64,000 nucleotides of DNA, taken from Squalus acanthias. Lineage: Eukaryota. The first letter of the stretch is position 1. Each line of letters starts with the position of its first letter. Under the pieces are notes generated by a model. The model saw nothing but the letters and a program-made list of their open reading frames with translations, ran no database searches and had not been told where the DNA came from. Where the stretch lies: contig CM059441.1 of NCBI GenBank assembly GCA_030390025.1, positions 20,770,001-20,834,000 of the forward strand, read 5' to 3'. This document shows, piece after piece, positions 1 to 64,000 of this stretch. A program made the translations under genes and the position numbers.

Positions 1-243
1 GCCACTCCATCATGCAGATGGGCTTAATTTAACTAAGATTTGGAAAATATTGCATAACAAATACCGCATAACATGCTATTCTACCATTGTCACAAGCCAA
101 AGAGAAGATCTAAACTTCCCAAAGATCTCCACCACTGGGGGTTTGTCTTGTCTGGGTCTGTTGTAGACCAATTGATAGAGATTTATTGCCATGATTAGTC
201 AACAACTCCATTATCGTCGCATCATGCGACTATCAGGATGGTA

Positions 244-706
244 AAAAGAAAGACTTACATTTCTATAGCACCTTTCATGACCACCAGAAGTCCCAAAACG
301 CTTTACAGCCAATGAAGTACTTTTTGAAGTGTAGTCACTGTTGTAATGTTGGAAACATGGCAGCCAATTTGCGCACAGCAAGCTCCCACAAACAGCAATG
401 TGATAATGACCAGATAATCTGTTTTTTAGTGATGTTGATTGAGGGATAAATATCGTCCAGGACTCTGGGGATAACTCCCTTGCTCTCCTTTAAAATAGTG
501 CCATTGGATCTTTTACATCCGCCTGAGAGAGCAGACGGGGCCTCGGTTTAACGTCTCATCTGAAAGACGGCACCTCCGACAGTGCAGCGCTCCCTCAGCA
601 CTGCACTGGAGTGTCAGCCTGGATTTCTGTGCTCAAGTCTCTGGAGTGGGTCTATGAACCCACAACCTTCTGACTCAGAGGTGAGGGTGCTACCAACTGA
701 GCCACG
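244..706 (-). mobile_element. tRNA-derived SINE, SacSINE1/DeuSINE-like, full length
   Basis: Minus-strand head GTGGCTCAGTTGGTAGCAC...GGGTTCA (A/B boxes), Deu-like core (TTTCAGATGAGACGTTAAACCGAGGCCC), L2-like tail. Confidence 0.85.
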
Positions 707-1624
707 GTAGAAAGCGAAGTCGATGGATCTTGGTCATTTTTTTTGTCTAGCAACTCCTATGTTTCTAAACTCAGCCGGAGGCTAATCCTTTATATCACTG
801 GCAAGTCATGAAAACTGAGTGTGCATTGACTGCACAGTCTTCATCTGACTCTGGTATTGCTCTATAACTTAGACCTTAAGTATCAAGCAAGCCCCTATAT
901 TGACAGTTTTTCGAGAATCCCAGTCTGACGTGCTCTTGCTTACTCCCGAGTTATGCAGTGGAAAGCACTCAACTGCATGAATGTCGTATCACACTGAGAC
1001 CCAAATTAAATCAACACATACCTATTAAATTACAAAATTGTCTTACTGCTACAAACTGTTAAGATGTGCTATTAAGCAGAGTTATGGCAAATATTACAAG
1101 CGGTTTTGGTCAAGGATTTTTCGTTATTGCAGTTCGAGGATGTGGTTGACATGTGAAATACAGAATTACAGTTGCAGTGTGGAAACTACATTTCCCTAAA
1201 GCTCGTAATTAAACTTGTATCACAAATAAGGTAACAATTCCACCGTTAAAAATTGCAGTCTTGTCATTTTAAGTTCTTTTTCTGGTTTCAATGGCTGTAG
1301 TCTCAGAAATACATAGAAATCACACTGCCGATCACTCCTATCTCTTGGGGTTTCTGCTAGTTATGAGGGGTATTTTACGAATTCTTGCTCCTGGCTTTGC
1401 CCATTGGGAGCACATATTGAAAATTTGGGTTGGCAGTGCCCACCATTCTCCGACCAATCATTTTAATGGTCAGAATTTGGGCCTGAATTACTGATACGCG
1501 CTTCTCGTCACTCACTAGGACCGCAGACTTGTAAAGTTACCACTGCCGAGTTAGAATTAGTTAGGTGAAGGCTGGAGTTCAGGAGCATAAATACATGAAC
1601 TGTGTCTCTATATTAATGCATGAA

Positions 1625-1728
1625 CAGCGTTTCCCACATTACAACAGTGACTACACTTCAAAAAAGTACATCATTGGCCGTAAAGCCCTTTGGGACGTCT
1701 GGTGGTCGTGAAAGGCGCCGTATAAACA
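1625..1728 (+). mobile_element. SacSINE1-like 3' fragment
   Basis: Matches the 3' tail of 7192-7530 and 244-706. Confidence 0.75.
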
Positions 1729-1908
1729 AAGTGATTATCTGCACGAACATTTTCGTGGCCTTCTGCGCATGTGCACGGTATACCAGAGCCACGCATGCGC
1801 ATCTGACCCCGCCCCCGCCCACGCGCTATTTAACAAGGCTGTGCATGCGCGGCACCCAACAGTTGCGGCCTGCAGTGCAGCGCGGGCCGCGATTTCTTGA
1901 AGCTCCAT

Positions 1909-1909
<1 letters not shown>

Positions 1910-1939
<30 letters not shown>
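1910..1939 (+). repeat. (GA)n microsatellite
   Basis: About 15 GA units. Confidence 0.95.
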
Positions 1940-1942
<3 letters not shown>

Positions 1943-2474
1943 ATCGGAGGGGGAGAGGAGGTCAGGAACTTGGGCGAGGGGTGGGAGAAGGTTTTGACCC
2001 ATGAGGTTGAGCCCTGATCTATGTGAGCTCTGTTCTGTCTGGAGCCTGGCAGTCAGAATGGCTCGAATGAAACTTTGCAAAGTAACTGATTACGTAGGCA
2101 GGCAGGATCTAATTACACATTCCAGAGAAACTGCTGGGTGTGTCCTGTCCTCCAAGGGGACCAATCAGAAATCAGGTCTTGTCATCCAAGGTGACCAATC
2201 AGAACTTTGGTGTTGCGAATAAACACACGTCCCTTTATGCAAGTCCTTTTTTCTTTCTTTCTCACTGACTTGATCTCCACTGGGAAACTTAAATAGCTTT
2301 AAAATAATTGCGAAAGGGACACTAATTTCCCATCCTAGTTAACTTTACCATCCACCTGTACATATGAGAAGACTGATGGCTAAAACAATTTGACTTCAAT
2401 GGATTGGCACATACATAATTACACTAGCACCTGCATTGAACTCTAAACCAAAAGAAAGCAATCTTGCATATTTA

Positions 2475-2898
2475 AAAAAAAATTATTCACGGGATGTGGG
2501 CGTCGCTGGCAAGGCCAGCATTTATTGCCCATCCCTAATTGCCCTTGAGAAGGTGGTGGTGAGCCTCCTTCTTGACAACCGAGTGGCTTGCTAGGCCATT
2601 TCAGAGGGCAGTTACGAGTCGACCACATTGTTGTGGTCTGGAGTCACATATAGGCCAGACCAGGTAAGAACGGCAGATTTCCTTCCCTAAAGGACATTAG
2701 TGAACCAGATGGGTTTTTACGACAATCTGGTAGTTTCATGGTCACCCTTACTGAAATAACTTTTTATACCAGATTTATTTAATTAACTGAATTTAAATTC
2801 CCCAGCTGACGTGGTGGGATTTGAACTCACGTCTCTGGATCATTAGTCCAGGCTTCTGGATTACTAGTCTGGTAACATAACCACTGTGCTACTGTACC
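2475..2898 (-). mobile_element. tRNA-derived SINE with Zenon-like LINE tail
   Basis: Head TAGCACAGTGG (A box)...GTTCAAATCCC (B box); last ~95 nt match the LINE 3' end at 38740-38830. Confidence 0.85.
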
Positions 2899-3213
2899 TG
2901 TACGGTACCATTATTATTGTACGCAAGCTAACGTGGTTGTACAGGACGGTGAGGTTGTATGTGAGAAAAGTGCCTTTTGTTTGCTGGAAGCTGTGTTTGA
3001 ATCCAACGCAAACTGATGGGTTGAAGATCTCTTCTCCTCGCCTGCTCTAAAGGTTTGGGTTTGAGTAGTCTCAGCCCAGTCCACAGAGGGCAAAGGTCAA
3101 TGGCACCAAAACACCCATAATTCAGCACCAGTTGACAATTCATTGGCAGTTAGGCCACAGGGGTTGCTGTGACAATGGAATTGGAGCAGCTGGTGGTTGC
3201 CTTCTGAGTCTAA

Positions 3214-3343
3214 GGGGGCGAATTTCCTCCGCGCCGTTACTTCACCAGGAACCTCATTCCCGCGCGAAACCGGGAATTTCCCGCTGAGCCTCCGCCGAAG
3301 TTACACCGGCGGAATGGGAGAAGCCCCCAGGAAATTCACCCCC
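3214..3343. mobile_element. Small MITE (Harbinger/Tourist-like)
   Basis: TIR GGGGGCGAATTTCC / GGAAATTCACCCCC; left flank TAA. Confidence 0.7.
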
Positions 3344-3569
3344 CCCCCCCGTCCCCTAGTTTCAAGCACAATGTTAAGTCGGTGCTGGTGCCGAAAATGA
3401 AAGTCACTCTACAGCACCAACATTCCTCACTTTGGGCAAACAGTCACCTGAACTCCGCCAGACGAACACAATCTCTAATATGGCAGTAGGACATTTCACA
3501 TTTATTATACTTGTGCAGATATAAAACAAACACTCAGAATACAGCAGTTCAAATACATTTGACGTTTAC

Positions 3570-3606
3570 CTTAGTCTTTCCTTGTCTGAAGAAAGTAACT
3601 TTTGAC
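3570..3606 (-). CDS. CD300/pIgR-like receptor gene A, exon 3 (short stalk GQKLLSSDKERLR)
   Basis: TTTTTAACAG| acceptor and AAG|GTAAAC donor; 37 nt, phase 1-2; exon and flanking introns align with gene B exon 3. Confidence 0.8.
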
Positions 3607-3939
3607 CTGTTAAAAATTATGTATAAAAATATTTGATTATTTACTATCCTCGTGTTATGGATTCACTCTAAACTGTCAGTATGCTTTTGCAGTGATGACT
3701 GATAAAAGATTGAAAGTCTGATTAGATAGAATCGTCAAAAAGCAACAGATGGTTTTTCAGTATTGTCCTGGCTCATCCTTAACAGAATTATAATTTTAAC
3801 ACTCGACTGAGAAATTGGGAGATTGGAGATTTTGAAAAATATATAATAAAGCCTGTATCAAATCATATAAACTTGTTATCGAACAAAAAATATATAGTTG
3901 AATGATTTACACACTAATAAACATATATTTGTGTCCTAC

Positions 3940-4275
3940 CTTCAAGAACTTTAAGTTCTATTGGACTTAAGTAGTCCAGGAGGCTATGTCTTTCTATTCC
4001 ACACCAGTACCAGCCCTTATCGTTTGTTGTTAATTGCTCCATCTGTACCGTAAGTTGTCCTTTTACGTTGTCGGCTGTAATTTTTATTCTGCCATCATGG
4101 CTTTTCATCTCAGGGCCTTGGGTTTGTACTAACACGATGCAGTTTAGCTTGTTGTAGCCTCTGCACCAGTATTTTTGATGATTGCTGTAATATGTGTCAA
4201 ACCTGCAAGTGATAATGACTGATTTTCCCACTGTTGCACTTTTTACTTTTGGTCCACTTATTGCAGCATGCGTAA
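3940..4275 (-). CDS. CD300/pIgR-like receptor gene A, exon 2 (V-type Ig domain)
   Basis: Acceptor TTACAG| at 4276, donor GAAG|GTAGGA at 3939; 336 nt, phase 1-1, open. Motifs V-x-I-T-C, KYWC-x-G...C (extra C-C' disulfide typical of CD300/pIgR/TREM), GRI, D-x-G-W-Y-W-C-G. Confidence 0.93.
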
Positions 4276-5754
4276 CTGTAAGTGTGAGAATATAACATAC
4301 ATTTTAAAGTACAATAGTTGAACGCTTGTGCTATTGCACTCAGAGAAACATAAAAGAAATTGATGCTTCCTTGTAACTGTCTCTCTAACGCCATTAACTG
4401 TGCCACTCATTTTTTTATGTGACCTCCTCTGTCTCTTTGTTTGCCTTCCACTCTTTCATTCTCTCTCTATGGCTGCCTCATTGTCCTCTCTGTACCTCTC
4501 TGTTTTGCCTGACTGTTCTTTATTCACTCGTTCTGACTCACTTGGTCACAATGACTCCCCTCTCACTTCTGTATTTCCCTCTGTGTCTACACGCACGTTA
4601 CCAATTTACCCAGTTTTGTTCCTTTCACATTTTTAAGGACAAAGGCACACAGCAAGAAACAAAAATGTACTGGGTCGGCGAAGGGGATTTGGGCCAGGCA
4701 GCAGAGGCTAGGCAAGGGTGGGGAGAGGCCCGCTGGATGATTCCAAAATACACACGGATTTCAAAGAAACTGAGGGGGATAGGTGCTGGTTGGAATGTAT
4801 GGGGGTAGATTCTGGCCAGGGACAGCACAGTGGATCTGAAATGCACCCTGGACTGATTGAAGTTGTAACGGGTCTGGAGTTGCGGATGTGTGCGATGTTG
4901 GTTCATGCAAGAACTGCAACACACATGGGCGAGAGAGAAACAGGGGGACATTAACTTGGGGAGGAGCAAGAGGTTAGATAATAGAGCAGGGAATCCATGG
5001 GTTTCAAGAATGGGGCAAGGCCTAAGGTAAAGTGGGGAGAGAGTGGACTAAAGGTGGAAGGAACATGAGAGTGACAGCTATTGCATTTGAGAGCTAGAGA
5101 ATTCTGCAAGGGAGTTGGGTGCACAGTTAGGTACGTGATAGTCTAGCAGTGCAAGTGCTAAGAGGGCGCATAGGTTTGGTGAGAACAGCATTGATCCTGC
5201 TGTTTCTCTGGTTTAATTTGAGAAGCACTGGAACCAGCAAATCTAATGGTCCCAAAGTAGAGGGAGGCTGTCTAACTTAGGCTCCAAATCTTCAGTGCCA
5301 CTCTACTGCACGCTTGACTTACAGTGTGGGGTTTTGAGCGGGGAGATCAGTGAGAGAGGATCTCGTAGCAGGCCTAAAGTCAACAGCCATGTGGAAGAGT
5401 AGGACTGGCGCCATTGTACTATGATGAAGGGAATGGAACCGATATACTGGAAGCAGGCCTCGGTGGGAGAGAGGGAGTGGAGTCAGACCTAGAATGCTTG
5501 GGTTGGCTCTGGGAGGGAAGAGACCCAGAGCTGGGGCGGTTGGAGTGGGCCTGGGAAGGAAGGGGAGAGAGAATAAGTGGTGCATTTGTAGCAGTCTTGG
5601 TTGGGAGCTGCACCTGGAACACTTGGCTTGACCTAGAGACTCGAACATAGTTTAAATTACAGGAATTAGATGTGGTGTATTTGCAGAACAGCTTGTTCCT
5701 ACTTATTCATACTCAGATTTCTCTTATTGGGTTCGGGAAACAAGAGGTGAAGGT

Positions 5755-6780
5755 GAAACAACAACAGAAAACGCTGGAAAAACTCAGCAGGCCAGGCAAC
5801 ATCCGTGGAGAGAGAAACAGAGTTAACGTTTCAGGTCGAAACCCTTCGTCAGAACTGAGAAAAAAGCAGGAAATGAAACAGATAAAAAAGCAAGGGGAGG
5901 CTGGGGGGAGGAATAAAAGAACAAAAGGGGTGGTCTATGGTAAGTAGAGACATTAAGAGATGCTCAAGGCAAGATGAGATGGTAATAGGACAGGTTAAGA
6001 AACAAAAGGTGGCTCAGAAGTGTGAAGTGTGAAATGCTGGCAGAATGAGAGACAGCTGCCGTGGGGGGAGAGAGAGAAAAAAAGGGAAAAGGCACAAACC
6101 AAAAGGGTGGATAAAATGTGTATATATATATATATATGTGGTAGGGGCCGAGGTTATGATCTGAAATTGTTGAACTCGATATTGAGTCCGGAAGGCTGTA
6201 AAGTGCCTAATCGGAAGATGAGGTGCTGTTCCTCGAGCTTACGCTGAGCTTCCGTGGAACAATGCAAGAGGCCGAGGACGGTGAGGTCTGAGTGGGCGTG
6301 GAGAGGTGAATTAAAATGACAAGCGACCGGAAGCTCGGGGTCACCCTTACGGACTGAACGGAGGTGTTCCGCAAAGCGGTCACCCAATCTGCGTTTGGTC
6401 TCCCCAATGTAGAGGAGACCACATCGTGAGCAGCGAATACAGTATACTAGATTGCAAGAAGTACAAGTAAATCGCTGTTTCACCTGGAAGGGGTGTTTGG
6501 GGCCCTGGAGAGTGGGAAGGGGGGATGTATAAGGGCAGGTGTTGCATCTCCTGCGCTTGCACGGGAAGGTGCCAGGGTGAGGGGGAAGGGGTGCTGGGGG
6601 TGATAGAGGAGTGGACTAGGGTGTCTCGGAGGGAGCGGTCCCTACGGAATGCTGAAAGGGGAGGTGAGGGGAAGATACGTTTGGTGGTGGGATCACGTTG
6701 GAGGTGGCGGAAATGGCAGAGGATGATCTGTTGAATGTGAGGCTGGTGGGGTGAAAGGTGAGGACAAGGGGAACTCTGGT
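5755..6780 (-). mobile_element. Penelope-like element 3' part (GIY-YIG endonuclease + pseudo-LTR)
   Basis: ORF 6483-6154 NLVYCIRC..C...YIGETKRRL..RF.EH; frameshifted upstream linker (AFRRDRSLRDTLVHS); hammerhead motif at 5821-5856. Confidence 0.9.
5821..5856 (-). ncRNA. Minimal type I hammerhead ribozyme (Penelope pLTR)
   Basis: AGUU-CUGACGA-A-GGGU(UUCG)ACCU-GAAA-CGU-U-AACU: intact core, stems I and II pair, palindromic stem III. Confidence 0.8.
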
Positions 6781-7191
6781 TGTGTAGATAATTAAAACAC
6801 ATATCCATGTCCGAGTCAGATCTCCTCAGCCAGTTGCTGCTGTACTAGGAGCTGATGCAACACGCCACAAGAATGGCTGGTGAATTCAGCCGTCACAGGC
6901 CAATGTGAGCTATAAGAAAGCGCAGTGTGAGGTATTTGCAAGAACACCACAGAGCGCTGTATCAATCACATCGGAAACTCGCTACATCCTGTGTTATCTT
7001 TACAATGCACACTGGTGAAGTCTGTGGGGTGTTTTTTTTTTCTGTGGTGACATTCTGCTCTATAGACCTTCATCTTGGTTTCTCAATAATTAAAAAAATA
7101 TATAGATAGTCCATAGAAAGAACACTTCACCTTTCCTACATAGGAACAATTATTTATTCATTATCTTTTGAATCTATTTTCAAGTTATCCA

Positions 7192-7530
7192 TCTTTCGGA
7201 TGAGACGTTAAACCGAGGCCCCGTCTGCTCTCTCAGGTGGATGTAAAAGATCCCATGGCACTATTTCGAAGAAGAGCAGGGGAGTTATCCCCAGGTGTCC
7301 TGGCCAATATTTATCCCTCAATCCACATAACAAAAAAACAGATTATCTGGTCATTATCACATTGCTGTTTGTGGGAGCTTGCTGTGCACAAATTGGCTGC
7401 CGCGTTTCCCACATTACAACAGTGACTACACTTCAAAAAGTACTTCATTGGCTGTAAAGCGCTTTGAGACGTCCGGTGGTCGTGAAAGGCGCTATATAAA
7501 TGCAAGTTTTCTTTCTTTCTTTTCTTCTTT
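7192..7530 (+). mobile_element. SacSINE1-like SINE, 5' truncated
   Basis: Deu-like core and tail AAAGGCGCTATATAAATGCAAG + T-rich repeat. Confidence 0.85.
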
Positions 7531-10500
7531 CTTTCATCCAAAGCCTCAATGTTGTGGCCCCTTGAAGTGGTCCCAACTCTTTTTAAAGTGGTTCTACACT
7601 ACAATGTCCTGGGTCTTTGAGTACAGTAGAAGTGATCCCACTTACATTTAGGTGGAATTAAGAGTACCAGGAAGAATGGAGCAAGAATTGTGAGCACACA
7701 ATATCTGTGTGCCCGCCATTCTTTAAAGGCTGCAATCCAAGCTGGTTTGTATGGGTGGGCAGAGCAAAATGGCAGCCAGACACATCCGGTGGGGGTGTCC
7801 TTTTACATAAGCCAGCATTCCATTTCTGGAGGAGCCCTTGGAAAAGCACTTCCTGACGAACACCACCTCATTTATAGAACAGGACTGCCGCTGAATATAA
7901 AATGGGCATAAATATCCGTCATCTTCTCTGTGAGGAGTATAGTCGACTTGCGCGGTGAATGCTGGTTCGCTGGATTTCTTTCAAGCGGGAGCTGCACCTG
8001 TTTCTGGATGGGGCGGAGATCACCTCGTACAAGAGGTAGGCACCTGGTAACGTTAATCTGGGCCAGAGTGGTCTCCTGGACTAGTTTTGATCGCCCAAAG
8101 GGGGTCAGAGAGGAATTTCCCGTATTTTTTATACCCTAATTGGCCTGTTTTTAAAAAATCTGCTTTTATGCTTATCCCGGGAGATTACATGGCTCCGGGT
8201 GAGAGAGTGTCTGTACTCTGATGCATGAGGCATCACAACCAACGTTTCCGCTAAACCGCGCGGCCGCACAGCCGTCTGGTGGTCCCGCGCAGACCTCTCA
8301 GCAGCTTTTCCATGGGAGATACCACACACATGTGAATATTTGGATGGGAGACGCAGCCCGTTAGAGGAACCGCACACCACAAAAAAAATCACGACTCTAT
8401 GGGACAGGCTGGATGGACAAGTAGGTCTCTTCCTGGCCCTCATTTTTCGCATGTATCTGATTTATGACAGTACCTTTTGGTTAAGCGCGTGTGAACAAAT
8501 TTTACATGAGAACTAATGCAAGCAATATTTCTGTTATTTAACCTAACATTAAATCACTTTGAGAATCTGAGATAAAACATTTCAAACTGCCTGAAAAATG
8601 TATTAAGTTGCTACTTGTATCCTCTACTTTAATTTGAAATTAGTGTGGTTTCTGGCTTTCAACAGAAAAGGATCTTTGCTCATTAAAGGATGTTTCTTAA
8701 AGAGTATGGAAGACTTTGGAGAGCAATAACTCAGCGAGGTTCATGCTGTACCACCTTTAAACCTTGTTCTGTGTGTGCGCGCATTTTGCTTCCTGCTTAA
8801 ATAGGTTGTTAAAACGGTGCGGTAAACATAGGTAAAGCAGCACAACTTTAAAGATGTAGAGGTAAAAATTTGCCTGGGCCCAGTATGCGAGCTGTCAAGG
8901 CCTGTTGTGCCTCCACAGGCAGCTTGCTTATTTGAACTGCATGAAGGTAAGTCCCGGGATTGGAGGGGAGGGGGGGCCGGGAGGGGGTCCAGCGGCAACG
9001 GCTCCTCCAAGCTCCACAGGGAGGGTTATTAAAAATTTGTTTAAAAAAAGTACCTTTCGGTGACGGCTGCTGAAGAATCCTGAGTGGGGCCAGGCCCGAC
9101 ACCCGAACAAAGACCCAATCCAAGTTTGGGCCGGCTGCTTTTCATGCTCCCTTTGGGCGCAGGTTCCCCAAAATTGGGCCTCCTTGCGCCTGTTTTAGGT
9201 GCAAAAACAGGCGCGAACAAGGTCCAACTAATTGCTAAGAGCTAAGGTCGCCCAAATTGGCAATCTTGAGTCGCTTTGCAAGTTGGGAAACTATACCCAG
9301 TTTGAAACATTTCAAATTTGTTTTGGCCAGTGCCTTTATTAAATACGCAGAAGGACAAAATGCTTTTATCCTGAGCAAGATACCATTTTCTTTACCAGAA
9401 CAATGGGTCACAGGCAAGAGGGTGGCATCTATACTGGAACAACCCCAATAAAGAAGTGTGTGTGAAACTATTTTAATATTTGTGTTATCTTCTATTTTTC
9501 CAGGCCTAGTATTGTTGGGAGAGTCTAGCAAAGGCAAAGCATTATCTGTGATGGATATTTCCCATTTTTAGTTAAAACTGGATAGATCTAGAAGATTTTA
9601 GAATGCTAGGAATATTGATAGACCAACTTAAAGCCATCACTGACTGGTCACCAAACCCATCTGCTTCTGTTTAGGCTCTTTATATAATCTATTCACAATC
9701 AAACCTACCGACCATTCTGCCTCACCAATCGCTGCTTTATAAAAATCAGAGTAGTTATGTTAATTAGGAGATGACAGTATTGCAGGAAATATCATCCATT
9801 GTTATTTGTCTCCAAAACTATCCAGATAGCATTTGAAACACTACAAATATATTTAGATTTGCATCTGATTATTTAAGGAACCAGCAATTGTTTTACAAAA
9901 TAATGAGCTCTGTCCTTAACATTCAACAAGTAGTACTGTCCTTGGAGATAAGATAGGTGTTTTGAGCTGTTTCACTGGACAAACATTCAGTAGAGCCCAA
10001 ATGAAATAAGCATAAAGAAGGCCTGGAATGGAGCCAAAATGAGGTCCTCTCATTGCTAATGGTGCCGAGTATTTCCCAAGGTACAAAATATAGTGAAAAT
10101 ATTTAATTACTTTAAAAACAGTTAAATAAGTCAATCAGGACCATCGATAAAAAGGCAGATTCTTGCAACTAATCTGTTGCAAGAGATCGGTTGCATGATT
10201 TTTGCTTTTTAACACGCAAGGGGTTGACATTTCCCTTTTGTTCAACGTGAGCAATAAAGCTGTGTTGCTCACTTCATACACTTTGATGTTCATACGAATC
10301 AGCAAAGACGGGAATTTCTCTCCGTCACCACACTGCACAGGCAAGCTTATTCAATAATATTGTTTTCGCCCATTATTCTCCCTTGCATTGCATATACATT
10401 GAGGTCATTAAAAACTCTAACTCGAAATTAGTTGTTTCTCAACCAATTTATTAACTAAAATTTGAACTGATAAGTTGAACAAGTCAGTACATATAAACTG

Positions 10501-10912
10501 TACAAATTATACTATGTATAATGTAAAGCCTCATTATTACAAATTCAGAATGAGCAGAACAATAATCTGCCTGATCAGAGAATTCACCTCATCCATGTTT
10601 GAGCTCCGAGCTTCACACCAATCAAAACTAAAGAAAATGGTCGGTAAAGCAGGAGGGTTGAGTTAGTTAAAATGAGGTTCCATTGTATTATTTGTAGTGT
10701 TTAAATTAGGAGACATGTATTTAATTTTTCTCTCAAGACAATCAATGCCGATCTTGAAAAAGTATCGCGTTTTGAAAAGCAGTTAGAAGATATTTCTAAG
10801 CGCCTGACCTCAGGTCACGAGGTTTCCCAACCGATCCCATTTCTGGTCAGACTGATGCAACTATACGTTTCTATTACTTCCAAAAATCCAAAGAAGACCA
10901 ATGTTTTCTTAC

Positions 10913-10952
10913 CTGATAGGAAAGCAATGGACAGGAGAAGAGTAAAACCCAT
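10913..10952 (-). CDS. CD300/pIgR-like receptor gene A, exon 1 (signal peptide MGFTLLLSIAFLS)
   Basis: ATG at 10952, 13 hydrophobic codons +1 nt, then donor CAG|GTAAGA at 10912. Phase 1 matches the IgV exon. Same 40-nt length as the gene B leader. Confidence 0.85.
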
Positions 10953-11036
10953 TTTTAAAAAACTGTTTTTCAACTCCACTTTTCCACACACAGATCTTTA
11001 CTTCAGTGGCCCTGCTTCTGCACTGAAGTATCTAAC

Positions 11037-11047
11037 TTTTCATTTCC
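11037..11047 (-). promoter_or_regulatory. Candidate Ets-IRF composite element upstream of gene A
   Basis: Minus-strand GGAAATGAAA matches GGAAnnGAAA about 90 bp upstream of the ATG; motif match only. Confidence 0.3.
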
Positions 11048-11602
11048 TTCCCTTTAACACTTGTGAGATCGTGACCACTACTATTTCTGAAAATAGAAAG
11101 GACAGCTTTCTGTTGTGACACCCTCAGACCTTACAGCATGTCTAGTTTGAATAAATAAGTACCAAGGCATTCATGGTACAACACTCTGGTGCTATATAAA
11201 AGCCTAATTGTTTTCTTTCTTAGCCTTGTTTGAAGAATTGGATCAACTGTTTAATTGTTAGTGACAAAATGACTGCTGCAAGTAGAGTTAAAATCTTATA
11301 GCTTTTGCAATCTCTATTAAATCGTTTAAATTCTGTACAGTGTATTCAATAAGATGCACTTTGTAATTCATTTAATTTGCTTTCCGCCATTTGTATTCTT
11401 GGGATTGTTTGTCCAAATTGCACAACTTCAGTGCTCTGAAAGTCTTGATGGGGGTTTCCAGAAAATAAAATACACTTGATAAATAATTAACCCCTAGACT
11501 TATCCATTGTCAATCGGCAGAAGCTGTGTTTGTTTTTTTTAAAATTGCAATCAAAGTTTTACAAATATAGCCTTTATGTGATATATAAGGACTAACAAGG
11601 AA

Positions 11603-11957
11603 AACAAGAGCTAATCTAACATTGAACCGACTCGCCAAGGGCTGCTTCGACAGCATCTCCCAAACCCGCGACCTCCACCGCCTAGAAGGACAAGGGCAGC
11701 AGGCGCATGGGAACGCCACCACCTCCAAGTTCCCCTCCAAGGCACACACCATCCTGTTTTGGACATACATCGCCGTTCCTTCATTATCACTGGGTCAAAA
11801 TCCTGGAACTCCCCAACTAGCGGCACTGCGGAAGCAGCTTCACCACACGGACTGCAGCGGTTCAAAAAAGATTCACCACCATCCTCTCAAGGGTAACTAG
11901 GCATGGGCAATAAATGCCAGCCTTGCCAGCAACGCCCACATTCCAAGAATGAATAAA
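11603..11957 (+). mobile_element. Zenon-like LINE 3' end
   Basis: Colinear with 38500-38830 from ~11628. Confidence 0.8.
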
Positions 11958-12214
11958 GCAAAGATTACTCTCAGTGCAGATGTTATTTCCCTGTCACTTC
12001 TTAGCTCTTGTGGCAATGTGCTTCTCAGATCCATTTTTAAAACAACAAAATAGGACCTGTGATAAAAATGAAGGGACAACTGTTGAAGCAGTTGGCCTTT
12101 CACCTCTGGAATATAAGTTCAAATCCAGCCCAGATGATGGAGTGGAAGTCTCCTCTGTTGGCATAGGGCTAGATATTCTGTTGCTCCCGTTTGGGGTGAT
12201 TACTTTTGAAATCT

Positions 12215-12925
12215 GAGAAAATTATTGCCACATAATCCTTTTTGATCCTGGGAACTTCAGATTTAGCGCTCCAAGAGGGAAGAGGAGGTAAATCAAGCGC
12301 TAACCACTTCTCATAGGGCACTAAAGTGTGTGAGGGGTCGGGAGCGGCAGAGCGCTGAAGAATGTGCAGTGCAGTGCTACCAGCATCAGAGGCTCCTTCC
12401 CTCGCTTAAAGGGAAGGGCCAATGATGGTTTGCAACATTCTTCTTCTTAGTTCTGTGGGGCCAGGGGACCTGCGCGACTTCCATTACAGCCCCAATCAGT
12501 CTCAGAGAGTGGAGGGCTTAGGCATCGCGCAGCAATGAGGCTTCAAAAAGTTTCAGCAGGCACCAGACTGGTGTGAAGAATAAAGTTAGGCCCACTGGAC
12601 CACCACTGCCTTTAATTATCACTCCCCAAGCGGCCAGCCGAGGTGACAACGCCTTCTGTTGCTGCCGTTGTTGACGCCCGGCGATGGAGTGGGGGGAGGG
12701 AGCGAATTTCACATCCCGGGGCGGTAATGGGGCGCTGCGCATTTGATGACGTCACGATCTACGGGGCGTTAGAGGGCGAGGTGGTAAGTGTTAGCGCCAG
12801 CTCAAAACCGCCAGGGAAGTTCGCGGGCATCGCTGAACTTGCCGCGCCCGGTCGGTAACCCCTTAGCGCCCCGTTACCGCCCCCCGCAGGTGCTAACGGG
12901 AGGCGCAAAGCAGCCGAATTTCTCT
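12215..12925. mobile_element. Harbinger-derived MITE, related to 32054-32760
   Basis: Shares GGCTCCTTCCCTC.CTTAAAGGGAAGGGCC and right-end GCTAACGGGAGGCGC..GAATTTCT; left boundary approximate. Confidence 0.7.
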
Positions 12926-13239
12926 GTCTTACATGAAATGCGTTTGGGCAGCTTCAAATTGGTTCTCAGTGGGCATGAGCTATAGTCCCTTATATGCCAT
13001 GTGTTTATCACCAAATTAGCAATCTCACTCAGAGAGGCCATAGACACGTTGGTGTAGGAAAAGGACTGATGTCCTTTTCTTTCAAGAAATTGGGTTTCAA
13101 AGCATAAAGTACAGAAAGAAAGAGTATTTGAAGAAAACCTTTTAATAACTACACTGATAATGAATGCCCATTGCATGTGCGCTGCCTTGGACCATGGCTA
13201 GTGTAATGCAGAGAATTTGCCTTCATCCTAATTTGCCTC

Positions 13240-13560
13240 TCAGCTGCTGCTGCTGAAGAATCCTGGAGAAGGTCACCCATTGCCTCAGTAGTGCATACCG
13301 ATTGAATTGAGTGCTCTCCCCTGCTGATGTCTGGAAGCACTCAATGGTATTAATGAGGAGTGTGGTGGTCAATAGCCCTTCCACTGAAAATGGCACATTT
13401 TCTGCTGTATAGTTTCAGGGCTCCTTCAAGACACTGAAGTAAGTCTAAGGTTGCATCCCTGTTGAATGGCAGCCTCCTAGCATGTTGTCCATTGCTGAGG
13501 TACAGGGGGTGACCTATTTGCAGTATGTACCCTGCAGTGGGTAGTAATGATCCTGGAAAT
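13240..13560 (-). pseudogene. Very old Harbinger transposase N-terminal fragment
   Basis: Frameshifted similarity to 53341-54501 (RV...; RRLPFNRDATLDLLQCLEGAL; FQTSAG). Confidence 0.4.
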
Positions 13561-13704
13561 CCACCTTCTATGGGGCTTGAACCTCCTGGATTTTGCTTTC
13601 CTGCTGTTCCTGCTCCACCTCGTCCTCCAAAATATCAATATCCACACTGCTGAGTTCATTAAAAGCCACTCTTTTAGGATGCTCACGATGCAGTTTCCTC
13701 TACA

Positions 13705-14232
13705 GTGGAGAGACCAAACGCAGATTGGGCGACCGCTTTGTGGAACACCTCCGTTCAGTCCGTTAGGGGGACCCTGAGCTTCCGGTCGCCTGTCACTTTA
13801 ATTCTCCGCTTCACTCCCACTCTGATCTCTCTGTCCTCGGCCTATTACATTGTTCCAATGAAACTCAACGTAAGCTCGAGGAACAGCACCTCATCTTTCG
13901 ATTGGGCACTTTACAGCCTTCTGGACTCAACATTGAGTTCAACAATTTCGAACTATAACCCCTGCCCCCATTTTTCATGCTGTATGATTTTGCCATTCCC
14001 ATTTGCAACATTTTATCTTTCCTGCCTCTTACATAAGCACAGTATGTTCCTTCAATTCCTTCCTCCCCTCCCACCCCCCACCTCCCCCCTGTCTCTGCAC
14101 CTGCTTAATATCTGTTACATCTCCAGCTTTTTCCAGTTCTGATGAAGGGTCCTAGACCTGAAACGTTAACTCTGTTTCTCTCTCCACGGATGCTGCCTGG
14201 CCTGCTGAGTATTTCCAGCATTTTCTGTTGTT
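13705..14232 (+). mobile_element. Penelope-like element 3' fragment with pseudo-LTR
   Basis: Nucleotide match to 6160-6405 (GIY-YIG C-terminal part) followed by the same pLTR/hammerhead block. Confidence 0.88.
14135..14171 (+). ncRNA. Minimal type I hammerhead ribozyme (Penelope pLTR)
   Basis: AGUU-CUGAUGA-A-GGGUC(CUA)GACCU-GAAA-CGU-U-AACU. Confidence 0.8.
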
Positions 14233-14984
14233 ACTCTTTTAGGAACATAGGAACAGGGGGAGGCCATTCAGCCCCTCGAGCCTGTTCCGCCATTCAATGC
14301 GATCAGGGCTGATCTGTATCTTAACTCCATCTAACCGCCTTGGTTCCATGTCCCTTAATACCCTTGCCTAACAAAAATCAATCAAACTCAGTTTTGAAAT
14401 TTTCAATTGACCCCCAGCCTCAACAGCCTTTTTGGGGGAAGAGAGTTCCAGATTTCCAATCTATCAATGTATCCTACTCACCATGTGAACTCTACTGGTA
14501 AGAGAAATGAGCAAACTGTCACAATGAAATATATTCTCAGCAAGTTTGCATGTTTCCCATCAATTTCTACTTAACAAACAATTAACAACAAAAATGAACA
14601 AAAAATAATATCAGGCCTGGGTTAATATGTATTACAAATATTTATTCCGAGATGCAAGCGAGTACAGCCACTGCATTAATGCCAACTCACATAATTACCA
14701 CCCCCTAGCACACATTAGCACTAGTGCGCTAGCCCTCACACACCAACCCCACCGATGTGAAGTACAAAAACAGGAAAACATAAAGGAATTAGATAGCCTC
14801 ATACGGTGCAAGTGGCAAATCGTCAGCCTTACAGTCAGGTCATTTTTTTGAACTGGATGGTACAGTGGGTTAATACCCTGCCCTTTCACATCTGGTACTA
14901 GTGCTTGAATCCAATCTGCACTATGTGATAAAAGTCTCCTTTCAGTGCTGGCTCAAACAAACATACATGAAATGAGTTTGGCAG

Positions 14985-15825
14985 TGAGTGGGCAGGAATC
15001 TGGCAGATGGAGTTTAATGTGGGTAAATGCGAGGTTATCCACTTTGGTATGAAAAGTAAAAAAGCAAAATATTATTTAAATGGGGAGAGATTACAAAATG
15101 CTGAGGTACAGAGGGATCTGGGGGTCCTTGTACATGAATCACAAAAAGTTAGCATGCAGGTACAGCAAGTAATTAGGAAGGTAAATGGAGTGTTGGCCTT
15201 TATTGCAAAGGGAATGGAGTATAAAAGTAGGGAAGCCCTGTTACAACTGTACAGGGCGTTGGTGAGACCACACCTGGAGTACTGCGTACAGTTTTGGTCT
15301 CCTTATTTAAGGAAGGATATACTTGCATTGGAGGCAGTTCAGAGAAGGTTCACGAGGTTGATTCCGGAGATGAAGGGGTTGTCTTATGAAGAAAGGTTGA
15401 GCAGGCTGGGCCTATACTCATTGGAGTTTAGAAGAATGAGAGGGGATCTTATTGAAACATATAAGATTCTGAACGGGCTTGACAGGGTAGATGCTGAGAG
15501 GATGTTTCCCCTCGTGGAGGAATCTAGAACTAGGGGGCATAATTTCAGAATAAGGGGGCACCCATTTAAAACGGAAATGAGGAGGAATTTCTTCTCTCAG
15601 AGGGTCGTGAATCTTTGGAATTCTCTTCCCCAGAGAGCTGTGGAGGCTGGGTCATTGAACATATTTAAGGTGGAGATTTTTGAAAGGTAAGGGAGTCAAG
15701 GGTTATGGGGAGCGGGCAGGGAAGTGGAGTTGAGGCCAAGATCAGATCAGCCATGATCTTATTGAATGGCGGAGCAGGCTCGAGGGGCCAAATGACCAAC
15801 TCCTGCTCCTACATCTTATGTTCTT
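14985..15825 (+). mobile_element. CR1 LINE 3' fragment
   Basis: ORF 15007-15690 (LYRALVRPHLEYCVQFWSP, RRMRGDLIE, FFSQRVV..WNSLP) and 3'UTR with TTATG repeat. Confidence 0.93.
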
Positions 15826-16615
15826 ATACCCACAGGGCTAAAAATTCGAGTCAGCCTGAAAACGGGTGCGGGGATCACGATGCGCGATCGGCCTGCGCCT
15901 GTTGAAAGTACTGCAGGCAACATTCATGCTGCCTGCTAATTAACATTATTGATGCCTGCAGCCCAGTGATGTGAGCGCTGCTGAGTGGCTGAGCGTTCAG
16001 CAGAGGGCCCAAGTTCGTGCGAGGCTCGGTCTATTTAAAGCTAGCCTCCACTTTTAAATGCAGTCTGCACTTCTTAAAGGGGAGATGCATTCTGCATTCA
16101 GCACCTCATTGAACTGGTTGTCAAGGCAACTGTCAGCCAGTTATGGCTCAACAGGGCAGCGAAAGGGCAACTAGGTTCTCAGATGCAGCACTGGAGGCTT
16201 TAGTGTGGGGGGTAGAATGGAGGAGACAGGTCTTCTACCCGTAGGGGGTCAGGAGGGCCTCCTGACTGACTGTAAGAAGGCAATGTGAGCAGATAGCTGA
16301 AGCAGTCACTGACAGCAATCTTGCCCCGAGGAACTGGATGCAGTGCCGAAAGAAGTTTGATGATCTCACACAAGTGGTCAAGGTCAGTGAATGCATCTTC
16401 AAAAGCCGTCTCCCGCCAACTGCACCACTAGCCTCACACACTGCTCAATGCACCACACACCCATCACTCACCTACTAATAATCTCTATCAATCACGACTG
16501 ATTCCTTACATTCATAGCTTTACCTCACCCTCACACACTTACCACTACTGCAAGCCTTACACCCACATCTCACATCTTGCACACACTGCCAGCTATTCAA
16601 CCATGCCAAGCACAT

Positions 16616-19352
16616 CACCCAAACACATTGCAGTGCACTCACTGACACACTTCACCCAAACACATTGCACCGCACTCACTGACACACTTCACCCAAACAC
16701 ATTGCACCGCACTCACTGACACACTTCACCCAAACACATTGCACCACACTCACTGACACACTTCACCCAAACACATTGCACCACACTCACTGACACACTT
16801 TGAAGGGATAATTACTAGTCCTAGCCCCTTTAGGGCTACCCTGGATCAGACGTATTCTCCAGACGTTCACTTTCAACTAAAGTTTGAGGTAGCCGAATCT
16901 TAAAGACGCTTAATTGGGTCTAAAGGTCCGGACTATCTCTCCCTGAAGGAAAGGAACAACCTGAAGATGTTACCATCCTCCAGATAGCACTTTTAATAAG
17001 TTTAGCTAGACTGTAACGTTCCGGATATTATGAGGGTCCGGAAAACTCCCTCAGAATTCTGCAACTCCTCACCAAAGAGCGTACAGAGATTGAGTTTGCG
17101 AGTTTGATACAGAAGTATGATGTGAGACAATTCTAAAAATATATAGATTTATTAAAGAACCGACATGTAATTACAGTTGGTGATTCAATCGCAACATTAA
17201 CAGTTCCAATAACAGAAATCTTACAATTCTATTATCAGAGATCCTTATTCTCAAATCTTAACTTCGTTACATTTTTACAGTTCTTAGTTTTATTCCAGGG
17301 TATCCACCAAAATCAAATATAGTACAATACCTTGATCCCCGAGGTACAAAAAGTTGTAGACTTACAGAGCTTGCCTCTGAAGCCGAGAATCGCTTTGCCC
17401 CTTTACAGCGAATCTATCATCCCATTTGAAAGTTCAATATTTATATCCTTTCTCAGTGGTATTTCCTTTGAAGTTTTCTGCTGATGTAAGCTAATTATCT
17501 CTCGTCATTTTTCTGCTGACCCCTGCTATTCTTACAGTCAGTTCAGCTGGTAGCATTACGAATCGTGTCTCTACCTTTAGGTGTTCGAAGCTTATCATAA
17601 AAACGGTGTGACAGCAGATGCATCTATTTGATGTCATTCTTACCAAGGTCTTCTGTTTGTGTCTTTTTACAACGTGTAAATTAAAAACACCTCAACCGGG
17701 TGCACCATTGTCTTCTTAGTTACCTCAGCTATTTGCAACACAGACTCGTGTCTCCTGTGTTTCATTTGATGTCATTTTTACGAAGGCATATGTTTTTTAA
17801 TTTTCTGTGTTTCTTTCCTAAGTGTAATTTAGGACACCTTAACAGGGTGTACCATTGTGTTCTTTCCAAAGCTTCAGACTTCAGGAGCTTCCAACCTCCT
17901 GTTTCAATAAGGTTATTGATTCAGTGTCAACAACATATCTTATCTCAATAGACTGTATGCTGTTTACAGCTTCTACATTGTTAGGTTTTTAGATTTTCAA
18001 GCCCAATTTGTCATGTTACAAAGGCCAGAATTCTTTCATAGAATGGTGTATTTTTCTGAATATGGCTTATTCCTTCACAACTTTACCCAAACACATTGCA
18101 CCACACTCACTGACACACATCACCCAAACACATTGCACCACACTCACTGACACACATCACCCAAACACATTGCACCACACTCACTGACACACTTCACCCA
18201 AACACATTGCACCACACTCACTGACACACATCACCCAAACACATTGCACCACACTCACTGACACACTTCACCCAAACACATTGCACCACACTCACTGACA
18301 CACTTCACCCAAACACATTGCACCACACTCACTGACACACACATCACCCAAACACATTGCACCACACTCATTGACACACTTCACCCAAACACATTGCACC
18401 ACACTCACTGACACACATATCACCCAAACACATTGCACCACACTCACTGACACACTTCACCCAAACACATTGCACCACACTCACTGATACACATCACCCA
18501 AACACATTGCACCACACTCACTGACACACATATCACCCAAACACATTGCACCACACTCACTGACACACTTCACCCAAACACATTGCACCACACTCACTGA
18601 CACACATCACCCAAACACATTGCACCACACTCACTGACACACTTCACCCAAACACATTGCACCACACTCACTGACACACATCACCCAAACACATTGCACC
18701 ACACTCACTGACACACATCACCCAAACACATTGCACCACACTCACTGACACACTTCACCCAAACACATTGCACCACACTCACTGACACACTTCACCCAAA
18801 CACATTGCACCACACTCACTGACACACTTCACCCAAACACATTGCACCACACTCACTGACACACACTTCACCCAAACACATTGCACCGCACTCACTGACA
18901 CACTTCACCCAAACACATTGCACCGCACTCACTGACACACTTCACCCAAACACATTGCACCACACTCACTGACACACATCACCCAAACACATTGCACCAC
19001 ACTCACTGACACACATATCACCCAAACACATTGCACCACACTCACTGACACACTTCACCCAAACACATTGCACCACACTCACTGATACACTTCACCCAAA
19101 CACATTGCACCACACTCACTGACACACACATCACCCAAACACATTGCACCACACTCACTGACACACATCACCCAAACACATTGCACCGCACTCACTGACA
19201 CACGTCACCCAAACACATTGCACCACACTCACTGACACACTTCACCCAAACACATTGCACCACACTCACTGACACACTTCACCCAAACACATTGCACCAC
19301 ACTCACTGATACACTTCACCCAAACACATTGCACCACACTCACTGACACACT
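16616..19352 (+). repeat. 37-bp minisatellite (about 5 + 34 copies) interrupted by a solo LTR
   Basis: Unit CACCCAAACACATTGCACCACACTCACTGACACACTT with occasional 39-bp variants; runs up to the polypyrimidine tract of the Myb exon 2 acceptor. Confidence 0.95.
16801..18079 (-). mobile_element. Solo LTR, 1279 bp (ERV- or Gypsy-type)
   Basis: TG...CA ends with inverted termini TGAAGGGATAA / TTATTCCTTCACA; 4-bp TSD ACTT (16797-16800, 18080-18083); minus-strand TATAAA near 17440 and AATAAA at 17153-17148; no coding ORF. Confidence 0.8.
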
Positions 19353-21427
19353 TCCCTTTATCTTGCAGGGCAAGGTGGCACATAACAGGAGACAGCAGAA
19401 TTTAACCAGCGGGAGACAGGCATGGCTGCATATCCTGACCCAGCTGGAGGAGACTGTGCTTGACATTATTGGCGGGGCCGTCACTGAGGCCATGGCGATT
19501 GGCGAGGCTGAAACCGTTGAAGATGACAGTGTGCTTACACCTAATCCTCCTTCTCACATCCCACTTCCCCCTCATCCCACAATCTCTTCTCACTTACAAG
19601 CTGCTGATGGTGTAAGCATGCACCTCTTGCTTTCCCCCCTCCCCTCATCGCAACCCCACCCTTGTGCCTTTCTCCTTTCAGATAATCAAGAACTCCAAGC
19701 TTCCCAGCCAGTGCAGGATGAACAAGAGGAGAGTGATGGAGAGGAAGAAACGCGGCCACTCAATCTGACACTCACTGGCACTAGCTCAGAAACTGGCGCT
19801 GCGCATACTTTTGAGGGCAGTATAGAGGCGGGATCTGCACGTGGTGAGTCACTGGGCATGAGTGGCCTGCAGCCAGGGCAGAGGGAAAGGGTAGCGCAGG
19901 TGCCAGCCCCCCGAAGGGCGAGCTCGCAGACGAGTTTTGCTGCAGAGGACTCAGATGAGGACTTCGATGGGGTGGCCTGCAGAAGAAGGGTGATGGGCAT
20001 GCAAAAGAGCCTGTTGTCACTGTTAAGGAACATGGAGGCATCCGGCTCCAACATTGCACAGGATTTTGCACAAAGCCCATGATTTCCAGGATGGAAGTGA
20101 TGGGCAACTCCATTAGAACACTTGTGGACCCAACCATGATGCAGGGTCTGATGGCTGATGCCTTAGCTTCCATTGCAGCACAAGCAGAAGTGACCCAACA
20201 TCTGAGTGCTACAGTGGAAGCTCAAACTTCTGCCACGCAAACTCAGCTTGCCGCCACTTAAGCTCAGACTGTTGCCATCGAGGCTTAATTTACCAGTGTG
20301 GAAAGGGGCTTGCAGGGTGTCACAGCAGCCCAGCAATCTGTCCTCCAACAGATTACTAGGAATGCTGAGGCGCTGCCCCGGGGGAGTGGCAGTGGCTCCG
20401 TGGAGCACGAACCTGCTGTCCTCTCTCAGGAGTCCAGCATTCGTACTACCACCACTGCCACTCCACCAGTGCTCTTGCTGTTGCCTGTCAGCCAGCCAGC
20501 CCAGACTGCTGCCGCCCATGCCGAGACGGTGCAGTCCACATCCGGGCCTTCGAGGTGCAGAGCTGCTCGAGGTCATCCTGCAAGGTCATCTGCAGTCTCC
20601 CCCACTGAAAGTCAGCAGCTTTCCACCAGCCATGCTGTAGTCACTGGGGTAGCACTTCGTAGGAGCACCAGGACAGGCAAAGGCACACGGAAGACAGGCA
20701 CTAAGGGAATACACAAGGGTGATTAGCTGACTTTGTAGTATTGGATTGAATGATTAATAAACGTGGTTTGGAATGTTTGTTTTGTGGTGGCTTTCATTTC
20801 AGCTTTGTGACCAAGAGGACGCTATAGTGTTCCATGACAGAGGGCTGGTAAGGTGGGGAAGTGTTGAGCAACGGGGATCTGAGGTTTCATTCAGGGGAAA
20901 TGGAGTCTGATGATGCGCTCACGGACAGCCTGTCCGGAACGTGGATACGTAGGCTGCTTCCTCCATTCCCCCTCCTCCTCTTCCTTCTCCTTCTCCGTTG
21001 GTCACGGAACCCGTGGTGGCAAGGGCTGCACCCTCATGATGGCCAAGTTGTGGAGGATGCAGCAGACCACCACGAATTGGGACACCCACTCCGGTGAGTA
21101 CTGGAGGGCTCCTCCCGAGCGGTCAGGGCAACAGAACCGTTGCTTCAGCACCCCGATGGTCTGCTCGATGATGTTCCTCGTGGCAGCATGGCTCTCATTA
21201 TATGAGTGCTGGCCACGAGTGGTGAGGTTGTGGAGGGGAGTCATCAGCCAGGTGTAGAGCGGAGAGTCCTTGTTGCCTATCAGCCACCTTCAGGTTCGAA
21301 GTGGTGGCTGGAAAATTGCTGGCACTGCAGACTGGCGCAGGATAGCCGGCATTCACCATCACGGTGTGCTGAACATGGTCACACACCAACTGCTCATTAA
21401 GTGAGTGGTACTCTTTGCAGTTACGGA

Positions 21428-21815
21428 ACAACAACAACAACTTGTATTTATATAGTGTCTTTAACGTAGTAAAATGTCCCAAAGCGCTTCACAGGCGTAT
21501 TATAAGACAAAACATTTGACACCGAGCTGAGCCACATAAGGAGAAGTTAGGGCAGGTGACCAAAAACTTGGTCAAAGAGGTAGGTTTTAAGGAACATCTT
21601 AAAGGAGGAAAGAGAGGTAGCGAGGCGGCGAGGTTTAGGGAGGTAATTCCAGAGCTCGGGGCCTAGGCAACAGAAGGCACGGCCACCAGTGGTTGAGTGA
21701 TTATAATCAGGGATGCTCAAGGGGGCAGAATTAGAGGAGCGCAGATATCTTGGGGGGTTGTGGGGCTGGAGGGGATTACAGAGATAGAGAGGGGGCGAGG
21801 CCATGGAGGGGCAAG
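21428..21815 (-). mobile_element. L2 LINE 3' end
   Basis: LRSS, GGRAF...GPELWN.LP, FK..LKTYLF; (GTT)n tail. Confidence 0.85.
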
Positions 21816-22319
21816 GCCATGCAGTGCAAGACTTGCCAGAGGTGAGCTGTTTCGTACTGAAAGCGGAGTGAGGAATGGCATTGTTGGCCATGAATGTCCT
21901 TGTGCTACCCAGTAATTGTGTGGCATCGATGGCTGTGGTATCAAAATAGATAACCTGCTGCGCTGATGTCTTCCACAAAGCAGTTAAACCGCATTTTCCT
22001 TTTATTAGGAGTAGTCATACTCTGGTTTATTGCAAAACAATTAATTTTGCAATAGTAGGTGTAATATATGGGGGTAGAACAAATGAAGGACAGAGACACC
22101 ATGAGTTGCTAGTCCATGTGCTTGCTTTATTAGGCCAGAGTGAACTGAGCATGCTCATATTAAACCATGTGACAAATCATGTGATAATACAATACACTGC
22201 TTTCCCCTTAAAAAATAATGTGTATTCCCCTCTCCAATACAGCAAAACTATGGTCCCACTTTTCCCAGCATTACATGTGCCACATAACAAAAACTCCTGT
22301 TTTTTTTCTTTTAAATGAA

Positions 22320-23857
22320 TTACAAATCCAGTTTAATAACAGGTTTGTGGAGCCTTCCTGATCTACTTCCAGAAGGTTTTGGTGTTGAACCAATTTTCGG
22401 GCTGTTTTGTTTTGGTTCCAAACTCAAAGATGATCCTGTTTCTATCTCAGACTTGTTTGAACCTGGTACTTCAGTTTCTGAAGTCTGAACTGAGTCAAAC
22501 TCATGGATGAGTTCATGATCAAGGGGTTCAAGATCATGTCTTGGTTCATCTCTAGCAGAGATCATTTGATCTACATGAACACTTCGGATGTTGTCACCAA
22601 TTTCAACCAAATATCTCTTGGTTCCACCAACCTCTACTATGGTTCCTACATCCCACTTGTGTGAACTCGACTTTCCAGGGGGACTGAGAACACAAACACA
22701 CTCGTTTTGTTTGAAACTGTGTTCTTTCTGATTGCTGTCATAATAACGTTTCTGACTCAACTGTTTCTGTTCAACTCTTGAGGCCAAATTTGGTTGAACA
22801 AGACTCAATCGTGTTCTCAATCTCCTATTGATCAAGAGTTCTGCTGGGGTATGTCCAGTTGTAGTGTGTGGAGTAGTTCTGTACTTCAGCAAGAAATTTG
22901 CCAAACGTTGCTTCATGCTGAGTCCCGAACAACCCTACAACACTTGCTTTTTGAGAGCTTCTTTTACTATTCTGACTGACCTTTTGGCTGCTCTGTTTGA
23001 AGCGGGATGATATGGTGGAACAAGAGTATGTTTGATACCGTTCCTTTTCATGAATTCTTGGAATAGAACAGAACAGAACTGAGAGCCATGGTCAGAAACA
23101 AGATCTTCTGGTAAGCCATGACATGCAAAGACAAACCTCAACTCATCTATGGTAAGTTCAGTTGTAGTATTTGAACCCATGTGTTTCACTTCAATCCACT
23201 TTGAGTGACTATCTACAAATACCAGGAAATAATCATTTGCTTTCTCACAGAAGTCTACATGTACTCTCTGAAAAGGTCTACTTGGCCATGACCAGGGTTG
23301 TAGTGGAGTTTTGGGTGTTTTTTTCCTGCAATTTTGACAAACACTGCATTTGATGACAAGTGATTCAAGAACATTGTCCAATCCAGGCCAATAAACAAAG
23401 CTTCTTGCAATTGATTTCAAACTAACGATCCCTGGATGTTCAGTATGAAGTTCGGCCAGAATTCTGTCTCTCAAAGAAGTAGGTAACACCACTCTGTTTC
23501 CCCACTTGATACAACCTTGCTCACAAGACAATTCAGTACGACGGTTATGGAATGGTTTCAATTCTGTGTCCATACACTGATCAGTCCATCCATTCAAGGT
23601 GTTTTCATACACTCTTTTCAGTACAGAGTCCTTTTGAGTCCTCATCTGCAGTCTCAGTTGCATTCATTTGTCAACTGCACCTAGTGTGAAAATCTCACCT
23701 TCACTCCCAACACATGAGTCCTCATGTGGCAACCTGGACAAGGCATCTGCGATTGTGATTTGCTTTGAAGTGCGATATTCAATTGTGTAGTCATATTGTG
23801 ACAACAACACTGCCCAACGTTGCATTCCTGATGCGGCCATTGCAGGGATGGCAGTGA
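22320..23857 (-). pseudogene. Gypsy RNase H tail + integrase with stops
   Basis: QRWAVLLSQYDYTIEYR, ADALSRLP, H..H..C..C zinc finger, HVDF and SDHGSQF; catalytic E position reads K (SNRAAKRSV); in-frame stops at 23664 and 22935. Confidence 0.9.
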
Positions 23858-24606
23858 AAACACTTTGCATTTCTGTATTGGCAGGACTGTGGTGAGTGAT
23901 TTCTATTGCAGTGATAACAATTCACTAAACTGCTCTCACCAACATGCTTTTCACCCAGTCTCACAGCTTTAGGTTTGGCGGTGGCTTTGTGACTGTAGAC
24001 CTCAGCTGCACTAGTCACTTGAGTTGGACAGAGCTCCCTAGCATTCTTAGACACCTTCTCCATAGATAGGGCAATTTTGCATGCTATGTCAAACGTTAGG
24101 TTCAAAGTGTTCAGTAACTTGGACTGTGTGCGCTCATCTACCAGTCCACACACAAACTTATCTTGCAACGCACGATCCAAAAATGTGCCAAAGTTACAAT
24201 GTAAAGACAGGCTCTTAAGAGCTACAATATACTCACTGATGGTTTCACTTTGTTTTTGGTTTCTGGTACCAAACTTATAGCTCTCTGCTATTTCTAACGG
24301 CTTTGGGTCGAAATTGTCCTCGAGTTTCTCGACAATGTCTTCAAACGACGCTTCCTTTGCTTTCCCTGGCGCCAGTAGTTTTGTCAACGTTCTGTAGACA
24401 TCTGGCCCGATCTCCGTTAGAAAAATTGCTTTTTTCCGTTCACGAATTATTTTATTTTGAGCTTGAACATTCTCATCAGCACCTTCGGTCTCAATAATAT
24501 TATTGGCCATAAAAAATATCTCCATCCGCTCAATGTAAGAACTGAATGGTTCGTGAGCTCGGTCATACAGGCCAAGGCTTCCGATGAATCCCGCAGGCGC
24601 GGCCAT
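23858..24606 (-). pseudogene. Gypsy gag, truncated in the zinc-knuckle region
   Basis: YIERMEIFF.AN, F..RNQ...ETI.EY...L..L...CNFG, CYHC...H....C knuckle; jumps directly into RNase H tail sequence. Confidence 0.85.
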
Positions 24607-25686
24607 GATTGTCCCGATCCTGTTGCACAGTGACTCAGCACACTACCTGTGTACCAGTGAGAATCAACGCCGCTGTTGCTGTGTATACATACACACGAAG
24701 GCGAAGCACAGATGATTCTGCATCAGTATTAATGGTAAAACATCGCAAAAATTCAGTTTAGGTGTCACAAATTCACCTTAAACTTGTCCACTCGAAGGTT
24801 GAACACTGTGTCCTTCCATGATCCCTAAAAATGGCTTTGGGATCCCATTCTCGTCGCCAAAATGTTATATATGTGGGTAGAAAAAATGAAGGACAGAGAC
24901 ACCATGAGTTGCTAGTCCATGTGTTTGCTTTATTAGGCCAGAGCGAACTGAGCATGTTCATACTAAACAATGTGACAAACCATGTGATAATACATTACAG
25001 TAGGTGACTTAACAGAAAAATACAGTTGATTTTTAGGACAAAATTACAGCAACAACAGTAATGGAGCACAAAGAAATCGTGTTTTCAGTTCACATTATAA
25101 AGCTAATTTCTGACCGCATTTCTGACAAAGAGCCTCACCCACCAGGATTGTGCATCAGAAACACGCGTGTTCCGCAAGCACACAATTTTCTGACCATTAC
25201 TCTAAATAATTGGGAAATTGTGACTGAATTCCCAGTGAGGCTTTCCCAGCTGCTGAGGCTTCCTGGCAAAAGGGCGAAGTCATAAAATGACCCCAGGTAT
25301 ATATATTCCATGAAATTCCACCGTAACTTTGACGGGATATGAGAGAAACCGTCGGACAAATGGCGCAAAATTACTTCAGGAGGTGAGGAGAACTCCCTGA
25401 GAATTTCCAGTCCATTATATACATTGAAGCTACAAACACATTGAATGGGGAAAAGGCAATTCGGTTGTCAACACTGAGGGCTGATGAATCGATGCTTTGG
25501 CGAACCGTAATCCATTGTTAACCCCCAAATCTTTATTGTGCAAAAGCTAGTCATAGCTATCACTGTTGTGGCCTAAATTTAAACCTATAAGTCTAGAAAT
25601 TCTGACAAGTGTGAAAATTTACACGTCAATAATTAAGTAATGGGGGTGGAAAGGTGGGACTGCAGTGCAGTTGTTGCTGCAGTAAT

Positions 25687-26100
25687 TCATTCACAGGATG
25701 TGGACGTCGACAGCAAGGCCAGCATTTATTGCCCATCCCTAATTGCCCTCGAGAAGGTGGTGGTGAGCCACCTTCTTGAATACAACTGAGTAGCTTGCTC
25801 GGCCATTTCAGAGGGTAGTTAAGAGTCAACCACATTGCTGTGGGTCTGGAGTCACATATAGGCCAGCAGATTTCCTTCCCTAAAGGACATTAGTGAACCA
25901 GGTGGGTTTTTATGACAATCTGGTAGTTTCATGGTCATCATTACTGACACTAGCTTTTTATTCCAAATTTTATTTAATTAACTGAATTTAAATTTCCCCA
26001 GCTGCCAGTAGGTGGGATTTGAACTCACATCTCACAGATCATTAGTCCAGGCCTTCTGGATTACTAGTCCAGTAACATAACCACTATGCTACCATTCCCA
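25687..26100 (-). mobile_element. tRNA-derived SINE, same family as 2475-2898
   Basis: Colinear high similarity to 2475-2898. Confidence 0.85.
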
Positions 26101-27792
26101 TGAACTGCACCCACCAAAAAGCTGAAGTAAGAAACATTCATTTGAAGACGAGTATATTCAATTTATTTTCCACACTCTAGGTTTCGGGCACTGCTAGGAC
26201 TGCATTCAGTGCTCCTCTGTCATTGAACTCGCCAGCTGAAGTTAACTTGAATGGACGCTAATTCACGGGCTGTGAGGGCGCAATTTTGCAATGTTCACTC
26301 CTGGTTTGCCCCAAGCGCAGCGCAGGCTGAACTTTTACCTTTCAGTTCTCCGGCCCATAAATGTGGGTTTAACTAACCTTGTTAATAGTTTCAAACTGTA
26401 CAGCAAGAGACCTATTTGCAGCATTTACCTTGCATTGGGTCGTCGCAACCCTGAAAGAGAATTAGTGACTTTGAAAGCACACAGCACGGCTGTTGCACAA
26501 TATCTGTCAGTCAGTCTATGCCGTACGTATGGTGACTAAAGGCACGATGAGGATAGTCTTGCTGTTCGACTGACTGGACATTCTGCAGTGTATCGACGGT
26601 GCTGGTGAGTTATGAGGCAGTCATATAAAGTTACAGATCCTATTGCCCTGGAAACAAAAAACAATGGATGATTCATATATCGCAATATAGAATGCAGGCT
26701 TTATGTTCAGAGTCAACTTGTGCTTAGCAATCATTACTTTATACACAGCCAATTAATGGAAGATTGTATTCAGGACACGTGTGAAGAAAATGGATTATTT
26801 TTACATGTAGCACAAACTGTAACTTTAAGCTGTTTCTTTTTTCTGGGCTCATCAAGGTGAGGGACCACAATGCTGGGGAATAAGAACCCTTTCCTCCTTC
26901 TCTCGGCATCATGTTAGGTAATCTTACCTAGGCTGTGCTCTTCTGACACTGGGTTAAGGCACATTGTTGGGGCAGGTTAGAGAAGACCTTACTTTTCATA
27001 GCTCGACACTGACAGTGAGAGAGCAACGTGGAAATATTGGTGCCGGCACTCGCGACCCTGTCTTCCACTTTTTCTTCTATATTTGTTTCACAAGTTTTCT
27101 CAAATCATGAAAGCTTTCTTTAATAGAACTACATGGGTCGATTTTAACTAGCCAAAATCGGTGTTAATGGGCGGTAATGATGGAGTCAGTAGATTAACCG
27201 CCTCATTAACGCACTGCCACTTTCAAAGGGGCCTAATGTCGGGTGGTTGAAGCGCCTGCCTGTATCAGACAGTGGGCCTCTTTAAATATACAAATCGGGG
27301 TGCTATGAAGTACATAGGACCCCGATTCCCATTTTAGGATTGAACTGGTCGGAGCCTGCGCCCTGCTCTCTCTGACCAGTTTCACTGAGGTTAGAGCTGA
27401 AGATGCCCTGAGAAGGTAGTTTTGAATGATTTTTGTTGGGCCAGGAAGAGTAGGAGTGCATGGGGACAGGGCAGGAAAATGGAGTTGAGGTCGGAGATCA
27501 GCCATGATCTTATTGAATGGCGGAGCAGGCTCGAGGGGCCGTATATGGCCTACTCCTGCTCCTATTTCTTATGTTCTTATGTTCTCTGGGCCCCACATAA
27601 ATAATAACCTGGGCCGCTGCCCCTCCACGTTCGTGATCTCCCCCGACGGACTTTGATGCTGGCCAAACTATTATAATTTCTGCTTCCACCGTTTCTGATA
27701 AGGCATCTCAAGTCCCAACAATCCTCTACGTAAAAACAGTTTCCTAACCTCTCCTTTTTTTGCAAATATAAGAAGATACTTTCCAATACATA

Positions 27793-28533
27793 TGGGGTCA
27801 TTTTAACCCAAAACTCACCCGTAAGGCGTCCTGAAGTGCTGGTTTCCTGCATGCACTGCGCATGCGCGGGAAACCGGAACTTCCGGTCTGGTGAAGGGGG
27901 CGGTTCATAGGTGAACCGCGTGCGCGGTAGAGGCTGCGCGCACGCAGCAAACTTAGGTTTTTTTTCAGGTTTCTCCGGGAGGGTAAGTATTGAAGAACCT
28001 ACGCTTTTAAAAAGGAGGCGCAGGACCCGTTTTCAACAAGGTAAGTGGTTAATTAATTACAATTTAAAAAATTTTCAACAGGTTTATCTTTTTTAGATAC
28101 TTTAAAGAAAGGTAAGTTTATTTTTAGCACTGTTAAAAAGTATTTTAATTTTTTCAAAAATTTAAATTTTTGTTTAAAGTAGTTAATTTATTTAACTATA
28201 GTTATTTTATAAATGTGATGGTTTTTAAAAGAATTTATTTGAAGTTTAGCTGTTCTTTTGGGGCCGATTTCAATTCATAGATTTGACAGGTCTTCCTGTC
28301 AAATCTATGAATGAAAGATGGTCTGCTGCCATTGGCTCTCCATGGCCCACGTGATCCCAGGGGATGCATCGCACTAACTGCGCCCCTGGGACACGCAAGC
28401 ACTGCGCGCCGGCACTTGGAGCAGGCTCAGGAGCTGAAGTTCCCGTGGGCCCAGAGGTCAACGGCAGGCGCGGTAGGTAAGTGCGCGCGCGATACTTACC
28501 CCCGCGGCAAGCCGGAGAGGCGAATTTCTGGGC
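27793..28533. mobile_element. Probable Harbinger-type MITE
   Basis: GGGGTCATTTT start, GC-rich palindromic arms around an AT-rich core, GAATTTCTGGGCC end. Confidence 0.55.
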
Positions 28534-28536
28534 CGA

Positions 28537-29471
28537 TGTATATTAATGAGCTGGACTTGGGTATACGGGGCACTATTTCACAGTTTTCAGTGACACAAAA
28601 CTCAGAAATGTAGTAAACAGTGAGGAGGATACTAACAGACATAGACAGACTGGTGAAATGGGCAGACATGTGGTAGATGACATATATTGCAGAGATGTGT
28701 TTAGTGATTCATTTTGATAGGAAGAATGAGGAAGGGCAATATAAACTAAATGGTACAATTTTATAGCGGGTGCAGGAACAGAGAGACCTGGGGGTATAAG
28801 TACACAAGTCTTTGAAGGTGGCAGGAGAAGTTGAGAAGGCTGCCAAAAAGGCATACGGGATCCTTGGCTTTATAAATAAATGCACATTGGACAAAAGCAA
28901 GGAAATTATACCAAACCTTTATAAAACACTGGCTGGGCCCCAGAGCTGGAGTATTGTGGCCAATTCTGGGCACCACACTTTAGGAAGGATGTCAAGGCCT
29001 TAGAGAGGGTGCAGAGGAGATTTACTAGAATGTCACCAAGGATGAAAGACTTCAGTTACATGGAGAGACTGGAGAAATTTGGATTGTTCCACTTAGATCA
29101 GATTGGATAGAGGTGTTCAAAATCTTGCAGGGTTTTGATAGAGTAAATAAGGAGAAACTGTTTCCAGTGGCAGAAGGGTCGGTAAGCAGAGGTCACAGAT
29201 TTAAGGTGATTGGCAAAAGAACCAGAGGCGACACGAGCAAAAGATTTTTACGCAGCGAGTTGTTATGATCTGGAATGCGCTGCCTGAAAGGGTGGAAGCA
29301 GATTCAATAATAACTTTTAAAGGGAATTGGCTAAATACTTGAAAAGGAAAAATTTGCTGGGCTATGGAGAAAGCACAGGGAGTGGAACTAATTGGACAGC
29401 TCGGTCAAAGAGCCGGCACAGGTACGATGGGCCGAATGGCCTTCTTTGCTGTATCATTCTATGATTCTATG
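28537..29471 (+). mobile_element. CR1 LINE 3' fragment, decayed
   Basis: RT C-terminal sequence with frameshifts; ATTCTATG tail. Confidence 0.9.
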
Positions 29472-29544
29472 GTAAAATGAGTGAGCACTTCCCAATTTGG
29501 GGCGTTTTAAATGTATGTTCTGTAATAATCATTCTACTTTGATA

Positions 29545-31505
29545 AGAGCTAGAAATTCATTATAGCCCAGGAATGGACGGTATCTTTAGAAAAGTTTGAG
29601 AACTAGCGCCAGGCGCTAATGCTTTAGACTGCACGCAAAATTCATTCTCACTGCTCAAAGAAATGATTGGGGTGCTAAATCAAGCCTTAAAGGCGTAGCT
29701 CAGTGGCGTTACACTGAAAGGGTGGACCAATATCGGGTGCAGTCTAATCACAACTCATCATTGCCATAGGCTTTTCCCAGTACTTAAAGGGGAGGTTCAT
29801 TGATACTGCAGCACCTCATTCTCAGCATTGCTGGCTGTGCAGCTGCCTCAGCAAGGAGAAGCACAACAAGGAGAAGGAGCCAGAGGACTGAAGCAGGTGT
29901 GCTCATGACAAATCCACCTCAGTCGGGTGGTCAGGGTGATTGAATGCTTCAACAAATGCTACATACCACCATCTGAACCACAAGCTTCACACACTGCCCA
30001 AAGCACCAGACCCCCAGCGCTCACCCACCAACAATCTCTACCTACCAACACTCACACCCACATCTCACGCCTTGCACACAATGACAGCTATTCAACTATG
30101 GCAGGTACAAGGGTCATTAGTTATTAGAATGAATGTGATGTGTGTTATGTTTATGCATAAATTTATTAATGGAGTTTGTAATATTTTGTGGTCTCTCTCA
30201 TTTCACCTTTGTGCCAGGAGGACGCTGTGATATGGCATGACACAGGGATGGTATGATGGGCATGTGGTGAGCAAAAGGGATCTGGGGTTTAAGTCATCCT
30301 GGTGTGAAGCTGGAGGTCTGTTTGGAGGAGGTGGCAGAGTTCTGTGACCACCTCCTTGGCGATGCGGAGCCGCCTAATACACTGCTCCTCACTTAATTGA
30401 AGGTAGGAGAAGTGCTGTCAGAATACCCTCAGAGGGTAAGGCCTCTTGGTGAGAGCCCTGATGTCCCTCCTCATCCCTCTGCACACATGTTCCCGTATTT
30501 CTCGCTGCCTATGCTTCCTCCACTGTAGATCCTGGAGGGCGAGGTGGCATGCCAGTACAGCTCCCATTAGTGTTGCCAAGTGTAGCAGTTTGAATCTTTG
30601 AGTAATAAATGTAGCTACTTTGCACTTGCCAGAAGACTGCTGATACAAAAGCTTGAAATTACTCATACAAACTGTTCCACTGGGTGAAACTGACAAGAAA
30701 GCACTGAAACTAACCTGCCCTGACAGCTGCGAGTGATTAACATAGACATAGAATCTAGGAGCAGGAGTAGGCCATTCGGCCCGTCGAGCCTGCTCCACCA
30801 TTCAATACGATCATGGCTGATCATCCAAATCCAGAACCCTGTCCCTGCTTTAATCCCCACAGTACACATATCCCACCCTACCCCCGTAACCCCACGTATT
30901 TAATTCCCCCTAACATATCCCATCCTATCCCCATAACCCCACATATTTAATCCCCCCCTAACACTAAGGGTCAATTTATCATAGCCAAATCAACCTAACC
31001 CGCACATTTTTTGACTGTGGGAGGAAACCGGAGCACCCGGAGGAAACCCACGCAGACACGGGGAGAATGTGCAAACTCCACACAGACAGTCACCCGAGGT
31101 CAGATTCGAACCCGGGTCCCTGGCGCTGTGAGGCACCAGTGCTAACCACTATGCCACCGTGTTAATGTTGATGCCTTTAAATAACATCGCTGAAGCCGGC
31201 TTCCTGCAGCTGCACGCCAGCTCTCCCTGTCACTGTCTGGTCGAGGAGCTAAGGTAAGTGGCGACAATCAATTTTCCAGATCGGGCGGCCAGTGAACATT
31301 GAACTCTCACTGATGTCACGATCTGCCTGGTGTTGAAGTCCCCGGCAGTACCTCGTACCGACGGCACAACGGGAGGGCGGGGGGGGGGGCGCGGATTTGC
31401 CGTGCGGCGCTGGATTCGCCTCACCCCAGCGCTACTGCATCAGTGCCCCATTACCACCATCTGCAGGCGCTAACGGGAGGCACTAAGCTACTGAAATTCC
31501 CCCCC
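29545..31505. mobile_element. Internally deleted non-autonomous Harbinger (hosts the V-SINE)
   Basis: TIR-like ends and subterminal blocks shared with 50742-55013; retains Myb intron 1 sequence (~29930-30110) and transposase N-terminus (MGAVL...RPYPLRVF, ~30310-30570, minus). Confidence 0.75.
30740..31162 (-). mobile_element. V-SINE (HE1-like) with CR1-derived tail
   Basis: Head GGTGGCATAGTGGTTAGCAC..GGGTTCGAATC; V-domain TGTGGAGTTTGCACATTCTCCCCGTGTCTGCGTGGGTTTCCTCCGGGTGCTCCGGTTTCCTCCCAC; tail matches local CR1 3' ends. Confidence 0.88.
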
Positions 31506-31847
31506 ACAATGTTAATGAACTTAATATACTCAATATAAAACGCACCAACATAACTTAATTATACGGCACCACATTTAGAAAACTCACTTACTAAATGCTC
31601 ACTGCATATACATTTAAGTTTGAAAGCTGCTTGATTGGTCAACAAGAAAATCTTCCCTAAATATGATCTCAGTAAAAGATAAAATGGGCACATGTTTACT
31701 TCAGAAATAGGTTGTGCTTATGGTTCTTTTATCCTTTTAGAAATATTTATAATGAGCAGATTTAAAAGAATTCTTTCAAAGTTTTCGTAGTTAAGCTTAA
31801 GTGCACAGAAAGGATTAAAAAAAAACAACTTACCAGTTTTTCTTCAC

Positions 31848-31947
31848 CTATATTTTCACTTGGACTAAAATGGCCCAAACCAACAGAATGGCAAAGAATA
31901 CCCAGCGAAAAATGCTCCATATAAAATAGTACAGCGAATTATTTTTC
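31848..31947 (-). CDS. CD300/pIgR-like receptor gene B, exon 4 (transmembrane, KNNSLYYFIWSIFRWVFFAILLVWAILVQVKI*)
   Basis: Pyrimidine-rich acceptor ...TCTACCTAG| at 31948; phase 2 joins the stalk in frame; hydrophobic helix with Arg; TAG at 31850-31848; donor CTG|GTAAGT at 31833. Total CDS 40+333+55+100=528 nt (175 aa). Confidence 0.85.
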
Positions 31948-32053
31948 CTAGGTAGATAGAAGACAAAATGGTTTAATCTGAACAGTTATCTAAAGCCACA
32001 GAATTACCTTGGACATATGAATCATTTGGTCACACTTGTGGTGGAAAGATAGG

Positions 32054-32760
32054 GGGGGAGAAATTCATTATAGCCCCATTTGGGGCGTTAACTTTTAAAA
32101 GTTGAAAATATTAGTGCCAGGCACTGACGTTTTTCAACTTTTAAAAAATTTGTTTTTTCGCTCCAGGAAGGAAGTGGAGCGCTAAATCAAGCTGAACAGG
32201 CAGCGGGCGGGGCGGTAGGTGAGCAGCGCTGCTGCGTTGGAAGGCTCCTTCCCTCCCTTAAAGGGAAGGGCCATCGCTGCAGGCTCTGCAAGAGGAAAAC
32301 TTACCTGGTCCCTGACGGCAACTGCGATCCGGCCCGATCAGCCTGATGCACTGCAGCAGAGTGCCGGGCTGATCGATGGCTGGTGAAGAAAAATGAAAAA
32401 AAAAACTGCAAGACCATTTGAGAATTTTTTCCACTTACCTCGGCCACCTCGCCTTTAAGTATCGCCCCCGAAGCGCCCGGCCTCCCGATGAACGCCTCCT
32501 GCAGCTGTCGGTGTCATCGCCCGGCGATGTTGCAGGGGGCGCAACCGAAGTTCGGGTCCGGGGAGCTACGCACGGCGATGATGTCACGATCTTCTGGCGA
32601 AGGAGATCGGGGCGCAACGCCATACCGCTGCCCCAAACCTCCCGCCGAATATAGCGGGAGTCGATCTCCTCGCCGTGGTCGGTCGGTAAGTGCTTAGCGC
32701 CATGTTATCGCCTCTGGAGGTGATAACTGGAGGCGCTAAGGTGCCCAATTTCTAGCCCCC
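32054..32760. mobile_element. Harbinger-derived MITE (~0.7 kb)
   Basis: GGGGGAGAAATT / AATTTCTAGCCCCC ends; GCCCCATTTGGGGCG, GTGGAGCGCTAAATCA, GGAGGCGC shared with the autonomous element. Confidence 0.8.
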
Positions 32761-33578
32761 CCGGAGTGTTTCTGCTTCCGAGCTCCTGGTACACGCTGCA
32801 AGATTACACGCCTCGGCCCGTGACATTCTATCTATTAAAATCAGCGGACAGAAAGTATCGGGTTGGAAGGTGCGCTATCGCCCGGTATTAGCATGTGCCA
32901 AGAGCATTGAAGTGGCAAATCACCAGTTTATTTTTCCCGATAGATATGAGAATATAATGACAGCATAGTATCACGAATCAGCTTCTACTGATTTCCTTGT
33001 GATAAAAATACTTGTTAAAATTAAAAGCAAAAACAGAAAACGTGGGAACAGGTCAGTCAGCAATCACGGAAAAAGCAGCTGAGTTCAGGCGTAGACTCTT
33101 TTTACACAGGATTACACAGGATATACGGCACAGAAACAGGCCGTTCGGCCCAACCAGTCCATGCCAGCGGCGTTTATGCTCCACTCGAGCCTCCTCCCAC
33201 CTTTCCTCATCTAAACTCTCTCAGCGTAACCCTCTGTTCGCTTCTCCCTCATATGCTTGTCTAGCCTCCCCTTAAATGCAACTATACTATTCACTTCAAC
33301 CACTCCCTGTGGTAGTGAGTGCCACATTCTCGCCACTCTCTGGGTAAAGAGAACTGAAACGTTAACTTGTCTGTTTTCTCCACAGATTCTGTTGAGCCTT
33401 TCCACCATTTCCTGTTTTCGCTTTGGAATTGCAACATCTGCGGGGTTTCGCTTTTTGTTGTTGTTAAAATGTATTTTTGTGTTTTGATCTAAACATACAA
33501 CAAGCACTGTGAACGGAAGATGTCAGTGGGCAGTTGTTTGCGAGTTTTAAGTGCAATACTTAATTAAAAAAAAACATT

Positions 33579-33748
33579 GGGGGTAGTTTTAACCTAACTC
33601 AGCGGGCAAGAAACCCACGGGATCGGATGGCACATCGCTTTTACACCCCCGCCCAATATTAAAACCGGAGTGCGGGTGGGTTGTAAAACCAGCATTGCGC
33701 CAAATCCCATCAGTTTCCTGACAAGCCAGTTGGGTTAAAATTGCCCCC
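33579..33748. mobile_element. Small MITE
   Basis: TIR GGGGGTAGTTTTAACCTAACT / AGTTGGGTTAAAATTGCCCCC. Confidence 0.75.
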
Positions 33749-34451
33749 ATAGAAGCAGTTTGCGAGAGATTAAAGTACCTTTTCAGATCATATTTCTTGC
33801 ACAGTTTGATAAACTGCAGGACTCTTGGGCAATGTCTTCCGTAAGCCGCACTGCCTCCTGCGCGGCCTGCCTCCCCCCAATGCGTGGACCATTCTAGTTT
33901 TTGCGTGCGCGCGCCGTATCTACAATGTAAAAGCCGGCGAGCGGCCTGCGCGGGAACTCGCAGATGACTGCGCGGCCACGCAGCTTAGCGGGAACATTGC
34001 TCTTGGGTGTATCAGACTTTCGTAGGCCTCCATCCTGCGGAGTAGTGAACGGATGGTGTGAAATTCCAATCCATGGGGGTTCAGCGCCTGGAATTTCCGC
34101 TGCTGATCTCTCACTGTAACGGCCGTTTGTACCATTTCTCCGGGGCTTTCGCCGATCTCCCGCCAAAGTTATGGCGAGAGATTGGGAGAGGCCCCGTGCA
34201 AATCTACCCCCAGATCTTTAGCTAAAACTAAAGTAATCAGAAATCCATTTTTATGTCATGGTAATTCTTTCGCTGATTTTGGTAGTTAAAGGGTGGCAAA
34301 TTAAAATATAGCATTGGTGCGATTGGTGATCCTCTCCTGGGTCTGTGAGCTGGATTTTAACTTTCGGGAGTCTGAGTGCGTGAGGCGGCTGACTGATAGT
34401 GCTGTCTCTCCCAGCTTTTATTTCTATTCACATCAACAGGAGAGTTGTAAA

Positions 34452-34912
34452 ACAGCAGGAACAGCACCTCATCTTTCGATTAGGCACTTTACAGCCTTCT
34501 GGACTTAACATCAAGTTCAACAATTTCAGACTATAACCTCGTCCCCTATATGTTTTTTTCCTTTTTTCTCTTACATGGTAGCTGTTGATCATTCTGCCAT
34601 CGCCATTTACACCTCATCTAGAGTCATCTTTTGTTCCTTAACTTGTCCCATTACCTCTCTTTTTGCCTTGCACCATCAACCCCTTTGTCAGCCAATCTCT
34701 CCTGCCTTCCAGCCTATCACAGTCCTTCCCTTTTGTTCTTTCCTCCCCTCCTCCCTGTCCCTGCCCCTACACTTGCTTAAAAATCTGTTACTTCTCTAAC
34801 CTTTTCCAGTTCTGATGAAGGGTCATCGACCTGAAACGTTAACTCTGTTTCTCTCTCTCTCCTCGATGCTGCCTGACCTGCTGAGTGTTTCCAGCATTTT
34901 CTGTTGTTATTT
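34452..34912 (+). mobile_element. Penelope-like element 3' fragment with pseudo-LTR
   Basis: GGAACAGCACCTCATCTTTCGATT.GGCACTTTACAGCC as in the other two copies; hammerhead at 34808-34844. Confidence 0.85.
34808..34844 (+). ncRNA. Minimal type I hammerhead ribozyme (Penelope pLTR)
   Basis: AGUU-CUGAUGA-A-GGGUC(AUC)GACCU-GAAA-CGU-U-AACU. Confidence 0.8.
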
Positions 34913-35176
34913 GAGGTGTAAAACGGGCTGCCCATTCACTGTCACGAATTTTACTTTATCCCATAAAGTTAAAAATACCCCCTTTGATTCTGATGCGAGT
35001 GTAAAAATCTGCATCTTGTTCCAGAGCACTGACATCCCACGCTGGGCAAATCTTCACCTCCCCTGAGAAGCGAGGATGATCTCTCGTATGGCAGTGGGAC
35101 GTTACTCATTATTACAGTTGTGCAAATTCAGAACAAATGCTCAGAATGAACCAGTGTAAACAAGTTTGACATTTAC

Positions 35177-35231
35177 CTTTGGATTTTCATGTCTGACGGA
35201 TAATCTGAGGATGAAGGAAGTAACTTGGGAG
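35177..35231 (-). CDS. CD300/pIgR-like receptor gene B, exon 3 (stalk APKLLPSSSDYPSDMKIQR)
   Basis: TTTTTAACAG| acceptor, AAG|GTAAAT donor; 55 nt, phase 1-2; 18 nt longer than the gene A exon. Confidence 0.82.
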
Positions 35232-35486
35232 CTGTTAAAAAATAGTGTAAAGAATTGTGATTAGATTATTCAGTCTGAGCCATCGGTGATAAATTTGTAC
35301 TAATTAGTGATAAAAAAAATGGAAGATTTCATGGGATAGAATTAGTACCAAAATTAAACACTTTGTCGTTTTTCACTATTCTGCTAGTTTACTTTTAACA
35401 GAGTTATAACTTTCCGCTGAAAACGTTGGAAATTTTGCAAAATATATAATAAATCTTGCAGCAAACTATATAAAATCAAAAATGTA

Positions 35487-35695
35487 TGACATGAATCTTG
35501 TATGAAGTAATACTGGGCGGCCTGCTGGTGGCGCTGTCCAGGGAGAGTATAAATACTCGGGCATGAGCCCAGCTTGCTTAGGACATTCCTCGACAGGAAC
35601 TAGTGAAGGACACAACTAGATCTCCATGTTGAAAACCAGTTGATTAAAGCTTTGTTTAACACTTAGACCAAGTGCCTAGTAGTTTTCTTACGTCA
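35487..35695 (+). mobile_element. Solo LTR, 209 bp, in intron 2 of gene B
   Basis: TGAC...GTCA termini, 5-bp TSD ATGTA, TATAAA near 35548 and ATTAAA near 35643; absent from the homologous intron of gene A. Confidence 0.85.
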
Positions 35696-35745
35696 ATGTA
35701 CAGTTGAAAAATGTACACAATTATAAATGTATATTCAGGTCCTAC

Positions 35746-36078
35746 CTTCACTGACTGTAAGGTTTACAGGACTTAACAGGTCCAGAAATTTTTTTTGAAT
35801 TCCACACCAGTACAAGCCTTGGTCATTCACCGTTAATCGTTCCATCGTGACTGAAAATTCCCCCGCTTCATTATCAGCTGCAATGGTGATTCTGCCGTCA
35901 GAGTTTGCCTTCCAAGGGCCCCGGGTTTGTACTAGAATAGTACAGGCTGTCCAGTTGTAGCCTTTACACCAGTACTTTTGATAATTGCTGTATACTGTGT
36001 CATAGGTACAGGTGATATGGACCGATTGTCCCACTGCTCCATTCACGACATCTGGTCCACTGAGTGCAGCGCATGTAA
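35746..36078 (-). CDS. CD300/pIgR-like receptor gene B, exon 2 (V-type Ig domain)
   Basis: Acceptor GAACAG| at 36079, donor GAAG|GTAGGA at 35745; 333 nt open; ITC..KYWCKG..C..GRI..DQGLYWCG; about 58% identical to gene A V domain by hand alignment. Confidence 0.93.
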
Positions 36079-36437
36079 CTGTTCAGTGTGAAATTATAAC
36101 ACACGTTTTAAAGTACAATAAAAGTAAATAAATGTAACAGTTTAATAGCATATTTTGAATGCTTAAATTTTAAATATGTGTATTGAAACTCATGAACTTA
36201 ACCTCCCAATTTGATCATTCTAACGGTGTGTTTGAGGGTCTTCTGTGCTTACGGTGTTTTGCAAAGGAGTACAGACAGTATTCTTTATTGAAACCCTGCT
36301 GTCCTTGCAGAAATATGGACTCCAAGGGTTAATTTACCAGGAGAGATGACACAAACTAGGGTTGTATTCCCTGGCATCTAGAAGGTTAAGGGGTGATTTG
36401 ATCGAAGTTTTCAAGATATTAAGGGGAACTGATAGGG

Positions 36438-37225
36438 TTTTTCTTTATTCGTTCATGGGATGCGGATATCGCTGGCAAGGTCAGCATTTTTTGCCCATCC
36501 CTAATTGTCCTTGAGAAGGTGGTGGTGAGCCGCCTTCTTGAACCACTGCAGTTCATGTGGTGAAGATACTCCCATAGCGCTGTTAGGGAAGGAGTTCCAG
36601 GATTTTGACCCAGCGATGGTGAAGGAACGGCGATATATTTCCAAGTCAGGATGGTGTGTGACTTGGAGGGGAACTTGCAGGTGGTGGCGTTCCCATGCGC
36701 CTGCTGCCCTTGTCATTCTAGGTGGTAAAAGTTGCGGCTTTGGGAGGTGCTGCCGAAGAAGCCTTGGCGAGTTGCTGCAGGGCATCTTGTTATGGTACAC
36801 ACTGCAGCCACGGTACGCCGGTGGTGGAGGGAGTGAATGTTTAAGGTGGTGGATGGGGTGCCAATCAAGCGGGCTGCTTTGTCCTGGATGGTGTCGAGCT
36901 TCTTGAGTGTTGTTGGAGCTGCATTAATTCAGGCAAGTGGAGAATATTCCATCACACTCCTGACTTGTGCCTTGTTGATGGTGGAAAGGCTTTGGGGAGT
37001 CAGGAGGTGAGACACTCGCCACAGAATACCTAGCATCTGATCTGCTCTTGTAGCCATAGTATTTAAGTGGCTGGTCCAGTTAAGTTTCTGGTCAATGGTG
37101 ACCCCCAGGATATTGATGGTGGGGGATTCGGCGATGGTAATGCCATTGAATGTCAAGGGGAGGTGGTTAGACTCTCGCTTGTTGGAGATAGTCATTGCCT
37201 GGCACTTGTGTGATGCAAATGTTAC
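36438..37225 (-). mobile_element. Zenon/L2-like (CR1-group) LINE 3' fragment
   Basis: ILGVTIDQKLNWTSH, KAQVRSVMEYSPLA, KSWNS.P; 3' tail shared with the SINE at 2475. Confidence 0.8.
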
Positions 37226-37344
37226 TTACGACATTTGCACCACACAAGATATATATAAAGAAACTTTTTCCGCTGAATGGGCAGTCTAGGACTAAGGGAC
37301 ATAACCTAAAAATTAGATCCAGGCCTTTCAGGAGTGAAGTTAGA

Positions 37345-37780
37345 TTATGAGGAGAGATTGCATAAACTAGGCTTGTATTCCCTGGAATATAGAAGCTTAA
37401 GCAGTGATTTGATTGAGGTTTTTTAGAAATTTGAAAGGAATTGATTGGGTAGATCGAGAGAAACCTTCTCCGCTGGTGGGGGAGTCTAGGACAAGGGGAC
37501 GTAACGTTAAAATCAGAGCCAGACCATTCAGGAGAGAAGTTAGGAAACACTTCTTCACACAAAGGGTGGTAGAAGTGTGGAACTCTCTCCCACAAATGTC
37601 TCTCCCAGTAGATGCTAGCTAATTAATACTTTTAAATTTGAGATCGATAGACTTTTACTAGCAAAGGGTATTAAGGGATATGGAGCCAAGGCAGGTGGAT
37701 AGAGTTAGCATCCAATAACAGCTATTGAATGACAGAACAGGTTCGAGGGGCTGAATGGCCTACTCCTGTTCCTATGTTCC
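37345..37780 (+). mobile_element. CR1 3' end (preceded by a second partial copy at ~36340-36437 and ~37255-37343)
   Basis: SRTRG, HFFTQRVVEVWNSLP, 3'UTR hairpin. Confidence 0.85.
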
Positions 37781-38184
37781 CTCTCAAAAGCCAAGTGGGA
37801 ACAATAAAGATCTTGCAAATGTTTTGGGAGGGTCCTATCACCAAACAATTCTACCCAGATATCTTCATCTGTATTTAAACTTTCTAACGATGGTCACCAC
37901 AACAGATGGTGCAGTGATTGTAGCATATCTCAATGTTGTTGTGAGGGTTTTGCGTTGATGGCAGCAGCCACAGGTTGAATGGTGACACTTGATCCTCCCA
38001 CAGGCATTCAGTTAAACATCCTCAAATATTGCCGGTAGACAGGAATGAATTGGGCATCGATCGCGGGATAATTTGCAGTGAGCACATCTATGCATCACAG
38101 GCAGCCCTGCATATCAAGGGCTGAGACATCGAATGCAGATTTCTTGTGTTTCAATGAGTATACAGTCGATAACTGCTGAACTTG

Positions 38185-38975
38185 AGGATAGCTGGGATGG
38201 TTCTCCTTAGAGCAGAGAAGGTTAAGGAGAGATTTAATAGAGATGTTCAAAATTATTAAGGGTTTTGATAAAGTAGATAGGGAGAAACTGTTTCCAGTGG
38301 CCGGAGGGTCAGTAACCAAAGGACACAGATTTAAGATAATTGGCAAAAGGACCAGAGGGGAGATGAGGAGAATGTTTTTATGCAGCGAGTTGTTGTGATC
38401 TGGAATGCGTTGCCTGAAAGGGCGGTGGAAATAGATTCAATAGTAACTTTCAAAAGGGCGTACCGTGGCTGCAGTGTGTACCATCTACAAGATGCACTGC
38501 AGCAACTCGCCAAGGCTTTTTCAGCAGCACCTCCCAAATCCGCGACCTCTTCCACCTAGAAGGACAAGGGCAGCAGGTGCATGGGAACACCACCACCTCC
38601 AAGTTCCCCTCCAAGTCACACACCATCCTGACTTGAAAGTATATCGCCGATCCTTCATCGTCGCTGGGTCAAAGTCCTGGAACTCCCTCCCTAACAGCAC
38701 TGTGGGAGTACCTTCACCACACGGACTGCAGCGGTTCAAGAGGCGGCTCACCACCACCTTCTCAAGGGCAATTAGGGATGGGCAATAAATGCTGGCCTTG
38801 CCAGCGACTCCCACACCCCATAAATGAATTAAAAATAAAAAAAATAAAAAAATACTTGAAGGGGAATTAAAATTGCAGGGCTATGGGGAAAGAACAGGGG
38901 GAAGTGGGGATAATTGGATAGCTCTTTCAAAGAGCCAGCTTAATGGCTTCCTTCTGCGCTGTATATGATTCTGTG
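38185..38975 (+). mobile_element. CR1 3' end interrupted by a Zenon-like LINE fragment
   Basis: CR1 sequence stops at ~38458 and resumes at ~38851 (AATACTTGAAGGGG). Confidence 0.85.
38457..38850 (+). mobile_element. Zenon-like LINE 3' end with A-rich tail
   Basis: AAVCTIYKMHCSNSPRL...KSWNSLP; same family as 36438-37225. Confidence 0.82.
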
Positions 38976-40139
38976 ATATTAAGGCTGTGATTTTACCCTT
39001 GGCGATGGGTTGGAGTCGGGTTGGCTGTTCGGTGGGTTCCGGTCCCGCTGCCGGTTGCCGTCGCCCCGCAGATGAGATTTTACATTGATTGGCCTCGTTA
39101 CGGCCGACGTGCGGGTCCGTCCAGGCACTTGCTTGCAGAGTGTCAGATGCTCGCGTCTAATGATGCGCTGTTTCTGTAAGGATTTAAAGGGGCCATGTCC
39201 CCTTTGCAGAAGCATTAGCTTTTTTCTGTCAAAGGTGCTGGTTGCTGCAGGATTGGCAGGGCCAAAAACTAAGGCTGCATCCAGGTTCAAAGTTGGTATT
39301 TTTAACTCAGGGCCACCCGATTAGCACCTGATTAACAAAATAAGTGTCAGGCCTCCGAGTTTTGTGTGGTGATCTCTCGCGCCCAATGTCCGCCAGAACT
39401 GCGCTTGATGCCATTTTGTGGATCCTTCTGCCAGATTTGACTTCCTGAGCACTGGATTGGCCCATTTTAATACCAGTCGGGGAAGGCATTATACCAGCAA
39501 AATTTTAAAGGAACCCTCAGCTGCAGTTAGGTAAGTTTCTGGTTGGTCGTCGGAGACTGCTAGTGGGCTTTTACACCTATTTCTAGCTTTGTTGACTGCT
39601 GTATTTGGCTTCAAAAATAGTAACTTTCCCGCTGTAATTGAACTCTGCCTGAATAGAACCTATCGATACCCATCTCCATCTGTTGGTTCCCAAGGAGGGA
39701 AGATGGAATCAGAGGAGGCATGCAGTACAGGCCAACCTAGACATCCTAGAAGCTTGTACTCTGTTATGTAAAGGGCCAGTGGCAGAAAAGCAATCAACCC
39801 TTCTATGTAAGTCAATGAACATGTAATATGCAAGTACCTTGTGTTGGCTTTATGCCTGGTGTTTGTTCCTTGCCACATTTCATGGGTCACAGGGAAGATG
39901 CATTGACGTGGCAGCTATACAGAATGCAATGCTAAAACATAGGCATGCTTGTGCATTTAACCAGTGCGTGAATAGGTGCCAGAATGCCAGTGCGATGCTC
40001 CATCAAGCTTGCAGTGAAGTGCTATTACTACGACTACTTTTGTATGACAAGAGATGTGATTAGCAACCTTCAAATAACCACGTCTAGACTGGCGAACCAG
40101 TGGGCACCTACAGAAGTGACTTGGTATAAGTCTGAGATA

Positions 40140-40700
40140 CCAGTGGCAAGCAATCAAAGCGGGCATTGACTTACAACGTGGTCCATAATTTGCGATTGGT
40201 GTCCACGGTCACATTGTGCGTTGTCCCTCATCTTCTACAAGTGTAAGAAATGACCGCACCTGACGGAAACGGTCCAATACGGACCATTGTTTCTGGGGTA
40301 GGTTGAATCCTGGAAGTTCTTTTATGGGGTTGGCAATCGGGTATTTGTTTGGGACATTCGCATAATCCCAGAACTCTTTCCAGTGGGCCTTTAGGATTGA
40401 ATGAGGAAACTTTAAGAGAGTTAGGCTAATCCCAAAAAGGTTTGTGAGATTTCAGCTGTGTCTTCGGAAGGCTCTGGAGATCCTCCTGAATTGGTATGTC
40501 CAGGCTGGCATGGGGTCGATTGTACTCATGAGTTCTTTGGATTTTGGATGGGGTATATGTGTCATTGTGGGCAACCATTCAATGGGTGTTGCTTTTAATG
40601 TTCCAGTTATGAATCCTATTGTGGCATTAAGCTATGCGCTCAGAGATTTGGTATGTGAGCTGGCCACCCAGAATGATGGGAATAGGGTCACTAAGGGATT
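40140..40700 (-). mobile_element. Decayed Vingi/Ingi-like LINE 3' fragment
   Basis: Minus-strand peptides LNATIGFITGTLKATPIEWLPTMTHIP and LPGFNLPQKQWSVLDRFR resemble the Vingi C-terminal region. Confidence 0.65.
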
Positions 40701-40711
40701 GACAGGATAAT

Positions 40712-42189
40712 ACCACAGGCAGTGATAGAGAGATGGCAGAAATTTTAAATAATTACTTTGCCTCAGTATTTACCAGGGAGATAGAACAGGTGGACATGAC
40801 ATTGGATCATGAGATGAGTAGTGAAATAACTGCATTTAAAATAAAAAGAGGAGATATATTAAGTAAACTAATCAAACTCAAAGAGGAAAAAACACCTGGA
40901 TGGATTACATCCGTGCATTTTAAAAGAATCTAGCGAAGAGATAGCAGCGGCATTACTACACATATTTAATAATTCATTCGAAAAAGGTGTAGTGCCAGAG
41001 GTCTGGTGGATAGCTAACGTAATACCTATTTTTAAGAAGGAGATAGAACATGTGCAGGGAACTATAGACCAGTCAGCTTAACATCGGTGGTAGGAAAAAT
41101 AATGGAATCCTTACTAACAGAGAAAATAGAAGAACATCTAGAAGCCAAAAATATAATAATGAAAAGTCAACATGGATTTCAAAAGGGAAAGTTTTGCTTG
41201 ACCAATCTCATTGAATTTTTTGAAGAGGTAACAGAGAGAATAGACAAGGGTAATGCAGTAGATGTAATTTATCTAGATTTTCAAAGGGCCTTTGATAAGG
41301 TATAACATAATAGACTAATGAATAAGGTCAGAGAATGCAGAGTCAGGGGACAAGTAGCAGAATGGATAGTTAGCTGGCTTCAAGACAGAAAGCAGAGAGT
41401 AGGGGTAAAGGGTAGCTATTCACAGTGGCAGAAGGTGGGAAGTGGTGTTCCACAAGGATCAGTGCTAGGACCACTGTTGTTTACAATTTATATTAATGAT
41501 TTAGACTTTGGAATCAAAAACACAATTTCTAAATTTGCAGATTACACCAAATTGGGAGGGATAGTTAATACTGAGGAGGACAACAAATTACAGGAAGACA
41601 TTAATAAACTTGCAGAATGGGCATATAATTGGCAAATGAAATTCAACACAGATAAATGTGAGGTATTACATTTTGGTAGAAAGAATAGGGAGGTCACTTA
41701 TTACTTGGAGGGTGTGAGTCTGGGTGGGGTAGAGGAGCAAAGGGATCTCAGAGTACAAATACACAAATCACTAAAAGTTGTGACACAGGTTAACTAGGCC
41801 ATAAAAAAAGCAAACCAGGCACTAGGGTTTATTTCTAGAGGGATAGAATTGAAAAGTAGTGAAGTTATGCTAAACTTGTATTGAACCTTGGTTAGCCCAC
41901 ACTTGGAGTACTGCGTACAATTCTGGTCGCCATATTATAAAAAGGACACAGAGGCACTGGAGAGGGTGCAGAGAAGATTTACAAGGATGATACCAGAAAT
42001 GCAAGGGTATACCTATCAGGAAAGGATGAACAGGCTGGGTCTCTTTTTGCTTGAAAAAAGAAGGCTGATGATGACCTAATAGAGGTCTTTAAAATTATAA
42101 AAGATACAGAGAGTGTTTCCACTTGTGGAGAAGAGCATAACTAGAGGTCATCAATTTAAGATAGTCACCAAGAAAACAAATAGGGAATA
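40712..42189 (+). mobile_element. CR1 LINE RT fragment (AT-rich subfamily)
   Basis: ORF pieces 40733-42079: DFQRAFDKV, GVPQGSVLGP, LEYCVQFWSP. Confidence 0.92.
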
Positions 42190-42980
42190 GATCTTTTCCT
42201 TGTGTCACAATGTCATCATCTCAGTCCCCTCATCTAAGTCATTGATATAGATTGTAAATAGCTGAGGTCCAAGCACTGATCTTCACGGCACTCCACTAGT
42301 TATACCCTGCCAACCCGAAAATGACCCATTTATTCCTACTCTCTAATTTCTGTACGTTAGCCAATCCATGCTAATATATTACCCCCAATCCCATGAGCCC
42401 TAAACTTGTGTAACAACCTCTTGTGTGTTACCATATCAAATGCCTTCTGAAAATCCTAATATACTACATCCACTGTTTCCCCCTTATCTACCCTGCTAGT
42501 TGCACCCTCAAAAAACTCTAATAGATTTGTCAAACACGATTTCCCTTTCATAAAACCGCATTGACTCTGCATAATCATATTGTGATTTTCCAAGTGCCCT
42601 TTTACCACGTCCCTAATAATGGATTCCAGCATATTCCCTACTACTGATGTCAGGCTAACTGACCTATAGTTCCCTGTTTTCTCTCTCCCTCCTTTTTTGA
42701 ACAGTGGGGTTACATTTGCTACTTTCCAATCCACAGGGACCGTTCTAGCATCTAGGGAATTCTGGAAGATCACAACCAATGCATCCATTATCTCTGCAGC
42801 CACCTCTTTTAAAACCCTAGGATGTAGGCCATCAGCTTCAGGGGATTTGTCGGCTTTTAGTCCCATTAATTTCTCCAGTACATTTCCTTTTACTAATAGT
42901 AATTACTTTAAAGTTTCTCACTCTCACTAGACACTCGGTTCCCCATTATTTCCAGTATGTTCTTTGTGTCTTCACTCTTT
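42190..42980 (-). mobile_element. CR1 LINE RT fragment, opposite strand
   Basis: ORF 42866-42456: KSP..DGLHPRVLKE, NYRSVSLTSVVG, SCLTNLLEFFE. Confidence 0.92.
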
Positions 42981-43309
42981 CTGATAGATCCTTCCGTTTT
43001 TGTGCTACTCGCCAGAGGTTGTTGCACTTATTACTTGTTAAAAATTGCCGTTTAGTTTTACTTTACTTAATCTTGTGCAATAAGGCTGCTGAACATAATA
43101 GTGCGACGAGTGGAACAGTAACAAACAAGGAGCGATTAAAAAGGTTACGACATTAGGCAGGTGTACGCCATGCTGTAACAGTATGAAGAGGCTTTTCTTA
43201 GCAGCAGATTACTGACGCACCAAACTGCATGGATGCATAAAATGGCTTGAATTATTCGAAACAGAAATTTAAATAAACCTTACAAGACTAGTTAAAGCTG
43301 CATTAAAAT

Positions 43310-43858
43310 GAAAGAAAAAAAAGAAGAAAGACTTCCATTTATGTGGCATCTTTCATGACCTCAGGATGTCCCAAAGTGCTTTACAGCCAATAAAATACTT
43401 TTTGAAGTGCAGTCACTGTTGTAATGTAGGAAACGCGGCAGCCAATTTGCGCACAGCAAGCTCCCACAAGCAGCAATGAGATGAATGACCAGATGATTTG
43501 TTTTAATGGTACTGGTTGAAAAAAAGGGAAGACTTGCATTTCTATAGCACCTTTCACAACCTCATGATGTCCCAAAGCGCTTTACAGCCAATGAAGTACT
43601 TTTGAAGTGTAGTCACTGTTGGAATGTTGAGGGCTAAATATTGGGCAGGACACCGGGGAGAACTCCCCAGCTCCTCTTCAAAATAATGCCATTGGATCTT
43701 TTACATCTACCTGAGAGGGCAGACGGGGCAGCACTCGTTCAGTACTTCACTGGAATATCAGCCGAGATTTTTGTACTCAAGTCTCTGGAATGGGTCTTGA
43801 ACCCACAACCTTCTGACTCAGAGGATAGGGCGCTACCCACTGAGCCACAGCTGACACC
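43310..43858 (-). mobile_element. SacSINE1-like SINE with two 3' tails (nested or duplicated)
   Basis: tRNA head ~43790-43858; tail sequence present at ~43320-43515 and again at ~43525-43625. Confidence 0.8.
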
Positions 43859-44114
43859 AAAGGAAAAGGCCGGGGTGGATTTTCCCATGCCTGGGAGTAT
43901 TGGTATTCCCGGGCACAGCGTATGTAGGAAAATTGGGTAGGGAGCCCATCTGATTATCAGTCCATTTAAATTAACTGCTGATGTTTACAAACTTATAATT
44001 AGACAAACGTTCTGGAAGAAACTTCTGCTAATAATTCTTAATTCTATAAAACTTGCACTAATAGACACAATTGTCATATAGCCACATATGTTCATAGCAA
44101 TTGTTGTTACTTAC

Positions 44115-44154
44115 CTGAGAAGGAGATCATGAAAAGATGAAATGCGAAATCCAT
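44115..44154 (-). CDS. CD300/pIgR-like receptor gene B, exon 1 (signal peptide MDFAFHLFMISFS)
   Basis: ATG at 44154, 40 nt, donor CAG|GTAAGT; phase 1; similar to gene A leader. Confidence 0.85.
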
Positions 44155-45141
44155 ACTTTTATGTTTTCAAACGAATAAGTATCACAAAGAAAGTTGTGGA
44201 ACTGTTCCTATTTTTTCATGTTACTCAGCTTTACTGAGTAATGTGACTGAAAGCAAAGGATATTTCCTCAGATTCTAATTTTTGTTTGTTAAAATTTACA
44301 GGAAGTATATTTTAACGGCTGGGGGAGGGACTAGTGACAACATGAATTATTTTGGTCTTTATTGGAGACTTTTTTACGGGTTTCTTCCAGCTGTTTCAGC
44401 AAGTTACAGAATAGACATCATGGCGAAGGCAATTAGTATGTGTCTAATTTTGGGGTTTTGTCGAACAAAATGGGGTTTAATATGCTAATGTCAATGGAAC
44501 GCCAAATTGCTCTGTCTTTGATAGCTGGCTGGACGATGTGTTAATCAACAGTTACCATAGATAATCCGAAGCACTTGGCCTAGACCCAGGAATCATGATA
44601 TTAAATTAAGTACTTTAAAAAAAAAATGTTTTACCTTGATGTGAAGCTGGAAGGAGCAGGACGCCTGAGGGCCAGTACTGACACCCTCCTGATTGCCGCC
44701 CCTCCCACAACCTACCTGGGGGGTCTACCACCAGCATTGTAGCAGGCCCCACATTCATCCTGTCTTCGCCAGTGAGTTGCCAGGATAAAGTGATAGATGT
44801 TCGCGGCTCTTATTAAAATGAGGCTCTTGGCCCAATATCGATCGGACCTCGGGCCTAGCTATTCCAGCGCAGCGATTGCCAGTTTGTGCCAACAGGCCAC
44901 GTGAACCAATTTCTACTCCAATGTACCTTGTTTGGTTTCTAAAGTGTTCCATAAGGAAGTGCCGAAGTTTCTGTTGCCATTCTGTTGCCTTTTGAGCTTT
45001 ATTCCAGTCACACTGGAGCCTAGTTTTCAAATGAACTTTAATAATCCGCTGCTTGCAACATTCCTCTTGAACTTAAGGCTGATTGTTTGAATGGGAGAGA
45101 GGTCATTATAAGTCAACTCGTCCTTTAAAGAGTGAGTGCCA

Positions 45142-45297
45142 TTTAAAACCTACCTCTTTGACCAAGCTTTTGGCCACCTGGCTTAATATCTCCTTATGTG
45201 GCCCGGTGTCAAATTTTGTTTGATAACGCTGCTGTGAAGCACCTTGGGACATTTTACTGTGTTAAAAGCGCTATATAAATGCAAGTTGCCATTGTTG
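45142..45297 (+). mobile_element. L2 LINE 3'UTR fragment
   Basis: TTAAAACCTACCTCTTTGACCAAGC...GCGCTATATAAATGCAAGTTG. Confidence 0.8.
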
Positions 45298-45426
45298 TCA
45301 TTGTCGCTACCCCATTCAAGAATCAAATAGTCAGCATTAATCGTGACTTTAAAATCATTTGTTAATTTTTGTCTTGCTGATTTTTTTAAAGAGTGCTTGA
45401 ATAGTGATGGCTGCCTACATTGTCAT

Positions 45427-45530
45427 GGGGTAGATTTTAACTTTGTGTGATAGTGTAAAACATGTGACAGTGAATCGGTGGCCCCTTTTACATCGCTCCC
45501 GATTAATCGCACAAAGTCAAAATCCACCCC
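45427..45530. mobile_element. 104-bp MITE
   Basis: TIR GGGGTAGATTTTAACTTTGTG / CACAAAGTCAAAATCCACCCC; flanks CAT/TAT. Confidence 0.8.
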
Positions 45531-46468
45531 TATTAGTCCAATCTGTATTACAGTCAAAATATCAAAGGATCTCATTCATGTTCACTATAGATACAGCGGC
45601 TCCATAAACTTACAGAGCTCTTTCATCTCTCTCACGAAGCATGGGTAAGAACCACCAACTTTTTGCTTTTGTACCACTGCCCTTTAAATTCAGACATTTT
45701 CTTTGAAGGAATCAACTCTGGACCTTCTGAAGCCAAGGCTAGATTAACACGGATGGCCATTTCTATTTCGTACTCTGCAGCCGTGCTTTATCACACCGTG
45801 TTGTATCTGATATTGATGTACTAAATTGGCATCTCTCCTAAAGATGCACTGTACAATGTCTGTTTGGCTATCAAAAGGTGTGCTATCTTCCTTAATTAGG
45901 CTCATTAAATATTATTTTTTGGTTTCAGCACGGTGAGAATTCTTCACATTTTTTTTGCCTCCGTAGCCTGGGATGCAGGTCAGGTGCTGGTGCCGTTCAG
46001 TACAATGTATCTCATCGTGCACTGTTTGTAATCAAAGGAGAAAAGTCTGTTGGACACACTTAAATAACATTAGGGATTTATGTTGCCAGTCAGCATGATT
46101 TAAACGTGAACCAGTTAATTTAAATGAATTGCCAGAGGGCTGTGAATGCTGAGTCTTTGAGTATATTCAAGGCTGAGATAGATAGATTTTTGGACTTGAG
46201 GGGAATCAAGGGATATGGGGATTGGGCAGGAAAGTGGAGTTGAGGCCGAAGATCAGCCATGATCTTATTGAATGGTGGAGCAGGCTCGAAGGGCTGTGTG
46301 GCCTACTCCTGCTCCTATTTCTTATGTTCAAAATAGCTGACTGTAATATATCAGCAGCTGAAGTATGTTATTGTCTCAAGAAGGGTTCTGTATCAGCAAA
46401 AACTGTAGCATGGTACAAGGAATGAAAGAAATAAGGAACTAATAAACGTTATTACTCAGCATCTGTAT

Positions 46469-47040
46469 AGCAACAACAACTTGCATTTTTAATGTAGAGA
46501 AACAACACAAGGCACTTCACAGGAGCGTTATCAGTCAAAGCTTGACACAGATCCCAGGGAAAATCCTTCCATTGTTTAAAACAAGTTCCACTTAAGATAG
46601 ATTCCACAGAACTATCATTGCAATGTTGCTGTTCTATACTTCCTACATCTACAATAAATAATAGTCATTACACCACAGTTACAGAACAAAACATGTTAGC
46701 ATAGTTTCCCCGAGGAAGAAAAGCTACTGTTGAAGATAGCATATGGCTATAAGGAGATATGAGGACAGGTGACCAAAAGCTTGAGTAAAGAGGTAGGTTT
46801 TAGGGAGCATCTTACAGGAGGAGGGAGCGGTGGAGAGGTTTCGGGAGGGAATTCTGGAGCTTAGGGCCTAAATGGCTGAAGGCATGGCCGCCAATGGTGG
46901 GGTGAAGGGAGTGGAGATGGAGGAGCGCAGAGTTCTCGGAGAGTTGTAGGGCTGGGGGAGGTTACAGAGATAAGGAAGGGTGAGGCCATGGAGGGATTTG
47001 AACACAAGGATGAGAATTTTAAATTCGAGGCATTGCCTGA
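46469..47040 (-). mobile_element. L2 LINE 3' end containing a 200-bp copy of neighbouring DNA
   Basis: L2 sequence at 46469-46550 and 46749-47040. Confidence 0.8.
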
Positions 47041-47414
47041 CCGTGGGCCAATTATTTTACTTTTTAAAAAGTGTTTTAAGTGGAAATTAATGCAATGTAC
47101 ATAATTTGAACAGCTATTTTGAAATTGCCTAATTTTGTCATAACAATAATTGTGTGAGTAAATTAATAGATTGCATGCATCCCACATGCAGTTATAACAA
47201 TATGAGTCACTTAACAGATCCCAGGGAAAATCCTTCCATTGTTTAAAACAAGTTCCACTTAAGATAGATTCTACAGAACTATCATAGCAATGTTGCTGTT
47301 CTATACTTCCTACATCTACAATAACTAAGTCATTACACCACAGTTACAGAACAAAACATGTTAGCATGGTTTCCCCCGAGGAAGAAAAGCCACTGTTGAA
47401 GATAGCATATGGCT
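46547..47414 (+). repeat. ~200-bp direct duplication (46547-46748 and 47214-47414)
   Basis: Near-identical blocks from ACAGATCCCAGGGAAAATCC to GATAGCATATGGCT. Confidence 0.95.
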
Positions 47415-47519
47415 GGTTAGGATGGCCTCAACAACAAAAGCTTTCAAACAAATTAAAGCATTTGGTTGCTATGTAATCTAGTTTAGTTATAGGCTATGGA
47501 GTCAAGTTTAAGATCATTG

Positions 47520-47652
47520 TTTCACTTCACCTGACGAAGGAGCAGCGCTCCGAAAGCTTGTGATTTCAAATAAAACTGTTGGACTATAACCTGGTGTTGT
47601 GCGACTTCTCACTTTTGTCCACCCCAGTCCAACACCGGCATCTCCGCATCAT
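47520..47652 (+). mobile_element. Short Penelope-type pLTR remnant of a second family
   Basis: Hammerhead core followed by AATAAA and GTTGGACTATAACCTGGTGTTGT; no ORF. Family assignment is inferred from the ribozyme architecture. Confidence 0.65.
47527..47563 (+). ncRNA. Minimal type I hammerhead ribozyme, second family
   Basis: UCAC-CUGACGA-A-GGAGC(AGC)GCUCC-GAAA-GCU-U-GUGA: all three stems differ in sequence from the first family yet pairing is kept. Confidence 0.85.
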
Positions 47653-47671
47653 TGTTTTACTTGAGCAACCT

Positions 47672-48023
47672 CCTGCTGAAGGTGTGGGTGATGCTGGCAG
47701 GGCTGCATTTATTGTCCATCCCCAGTGGTGGTGGACCTCCTTCATAGCAATTGTTTTATAACTGAGAGGTTTGGTAGGCCCCTACAGAGGGCCTTAGAGT
47801 TATCCACATAGTGTGGGACTGGAGGCACATGTAGGTCAGACTGAGTACAGGTGACAGGATCCCTTGGGTTTTTATGACAGTCTAGCAACTGTCATGGCTA
47901 TTTCCTCTGATGCTAATCCACAACCAACTATTGAACTCCATTTTACAAGTTGCCATGGTGAGATTTGACCTCATGTCCTCTGGGTCATCAGTCCTGTACC
48001 AGAACTACTACACTACTGTGCCC
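47672..48023 (-). mobile_element. Old degenerate copy of the same SINE family
   Basis: Residual matches (GCATTTATTGTCCATCCC, GGGTTTTTATGACA, GAGATTTGACCTCATGTCCTCTGG). Confidence 0.6.
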
Positions 48024-48174
48024 ATTAGACTTAATATTTACACTATAAAACCGATGTGTTCCTTTTGAGAGTTACAGAAATGATCGGTGTTATACTTATC
48101 TTACATTAAGTGCAATGTGAGTGAAGTGCCTTGTCATGAGTCATTAGGTATTGCTGATTAAGAAGACATGGAAT

Positions 48175-48590
48175 TACATAGAAATCACGAAATGGAAAAA
48201 GATTGTACGGCCAATTAATCCGTGTTGTTGTATATCCTCCACACAAGCAGTAGTCCTAATCTCATGTACCTGCCCTGTCTCCAAATCTCTTTATTCCCTT
48301 TTCCTTCAACCACCTATCTAAACTATTCTTAAATGTTGACATTGTCTCCGCTTCAATCACTAACTCAGGTAATGCATTTCACAGCCTCACGATCCTCTGT
48401 GTAAAAATGTTTCTCCTGCTCTCTGTCCTAAATCTCTTATATTTAGTCTCATCTATGTATTATTCTAGACCTTTCATTTGCTGGAAACAGTTTCTATCTA
48501 CTATCTACTCCGTCCTCTCCCTTCATAACTTTAAACACCTTTATCAAATCACCCCTTGATTTCCTCTGTTCTAATGAAAACAGCCCCCAT
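48175..48590 (-). mobile_element. Old CR1 3' end
   Basis: Degenerate match to CR1 C-terminus/3'UTR on the minus strand. Confidence 0.65.
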
Positions 48591-48679
48591 TCAGAGGAAA
48601 GCTAAAAAAAGACAAATATAATAAAGTAGTTGAAAATAGAAAGAAGATATTGAAGAATAAGCTTAAATGCTCATACTTA

Positions 48680-49082
48680 AACGTCCACTCCCTCCACCAT
48701 CAGCGTACCATGGCTACAGTGTATACTATCCACAGGGTGAACTGCAGCAACTCGCCAAGGATTCTTTGACAGCACCTCCCAAACTCTCGACCTCCAGCCC
48801 TAGAAGGACAAGGGCAGCAGGTGCATAGGAATACCATCACTTCTATGTTCCCCTCCAAGTAACACACTATCCCGACTTGGGCATATATCATCATTCCTTC
48901 ATCATTGCTGGGTCAAAAATCTGGAACTCCCTCCCGAACAGCACTGTGGGAGTACCTTCACCACACGGACTGCAGCGGATCAAGAAGACAGCTCACCACC
49001 ACCTTCTTAAGGGCAACTAGGGATGAGCAATAAATGCTGGCCTGGCCAGCGACACCCATCAACCGAGAACTAATTTTCAAAA
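48680..49082 (+). mobile_element. Zenon-like LINE 3' end
   Basis: Colinear with 38457-38830. Confidence 0.8.
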
Positions 49083-49094
49083 ATACTAATGCAA

Positions 49095-49690
49095 GGAATA
49101 TTAAGCTCCTTAACTGTATAAAACACTAGTTAGGCCGCAGCTAGAATACTGCGTGCAGTTCTAGTCACCGCATTACAGGAAGGATGTGATTGCACTAGAG
49201 GGGGTGCAGAGGAGATTTACGAGGATGTTGCCTGGGCTGGGGAATTTTAGCTACGAGGAAAGATTGGATAGGCTGGGGTTGTTTTCTTTGGAACAGAGGA
49301 GGCTGAGGGGAGACCTAATTGAGGTGTATAAAATTATGAGGGGCCAAGATAGAGTGGATAGGAAGGACCTATTTCCCTTAGCAGAGGGGTCAATAACCAG
49401 GGGGCATAGATTTAAAGTAATTTGTCTGAGGTTTAGAGGGGATTTGAGGAGAAATGTTTTCACCCAGAGGGTGGTGGGGGTCTGGAACTCACTGCCTGAA
49501 AGGGTGGTAGAGGCAGAAACCCTCATCACATTTAAAAAGTACTTGGATATGCACTTGAAGTGCCGTAACCTACAAGGCTACGGACCAAGTGCTGGAAAGT
49601 GGGATTCGGGTGGATAGCTCTTTGTTGGCCGGCACGGACAAGATGGGCCGAATGGCCTCCTTCTGTGCTGTAAATTTCTATGATTCTATG
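49095..49690 (+). mobile_element. CR1 3' fragment
   Basis: ORF 49186-49617 and TTCTATGA tail. Confidence 0.92.
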
Positions 49691-50249
49691 AAAACTATTG
49701 TGCTGCTTCTCAATCTATAGGAAATCACCCATGCTGCAAACACCTAGTACTCCCAGCAGAATGAGACAGGATAGGTGTTCCTGTGGTAAAAAGGAATGAA
49801 CAAGATATCAATGTTTAGCATTAAATATTATTCAATAGATGGGAAAGATATTCATACAACCAACATGTCAGGATTGAGTGAAAAGGGTTTGAAAATGTAA
49901 GAGAAGTTAGTGAAAGATAAAGATTGTGAAACACACTAAAATACAACTGCACTCAAAGACTGTAAAGCAATAGTTTGTTTGTAGAGGTTTAATTTTTAAC
50001 CAGCGTTTTAGGCTGCTGAAGTTTCATGACACAACGGGCAATGGCAACACAACAAGTCGGAAGAAAACATCAGCCAAAATACAGCGAAAGAAATGTGACT
50101 AAAACAGTCGAAATAGCCCAAGCGGATCGGTGGTGCTCACAGACAGCTTTCTGTGGAGAGTTTCATGAAGTGGGTTATTCTGGAAGAATTGGGATAAGAA
50201 GTGCTGAACAACTGAGGTTCATTCAGTAAAGCAAGTTCAGTGACCTCCA

Positions 50250-50740
50250 ACATAGAATCAGAGAACCACAGAATACAGCGCAGAAGGAGGCTATTCGGCC
50301 CATCGAGTCTGTGCCGGCTCTTTCGAAGAGCAATCCAGTTAGTCCCATTCCCCTCGCTCTTTCCCCATATCCCTGCAATTGTTTCTCCTTCAACTATTTA
50401 TCCAATTCCCTTTTGAAGGCTACTGTTGAATCTGTACCCACCCTATCAGGCAGCGCATTCCAAATCCTAACCACTCCTATACAATCAGGAGGCAGAAACT
50501 TTTTTACACAGCGAGTGGTGATGACCTGGAATTCGCTGCCGACGGAAGTGGTGGAAGTGGAGACACTCAATGTTTTCAAGGGGAGACTGGATAGGCACTT
50601 GAGGGAAATAAACTTGTAGGGCTATGGGGATAGAGCGGGGGAATGGGACTGACTGGATTGCTCTACAGAGAGCCGGCACGGACTCGATGGGCCGAATGGC
50701 CTCCTTCTGTGCCGTTATGACTCTATGACCTATAACTCTA
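50250..50740. mobile_element. Two CR1 3' ends in inverted (tails-out) orientation
   Basis: ~50250-50478 minus and ~50490-50740 plus; mutually reverse complementary. Confidence 0.85.
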
Positions 50741-51100
50741 TGGGGGAAAAATTAGGTCGCGCCCCATTTGGGGCGCAAATATCGTCTGGACGCAAATATT
50801 AGCGCCTGGCGCTAATTATCGCCACTGACTGGAAACTTCACTTTTACCGCCCCGGGAGGTGAGTGGAGCGCTAAATCAGGCACTGCACACCTGTCTTAAG
50901 GCGCAAAGGCCGAGCAGTGAGGGGCTAACTCAGCGCGCGAGCGCAGCGCAGCTGCTGCCAGTTAGCGAGGGAACACAGACACACTGGCGCCGGCCACTTC
51001 TTAAAGCAGGGGGGGCCAACTTGCTCCCCAGCCACACCCTGCTCATTGCAGCCTTGAATCTCGGCCTGGAGAGACCTGTGAATCCATTTTGCTGCCAAGG

Positions 51101-53028
51101 ATGGAGAGGGAGAGAGAACGAGCTCATCGCTTCACCGAGCGGGCCTTGGATGCTCTGGTTGGCGCGGTGGAGCGCAGAAGATGTATACTCTTCCCTGAGA
51201 GTGGCAGGAGGCCTTTGCCACGCGAGTTCAGAAGAGTGTGGAGGGAGGTGGCTCAGAGCGTCTCCTCCAGGAGCATGGTGCCCAGGACCCATACTCAATG
51301 CCGCAAAAAGTTCAACGACCTCACTCGGGTCGTCAGGGTGAGTGGCTTTTTCTCAATACCTCTCCATCCCTCCATCTCAACCTCACTCTATGGCCAGAGG
51401 GTCTTAAAACCCCAATGCACAACACTCATCCAACACCTATGGCCCTTTCATGAAACACACACACACATTCCACACTTTGCATACAGTAAGGGCTATTCAC
51501 CTATGGGAGGCACATCAGGCAAGACCATGGCTGCATACAGTAAGGGCTATTCACCTATGGGAGGCACATCAGGCAAGACCATGGCTGCATACAGTAAGGG
51601 CTATTCACCTATGGGAGGCACATCAGGCAAGACCATGGCTGCATACAGTAAGGGCTATTCACCTATGGGAGGCACATCAGGCAAGACCATGGCTGTATAT
51701 TTACTCAGATGCTGTCCTTTTTCTTGCAGGCCAAGCTGGCGCATAATCGGAGACAGCAGCAACGGACAGGTGGAGGGCGGCCTCAGCTGCAACCCCTCAG
51801 CGATCTTGAGGAGCGCGTCCACAGGATTGTGGCAAGCCGGGTGATCGGTCCCGTCGCCACTGGAGACGCCGACCCCGTTGTGGACAGCAATGGTAAGGTC
51901 ATCACCTTTTTGTCCTCTGTCCTTCCACTTGTTCCTCACAACACCAGCCTTTGACACTTTCAATCCAACTTGCTAACTCGCTGCACTTATTCCTCCCTTA
52001 CTGCCACCCTGTCCTCACGCTAAAGCCACTCTTGTACCTCCCTGCTTTCAGATGGTGATTCACCAGCTGAGGAGATGGGCCCTGAAGCTGCCACTGGGAG
52101 TGAAGCTGCAGCCGAGGAGGAAGAGGAAGCCGGAGCATCAGTGCCACCCTCTCCCGAGGAAGCCCATGCCCACACTGGGAACACGCCTTCCCTGGAGGGG
52201 AGCAGGGGGGAAGGGTTTGATGAGGGTGAAGCTCCAGGACCCAGCGGGCTGCAGCAACGCCATGGGGGTAGGGAAGAACGGGGGCCTTCTCCCCAGAGGG
52301 AGAGTATGCCAGACACTCCTACTGCAATGGACGCAGAGGAGGAGCGGCTGATTGCAGAAATGAACACCCAGGCGGTGGGCATGCACACTGAGCTCATGGG
52401 TGCAGTGGGAAGGGTGCCCGAATGCATTGAGTCACTGGCAAGGAGTGTGGAGCACTTTGCTGTAGCACAGGCGGATGCCACACTAACGCTTAGTGCTGCA
52501 ATTCAGTCACTGGCTGCCATGATCCCATCTCTGACTGCTCTCATGCAGACTCAGATTGAGGCCACGCGAGCACAGACTGCTGCCAACCTCGATGGTTCGT
52601 TCACATGTCCCCGGGGCTGTCACCGCGCCGCAGCAGGCCAGCAATCTGTTCTCCAGCAGATTGCTCCGGATGCTGAAGTGCTGCCCCGTGGGAGTGCCAG
52701 TGTGTCGGTCGAGCAGGGAGTTGCTGTCCTCTCTCACGATGACAGCATTCCTGCTGCCAACACTGTCACTTCTCCACTGTACTTGCCACCGCCTGTAGGA
52801 CAGACTGCTGCCGCCCATGCAGAGTTGGTGCAGTCTGCAGCCGGGCCCTCCAGGCCCAGAAGTGGTCGAGGCCGTCCTTCAGGGGCATCTGCAGTGTCAG
52901 GGTCTGACGAGCAGCAGCCTTCCACCAGCCTTGCTGCAGCCACTGAGGTCCCATTACGGAGGAGCAGTAGGGTTAGAAGGGGGGAAGTGCGCAAGGGAAG
53001 GAGATCACCCTCGAAGGGCAAAAAGTAG
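51101..53028 (+). CDS. Harbinger Myb/SANT (trihelix) DNA-binding protein, 3 exons: 51101-51337, 51730-51892, 52052-53028 (458 aa)
   Basis: RF..AL.ALV..V......LF....W..VA..V......RT..QCRKKFNDL Myb/SANT motif; donors GTGAGT and GTAAGG, acceptors TTGCAG and TTTCAG; phases 0 and 1 give one uninterrupted frame; basic C-terminal NLS-like tail. Confidence 0.88.
51479..51694 (+). repeat. 54-bp tandem repeat, 4 identical copies, in intron 1 of the Harbinger Myb gene
   Basis: Unit GCATACAGTAAGGGCTATTCACCTATGGGAGGCACATCAGGCAAGACCATGGCT with period 54. Confidence 0.95.
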
Positions 53029-53340
53029 GAGGTGTGACAAAATGCTGGTCATTTTTTTATTAAAGGCCGAGGTTCGTGGTCCAACTTTTGTTTAGTGTTT
53101 TGGACATTATCTCCAGGTTGTGAGAACCAGTTATGTTATTGACTGTTTTTTTGTGTTTATTTCTATGAGTTTGTCATGAGGAATTGACACACACAGAGTT
53201 TGTAAAATAAATAAGTTTCTGTATTCAAAATATACATGGTTGGTGGTTGGAATTATTGGTGCCTTGGCTGGCTTCGGGGTTGCGTGCTGGGTTCATTGAT
53301 GTTGTTAACAATGGCAGAAGCCATTTCCACAGCAGGGGCC

Positions 53341-54501
53341 CTAGAAGCGGCTTGCTATCAGCCGTTGACGGACGGCCCTTGCAGTTTGACCATTGTGGGC
53401 CGCCCTCCCGTCTTGGTGCTGCTGATGATCATCCTCCTCGTCCTCTTCCTCCTCTTCCTCCTCCTCCTCTGGTGGTGCTCCAAGGCCTGGTGGCATTGGC
53501 TGGGTCCTGAGGATTGCCATGTTATGCAACATGCAGCACACAACTACGAAGTTGGATACTCGCTCAGGCGAGTACTGCAGGGCTCCTCCAGAATGGTCGA
53601 GACAGCGGAACCGTTGCTTCAGCACGCCGATTGTGCGCTCAATTATGTTCCTGGTAGCTTGATGGCTCTCATTGTACCGCAGCTCAGCAGGGGTGTTGGG
53701 CGTACGGAGCGGTGTCATCAGCCAGGTGCTCAATTCATACCCCTTGTCCCCGAGAAGCCAACCAACTGGCTGATGCGGTGCCTCGAAAAGTTCTGCCACA
53801 GTAGTCTGGCGCAGGATAAAAGCATCGTGGCAGCTGCCAGGATAGTGTGCATTGACAGCGAGTATCAGCTGTCTGTGGTCACAGACCAACTGAACATTCA
53901 AGGAATGGAACCCCTTTCTGTTCCGGAATTCCTCGGCATTCTCATGTGGAGCACGCAAAGCCACATGCGTGCAGTCAATGGCGCCCTGCACCATGGGGAA
54001 GCCCGCTATCCTCGCAAAGCCCAGAGCGCGGTCACGCTGCTTGTCTGGGGTCATGGGGAAAGAGATGAACTCTCGTCTCCTTTTAAAGAGGGCATTTGTG
54101 ACCTGCCGGATGCAGCAATGCACCGCGAACTGGGAGATATTGGCGAGGTCCCCAGCAGCAGCTTGAAATGAGCCAGTAGCGTAGAAGTTGAGAGCCACTG
54201 TGACCTTCACTGCCACCGACAGAGACGTCCTGGACCTCAGTTGAGGCTGCAGATCTGGCTGCAGCAGGTGGCAGAGCTCAGTGACCACCTCCTTGCTGAA
54301 TCGCAGCCTTCGCAAACACAGCTCCTCAGACATATGAATGTAGGAGAGCTGTTCACGATATACCCTGGGAGGGTAAGCTCTCCTGTACATACGCCTGTTG
54401 GCCCTCCTCCGTCTGGCCATCATTGCCACTCTCTCTCTGCGTCTCTGTATCCTCCGATTCAGCTGGAGCAGGACGACGCCCCCAATCAGTGCAGCCCCCA
54501 T
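53341..54501 (-). CDS. Harbinger DDE transposase (HARBI1-like, 386 aa)
   Basis: Open frame from ATG 54501; catalytic motifs GAIDCTH, LLGDKGY, RNIIERTIGVLKQRF; NRKGFHSLNVQLVCD and YPGSCHDAFIL. Confidence 0.95.
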   Translation of the reverse strand: MGAALIGGVVLLQLNRRIQRRRERVAMMARRRRANRRMYRRAYPPRVYREQLSYIHMSEELCLRRLRFSKEVVTELCHLLQPDLQPQLRSRTSLSVAVKVTVALNFYATGSFQAAAGDLANISQFAVHCCIRQVTNALFKRRREFISFPMTPDKQRDRALGFARIAGFPMVQGAIDCTHVALRAPHENAEEFRNRKGFHSLNVQLVCDHRQLILAVNAHYPGSCHDAFILRQTTVAELFEAPHQPVGWLLGDKGYELSTWLMTPLRTPNTPAELRYNESHQATRNIIERTIGVLKQRFRCLDHSGGALQYSPERVSNFVVVCCMLHNMAILRTQPMPPGLGAPPEEEEEEEEEDEEDDHQQHQDGRAAHNGQTARAVRQRLIASRF

Positions 54502-56649
54502 AGTCTCTTTGCAAGCAAAGTAATGAAGGACAGCAACTAAAGTACTCGCGAAGTTAGGATCAGTAGGCAAAACTACCTCACAAAGCGTTGAGTCAATGCA
54601 GAAGTCTCTCTTTCTCTCTCTCCGAATCTCTCTCTCTCTCTCAGAACGAGTGGTGCAAAAATGTCAACCACAGAAAAAGACAGGAAGAGGCCCCCTTTAA
54701 ATAGCGCCCCCCCCCAGCCCCACAGCGATTGATAGCGTTCCAGTCTTCCGGTCGTTGGATGCGCCAGGCGGTAAGGCAGGGGGCGCCACTCAATTTCCGC
54801 TCCGGGGCGCCACAAGGGCGTTGCACCATGGAATGACATCACAATCTGCGCGCGCAGGTGGTCGCAGCGGTAAGGTTTAGCGCCGCTGCACAATGTCGAG
54901 TTAAGTTCCCGAGCGGCGCAAACATCGCTGCGCCCGGGCGTTAGCGGCTTTGCGCCCCATTAGCGCCCTCTTAAGGCGCTAACGGGAGGCGCAACCAACT
55001 GAATTTTTCCCCCTGTGACTCCTAACATCTGCTGGCTCTATACTACATGCTTTGGGCTGTTCCGTTTCTGCCGTCTTTCATTCTCTCCCTTGTGAATTTT
55101 GGAAATGCCCCCTTTTTAATAACTTTTCTTTCCTAAGAAGGAACAACTTTCAACCTTTTACTTGTCTTGTTTCTATTACCACACAGGTCAGGAGGCAGAA
55201 AAAGCTGATTTTGCCTTCACTAAAAGCAAATGATAAAAACCCGCTAAGAAGATGTATTGATAAAGAATAATATAAAGGGGGAAAAAATTTCAAAACGTTT
55301 TGCAGATGCTTTTATCTTCCAAAATGGGGGGTTTCAATTGATCGAGATTATTTAAAAAAGTTAGCAGTAAAAATGTTACTGACCAAATAATAAATAATGT
55401 CAGAAGCTTAAACAGGTTTGTAATCAGAATCTTTATTAAAATCCCGAGTATAGAATATAGACTTTCAAGTACATAACTATTATTTAACCTTTAACTTACT
55501 GGTACTGAGGCTGAAAAATCCCAACAGCTATCCATTGTACCTGTATAATGTTCAGCAAACAGCCACATAACCTAATTCCATGTACCAGTGTACTCTCCCA
55601 TAGGCACTAAGGCAAGTCACTAAATCAAGTGTACCACTCTACTCTCTCACAAGCACCATTCAACCAAATGTACATTTGCTTCACAAATTATGTGGTAAGT
55701 CAGTGGTAACATATCAAGGGTTAATGGTGTTTCTGCATTATATATTCAGGGGCCTGGGTTAGGCTAGCACAGCCCATACTGATGGGTGCAAGTCTCCTCT
55801 CCCTGGTGACTATGGGGATTCCAATATTAACACTGCTACATTGGGCAGCTGGGAATGGAAGATCGAGGCTGTGATGTTTATTGTAACATGACCAGTTGCA
55901 GGTAATTCGTTTTGATAAGAGCCCGCACCCCCCCTTCCCCCCCACCAACCCCGTGTCGCATACAGTTAGAAAAAAAAGATCGAAGGAAATAACTGAAATA
56001 ATTTCAGAACTTCCTTCTCGATAAGCTAAATTTAAATCTAATGAAACCAGCAAAAGCAGTTCTGAGTTGGACTGATTGCATAAAATGGGAAGTGAAGCAA
56101 TGCAGTCATTTATGCTCAAAATAACTTCCACCTGTGTTTACAGAAGAACATAAGGATTAAGAGCAGGAGTAGACCATACGGCCCCTCGAGTCTGCTCCGC
56201 CATTCAATAAGATCATGGCTGATCTTCGACCTCAACTCCACTTTCCCAGCCGATCCCCATATCCCTTGATTCCCCTAGAGTCCAAAAACAGGGCAGGCTT
56301 TCGGATAGGGCTAAGGATCTCTCTGGGCCTTTAAGTTCTGCAGTCAGTGCACTATCTTGTCGGTGCCTTTGAAATCCCGAACCTTACCCGATCTGATGAT
56401 CTGCCAGATTGCAAGCAGCCAGAAGTTGTTCAAGTGTCCTTCTGCTTATTATGAAAACGATGAGCAACAGGGGAACATTCATACTTAAGGGCCACAAATA
56501 GAATCAGCAGTACAAGTGGAACTCAACCTCCTCCTGAACAGAAACACTCAATGGGCGTAATGGAGGATACAAACACACCGGACAGATTTTCCTCTTCAGC
56601 CCCAAGGGTGACAGAACTATGTCGGGTTGGAACTTCTGCCTGCCTCATA

Positions 56650-56962
56650 GCAACAACAACTTGTATTTATATAGCGCCTTTAACGTAGTAAAATGTCCCA
56701 AGGCGCTGCACAGGAGTATTATAAGAAAATAAATTTGACACCGAGCCACATAAGGAGAAATTAGGGCAGATGGCCCAATGTTTGGTCAAAGAGGTAGGTT
56801 TTAAGGAGTGTCTTAAAGGAGGAAAGCGAGGTAGAGAGGCGGAGAGGTTTAGGGAGGGAATTCCAGAGCTTAGGGCCTTGGCAGCTGAAGGCACGGCCAC
56901 CAATGGTTGAGCGATTATAATCAGGGATGCTCAAGAGGGCAGAATTGGAGGAGCGCAGATAT
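56650..56962 (-). mobile_element. L2 LINE 3' end
   Basis: Colinear with 21428-21750. Confidence 0.85.
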
Positions 56963-58356
56963 TTTATGCCTGACTCCAGGGGTCGGGGTGGTGTGAATGG
57001 TATCGGTCCACTCTAACTGCTGCCCAGTTGTCCGCCTCAGTTGGGTGGGCGGAGGGTGGGAGGGGTGGGGGTTCATGGCTGGTGCACCTGCTCTGCAGCG
57101 TAGAGTGTTCGGTGAAGATGTAAAACAATTCTCTTTCCTTTTCTATCTTTTTGATTTTTCCGCAAGCAAGTGCACTCATCAAGGTAACCGTTCAAAAGTT
57201 AAATCTGCCCTAGTACCCATATTTGGGCACACGTGTTGTACGCCTGCTTGCTCTTTGCGCAGGAAGTGGCTGGGAGCTGGTGAGGTGGGTCCGTGCCCAA
57301 TTTTCTTCCCCTGACCGCCAGGTTACACCAATTTACTGGAGAAGAAATTCGCCCCTCATATATCCAAACTTGGGTGAAGGAAATGATTAATGAAGACGCA
57401 ACTTGTTGTTACGATTGAGGGATTATAGGGTCCCACTTTGCTTTCTGATTAATCCAGCAGAAGCCAATCAGGTTGCCGGACTGCGTACCGCACCAGGAGA
57501 TGAGTGCGGGAGCCCAATTTGGCAGGTCACAACAGAAGGTCAGTGAGTGGCAGCTGCCAGGGGTGAATGTCCAGGCAGGATCTTGGAGCAGGTCCCAATT
57601 TCTCATCAAGAACTGTAGCCCAGGCCTTGGACTACCTCCTGAACAATACCACAGAAGATCGACTGGTCCTATAAAAAAAAAATGGAGATGGTTGAGAGAA
57701 ATGGTGCTGTGGTAATTTTAGAAATGGTTGTACTGTACATCGTGTATGGGATTTCTTTTCTGGGAGGACTAGAGTCATACTCCCTTGACCAGAAAGTTTT
57801 GACACTTTATTTGGAGCATCTTCTTACATTTTGGAGTATATTCTATATTATCTGATAGGAATATGGAAAAAAAAGCATTTGCCACTGTGCTAGACAGGAA
57901 ACAGCTGTAATAATGAATCATGCAGTTATGGTAATCCATTATTTACAAAATGATATACTCTCATGTCCAGTGTCTTGCTGCACCATCAAACCCTTTCGAG
58001 CCTAGAAATTACTGTTGGCAATATTAATGGACAAATTGCTTTGTCTGGTGTTTTATCAGAGGCATTAATCCATTTATTTTAAATAGACTAACACTTCCAT
58101 TAAAAAATTGAGTGTAGGAATGTCATAATATTCATGCACTAACATTGCTGACAGTAATTTCTGGCTTTGATCCTAAAATATATCTCTTAGTTTATAACTG
58201 CATTGCAAAAATAGCTCTTTATTACAGTAACTTACGGTCCGTACCAGAAGGGACTGCCTCCGTCATCTTAATCTTGGGTTATCTGTCAATGTATTCTTTT
58301 CAGAGTCAGGGTCTGATGTACTTCTGTGGATCCCACAAGATGGTCTGTTCTGGCTC

Positions 58357-58728
58357 AAGAGAGAATAGATTAGTAGGTAACATCAGAGGGAATCCAAAAG
58401 TCTTTTATAAACATATAAATAGTAAAAGGGCAGTCAAAGGAAGGGTGAGGCCAATTAGGGACCAAAAGGGAGATCTTCTTCTGAAGGCAGAGGGCATGGC
58501 TGAGGTACCAAATGAATACTTTCCATCTGTCTGCATGAAAGAAGAGGATGCTGCCAATGGCACAGTAAAGGAAGAGGTTGTAGAGATATCCATATTGGAT
58601 AAGATAATAATAGATAAAGAGGAGGTACTTAAAAGGTTGGCAACGCTCAAAGTAGAAAAGTCATCCAGTCCAGATGGGAGTCATCCTAGGTTGCTGAGGG
58701 AAGTAAGGGTAGAAATTGTGGAGGCTGT
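58357..58728 (+). mobile_element. Older CR1 ORF2 fragment abutting the full-length CR1
   Basis: NPKVFYKHINSKR, NEYF.SV, DG.HPRLLRE. Confidence 0.85.
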
Positions 58729-59039
58729 GGCAGCGGCAGCAGCGGGAGCGGCGGACCTGCGAGGGAGCAGCGGCTGTGGGAGAAAATAAAGGTTGGTGAT
58801 TTTCAGGCCCAGTCGAGCAGTGGGAGCAGTGGGAGCGGCGGCAGAATTCGAGAGTGACGTCACAGTACAGAAAGTGACGCCGGCGCAGGGGAAGAAGCTG
58901 ATTAGTGAGTAGTGGGTGAGTGCTTTTTTTTTCTTCAATTTTAAGTTTATTTCTTTTAAGGTAGTTCATAGTTAAAGTAGTTCGGGAGAGCGAGAATCCG
59001 AGAGTTTAAATTTGAGGTAAGAATTTTTTAATTAAAGGT

Positions 59040-61020
59040 ATGGCAGGGGACCTCAGTCCCGTGCGTTGCACGGCCTGCAGCATGTGGGAATTCCTAGACG
59101 CTTCTTGCAGTCAGGATGACCACATGTGCAGTAAGTGCCAATGGTTTGGCCAACTTGAGATCTGGTTTTCGGAGCTCGAGCGTCAGCTGGAGGCACTGCG
59201 GTGTATCTGCGAGGCTGAGAGTTACGTGGATAGCACATTTTGTAACCGGTTTCTGCGGTGGCCAATTCTCTATGGGCCCTGCCGCAATCGTCAATTATTG
59301 TAAGTGGTTTCGCCCCGCCCGTAGCGAGCGCGCAAACCCCCTTACTACAAGTTCTGGACGATAGGGATTACTGAGGATAGATTTGAACACGGACAGCATT
59401 TTCGGGCTCACCCGTACAGTGTTTATTAAGGTTGACAAAACCACTCCACTCGCATACAGTACGAGCGGTGTGAACACAACAGTACAGTTTAAAACAGTAC
59501 AACCCTGACTTGTCCAACAAGCCCCTGCCGTGCTGACTTACCACGGCCTAAAAACACCCTCCCGTGAACTAAACTATCACAGGACCCTTCCAACGCTAAA
59601 CCCCCTCTGGTTTGGTCGAACATACAGGCACCCCCTCACACAGCTAAGTGATCTTGTGGGTGTGCAGGCTTGGCAATGCTCACCTAGATTGCCCTTGATC
59701 TTGCTTGTAGCTTCCTCCTGTCCATCTCGGCTCCCTGGTTCCGTACCGGCCTTGCGGCATGCGAGTCCCAGTCTGAGTCGAAGTCCATCTCGGTTGGAGA
59801 GCAAGGCTCAGCTCCTCTTGATGTTCCGTTGTGGGGAGGGCAGGAGAGAGAGAGCGACAGCTATCCAAAACGACTCTCTGATATACCCCTCCAATACACA
59901 GACCGCTGTCCGTGGTTTTAATGGACACATGGCCTCAGGGAAATGGTTTCCAGGCCTCCTCCAGGTTTGGATGGTTTAGATCTCGTTTCGATCTCCCAGC
60001 CGATTAACTTAACGAGCTCATCTTCTCCAGAAACAATGAGTCGCCAGCCTTGTTATTCATGACTTGGGAGTGGGCCTCTCAGGCCATTGTTCCCAAGGAC
60101 AGTCCGTTACCATACGAATGCAACCTGGTTACGTCAGCCACCTTCAGCTTGAGTGTTTTCCACTGCTTCCCCCCAAACATCCTGTCCAGGTTTTAATAAG
60201 GGTATATGTTCATAATCTAAAAAATCCATGGAGTCTGCGCCGACTGCTACAGTTTTTAGATGTGGTCACCCCGCAGCTTAAGAAAGTGCAGTCAGAGAGG
60301 GAATGGGTGACCACCAGTCAGAAGAAGGGGGGCAGGCAGGTAGTCAGGAAAGCCCCAGAGTGCATCTCACTCAACAACCATTTTTCTGTGTTGGAAAATG
60401 GTGAAAGTGACGGTTCCTCTGGGGAGTGCAGCCAGAACCAAGTTCACGGCACTGTGGGTGGCTCAGCTGCACAAGGGGGGAGGAGTAAGAGTAGAAGGAC
60501 AATAGTGGTAGGAGACTCAATAGTGAGGGGTGCAGACAGGCGTTTCTGCGGCCGCAGACGTGACTCCAGGATGGTCTGTTGCCTCCCTGGTGCCAGGGTC
60601 AAGGATGTCACTGAACAGCTGCAGGGCATTCTGAAGGGGGAGGGCGAACAGTCAGAGGTCGTGGTTCACATTGGTACCAACGACATAGGTAGAAAGAGGG
60701 ATGAGGTCCTGCAACAAGAATTTAGGGAGCTAGGTAGCAGATTAAAAAGCAGGACCTCAAAGGTTGTAATCTCTGGATTACTCCCGGTGCCACGTGCTAG
60801 TGAATATAGGAATAGGAGGATAGAGCAGATGAATGCGTGGCTAAAGAGTTGGTGCAGGAGGGAGGGCTTTAGTTTCCTGGATCACTGGGTCTGTTTCTGG
60901 GGAAGGTGGGACCTGTACAAGTCGGATGGGTTGCACCTGAACCGGAACGGGACCAACATCCTTGCGGGGAGGTTTGCTAGTGCTGTTGGGGGGGGATTTA
61001 AACTAACTTGGCGGGGATAG
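59040..61020 (+). pseudogene. CR1 ORF1 (zinc finger/leucine zipper + SGNH esterase), split by solo LTR
   Basis: C..C.......C..C, then GDSIVRG, HIGTND, DGLH. Removing 59241-60251 and one TSD copy restores the frame (..DSTF-LDVV..). Confidence 0.9.
59241..60251 (-). mobile_element. Solo LTR, 1011 bp, inside CR1 ORF1
   Basis: TGTAAC...GCTACA termini; 4-bp TSD ATTT/GTTT (difference explicable by CpG decay); minus-strand AATAAA at 59427-59422. Confidence 0.8.
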
Positions 61021-61123
61021 GATACGGAGTGGAGCTATAGTAGGGGGTGATGCACAGCCAAATATAGAGGAAAAAACAAGTCAGTCTGGAAGGCAGAGCA
61101 AATATGTAACGGCACAAGGGAGT

Positions 61124-63937
61124 ATGGCAAGGCTGGATGGCATTTATTTTAATGCAAGGAGTCTTACGAGTAAGGCAGATGAATTGAAGGTGTTGATGAA
61201 CATATGGGAGTATGATATTGTTGCTATCACAGAGACATGGTTGAGGGAGGGGCAGGACTGGCAGCTCAATATTCCGGGGTATAGAATCTTCAGGCGAGAC
61301 AGAGGGGGGTGTAAAAGAGGAGGGGGTGTTGCAATATTAATCAAGGAGTCAATTACTGCTGTAAGGAGGGATGATATCGTAGCAGGTTCCTCTAATGAGG
61401 CCATATGTGTAGAACTTAATAACAAAAAGGGGGTAAGCACTTTGCTGGGAGTATACTATAGACCCCCAAACAGTCAGGGGGAGATAGAGGAACAGATATG
61501 TAGGCAAATCTCAGAGGAGTGTAGAAATAATAGGGTAATAATAGTAGGGGATTTCAACTTCCCCAATATTAACTGGGATAGTCAGAGTGTGAAAGGCTTA
61601 GAGGGTGCGGAATTCTTAAAGTGCATCCAGGAGAGCTTTTTGAGCCAGCATGTAGAAAGTCCTACAAGAGAGGGGGCGGTACTGGACCTAATTCTAGGGA
61701 ATGTAGCCAGGCAAGTGGTAGAAGTGTCAGTAGGAGAGCATTTTGGTGAAAGTGACCATAATTCGGTAAGATTTAAGGTAGTCATGGAAAAGGACAAAGA
61801 TGGACTGGAAATAAAGGTTCTAAATTGGGGGAAGGCCGATTTTAATATGATAAGGCAGGATCTGGCCAAAGTGGACTGGGATCAGCTACTTGTAGGAAAA
61901 TCCACATCAGAGCAGTGGGAGTCATTCAGAAAGGAAATAGAGAGAGTACAGTGCCAACATGTTCCCGTAAAGGTCAAGGGTGGGACCAACAAGTCCAGGG
62001 AACCCTGGATGTCAAGGGATATACAAGAATGGATTAGGAAAAAAAGGGAGGCTTTTGGCAGATACAAAGGACTAAAAACAGTGGAAGCCCTAGAGGAGTA
62101 TAGAAAGTGCAGGGGGGTACTTAAAAATGAAATTAGGAGAGCGAAGAGGGGGCATGAAAAAACACTGGTGGGCAAAATAAAGGAAAATCCCAAGGTGTTT
62201 TATAAGTATATTAAGGGCAAGAGGATAACCAGGGAAAGAGTAGTGCCCATTAGGGACTAAAGTGGCAATCTGTGTGTAGAGCCGGAAGATGTAGGTGAGG
62301 TTTTAAATGAATATTTTGCATCTGTGTTCATGATGGAGAAGGATGATGTAGGCATAGAAATCAGGCAGGGGGATTGTGATATACTTGAACAAATTAGCAT
62401 TGAGAGGGAGGAGGTACTAGCGGTTTTAGTGGGCTTAAAAGTGGCTAAATCCCCAGGCCCAGACGAGATGTATCCCAGGCTGCTGTGTGAGGCAAGGGAG
62501 GAGATTGCAGGGGCTCTGACACAAATTTTCAGAACCTCTCTGGCCACAGGGGAGGTGCCAGAGGACTGGAGGACAGCTAACATTGTACCATTATTCAAGA
62601 AGGGTAGTAGGGATAAACCAGGGAATTACAGGCCAGTGAGCCTAACATCAGTGGTAGGGAAATTATTGGAAAAAATTCTGAGGGACAGAATTAGTCTCCA
62701 CTGTGAGAGGCAAGGATTAATCAAGGACAGTCAGCATGGCTTTGTCAGGGGGAGATCATGTCTAACCAATTTGATTGAATTTTTTGAGGAGGTGACTAGG
62801 TGTGTGGATGAGGGTAGTGTAGTTGATGTAGTCTACATGGACTTCAGTAAGGCTTTTGACAAAGTCCCGCATGGGAGACTGTTCAAGAAGGTAAGAGCCC
62901 ATGGGATCCAGGGCAATTTGGCACATTGGATCCAAAATTGGCTTAGTGGCAGGAGGCAGAGGGTGATGGTCGAAGGTTGTTTTTGTGACTGGAACCCTGT
63001 GTCCAGTGGTGTACCGCAGGGATCGGTGCTGGGTCCCTTGCTGTTTGTAGTGTACATTAATGATTTAGATATGAATGTAGGAGGTATGATCAGTAAGTTC
63101 GCAGATGACACGAAAATTGGTGGAGTGGTAAATAGCGAGGAGGGAAGCCTCAGGCTACAGGACGATATAGATGGGTTGGTCAGATGGGCAGAACAGTGGC
63201 AAATGGAATTTAACCCTGAAAAGTGTGAGGTGATGCATTCTGGGAGGACTAACAAGGCAAGGGAATACACAATGAATGGTAGGACCCTAGGAAGGACAGA
63301 GGATCAGAGTGACCTTGGTGTGCATGTACATAGATCCCTGAAGGCAGCAGGACAGGTAGATAAGGTGGTTAAGAAGGCATATGGGATACTTGCCTTCATT
63401 AGCCGAGGCATAGAATATAAGAGCATGGAGGTTATGATGGAGCTGTACAAAACACTAGTTAGGCCACAGCTGGAATACTGTGTGCAGTTCTGGTCGCCAC
63501 ACTATCGGAGGGATGTGATTGCATTGGAGAGGGTGCAGAGGAGATTCACCAGGATGTTACCTGGGCTGGAGCGTTTCAGCTATGAAGAGAGACTGGACAG
63601 GCTGGGGTTGTTTTCCTGAGAGCAGAGAAGGCTGAGGGGGGACCTGATTGAGGTGTACAAAATTATGAGGGGCATAGATAGGGTAGATAGAAAGGAACTT
63701 TTCCCCTTAATAGAGGGGTCAATAACCAGGGGGCATAGTTTCAAGGTAAGGGGCAGGAGGTTTAGAGGGGATTTGAGGAAAAACTTTTTCACCCAGAGGG
63801 TGGTTGGAATCTGGACCTCACTGCCTCAAAGGGTGGTAGAGGCAGGAACCCTCACAACATTCAAGAAGCATTTAGATGAGCACTTGAAACGCCATAGCAT
63901 ACAAGGCTACGGACCAAGTGCTGGAAAATGGGATTAG
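61124..63937 (+). pseudogene. CR1 ORF2 (APE endonuclease + reverse transcriptase), two in-frame stops
   Basis: NARSL, ITETW, GDFN, SDH; NYRPVSLTS, DFSKAFDKV, GVPQGSVLGP, FADD; stops at 62258-62260 and 63617-63619; the three ORF pieces are in the same frame. Confidence 0.95.
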
Positions 63938-64000
63938 AATAGACAGGGTTTGATGGCCGGCGCAGACACGACGGGCCGAAGGGCCTCTTTCTGTGCTGTA

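What the first reader, a model, noticed from the sequence alone, without database searches (positions are those of the whole stretch)
5821..47563. Four minimal hammerhead ribozymes of two families with palindromic stem III (dimer-type)
Seen: 5821-5856(-), 14135-14171(+), 34808-34844(+) and 47527-47563(+) all read stemI-CUGA(U/C)GA-A-stemII-GAAA-palindrome-U-stemI'. Family 1 uses AGUU/AACU, GGGU(C)/(G)ACCU and ACGU; family 2 uses UCAC/GUGA, GGAGC/GCUCC and AGCU. Every helix changes sequence while pairing is kept, and within family 1 variation falls in loop II and the variable core position. Known: Penelope-like element pseudo-LTRs carry minimal hammerheads thought to cleave as dimers through a palindromic stem III, and an extra A between A9 and G10.1 is a tolerated core variant. 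Inference: predicted cleavage is after GUU or CUU; the different palindromes (ACGU vs AGCU) could act as a family-specific pairing code so only like copies activate each other.
Basis: partly seen in the sequence, partly recalled or inferred. Interest (0 to 1): 0.75.

Follow-up and report, generated by a model that had tools for sequence, protein, structure and literature searches.

The report
Shark Penelope-element minimal hammerhead relics
The four small hammerhead-shaped RNA motifs are real, and three sit in the tails of broken Penelope-like jumping genes in a shark or ray genome (the fourth likely does too); such motifs are already described and are predicted to cut only in pairs, and the proposed palindrome 'pairing code' is likely a by-product of two families drifting apart.

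Summary
All four motifs are at the stated coordinates and far exceed chance (4 hits; 0.02 per shuffle). Three lie downstream of a GIY-YIG endonuclease end in 5'-truncated Penelope-like elements (PLEs) whose proteins match sharks and rays. The fourth is a 125-bp insertion with a 10-bp target-site duplication; its empty site is seen in 3 of 3 runs that cover the flanks, including the best-matching species label. The minimal core, extra nucleotide at 9/10.1, palindromic stem III and dimer model are in Cervera & De la Peña 2014, whose alignment already shows both palindromes, ACGU and AGCU. The 'code' idea is weak: in a double hammerhead stem I also pairs across the two copies, and a family 1/2 hybrid keeps 1 of 8 stem I pairs whatever the palindrome; published co-resident families share palindromes at chance rate (8 of 15 pairs; 7.8 expected). 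All four copies span the predicted cut site, so an uncut (or rejoined) RNA was probably the template. Cleavage was not tested. This scan already noted the same kind of motif in other pieces of this genome and in other sharks. Verdict: real, known kind, low interest.

The parts
5821..5856 (-). Copy 1, family 1 minimal hammerhead: AGUU-CUGACGA-A-GGGU[UUCG]ACCU-GAA-ACGU-U-AACU; predicted cut between 5825 and 5824
5756..6777 (-). 5'-truncated PLE copy 1: linker plus GIY-YIG end (a frameshift near 6615), 3' UTR, hammerhead, tail of about 65 nt; no target-site duplication found; lies in sense in intron 1 of a CMRF35/CD300-like gene
   Evidence: tblastn of shark PLE protein P0004 residues 248-456 to 6777-6145, E 3e-61; TSD searches empty; gene exons
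6154..6615 (-). GIY-YIG endonuclease ORF end of copy 1
   Evidence: Pfam PF01541 E 9.6e-5, 23 bits against cut-off 22.6; best hits 57-71% identical in sharks and rays
14135..14171 (+). Copy 2, family 1 minimal hammerhead; predicted cut after 14167
13680..14232 (+). 5'-truncated PLE copy 2: GIY-YIG end, internally shortened 3' UTR, hammerhead, 65-nt tail
   Evidence: 87% to copy 1 over 289 nt; tblastn E 4e-36; alignment A1
13668..13679 (+). 5' copy of a perfect 12-bp target-site duplication of copy 2 (3' copy 14233-14244)
14233..14244 (+). 3' copy of the 12-bp target-site duplication of copy 2
34808..34844 (+). Copy 3, family 1 minimal hammerhead; predicted cut after 34840
34454..34912 (+). 5'-truncated PLE copy 3: last codons of GIY-YIG, 3' UTR, hammerhead, 72-nt tail; candidate 12-bp duplication with one mismatch at 34442-34453 / 34913-34924; antisense in an intron of a pIgR/CD300-like gene
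47527..47563 (+). Copy 4, family 2 minimal hammerhead: UCAC-CUGACGA-A-GGAGC[AGC]GCUCC-GAA-AGCU-U-GUGA; predicted cut after 47559
47523..47647 (+). 125-bp solo insertion (4 nt + hammerhead + tail) of a very abundant repeat; absent from orthologous sites in three runs
   Evidence: empty-site joints and depth
47513..47522 (+). 5' copy of the 10-bp target-site duplication of copy 4
   Evidence: 10 letters of ambiguity at the empty-site joint
47648..47657 (+). 3' copy of the 10-bp duplication; its first 5 bases also match the family's own continuation to 47652
10914..10952 (-). Host context: leader exon of the CMRF35/CD300-like gene whose V exon is at 3935-4282(-)
   Evidence: 13 of 13 residues identical to P0029, E 0.018
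35741..36082 (-). Host context: Ig V exon of a second, pIgR/CD300-like gene (transmembrane exon 31851-31946)

Best explanation
The four motifs are minimal hammerhead sequences carried in the 3' ends of 5'-truncated Penelope-like retroelement insertions (shown for three copies, likely for the fourth) from two families of a cartilaginous-fish genome; they are predicted to cut only as a pair, most likely the two pseudo-LTR copies of one tandem element transcript, and these lone relics probably do not cut at all. Mechanism: (1) shown: each copy ends 65-90 nt downstream of the predicted cut and contains the cut site intact; copies 2 and 4 have perfect 12- and 10-bp target-site duplications, and copy 4 has an empty site. 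(2) Inferred, by analogy with Poseidon of Anolis: the element's GIY-YIG nicks the target and its RT starts at an internal site in the tail of an uncut (or rejoined) RNA, then stops early, which leaves tail + hammerhead + a variable piece of UTR/ORF. (3) Inferred: stem III has only A-N-N-U and cannot close on itself, so two copies swap strands; each active site takes the 5' stem I strand, core, stem II and GAAA from one copy and U16.1, H17 and the 3' stem I strand from the other. (4) Predicted: family 1 and family 2 cannot activate each other, mainly because stem I does not match and also because the palindromes differ; this is a consequence of divergence, not a selected code.
For: Motifs exact and beyond chance. 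GIY-YIG end upstream of all three family-1 motifs on the same strand; homologues in sharks and rays, with full RT+GIY-YIG proteins among the hits. Duplications. Empty site for copy 4: contig of run X5 (organism A, the best-holding label) is letter-identical over 246 flank bases and skips 47513-47647; X6 and X13 also join across. Family 2 is highly repeated: summed contig depth 1.6-2.8 million over the motif against 14 in the flank in X5 (not a copy number, by the tool's note); no substitution at >=4% was listed in 47527-47558, while loop II takes insertions and position 17 varies U/C. Head-to-tail joints of the family-2 unit (47652 back to 47524 in X5; 47631 back to 47521 in X6) show natural tandem copies. 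A 90%-identical family-2-type motif lies about 800 nt downstream of a GIY-YIG ORF in metagenome locus L002. Literature: PMC4209133, PMC11167929. Helix tally and energies; palindrome tally.
Against: No cleavage, RNA ends or circles were observed; only contigs were on hand. Family 2 has no ORF in this window, so its PLE origin in this genome rests on L002, the duplication and the shared anatomy. Copy 1 has no duplication and copy 3's has a mismatch and overlaps the start of another repeat. A G>A change at 47562 (10% in X5, 4% in X21) would break a stem I pair and no matching change at 47528 was listed. Thermodynamic cofolding does not return the double-hammerhead fold as the minimum for any pair. 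The palindrome does contribute to hybrid exclusion: about 8.0 of 18.8 kcal/mol in the crude helix sum, against 10.8 for stem I.
Confidence: 0.85

Rival explanations
1. The palindrome is a selected family-specific code: transcripts from dispersed copies pair in trans, and ACGU versus AGCU keeps the families from activating each other.
For: The two families do differ in palindrome; a hybrid stem III keeps 2 of 4 pairs and costs about 8 kcal/mol in the helix sum. No substitution at >=4% was listed in the family-2 palindrome in three runs. Family 2 is abundant enough for trans encounters to be conceivable.
Against: Stem I alone blocks the hybrid (1 of 8 pairs). Only four palindromes are possible and 29 of 41 published motifs use ACGU; co-resident families share the palindrome in 8 of 15 pairs, 7.8 expected (representatives only, small n). 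The AGCU plus UCAC/GUGA set recurs in an unrelated element (L001/L002), which looks like inheritance or constraint, not local avoidance. Published dimers cleave weakly even in cis.
Confidence: 0.07
2. The motifs do not act as dimers in vivo; the PLE protein helps a single motif fold and cut, or cutting is dispensable and the motif rides along as a structural or parasitic feature.
For: In Anolis Poseidon the hammerhead cut only with the element's protein, mutants still inserted, and no RNA-seq reads ended at the cut site (PMC11167929). Naiad and most Chlamys PLEs spread without canonical hammerheads (PMC8557442). All four copies here span the cut site.
Against: Strict palindromy of positions 15.2/16.2 in 4 of 4 motifs here and 40 of 41 published 4-nt motifs is explained by self-pairing and not by a monomer model; monomers did not cut and dimers did in vitro. 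The two readings are not exclusive.
Confidence: 0.25
3. Copy 4 is a non-autonomous hammerhead mini-element (retrozyme- or SINE-like) and not a truncated autonomous PLE.
For: It holds only hammerhead plus tail, has a duplication, and the unit also occurs head-to-tail; a 2026 preprint derives animal retrozymes from PLE pseudo-LTRs and reports them in one chondrichthyan.
Against: Other copies continue upstream of 47521 with a shared sequence (loose ends, agreement 0.64-0.93), so the family is longer than this copy; retrozymes carry canonical type I motifs with loop-loop contacts.
Confidence: 0.15
4. The motifs were co-opted to cut the pre-mRNA of the neighbouring CD300/pIgR-like genes.
For: Copy 1 lies in sense in intron 1 of the CMRF35-like gene.
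Against: It is alone in that intron; copy 3 is antisense in its intron and copies 2 and 4 lie on the strand opposite both genes; copy 4 is missing from orthologous sites in three runs; family-1 motifs are barely better kept than their flanks.
Confidence: 0.02

Closest known systems
Minimal hammerheads (min-HHR) of metazoan Penelope-like elements, Cervera & De la Peña 2014, PMC4209133 (read: main text parts 1-2 of 4, supplement parts 1-2 of 3)
   Same: CUGANGA-H core, unpaired base between 9 and 10.1, G at 10.1, GAAA-N-N-U-H with palindromic 15.2/16.2, short stem I, U-rich upstream flank, place in the 3' end of mostly 5'-truncated copies, several families per genome. ACGU and AGCU both appear; stem I UCAC/GUGA appears in the lamprey and sea urchin rows.
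   Different: No chondrichthyan among its 56 rows; family 1 has G10.1-U11.1 where G-C is usual. Cross-family pairing is not discussed in the parts read.
Poseidon of Anolis carolinensis (PAc), Frangieh et al. 2024, PMC11167929 (read: parts 1-2 of 4)
   Same: C-terminal GIY-YIG, hammerhead in the pseudo-LTR, genomic ends some tens of bases downstream of the cut site, AT-rich targets, uncut RNA as the insertion template.
   Different: PAc was assayed; these were not. PAc RT starts 85-92 nt past the cut by the paper's numbers, like family 2 (88-93 nt) and longer than family 1 (65-72 nt). PAc priming was reported as non-homologous, while copy 4 shows a 5-nt overlap between family tail and target (one case). 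Clade (Poseidon or Neptune) was not tested here.
Dimer-cleaving small hammerhead variants of PLEs, Lünse, Weinberg & Breaker 2017 (not held; seen only as cited in review PMC6765202, passages)
   Same: Palindromic, very short stem III; cleavage as dimers helped by tandem layout.
   Different: Could not check whether that paper lists shark motifs or tests mixed dimers.
Non-LTR retrozymes of animals, PMC7229834 (passages) and bioRxiv 10.64898/2026.07.22.740005 (part 1 of 5 and passages)
   Same: Type I hammerheads needing a partner in vertebrates; derived from PLE pseudo-LTRs; reported in one chondrichthyan genome.
   Different: Retrozymes are tandem arrays; the four copies here are single, and three carry PLE coding sequence.

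Membership tests
PLE minimal hammerhead (min-HHR) | Intact core C3 U4 G5 A6 N7 G8 A9 ... G12 A13 A14 A15.1 ... U16.1 H17 | tested here: met
   4 of 4 copies
PLE minimal hammerhead (min-HHR) | No helix III beyond a palindromic A-N-N-U | tested here: met
   ACGU in 3, AGCU in 1
PLE minimal hammerhead (min-HHR) | Unpaired base between 9 and 10.1; G at 10.1 paired with 11.1 | tested here: met
   Extra A in 4 of 4; G-C in family 2, G-U in family 1
PLE minimal hammerhead (min-HHR) | Covariation or constraint across genomic copies of one family | tested here: inconclusive
   Three family-1 copies have invariant stems I and III; family-2 contigs list no change at >=4% in 47527-47558, U/C at 17, loop II insertions, and one unmatched stem I change at 47562. 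Linked changes cannot be read from these tables and no genome was held.
PLE minimal hammerhead (min-HHR) | Self-cleavage as a dimer, not as a monomer | not testable with these tools
   No assay; only contigs available
Endonuclease-containing Penelope-like element, family 1 | [quoted passage not shown] | tested here: met
   3 of 3 copies
Endonuclease-containing Penelope-like element, family 1 | PLE-type RT in the same ORF | tested here: inconclusive
   Truncated away in the window; homologues P0004, P0023, P0024 carry RVT_1 ahead of the matching region
Endonuclease-containing Penelope-like element, family 2 | GIY-YIG/RT ORF upstream of the hammerhead | tested here: inconclusive
   Absent in copy 4; present about 800 nt upstream of a 35/39-identical motif in L002, an unrelated element (tblastn E 8e-15; Pfam 21.7 bits, just under the 22.6 cut-off)
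Endonuclease-containing Penelope-like element | 5' truncation with short target-site duplication (8-10 bp cases in PMC3846280, passages) | tested here: met
   Perfect in 2 of 4 copies (12 and 10 bp), one-mismatch candidate in 1, none found in 1; empty site for copy 4
Endonuclease-containing Penelope-like element | Tandem or inverted arrangement forming two pseudo-LTRs | tested here: inconclusive
   Not in this window; head-to-tail and opposite-strand joints for family 2 in contigs
Canonical type I hammerhead (Rfam models) | Match to an Rfam hammerhead model | tested here: not met
   No hammerhead among 10 matches up to E=10
Non-LTR retrozyme | At least two consecutive tandem units each with a hammerhead | tested here: not met
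   All four window copies are single

The most novel reading that the evidence does not exclude
Co-resident Penelope families in sharks keep orthogonal dimer interfaces (stem I plus palindrome together) under selection, so that transcripts of very abundant dispersed copies, including intronic ones, pair in trans and cut only their own kind: a natural, family-addressed RNA-cutting network.
Probability: 0.06. Interest if true: 0.55.

Novelty: new member of a known kind. Interest (0 to 1): 0.14.

Why it matters
As found, it extends a described motif to cartilaginous fishes, which the 2014 alignment lacks, and shows that family 2 was probably still inserting recently (copy 4 is missing in another sample under the same species label). 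It gives clean substrates for an open question, what PLE hammerheads do, since every copy spans the cut site. If orthogonal interfaces were selected for pairing in trans, that would be a new layer of RNA control and a source of orthogonal ribozyme pairs, but the evidence here leans against it.

Tried and rejected
Rfam scan: no hammerhead model matched; this reflects the models, not the motifs. Whole-genome census: no genome held. Viral contigs: 8 pattern hits, none confirmed, for the GIY-YIG protein; 0 hits for the family-1 motif. Sequencing runs: no RNA holder listed on record; run X21 is RNA only by guess and all four laid runs are contigs, so ends, strand and circles could not be seen. Folding z-scores of hammerhead plus tail were unremarkable (-0.66 to 1.14) and cofolding minima were not the active dimer: uninformative for a motif held by non-canonical core contacts. 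Alternative register A10.1-U11.1 for family 1: rejected because family 2 and the published consensus need the extra unpaired base. Target-site duplication of copy 1: none found, exact or with 1-2 mismatches. Literature for a cross-family code: 'hammerhead + heterodimer + Penelope' gave 0 papers; 'double hammerhead/palindromic/intermolecular/retrotransposon' listed only unrelated papers; 'hammerhead + Penelope + shark' gave 4 papers, none on shark PLE hammerheads by listing, and in the one opened 'shark' refers to the shape. The library lacks most subscription papers, including Lünse 2017, and the 2026 preprint's supplements are closed, so prior description of these shark motifs is not excluded. 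Host co-option rejected (see rivals).


Full report
Observation. The four motifs are present exactly as described. A general hammerhead descriptor run over both strands found 4 hits, these four, each with a 4-bp stem I, one extra A after CUGANGA, a 4-5 bp stem II, GAA, a 4-nt palindrome and U17; 200 shuffles gave 0.02 hits on average and no palindromic one. A relaxed scan added a single weak site and no decayed relic. Rfam matched no hammerhead model. Predicted cuts follow 5825(-), 14167, 34840 (GUU) and 47559 (CUU).

Setting. The window is vertebrate DNA rich in LINEs, Harbinger and Gypsy-like relics, with two Ig V exons. Proteins match cartilaginous fishes: the GIY-YIG ORF at 6154-6615(-) hits sharks and rays at 57-71% among 25 hits, and the V exons match shark and ray CMRF35-like and pIgR-like proteins. 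No genome was held.

Family 1. All three motifs lie in one repeat family: self-comparison and alignment join copies 1-3 through the ORF end, UTR, motif and tail, and shark PLE protein P0004 aligns to 6777-6145, 13674-13967 and 34402-34545. Homologues P0004, P0023 and P0024 carry an RT domain upstream. The copies are 5'-truncated and end 65-72 nt after the predicted cut. Copy 2 has a perfect 12-bp duplication; copy 3 has a one-mismatch candidate that overlaps the start of another repeat; copy 1 has none.

Family 2. Copy 4 matches nothing else in the window. It is a 125-bp insert (47523-47647) between 10-bp direct repeats. I laid 4 of 24 listed runs on 47420-47800, all contigs. A contig of X5 (organism A, the best-holding label) is letter-identical over 246 flank bases and skips the insert with 10 letters of ambiguity; X6 shows the same joint and X13 also joins across; X21 does not cover the flanks. 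So the site is empty in 3 of 3 runs that cover it, and the insertion is probably recent and polymorphic (that organism A is the window's species is inferred). Summed depth over the motif was 1.6-2.8 million in X5 and 3.0-3.3 million in X6 against 14-16 in the flank, and 0 in X13; the tool warns that this is no copy number, but the repeat is plainly very abundant. No substitution at 4% or more was listed for 47527-47558; loop II takes insertions (7.0% and 5.5% in X5) and position 17 reads C in 29% of X5 depth, both tolerated changes. Against this, G>A at 47562 (10% in X5) would break a stem I pair with no partner change listed; short contigs and mapping bias limit these tables. Other copies run on upstream with a shared sequence, end near 47652, and occur head-to-tail or on opposite strands. 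A metagenome scan with the family-2 pattern gave 2 loci, 99.6% identical to each other over 677 nt and so one family; the positions left free by the pattern completed the AGCU palindrome and the GUGA strand, with A at 17, and in L002 a GIY-YIG ORF lies about 800 nt upstream on the same strand. Outside the 39-nt motif (35 identical) they do not align with the window.

How it most likely works. The anatomy fits target-primed insertion from an RNA whose hammerhead was uncut or rejoined: each copy spans the cut site and ends in a tail beyond it. This agrees with Anolis Poseidon, where RT starts internally downstream of the hammerhead, hammerhead mutants still insert and cutting needs the protein (PMC11167929). 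The A-N-N-U stem III cannot close on itself, so two copies must swap strands. From strand connectivity (my inference), each active site then takes U16.1, H17 and the 3' strand of stem I from the partner. The usual partner is probably the other pseudo-LTR of the same tandem transcript (review passages). The lone relics here have no such partner: copy 1 is alone, in sense, in intron 1 of the CMRF35-like gene; copy 3 is antisense in an intron of the second gene; copies 2 and 4 lie on the opposite strand to both genes. Family-1 monomers are also predicted to trap the core against the palindrome.

The code idea. In forced register a homodimer forms 8 stem I and 4 stem III pairs (-14.2 kcal/mol for family 1, -19.0 for family 2); a family 1/2 hybrid forms 1 of 8 and 2 of 4 (+2.2). 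Of the 18.8 kcal/mol lost, about 10.8 come from stem I and 8.0 from the palindrome (crude nearest-neighbour sums without the core). In the published alignment I tallied 41 of 56 rows with a 4-nt stem III, dropping 15 with longer ones: ACGU 29, AGCU 5, AUAU 5, AAUU 1, one non-palindrome. Families from one genome share the palindrome in 8 of 15 pairs; permutation gives 7.8. The rows are chosen representatives and few, so this shows no avoidance but does not exclude it.

Comparison and novelty. Every structural feature is in Cervera & De la Peña 2014 (PMC4209133), including the extra base, the palindrome, weak dimer cleavage and several families per genome; no chondrichthyan row is among the 56. 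A 2026 preprint reports retrozymes in one chondrichthyan. Lünse et al. 2017 was not held. Searches for a cross-family code found nothing, within a library that lacks most subscription papers. Earlier notes of this scan record the same kind of motif in other pieces of this genome and in other sharks; I treat them as leads only.

Verdict. Novelty: new member of a known kind. Interest 0.14.

Noticed in passing
window 47648-47652: The family-2 sequence in other copies keeps matching the window to 47652, five bases into the 3' target-site duplication, which would fit primer-template pairing at the RT start; one case only, and the PAc paper reports non-homologous priming in vitro.
   Followed up: partly
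window 47523-47647: The insertion stops 4 nt upstream of stem I, as if reverse transcription ended just after passing the hammerhead; whether this is a preferred truncation point is unknown.
   Followed up: no
L001 964-1002 and L002 1328-1366: An unrelated marine PLE carries a motif 35/39 identical to family 2, with A at position 17, while flanks do not align: strong constraint, deep inheritance or transfer. L002 also has a 109-nt inverted repeat of its UTR before the ORF, and L001 an inverted RT fragment.
   Followed up: partly
protein P0008, C-terminal read-through: The peptide SLMKGLRPKRQLLCS in this zebra-shark model looks like a family-1-type hammerhead read in frame, which suggests the motif is shared by other sharks; DNA not seen.
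   Followed up: no
window 3569-10952(-) and 31851-36082(-): Two CD300/pIgR-like genes in tandem: a CMRF35-like gene (leader, V exon, next exon) and a second with V and transmembrane exons.
   Followed up: partly
window 51005-54663: Harbinger-like element with a 440-codon DDE_Tnp_4 ORF (-) and a Myb/SANT ORF (+), apparently well preserved; a related remnant may lie at about 19270-21260.
   Followed up: no
window 60040-63937(+): Near-complete CR1/L2-group LINE with an SGNH/GDSL esterase-type ORF1, endonuclease and RT, broken by stops.
   Followed up: no
window 22320-24642(-): Broken Gypsy-like LTR retroelement relic with gag and integrase domains.
   Followed up: no
window 46547-46748 and 47214-47414: A 203-bp direct repeat, 96% identical, flanks a LINE-tail-like segment just upstream of copy 4.
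   Followed up: no
window 51408-51746: Tandem repeat of about 57 bp (several near-identical units) inside the Harbinger Myb gene region, probably in an intron.
   Followed up: no

Follow-up and report, generated by a model that had tools for sequence, protein, structure and literature searches.

Gene A, on the minus strand of the window analysed here (64,000 nucleotides of Squalus acanthias contig CM059441.1), appears on sequence grounds to be the intact shark counterpart of an already named skate receptor, the modular domain immune-type receptor (MDIR). The encoded protein of 175 residues consists of a signal peptide, a single V domain, a short stalk and a membrane helix carrying Arg157, with no cytoplasmic tail. 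The reading that we slightly favour as a whole is a five-exon activating receptor of the MDIR family. In this receptor, the invariant Arg157 would dock an ITAM adaptor of the zeta/FcR-gamma type, gene A and its sister gene B would be paired as the activating and the likely inhibitory partner respectively, and phospholipid would be sensed through a CD300-type metal pocket.

Gene structure, transcript and skate counterpart

Four GT-AG exons of gene A splice in frame (phases 1, 1 and 2), with AG acceptors and GT donors present throughout (Table 1). The first-pass annotation had proposed the same four exons, and its splice sites, frame, product length and protein ending are all confirmed. The first 13 residues are those of the Stegostoma counterpart, and about 100 nt of 5' UTR likely lie upstream of the coding part of exon 1. 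Exon 2 matches the Pfam V-set model with an E-value of 5.8e-17 (62 bits, cut-off 26), and a tblastn search with counterpart P0003 supports the stalk exon. Counterparts of the same build, 164-175 aa long, are annotated in other sharks and rays, so the model is not a product of chance.

Table 1. Exons of gene A and gene B in the window.
Feature	Positions	Strand	Basis and remarks
Gene A exon 1, coding part, signal peptide	44154-44115	-	40 nt coding; ATG and GTAAGT donor
Gene A exon 2, CD300-type V-set Ig domain	36078-35746	-	333 nt; Pfam V-set; Foldseek; contig X1-1
Gene A exon 3, short stalk	35231-35177	-	55 nt, phase 1 to 2; splice sites, tblastn, contig X1-1 gap
Gene A exon 4, membrane helix W-x3-R-W (Arg157)	31947-31834	-	TAG stop 31850-31848, 14 nt of 3' UTR, then donor
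Gene A exon 5 (putative), 3' UTR	26647-26066	-	acceptor at 26647; match to Narcine isoform X1 extension; placed by inference
Gene B exon 1, signal peptide	10952-10913	-	matches starts of P0001, P0148 and P0021
Gene B exon 2, V-set domain	4275-3940	-	Pfam V-set E 1.5e-14; 58% identical to gene A V domain
Gene B exon 3, stalk	3606-3570	-	12/13 residues match Pristis P0001

The donor beyond the exon 4 stop is used, which gives gene A a fifth, untranslated exon. Of 127,840 window positions, 26646 offers the 26-aa extension of Narcine isoform X1 its best ungapped match. The frame there is the one dictated by that donor, and the 582 letters counted from the acceptor finish about 27 nt within a repeat, a plausible point for a contig to break.

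Run X1, whose RNA nature is a tool's guess absent from the run records, provides a contig of 1232 nt (X1-1) in which exon 4 (record positions 582-695) and exon 2 (752-1088) occur with 0 substitutions. The 56 letters between them fit the stalk exon, the depth of the stalk bin (9.92) being equal to 29 x 56/164. The contig departs from the genome at 31833 and runs on for 581 letters; past exon 2 it holds 144 more letters, and record 15 of run X2 holds 56. The proposed RNA check of the junctions is borne out in part: exons 2-4 are joined in one contig of probable RNA that carries an additional T, and the exon 1 junction is backed indirectly, the contig comparison having spanned exons 2-4. Run X2 covered the exons in part, and run X6 gave no useful coverage.

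The additional T of contig X1-1 lies in a T8 run at 35789-35796 and would shift the frame. Sequencing errors in homopolymers are common, the assembly frame is intact, common to the counterparts and gap-free against them, and DNA run X7, from a related organism, lacks the insertion. These points make a null allele or polymorphic pseudogene in Squalus acanthias very improbable, even though the sole full contig carries the T and activating CD300C has been lost repeatedly in primates according to the accessible part of PMC12447643.

The Heptranchias counterpart is identical to gene A at 134 of 175 residues. The MDIR family was reportedly described in skate by Cannon et al. in 2006 (PMID 16738934), and the skate entry identified here is presumably MDIR1, the form with a positively charged helix, its source name carrying no number. 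This entry (P0177, UniRef RepID A0S0E7, 'Modular domain immune-type receptor', 164 aa) comes from the clearnose skate, Rostroraja eglanteria. It is identical to gene A at 97 of 164 aligned residues and, without gaps, at 63% of the V domain (BLASTP 69/110), and in a quick tree it clusters with the Amblyraja and Leucoraja counterparts (98 SH-aLRT) within the clade of genes A and B. Both proteins have one V domain, a short stalk and a tail-less W-x3-R-W helix, and the skate form has 17 residues after the Arg and an Asp at C+8. In the shark protein the stalk exceeds that of the skate by about 10 residues and the CC' loop holds a sequon; apart from these features and the species, no functional difference is apparent. 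MDIRs are encoded by many genes, some forms activating and others inhibitory, and differ in the number of their domains, as stated in the accessible part of PMC3031540, and gene A fits this description through its orthology to the skate protein, its sister gene B and its multi-domain relatives.

Proteins of the same length class and C-terminus are predicted by NCBI as 'CMRF35-like molecule 2/3/5/7' in Heptranchias, Heterodontus, Mustelus, Stegostoma, Chiloscyllium, Amblyraja, Leucoraja, Narcine, Mobula, Hemitrygon and Callorhinchus, the numbers being automatic names that imply no orthology to mammalian CLM genes. An Atlas search with gene A returned solely CMRF35-like, pIgR-like and V-set clusters, and a 'longer' protein search gave 2 matches among 85 candidates. 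Apart from the mention of MDIRs in PMC3031540, the literature search found no paper on gene A, on the Arg helix or on the adaptor.

The V domain and its predicted ligand

The V domain contains two cysteine pairs, Cys37-Cys105 and Cys51-Cys59, and sequons at N55, within the CC' loop, and N119. The first-pass annotation assigned it to the CD300/pIgR clan, in agreement with Pfam and Foldseek. CD300lf/CLM-1 occupies Foldseek ranks 1-10 and exceeds pIgR (E 2e-8 vs 1e-6). In sequence, the one V-set domain and its additional C-C' disulfide are those of CD300: C51-C59, Y49, W104, C105, K109 and D113 are spaced as C36-C44, Y34, W89, K94 and D98 of CD300lf (PMC6166816). Asp113 falls at the metal/phospholipid site in CDR3, and an Asp at C+8 is present in 11 of 14 counterparts. 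The register of the pocket is kept except for the equivalent of Arg42, which is Thr57; Narcine and chimaera-clade proteins have Asn replacing the pocket Asp, and the AlphaFold model of gene A is of low confidence at residues 97-110, the pocket loop included. On this pattern, the chances that the ligand is a lipid are evenly balanced.

In relation to pIgR (mammalian D1; teleost, PDB 5F1S), gene A belongs to the same V-domain clan with about 33-36% identity, but it differs in having one domain, a charged helix and no tail. The first-pass annotation had linked gene A to the missing shark pIgR, a link that the analysis does not support. The CDR1 loop shows a two-residue gap against human D1, where pIgR has an insertion; the CD300 Asp is present in gene A and absent from pIgR domains; and the single V exon is joined to the stalk and membrane exons in contig X1-1, leaving no place for tandem V domains. 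A single-domain, tail-less protein has no cytoplasmic sorting signals for transcytosis. The identification of gene A as the shark pIgR is rejected.

A broader possibility is an immunoglobulin-binding receptor of pIgR-, Fc-alpha/mu-R- or Fc-mu-R-like type, which would serve shark leukocytes as an activating Fc receptor whose ligand is IgM, IgW or IgNAR. It draws on the sequence and fold matches to pIgR domains, including trout pIgR, and on two papers that report cartilaginous fish to be without known Fc receptors and pIgR. The quick tree (106 columns) groups tetrapod CD300-like domains (97 SH-aLRT) and genes A and B (99 SH-aLRT) and does not separate a position of the latter clade next to tetrapod CD300 from one next to pIgR. 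The loop, Asp, Foldseek ranking and domain organisation described above all speak against it, and we regard an immunoglobulin ligand as improbable. No unrelated marker genes were recognised in the window.

The membrane arginine and its predicted adaptor

The tail-less helix with an Arg, as first described, is upheld by its conservation. Wherever a counterpart has its membrane exon in frame (13 cases, from sharks, rays and chimaera), the Arg is present. Of 14 chondrichthyan counterparts, 13, the chimaera among them, retain the W-x3-R-W helix with a 17-18-residue end after the Arg. A recent loss of the tail through a premature stop, which the donor 14 nt beyond the stop had suggested, is ruled out, since these 13 end at the same place. 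An in-frame tyrosine motif in exon 5, considered as a relic of such a tail, was also rejected, Tyr being missing from the Narcine extension.

On a crude scale applied to 26 occurrences of the motif, the Arg lies at helix position 2-8, in the outer part, and the best 19-residue windows begin 2-5 residues ahead of it. Charged residues occur at -3 (5 cases) and -6 (4 cases) and just once over +1 to +14. An Arg in the N-terminal half of the helix, by this crude depth estimate, together with the lack of a signalling tail, is the arrangement of zeta/FcR-gamma partners. In CD89 (Fc-alpha-RI), NKp46 and NKp30, too, the Arg sits in the outer part of the helix and the residue one turn above it is small and polar, although their ectodomains differ from that of gene A (C2-type in CD89 and NKp46) and the analogy is functional only. 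Three counterparts read W-N-I-x-R, and the CD89 motif is given as Q-N-L-I-R in the accessible part of PMC13107469. The same text describes an Arg near the helix top as the mark of zeta/gamma partners (CD89, NKp30, NKp46) and a central Lys as common to all known DAP12 partners.

Gene A very probably depends on an adaptor, and one of the zeta/gamma type is reasonably likely to be preferred to DAP12 or DAP10. The first-pass annotation had taken the Arg as an FcR-gamma-type signature; the class of partner is consistent with mammalian usage, but FcR-gamma itself is less secure. The distance from Arg157 to the first cytoplasmic charge is 15-17 residues, and that from the mammalian CD300 Lys/Glu is 15-16 in 4 of 5 rows, so depth alone cannot pick the adaptor. 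In addition, the survey of Akula 2014 did not find the FcR-gamma chain in shark data, and no newer literature on shark FcR-gamma was found.

The shared register gives some substance to the proposal that DAP12, DAP10 or several adaptors are used, with the Arg taking the place in sharks that the Lys has in CD300. The 8 residues before the Arg of gene A form an aromatic stretch that could let the helix begin earlier, mouse MAIR-II couples to both DAP12 and FcR-gamma, and NKG2D pairs a mid-helix Arg with DAP10. The central Lys of DAP12 partners argues against this proposal, as does the tolerance of charge at -3 and -6 in relatives, which places the Arg near the interface; it is unlikely, though far from negligible. 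A non-signalling surface protein or decoy, whose Arg would snorkel at the membrane interface or hold A-A or A-B dimers together without an ITAM adaptor, is quite improbable. Trp on both sides of the Arg, common at interfaces, and the late start of the best helix windows would suit it, but the Arg is invariant, and in the single-gene models inspected the motif accompanies short ends without tyrosine motifs, long tails with tyrosine motifs going with uncharged helices.

The helix is not confined to gene A. In a distribution that the first-pass annotation did not notice, it recurs in sharks, rays and chimaera on several V-domain clades unrelated to one another, in sharks and rays on many multi-domain receptors (others of which have uncharged helices), and on one sturgeon receptor. 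Among the matches listed (best 150 of 2,864), sturgeon P0061 alone has the exact motif in bony fish, a related sequence, L-R-x-T-G, being present in proteins of Conger and Albula; this list is biased to multi-domain proteins, so the range of the motif is not settled. An Arg helix of this kind in teleost pIgR was not confirmed, the accessible part of PMC9321927 giving a Leu-rich helix and a 51-aa tail with no mention of arginine.

Gene B, pairing and significance

The sister gene B, absent from the first-pass annotation, lies 21 kb downstream of gene A. Its V domain groups with Pristis P0001 (96-98 SH-aLRT, quick trees) and forms one clade with that of gene A. The membrane and tail parts of P0001 have no match anywhere in the window, and the corresponding exons probably lie beyond window position 1. 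The counterparts of gene B have an uncharged helix and 2-3 ITIM-like tyrosine motifs in the tail, from which alone we infer an inhibitory tail for Squalus acanthias. The Stegostoma counterparts of A and B show the same longest-contig figure, 57,533,523. Judged by sequence, genes A and B are likely an old activating/inhibitory pair. A common ligand and cell type may be inferred; the 58% identity of A and B, far under the 91-92% of mouse CD300 pairs, makes the common ligand uncertain.

Mammalian CD300 pairs (CD300A/C; mouse MAIR-I/II and MAIR-V/IV) resemble this arrangement in their single V domain, second C-C' disulfide and CDR3 Asp, and in adjoining short-tailed activating and ITIM inhibitory forms. 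They differ in having Lys or Glu for Arg and tails of 20-24 residues. FcR-gamma is used by mouse MAIR-II and MAIR-IV and by human CD300C. With these precedents and a named skate counterpart, the combination of V domain and coupling is not new, as had been proposed. A further, tentative scenario, which we consider rather doubtful, is that A and B have stayed adjacent as an activating/inhibitory, phospholipid-sensing pair since before the shark-ray split, and that W-x3-R-W is an ancient portable activation module, through which the ancestral CD300/pIgR clan was linked to zeta/FcR-gamma. Tetrapod CD300 would then have acquired its Lys-DAP12 coupling later, by a change at this position of the helix.

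In conclusion, gene A adds little as a gene, its skate counterpart being named and its relatives predicted in about a dozen chondrichthyan genomes, nor does it supply the pIgR that sharks are missing. Within a family whose members otherwise turn over fast, it is stable and apparently one-to-one. The conserved partner gene, the invariant Arg and the recognisable ligand pocket make it a convenient probe of which ITAM adaptor serves the innate receptors of cartilaginous fish, and of whether lipid sensing or antibody binding was the ancestral job of the CD300/pIgR clan.

Structure and transcription of gene A

Gene A, the minus-strand gene of a one-domain, tail-less CD300-like receptor, contains the four exons proposed by the first-pass annotation, with AG/GT boundaries and an in-frame splice (phases 1, 1 and 2) to 175 residues. 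The protein begins with a signal peptide, followed by a V-set domain (Pfam E 5.8e-17; Cys37/105 and Cys51/59), the stalk and a hydrophobic end holding Arg157, with the stop 18 residues past this Arg. Skipping of the stalk exon shifts the frame of the membrane exon and gives a 151-residue form, which could be a soluble isoform; the end of a Cetorhinus model (P0181) resembles this shifted reading.

Coordinates of genes and transposable elements in the window
Feature	Position	Strand	Basis or remark
Gene A exon 1	44154-44115	-	AG/GT boundaries
Gene A exon 2	36078-35746	-	AG/GT boundaries
Gene A exon 3, stalk	35231-35177	-	55 nt, 18 residues
Gene A exon 4, membrane end	31947-31834	-	AG/GT boundaries
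Gene A exon 5, inferred, untranslated here	26647-26066	-	acceptor at 26647, Narcine extension match
Gene B signal exon	10952-10913	-	same strand as gene A, downstream
Gene B V exon	4275-3940	-	58% identical to that of gene A
Gene B stalk	3606-3570	-	downstream of gene A
LTR-retrotransposon-like element	22060-24999		between genes A and B
Harbinger/PIF-like DNA transposon	51005-54663		DDE_Tnp_4 frame -, Myb/SANT gene +; domain matches
LINE-like element	60040-63937	+	open frames of 326, 417 and 452 residues

Four of the 12 sequencing runs, none of them recorded as RNA, were compared with positions 31400-36300. In run X1, probably RNA, one 1232-nt contig joins exons 2 to 4, with exon 4 at record positions 582-695, exon 2 at 752-1088 and no substitutions; the 56 letters between them are consistent with the stalk exon, and the depth of this bin agrees. 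The contig extends 144 letters 5' of exon 2 and 581 letters 3' of exon 4, the 3' extension indicating that a donor 14 nt past the stop is used. A single joint at this distance would not cause nonsense-mediated decay. In a short record from a second study (X2), the match begins at the exon 2 boundary behind 56 unmatched letters, as would be expected of a splice from exon 1. At 35789-35796 in the V exon, where the assembly has a T8 run, the X1 contig reads T9, and the additional T shifts the frame. Because the assembly frame aligns with the counterparts without gaps and X7, a DNA run from a related organism, is without the insertion, the extra T is taken to be either a slip in the homopolymer or a null allele.

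The proposed exon 5 is placed by a Narcine isoform (X1, P0157) that has a coding extension of 26 residues. Of 127,840 window positions, 26647 gives this extension its best ungapped match (score 30, next 25); the 582 letters from this acceptor stop just within a repeat. Read through the gene A stop, the exon would hold one Tyr motif, absent in the Narcine extension.

Transposable elements are also present. Shorter LINE fragments lie in the first intron of gene A (about 40700-42900), and the long frames of the LINE-like element, judged by eye, resemble endonuclease and reverse transcriptase. In the LTR-like element, two direct repeats of 137 nt (93% identity) lie 2.8 kb apart and flank broken frames that read in translation as gag-like and integrase-like. 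In the Harbinger/PIF-like transposon, a 440-residue open frame (E 7e-40) lies opposite the Myb/SANT-domain gene (E 2e-8). A tandem repeat of 54 nt occupies 51424-51747, and a search for terminal inverted repeats of the transposon gave no clear ones. Near 19270-21290 there seems to be a decayed copy of it.

Counterparts, gene B and the Arg helix

A V-exon search gave five full-length counterparts of gene A (six candidates), and a profile search picked out 17 proteins from 1,159. The membrane-helix motif W-x3-R-W and an end 17-18 residues past the Arg are kept in 13 of 14 gene-A-type proteins, the exception being a Cetorhinus isoform apparently read in another frame of the membrane exon. Because these proteins span sharks, skates, rays and Callorhinchus, the absence of a tail is old and no artefact. 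The clearnose skate protein P0177 (164 residues) is named 'Modular domain immune-type receptor' (MDIR); its V domain is identical to that of gene A at 69 of 110 positions without gaps, and helix and end are alike. In the MDIR1 of Cannon et al. 2006, a membrane residue reportedly bears a positive charge, and P0177 would fit this. Gene A is the counterpart of the named skate receptor P0177 and is already predicted in other genomes. MDIRs are described, in a passage of PMC3031540 citing Cannon et al. 2006, as a multigene activating and inhibitory family akin to CD300, TREM and pIgR.

The membrane and tail exons of the sister gene B were not found within the window and probably lie beyond its start. 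Its counterparts (Pristis P0001 and P0002, the first part of Stegostoma P0021, and P0182) combine an uncharged helix with a tail holding two to three ITIM-like motifs. In a quick tree of 34 chosen proteins, built from domains of at least 80 residues, the domains of A and B group together in a single clade (SH-aLRT 99; 13 of 82 rows) that has B as a subclade (98); with 106 columns, the tree does not settle where this clade belongs relative to tetrapod CD300 and pIgR domains.

Gene A is not alone in having the Arg helix, which 25 of the 183 proteins compared carry. These 25 include nine multi-domain models (Hemitrygon, Leucoraja, Mustelus, Carcharodon, Narcine, Mobula and the sturgeon Acipenser), whose V domains spread over several clades. 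Passages of PMC9321927 do not support an Arg helix in teleost pIgR. Three early-branching teleost pIgR-like proteins, P0083 (Conger), P0141 (Albula) and P0130 (Brienomyrus), are short-tailed and have a basic residue at a comparable place in the helix (L-R-x-T-G or L-K-A-G-T-G); these helices possibly descend from the same activation module.

Ectodomain and probable adaptor coupling

With the AlphaFold model of gene A (pLDDT 81; residues 97-110 poor), Foldseek gives ranks 1-10 to chains of CD300lf/CLM-1 (E about 2-6e-8), with pIgR D1 behind (1e-6). In CD300lf, phosphocholine occupies the space between CDR3 and the CC' loop, resting on C36-C44, Y34, W89, M100, Q41 and R42, and a cation is bound by K94, G96 and D98 (PMC6166816). 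The pocket spacing equals that of Y49, C51-C59, W104, K109 and D113 in gene A, and an Asp occupies the D113 place in 11 of 14 counterparts. Gene A does not conserve an equivalent of R42; the Squalus acanthias protein has a sequon at N55. Compared with pIgR D1, gene A is two residues shorter in CDR1, and pIgR domains lack the Asp. Because of this match to the CD300lf pocket and these differences from pIgR, gene A most likely works like CD300, unlike pIgR.

As gene A lacks a tail, its signalling must run via a partner. In the 26 instances of the motif, charged residues occur at -3 and -6 but hardly ever from +1 to +14, and Arg157 falls at helix position 2-8 on a crude insertion scale; these sequence features favour an outer-leaflet Arg and a zeta/gamma adaptor. 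According to a review (PMC13107469), CD89 binds FcR-gamma via an Arg near the helix top, NKp30 and NKp46 being assumed alike, all known DAP12 partners use a central Lys, and NKG2D joins DAP10 through a mid-helix Arg. The Q-N-L-I-R of CD89 is resembled by W-N-I-x-R in three counterparts. Against zeta/gamma, the Arg lies 15-17 residues from the cytoplasmic edge, in the register of the mammalian CD300 Lys/Glu (15-16, four of five rows), and no FcR-gamma turned up in shark data in a 2014 survey (PMC4016189). Passages of PMC13337447 repeat only that cartilaginous fish lack pIgR and Fc receptors. Given adaptor coupling, a zeta/gamma partner is predicted as the somewhat more probable choice.

In conclusion, the tail-less CD300/pIgR-clan receptor with an outer Arg described by the first-pass annotation stands, and its interpretation is supported in part; its novelty and its link to the missing shark pIgR are not supported. 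A CD300 domain combined with FcR-gamma is already known in MAIR-II (with DAP12 and FcR-gamma) and MAIR-IV (PMC2803305), and in CD300C through a Glu (PMC12447643). Three modest additions were not found in the open-licence literature: the pairing of A and B as a conserved feature, the retention of the Asp in the lipid pocket, and the reach of the Arg helix to sturgeon. The boldest reading, in which a lipid-sensing receptor pair is of ancient origin and an Arg-zeta/gamma module is ancestral to the CD300/pIgR clan, is tentative and rather unlikely.
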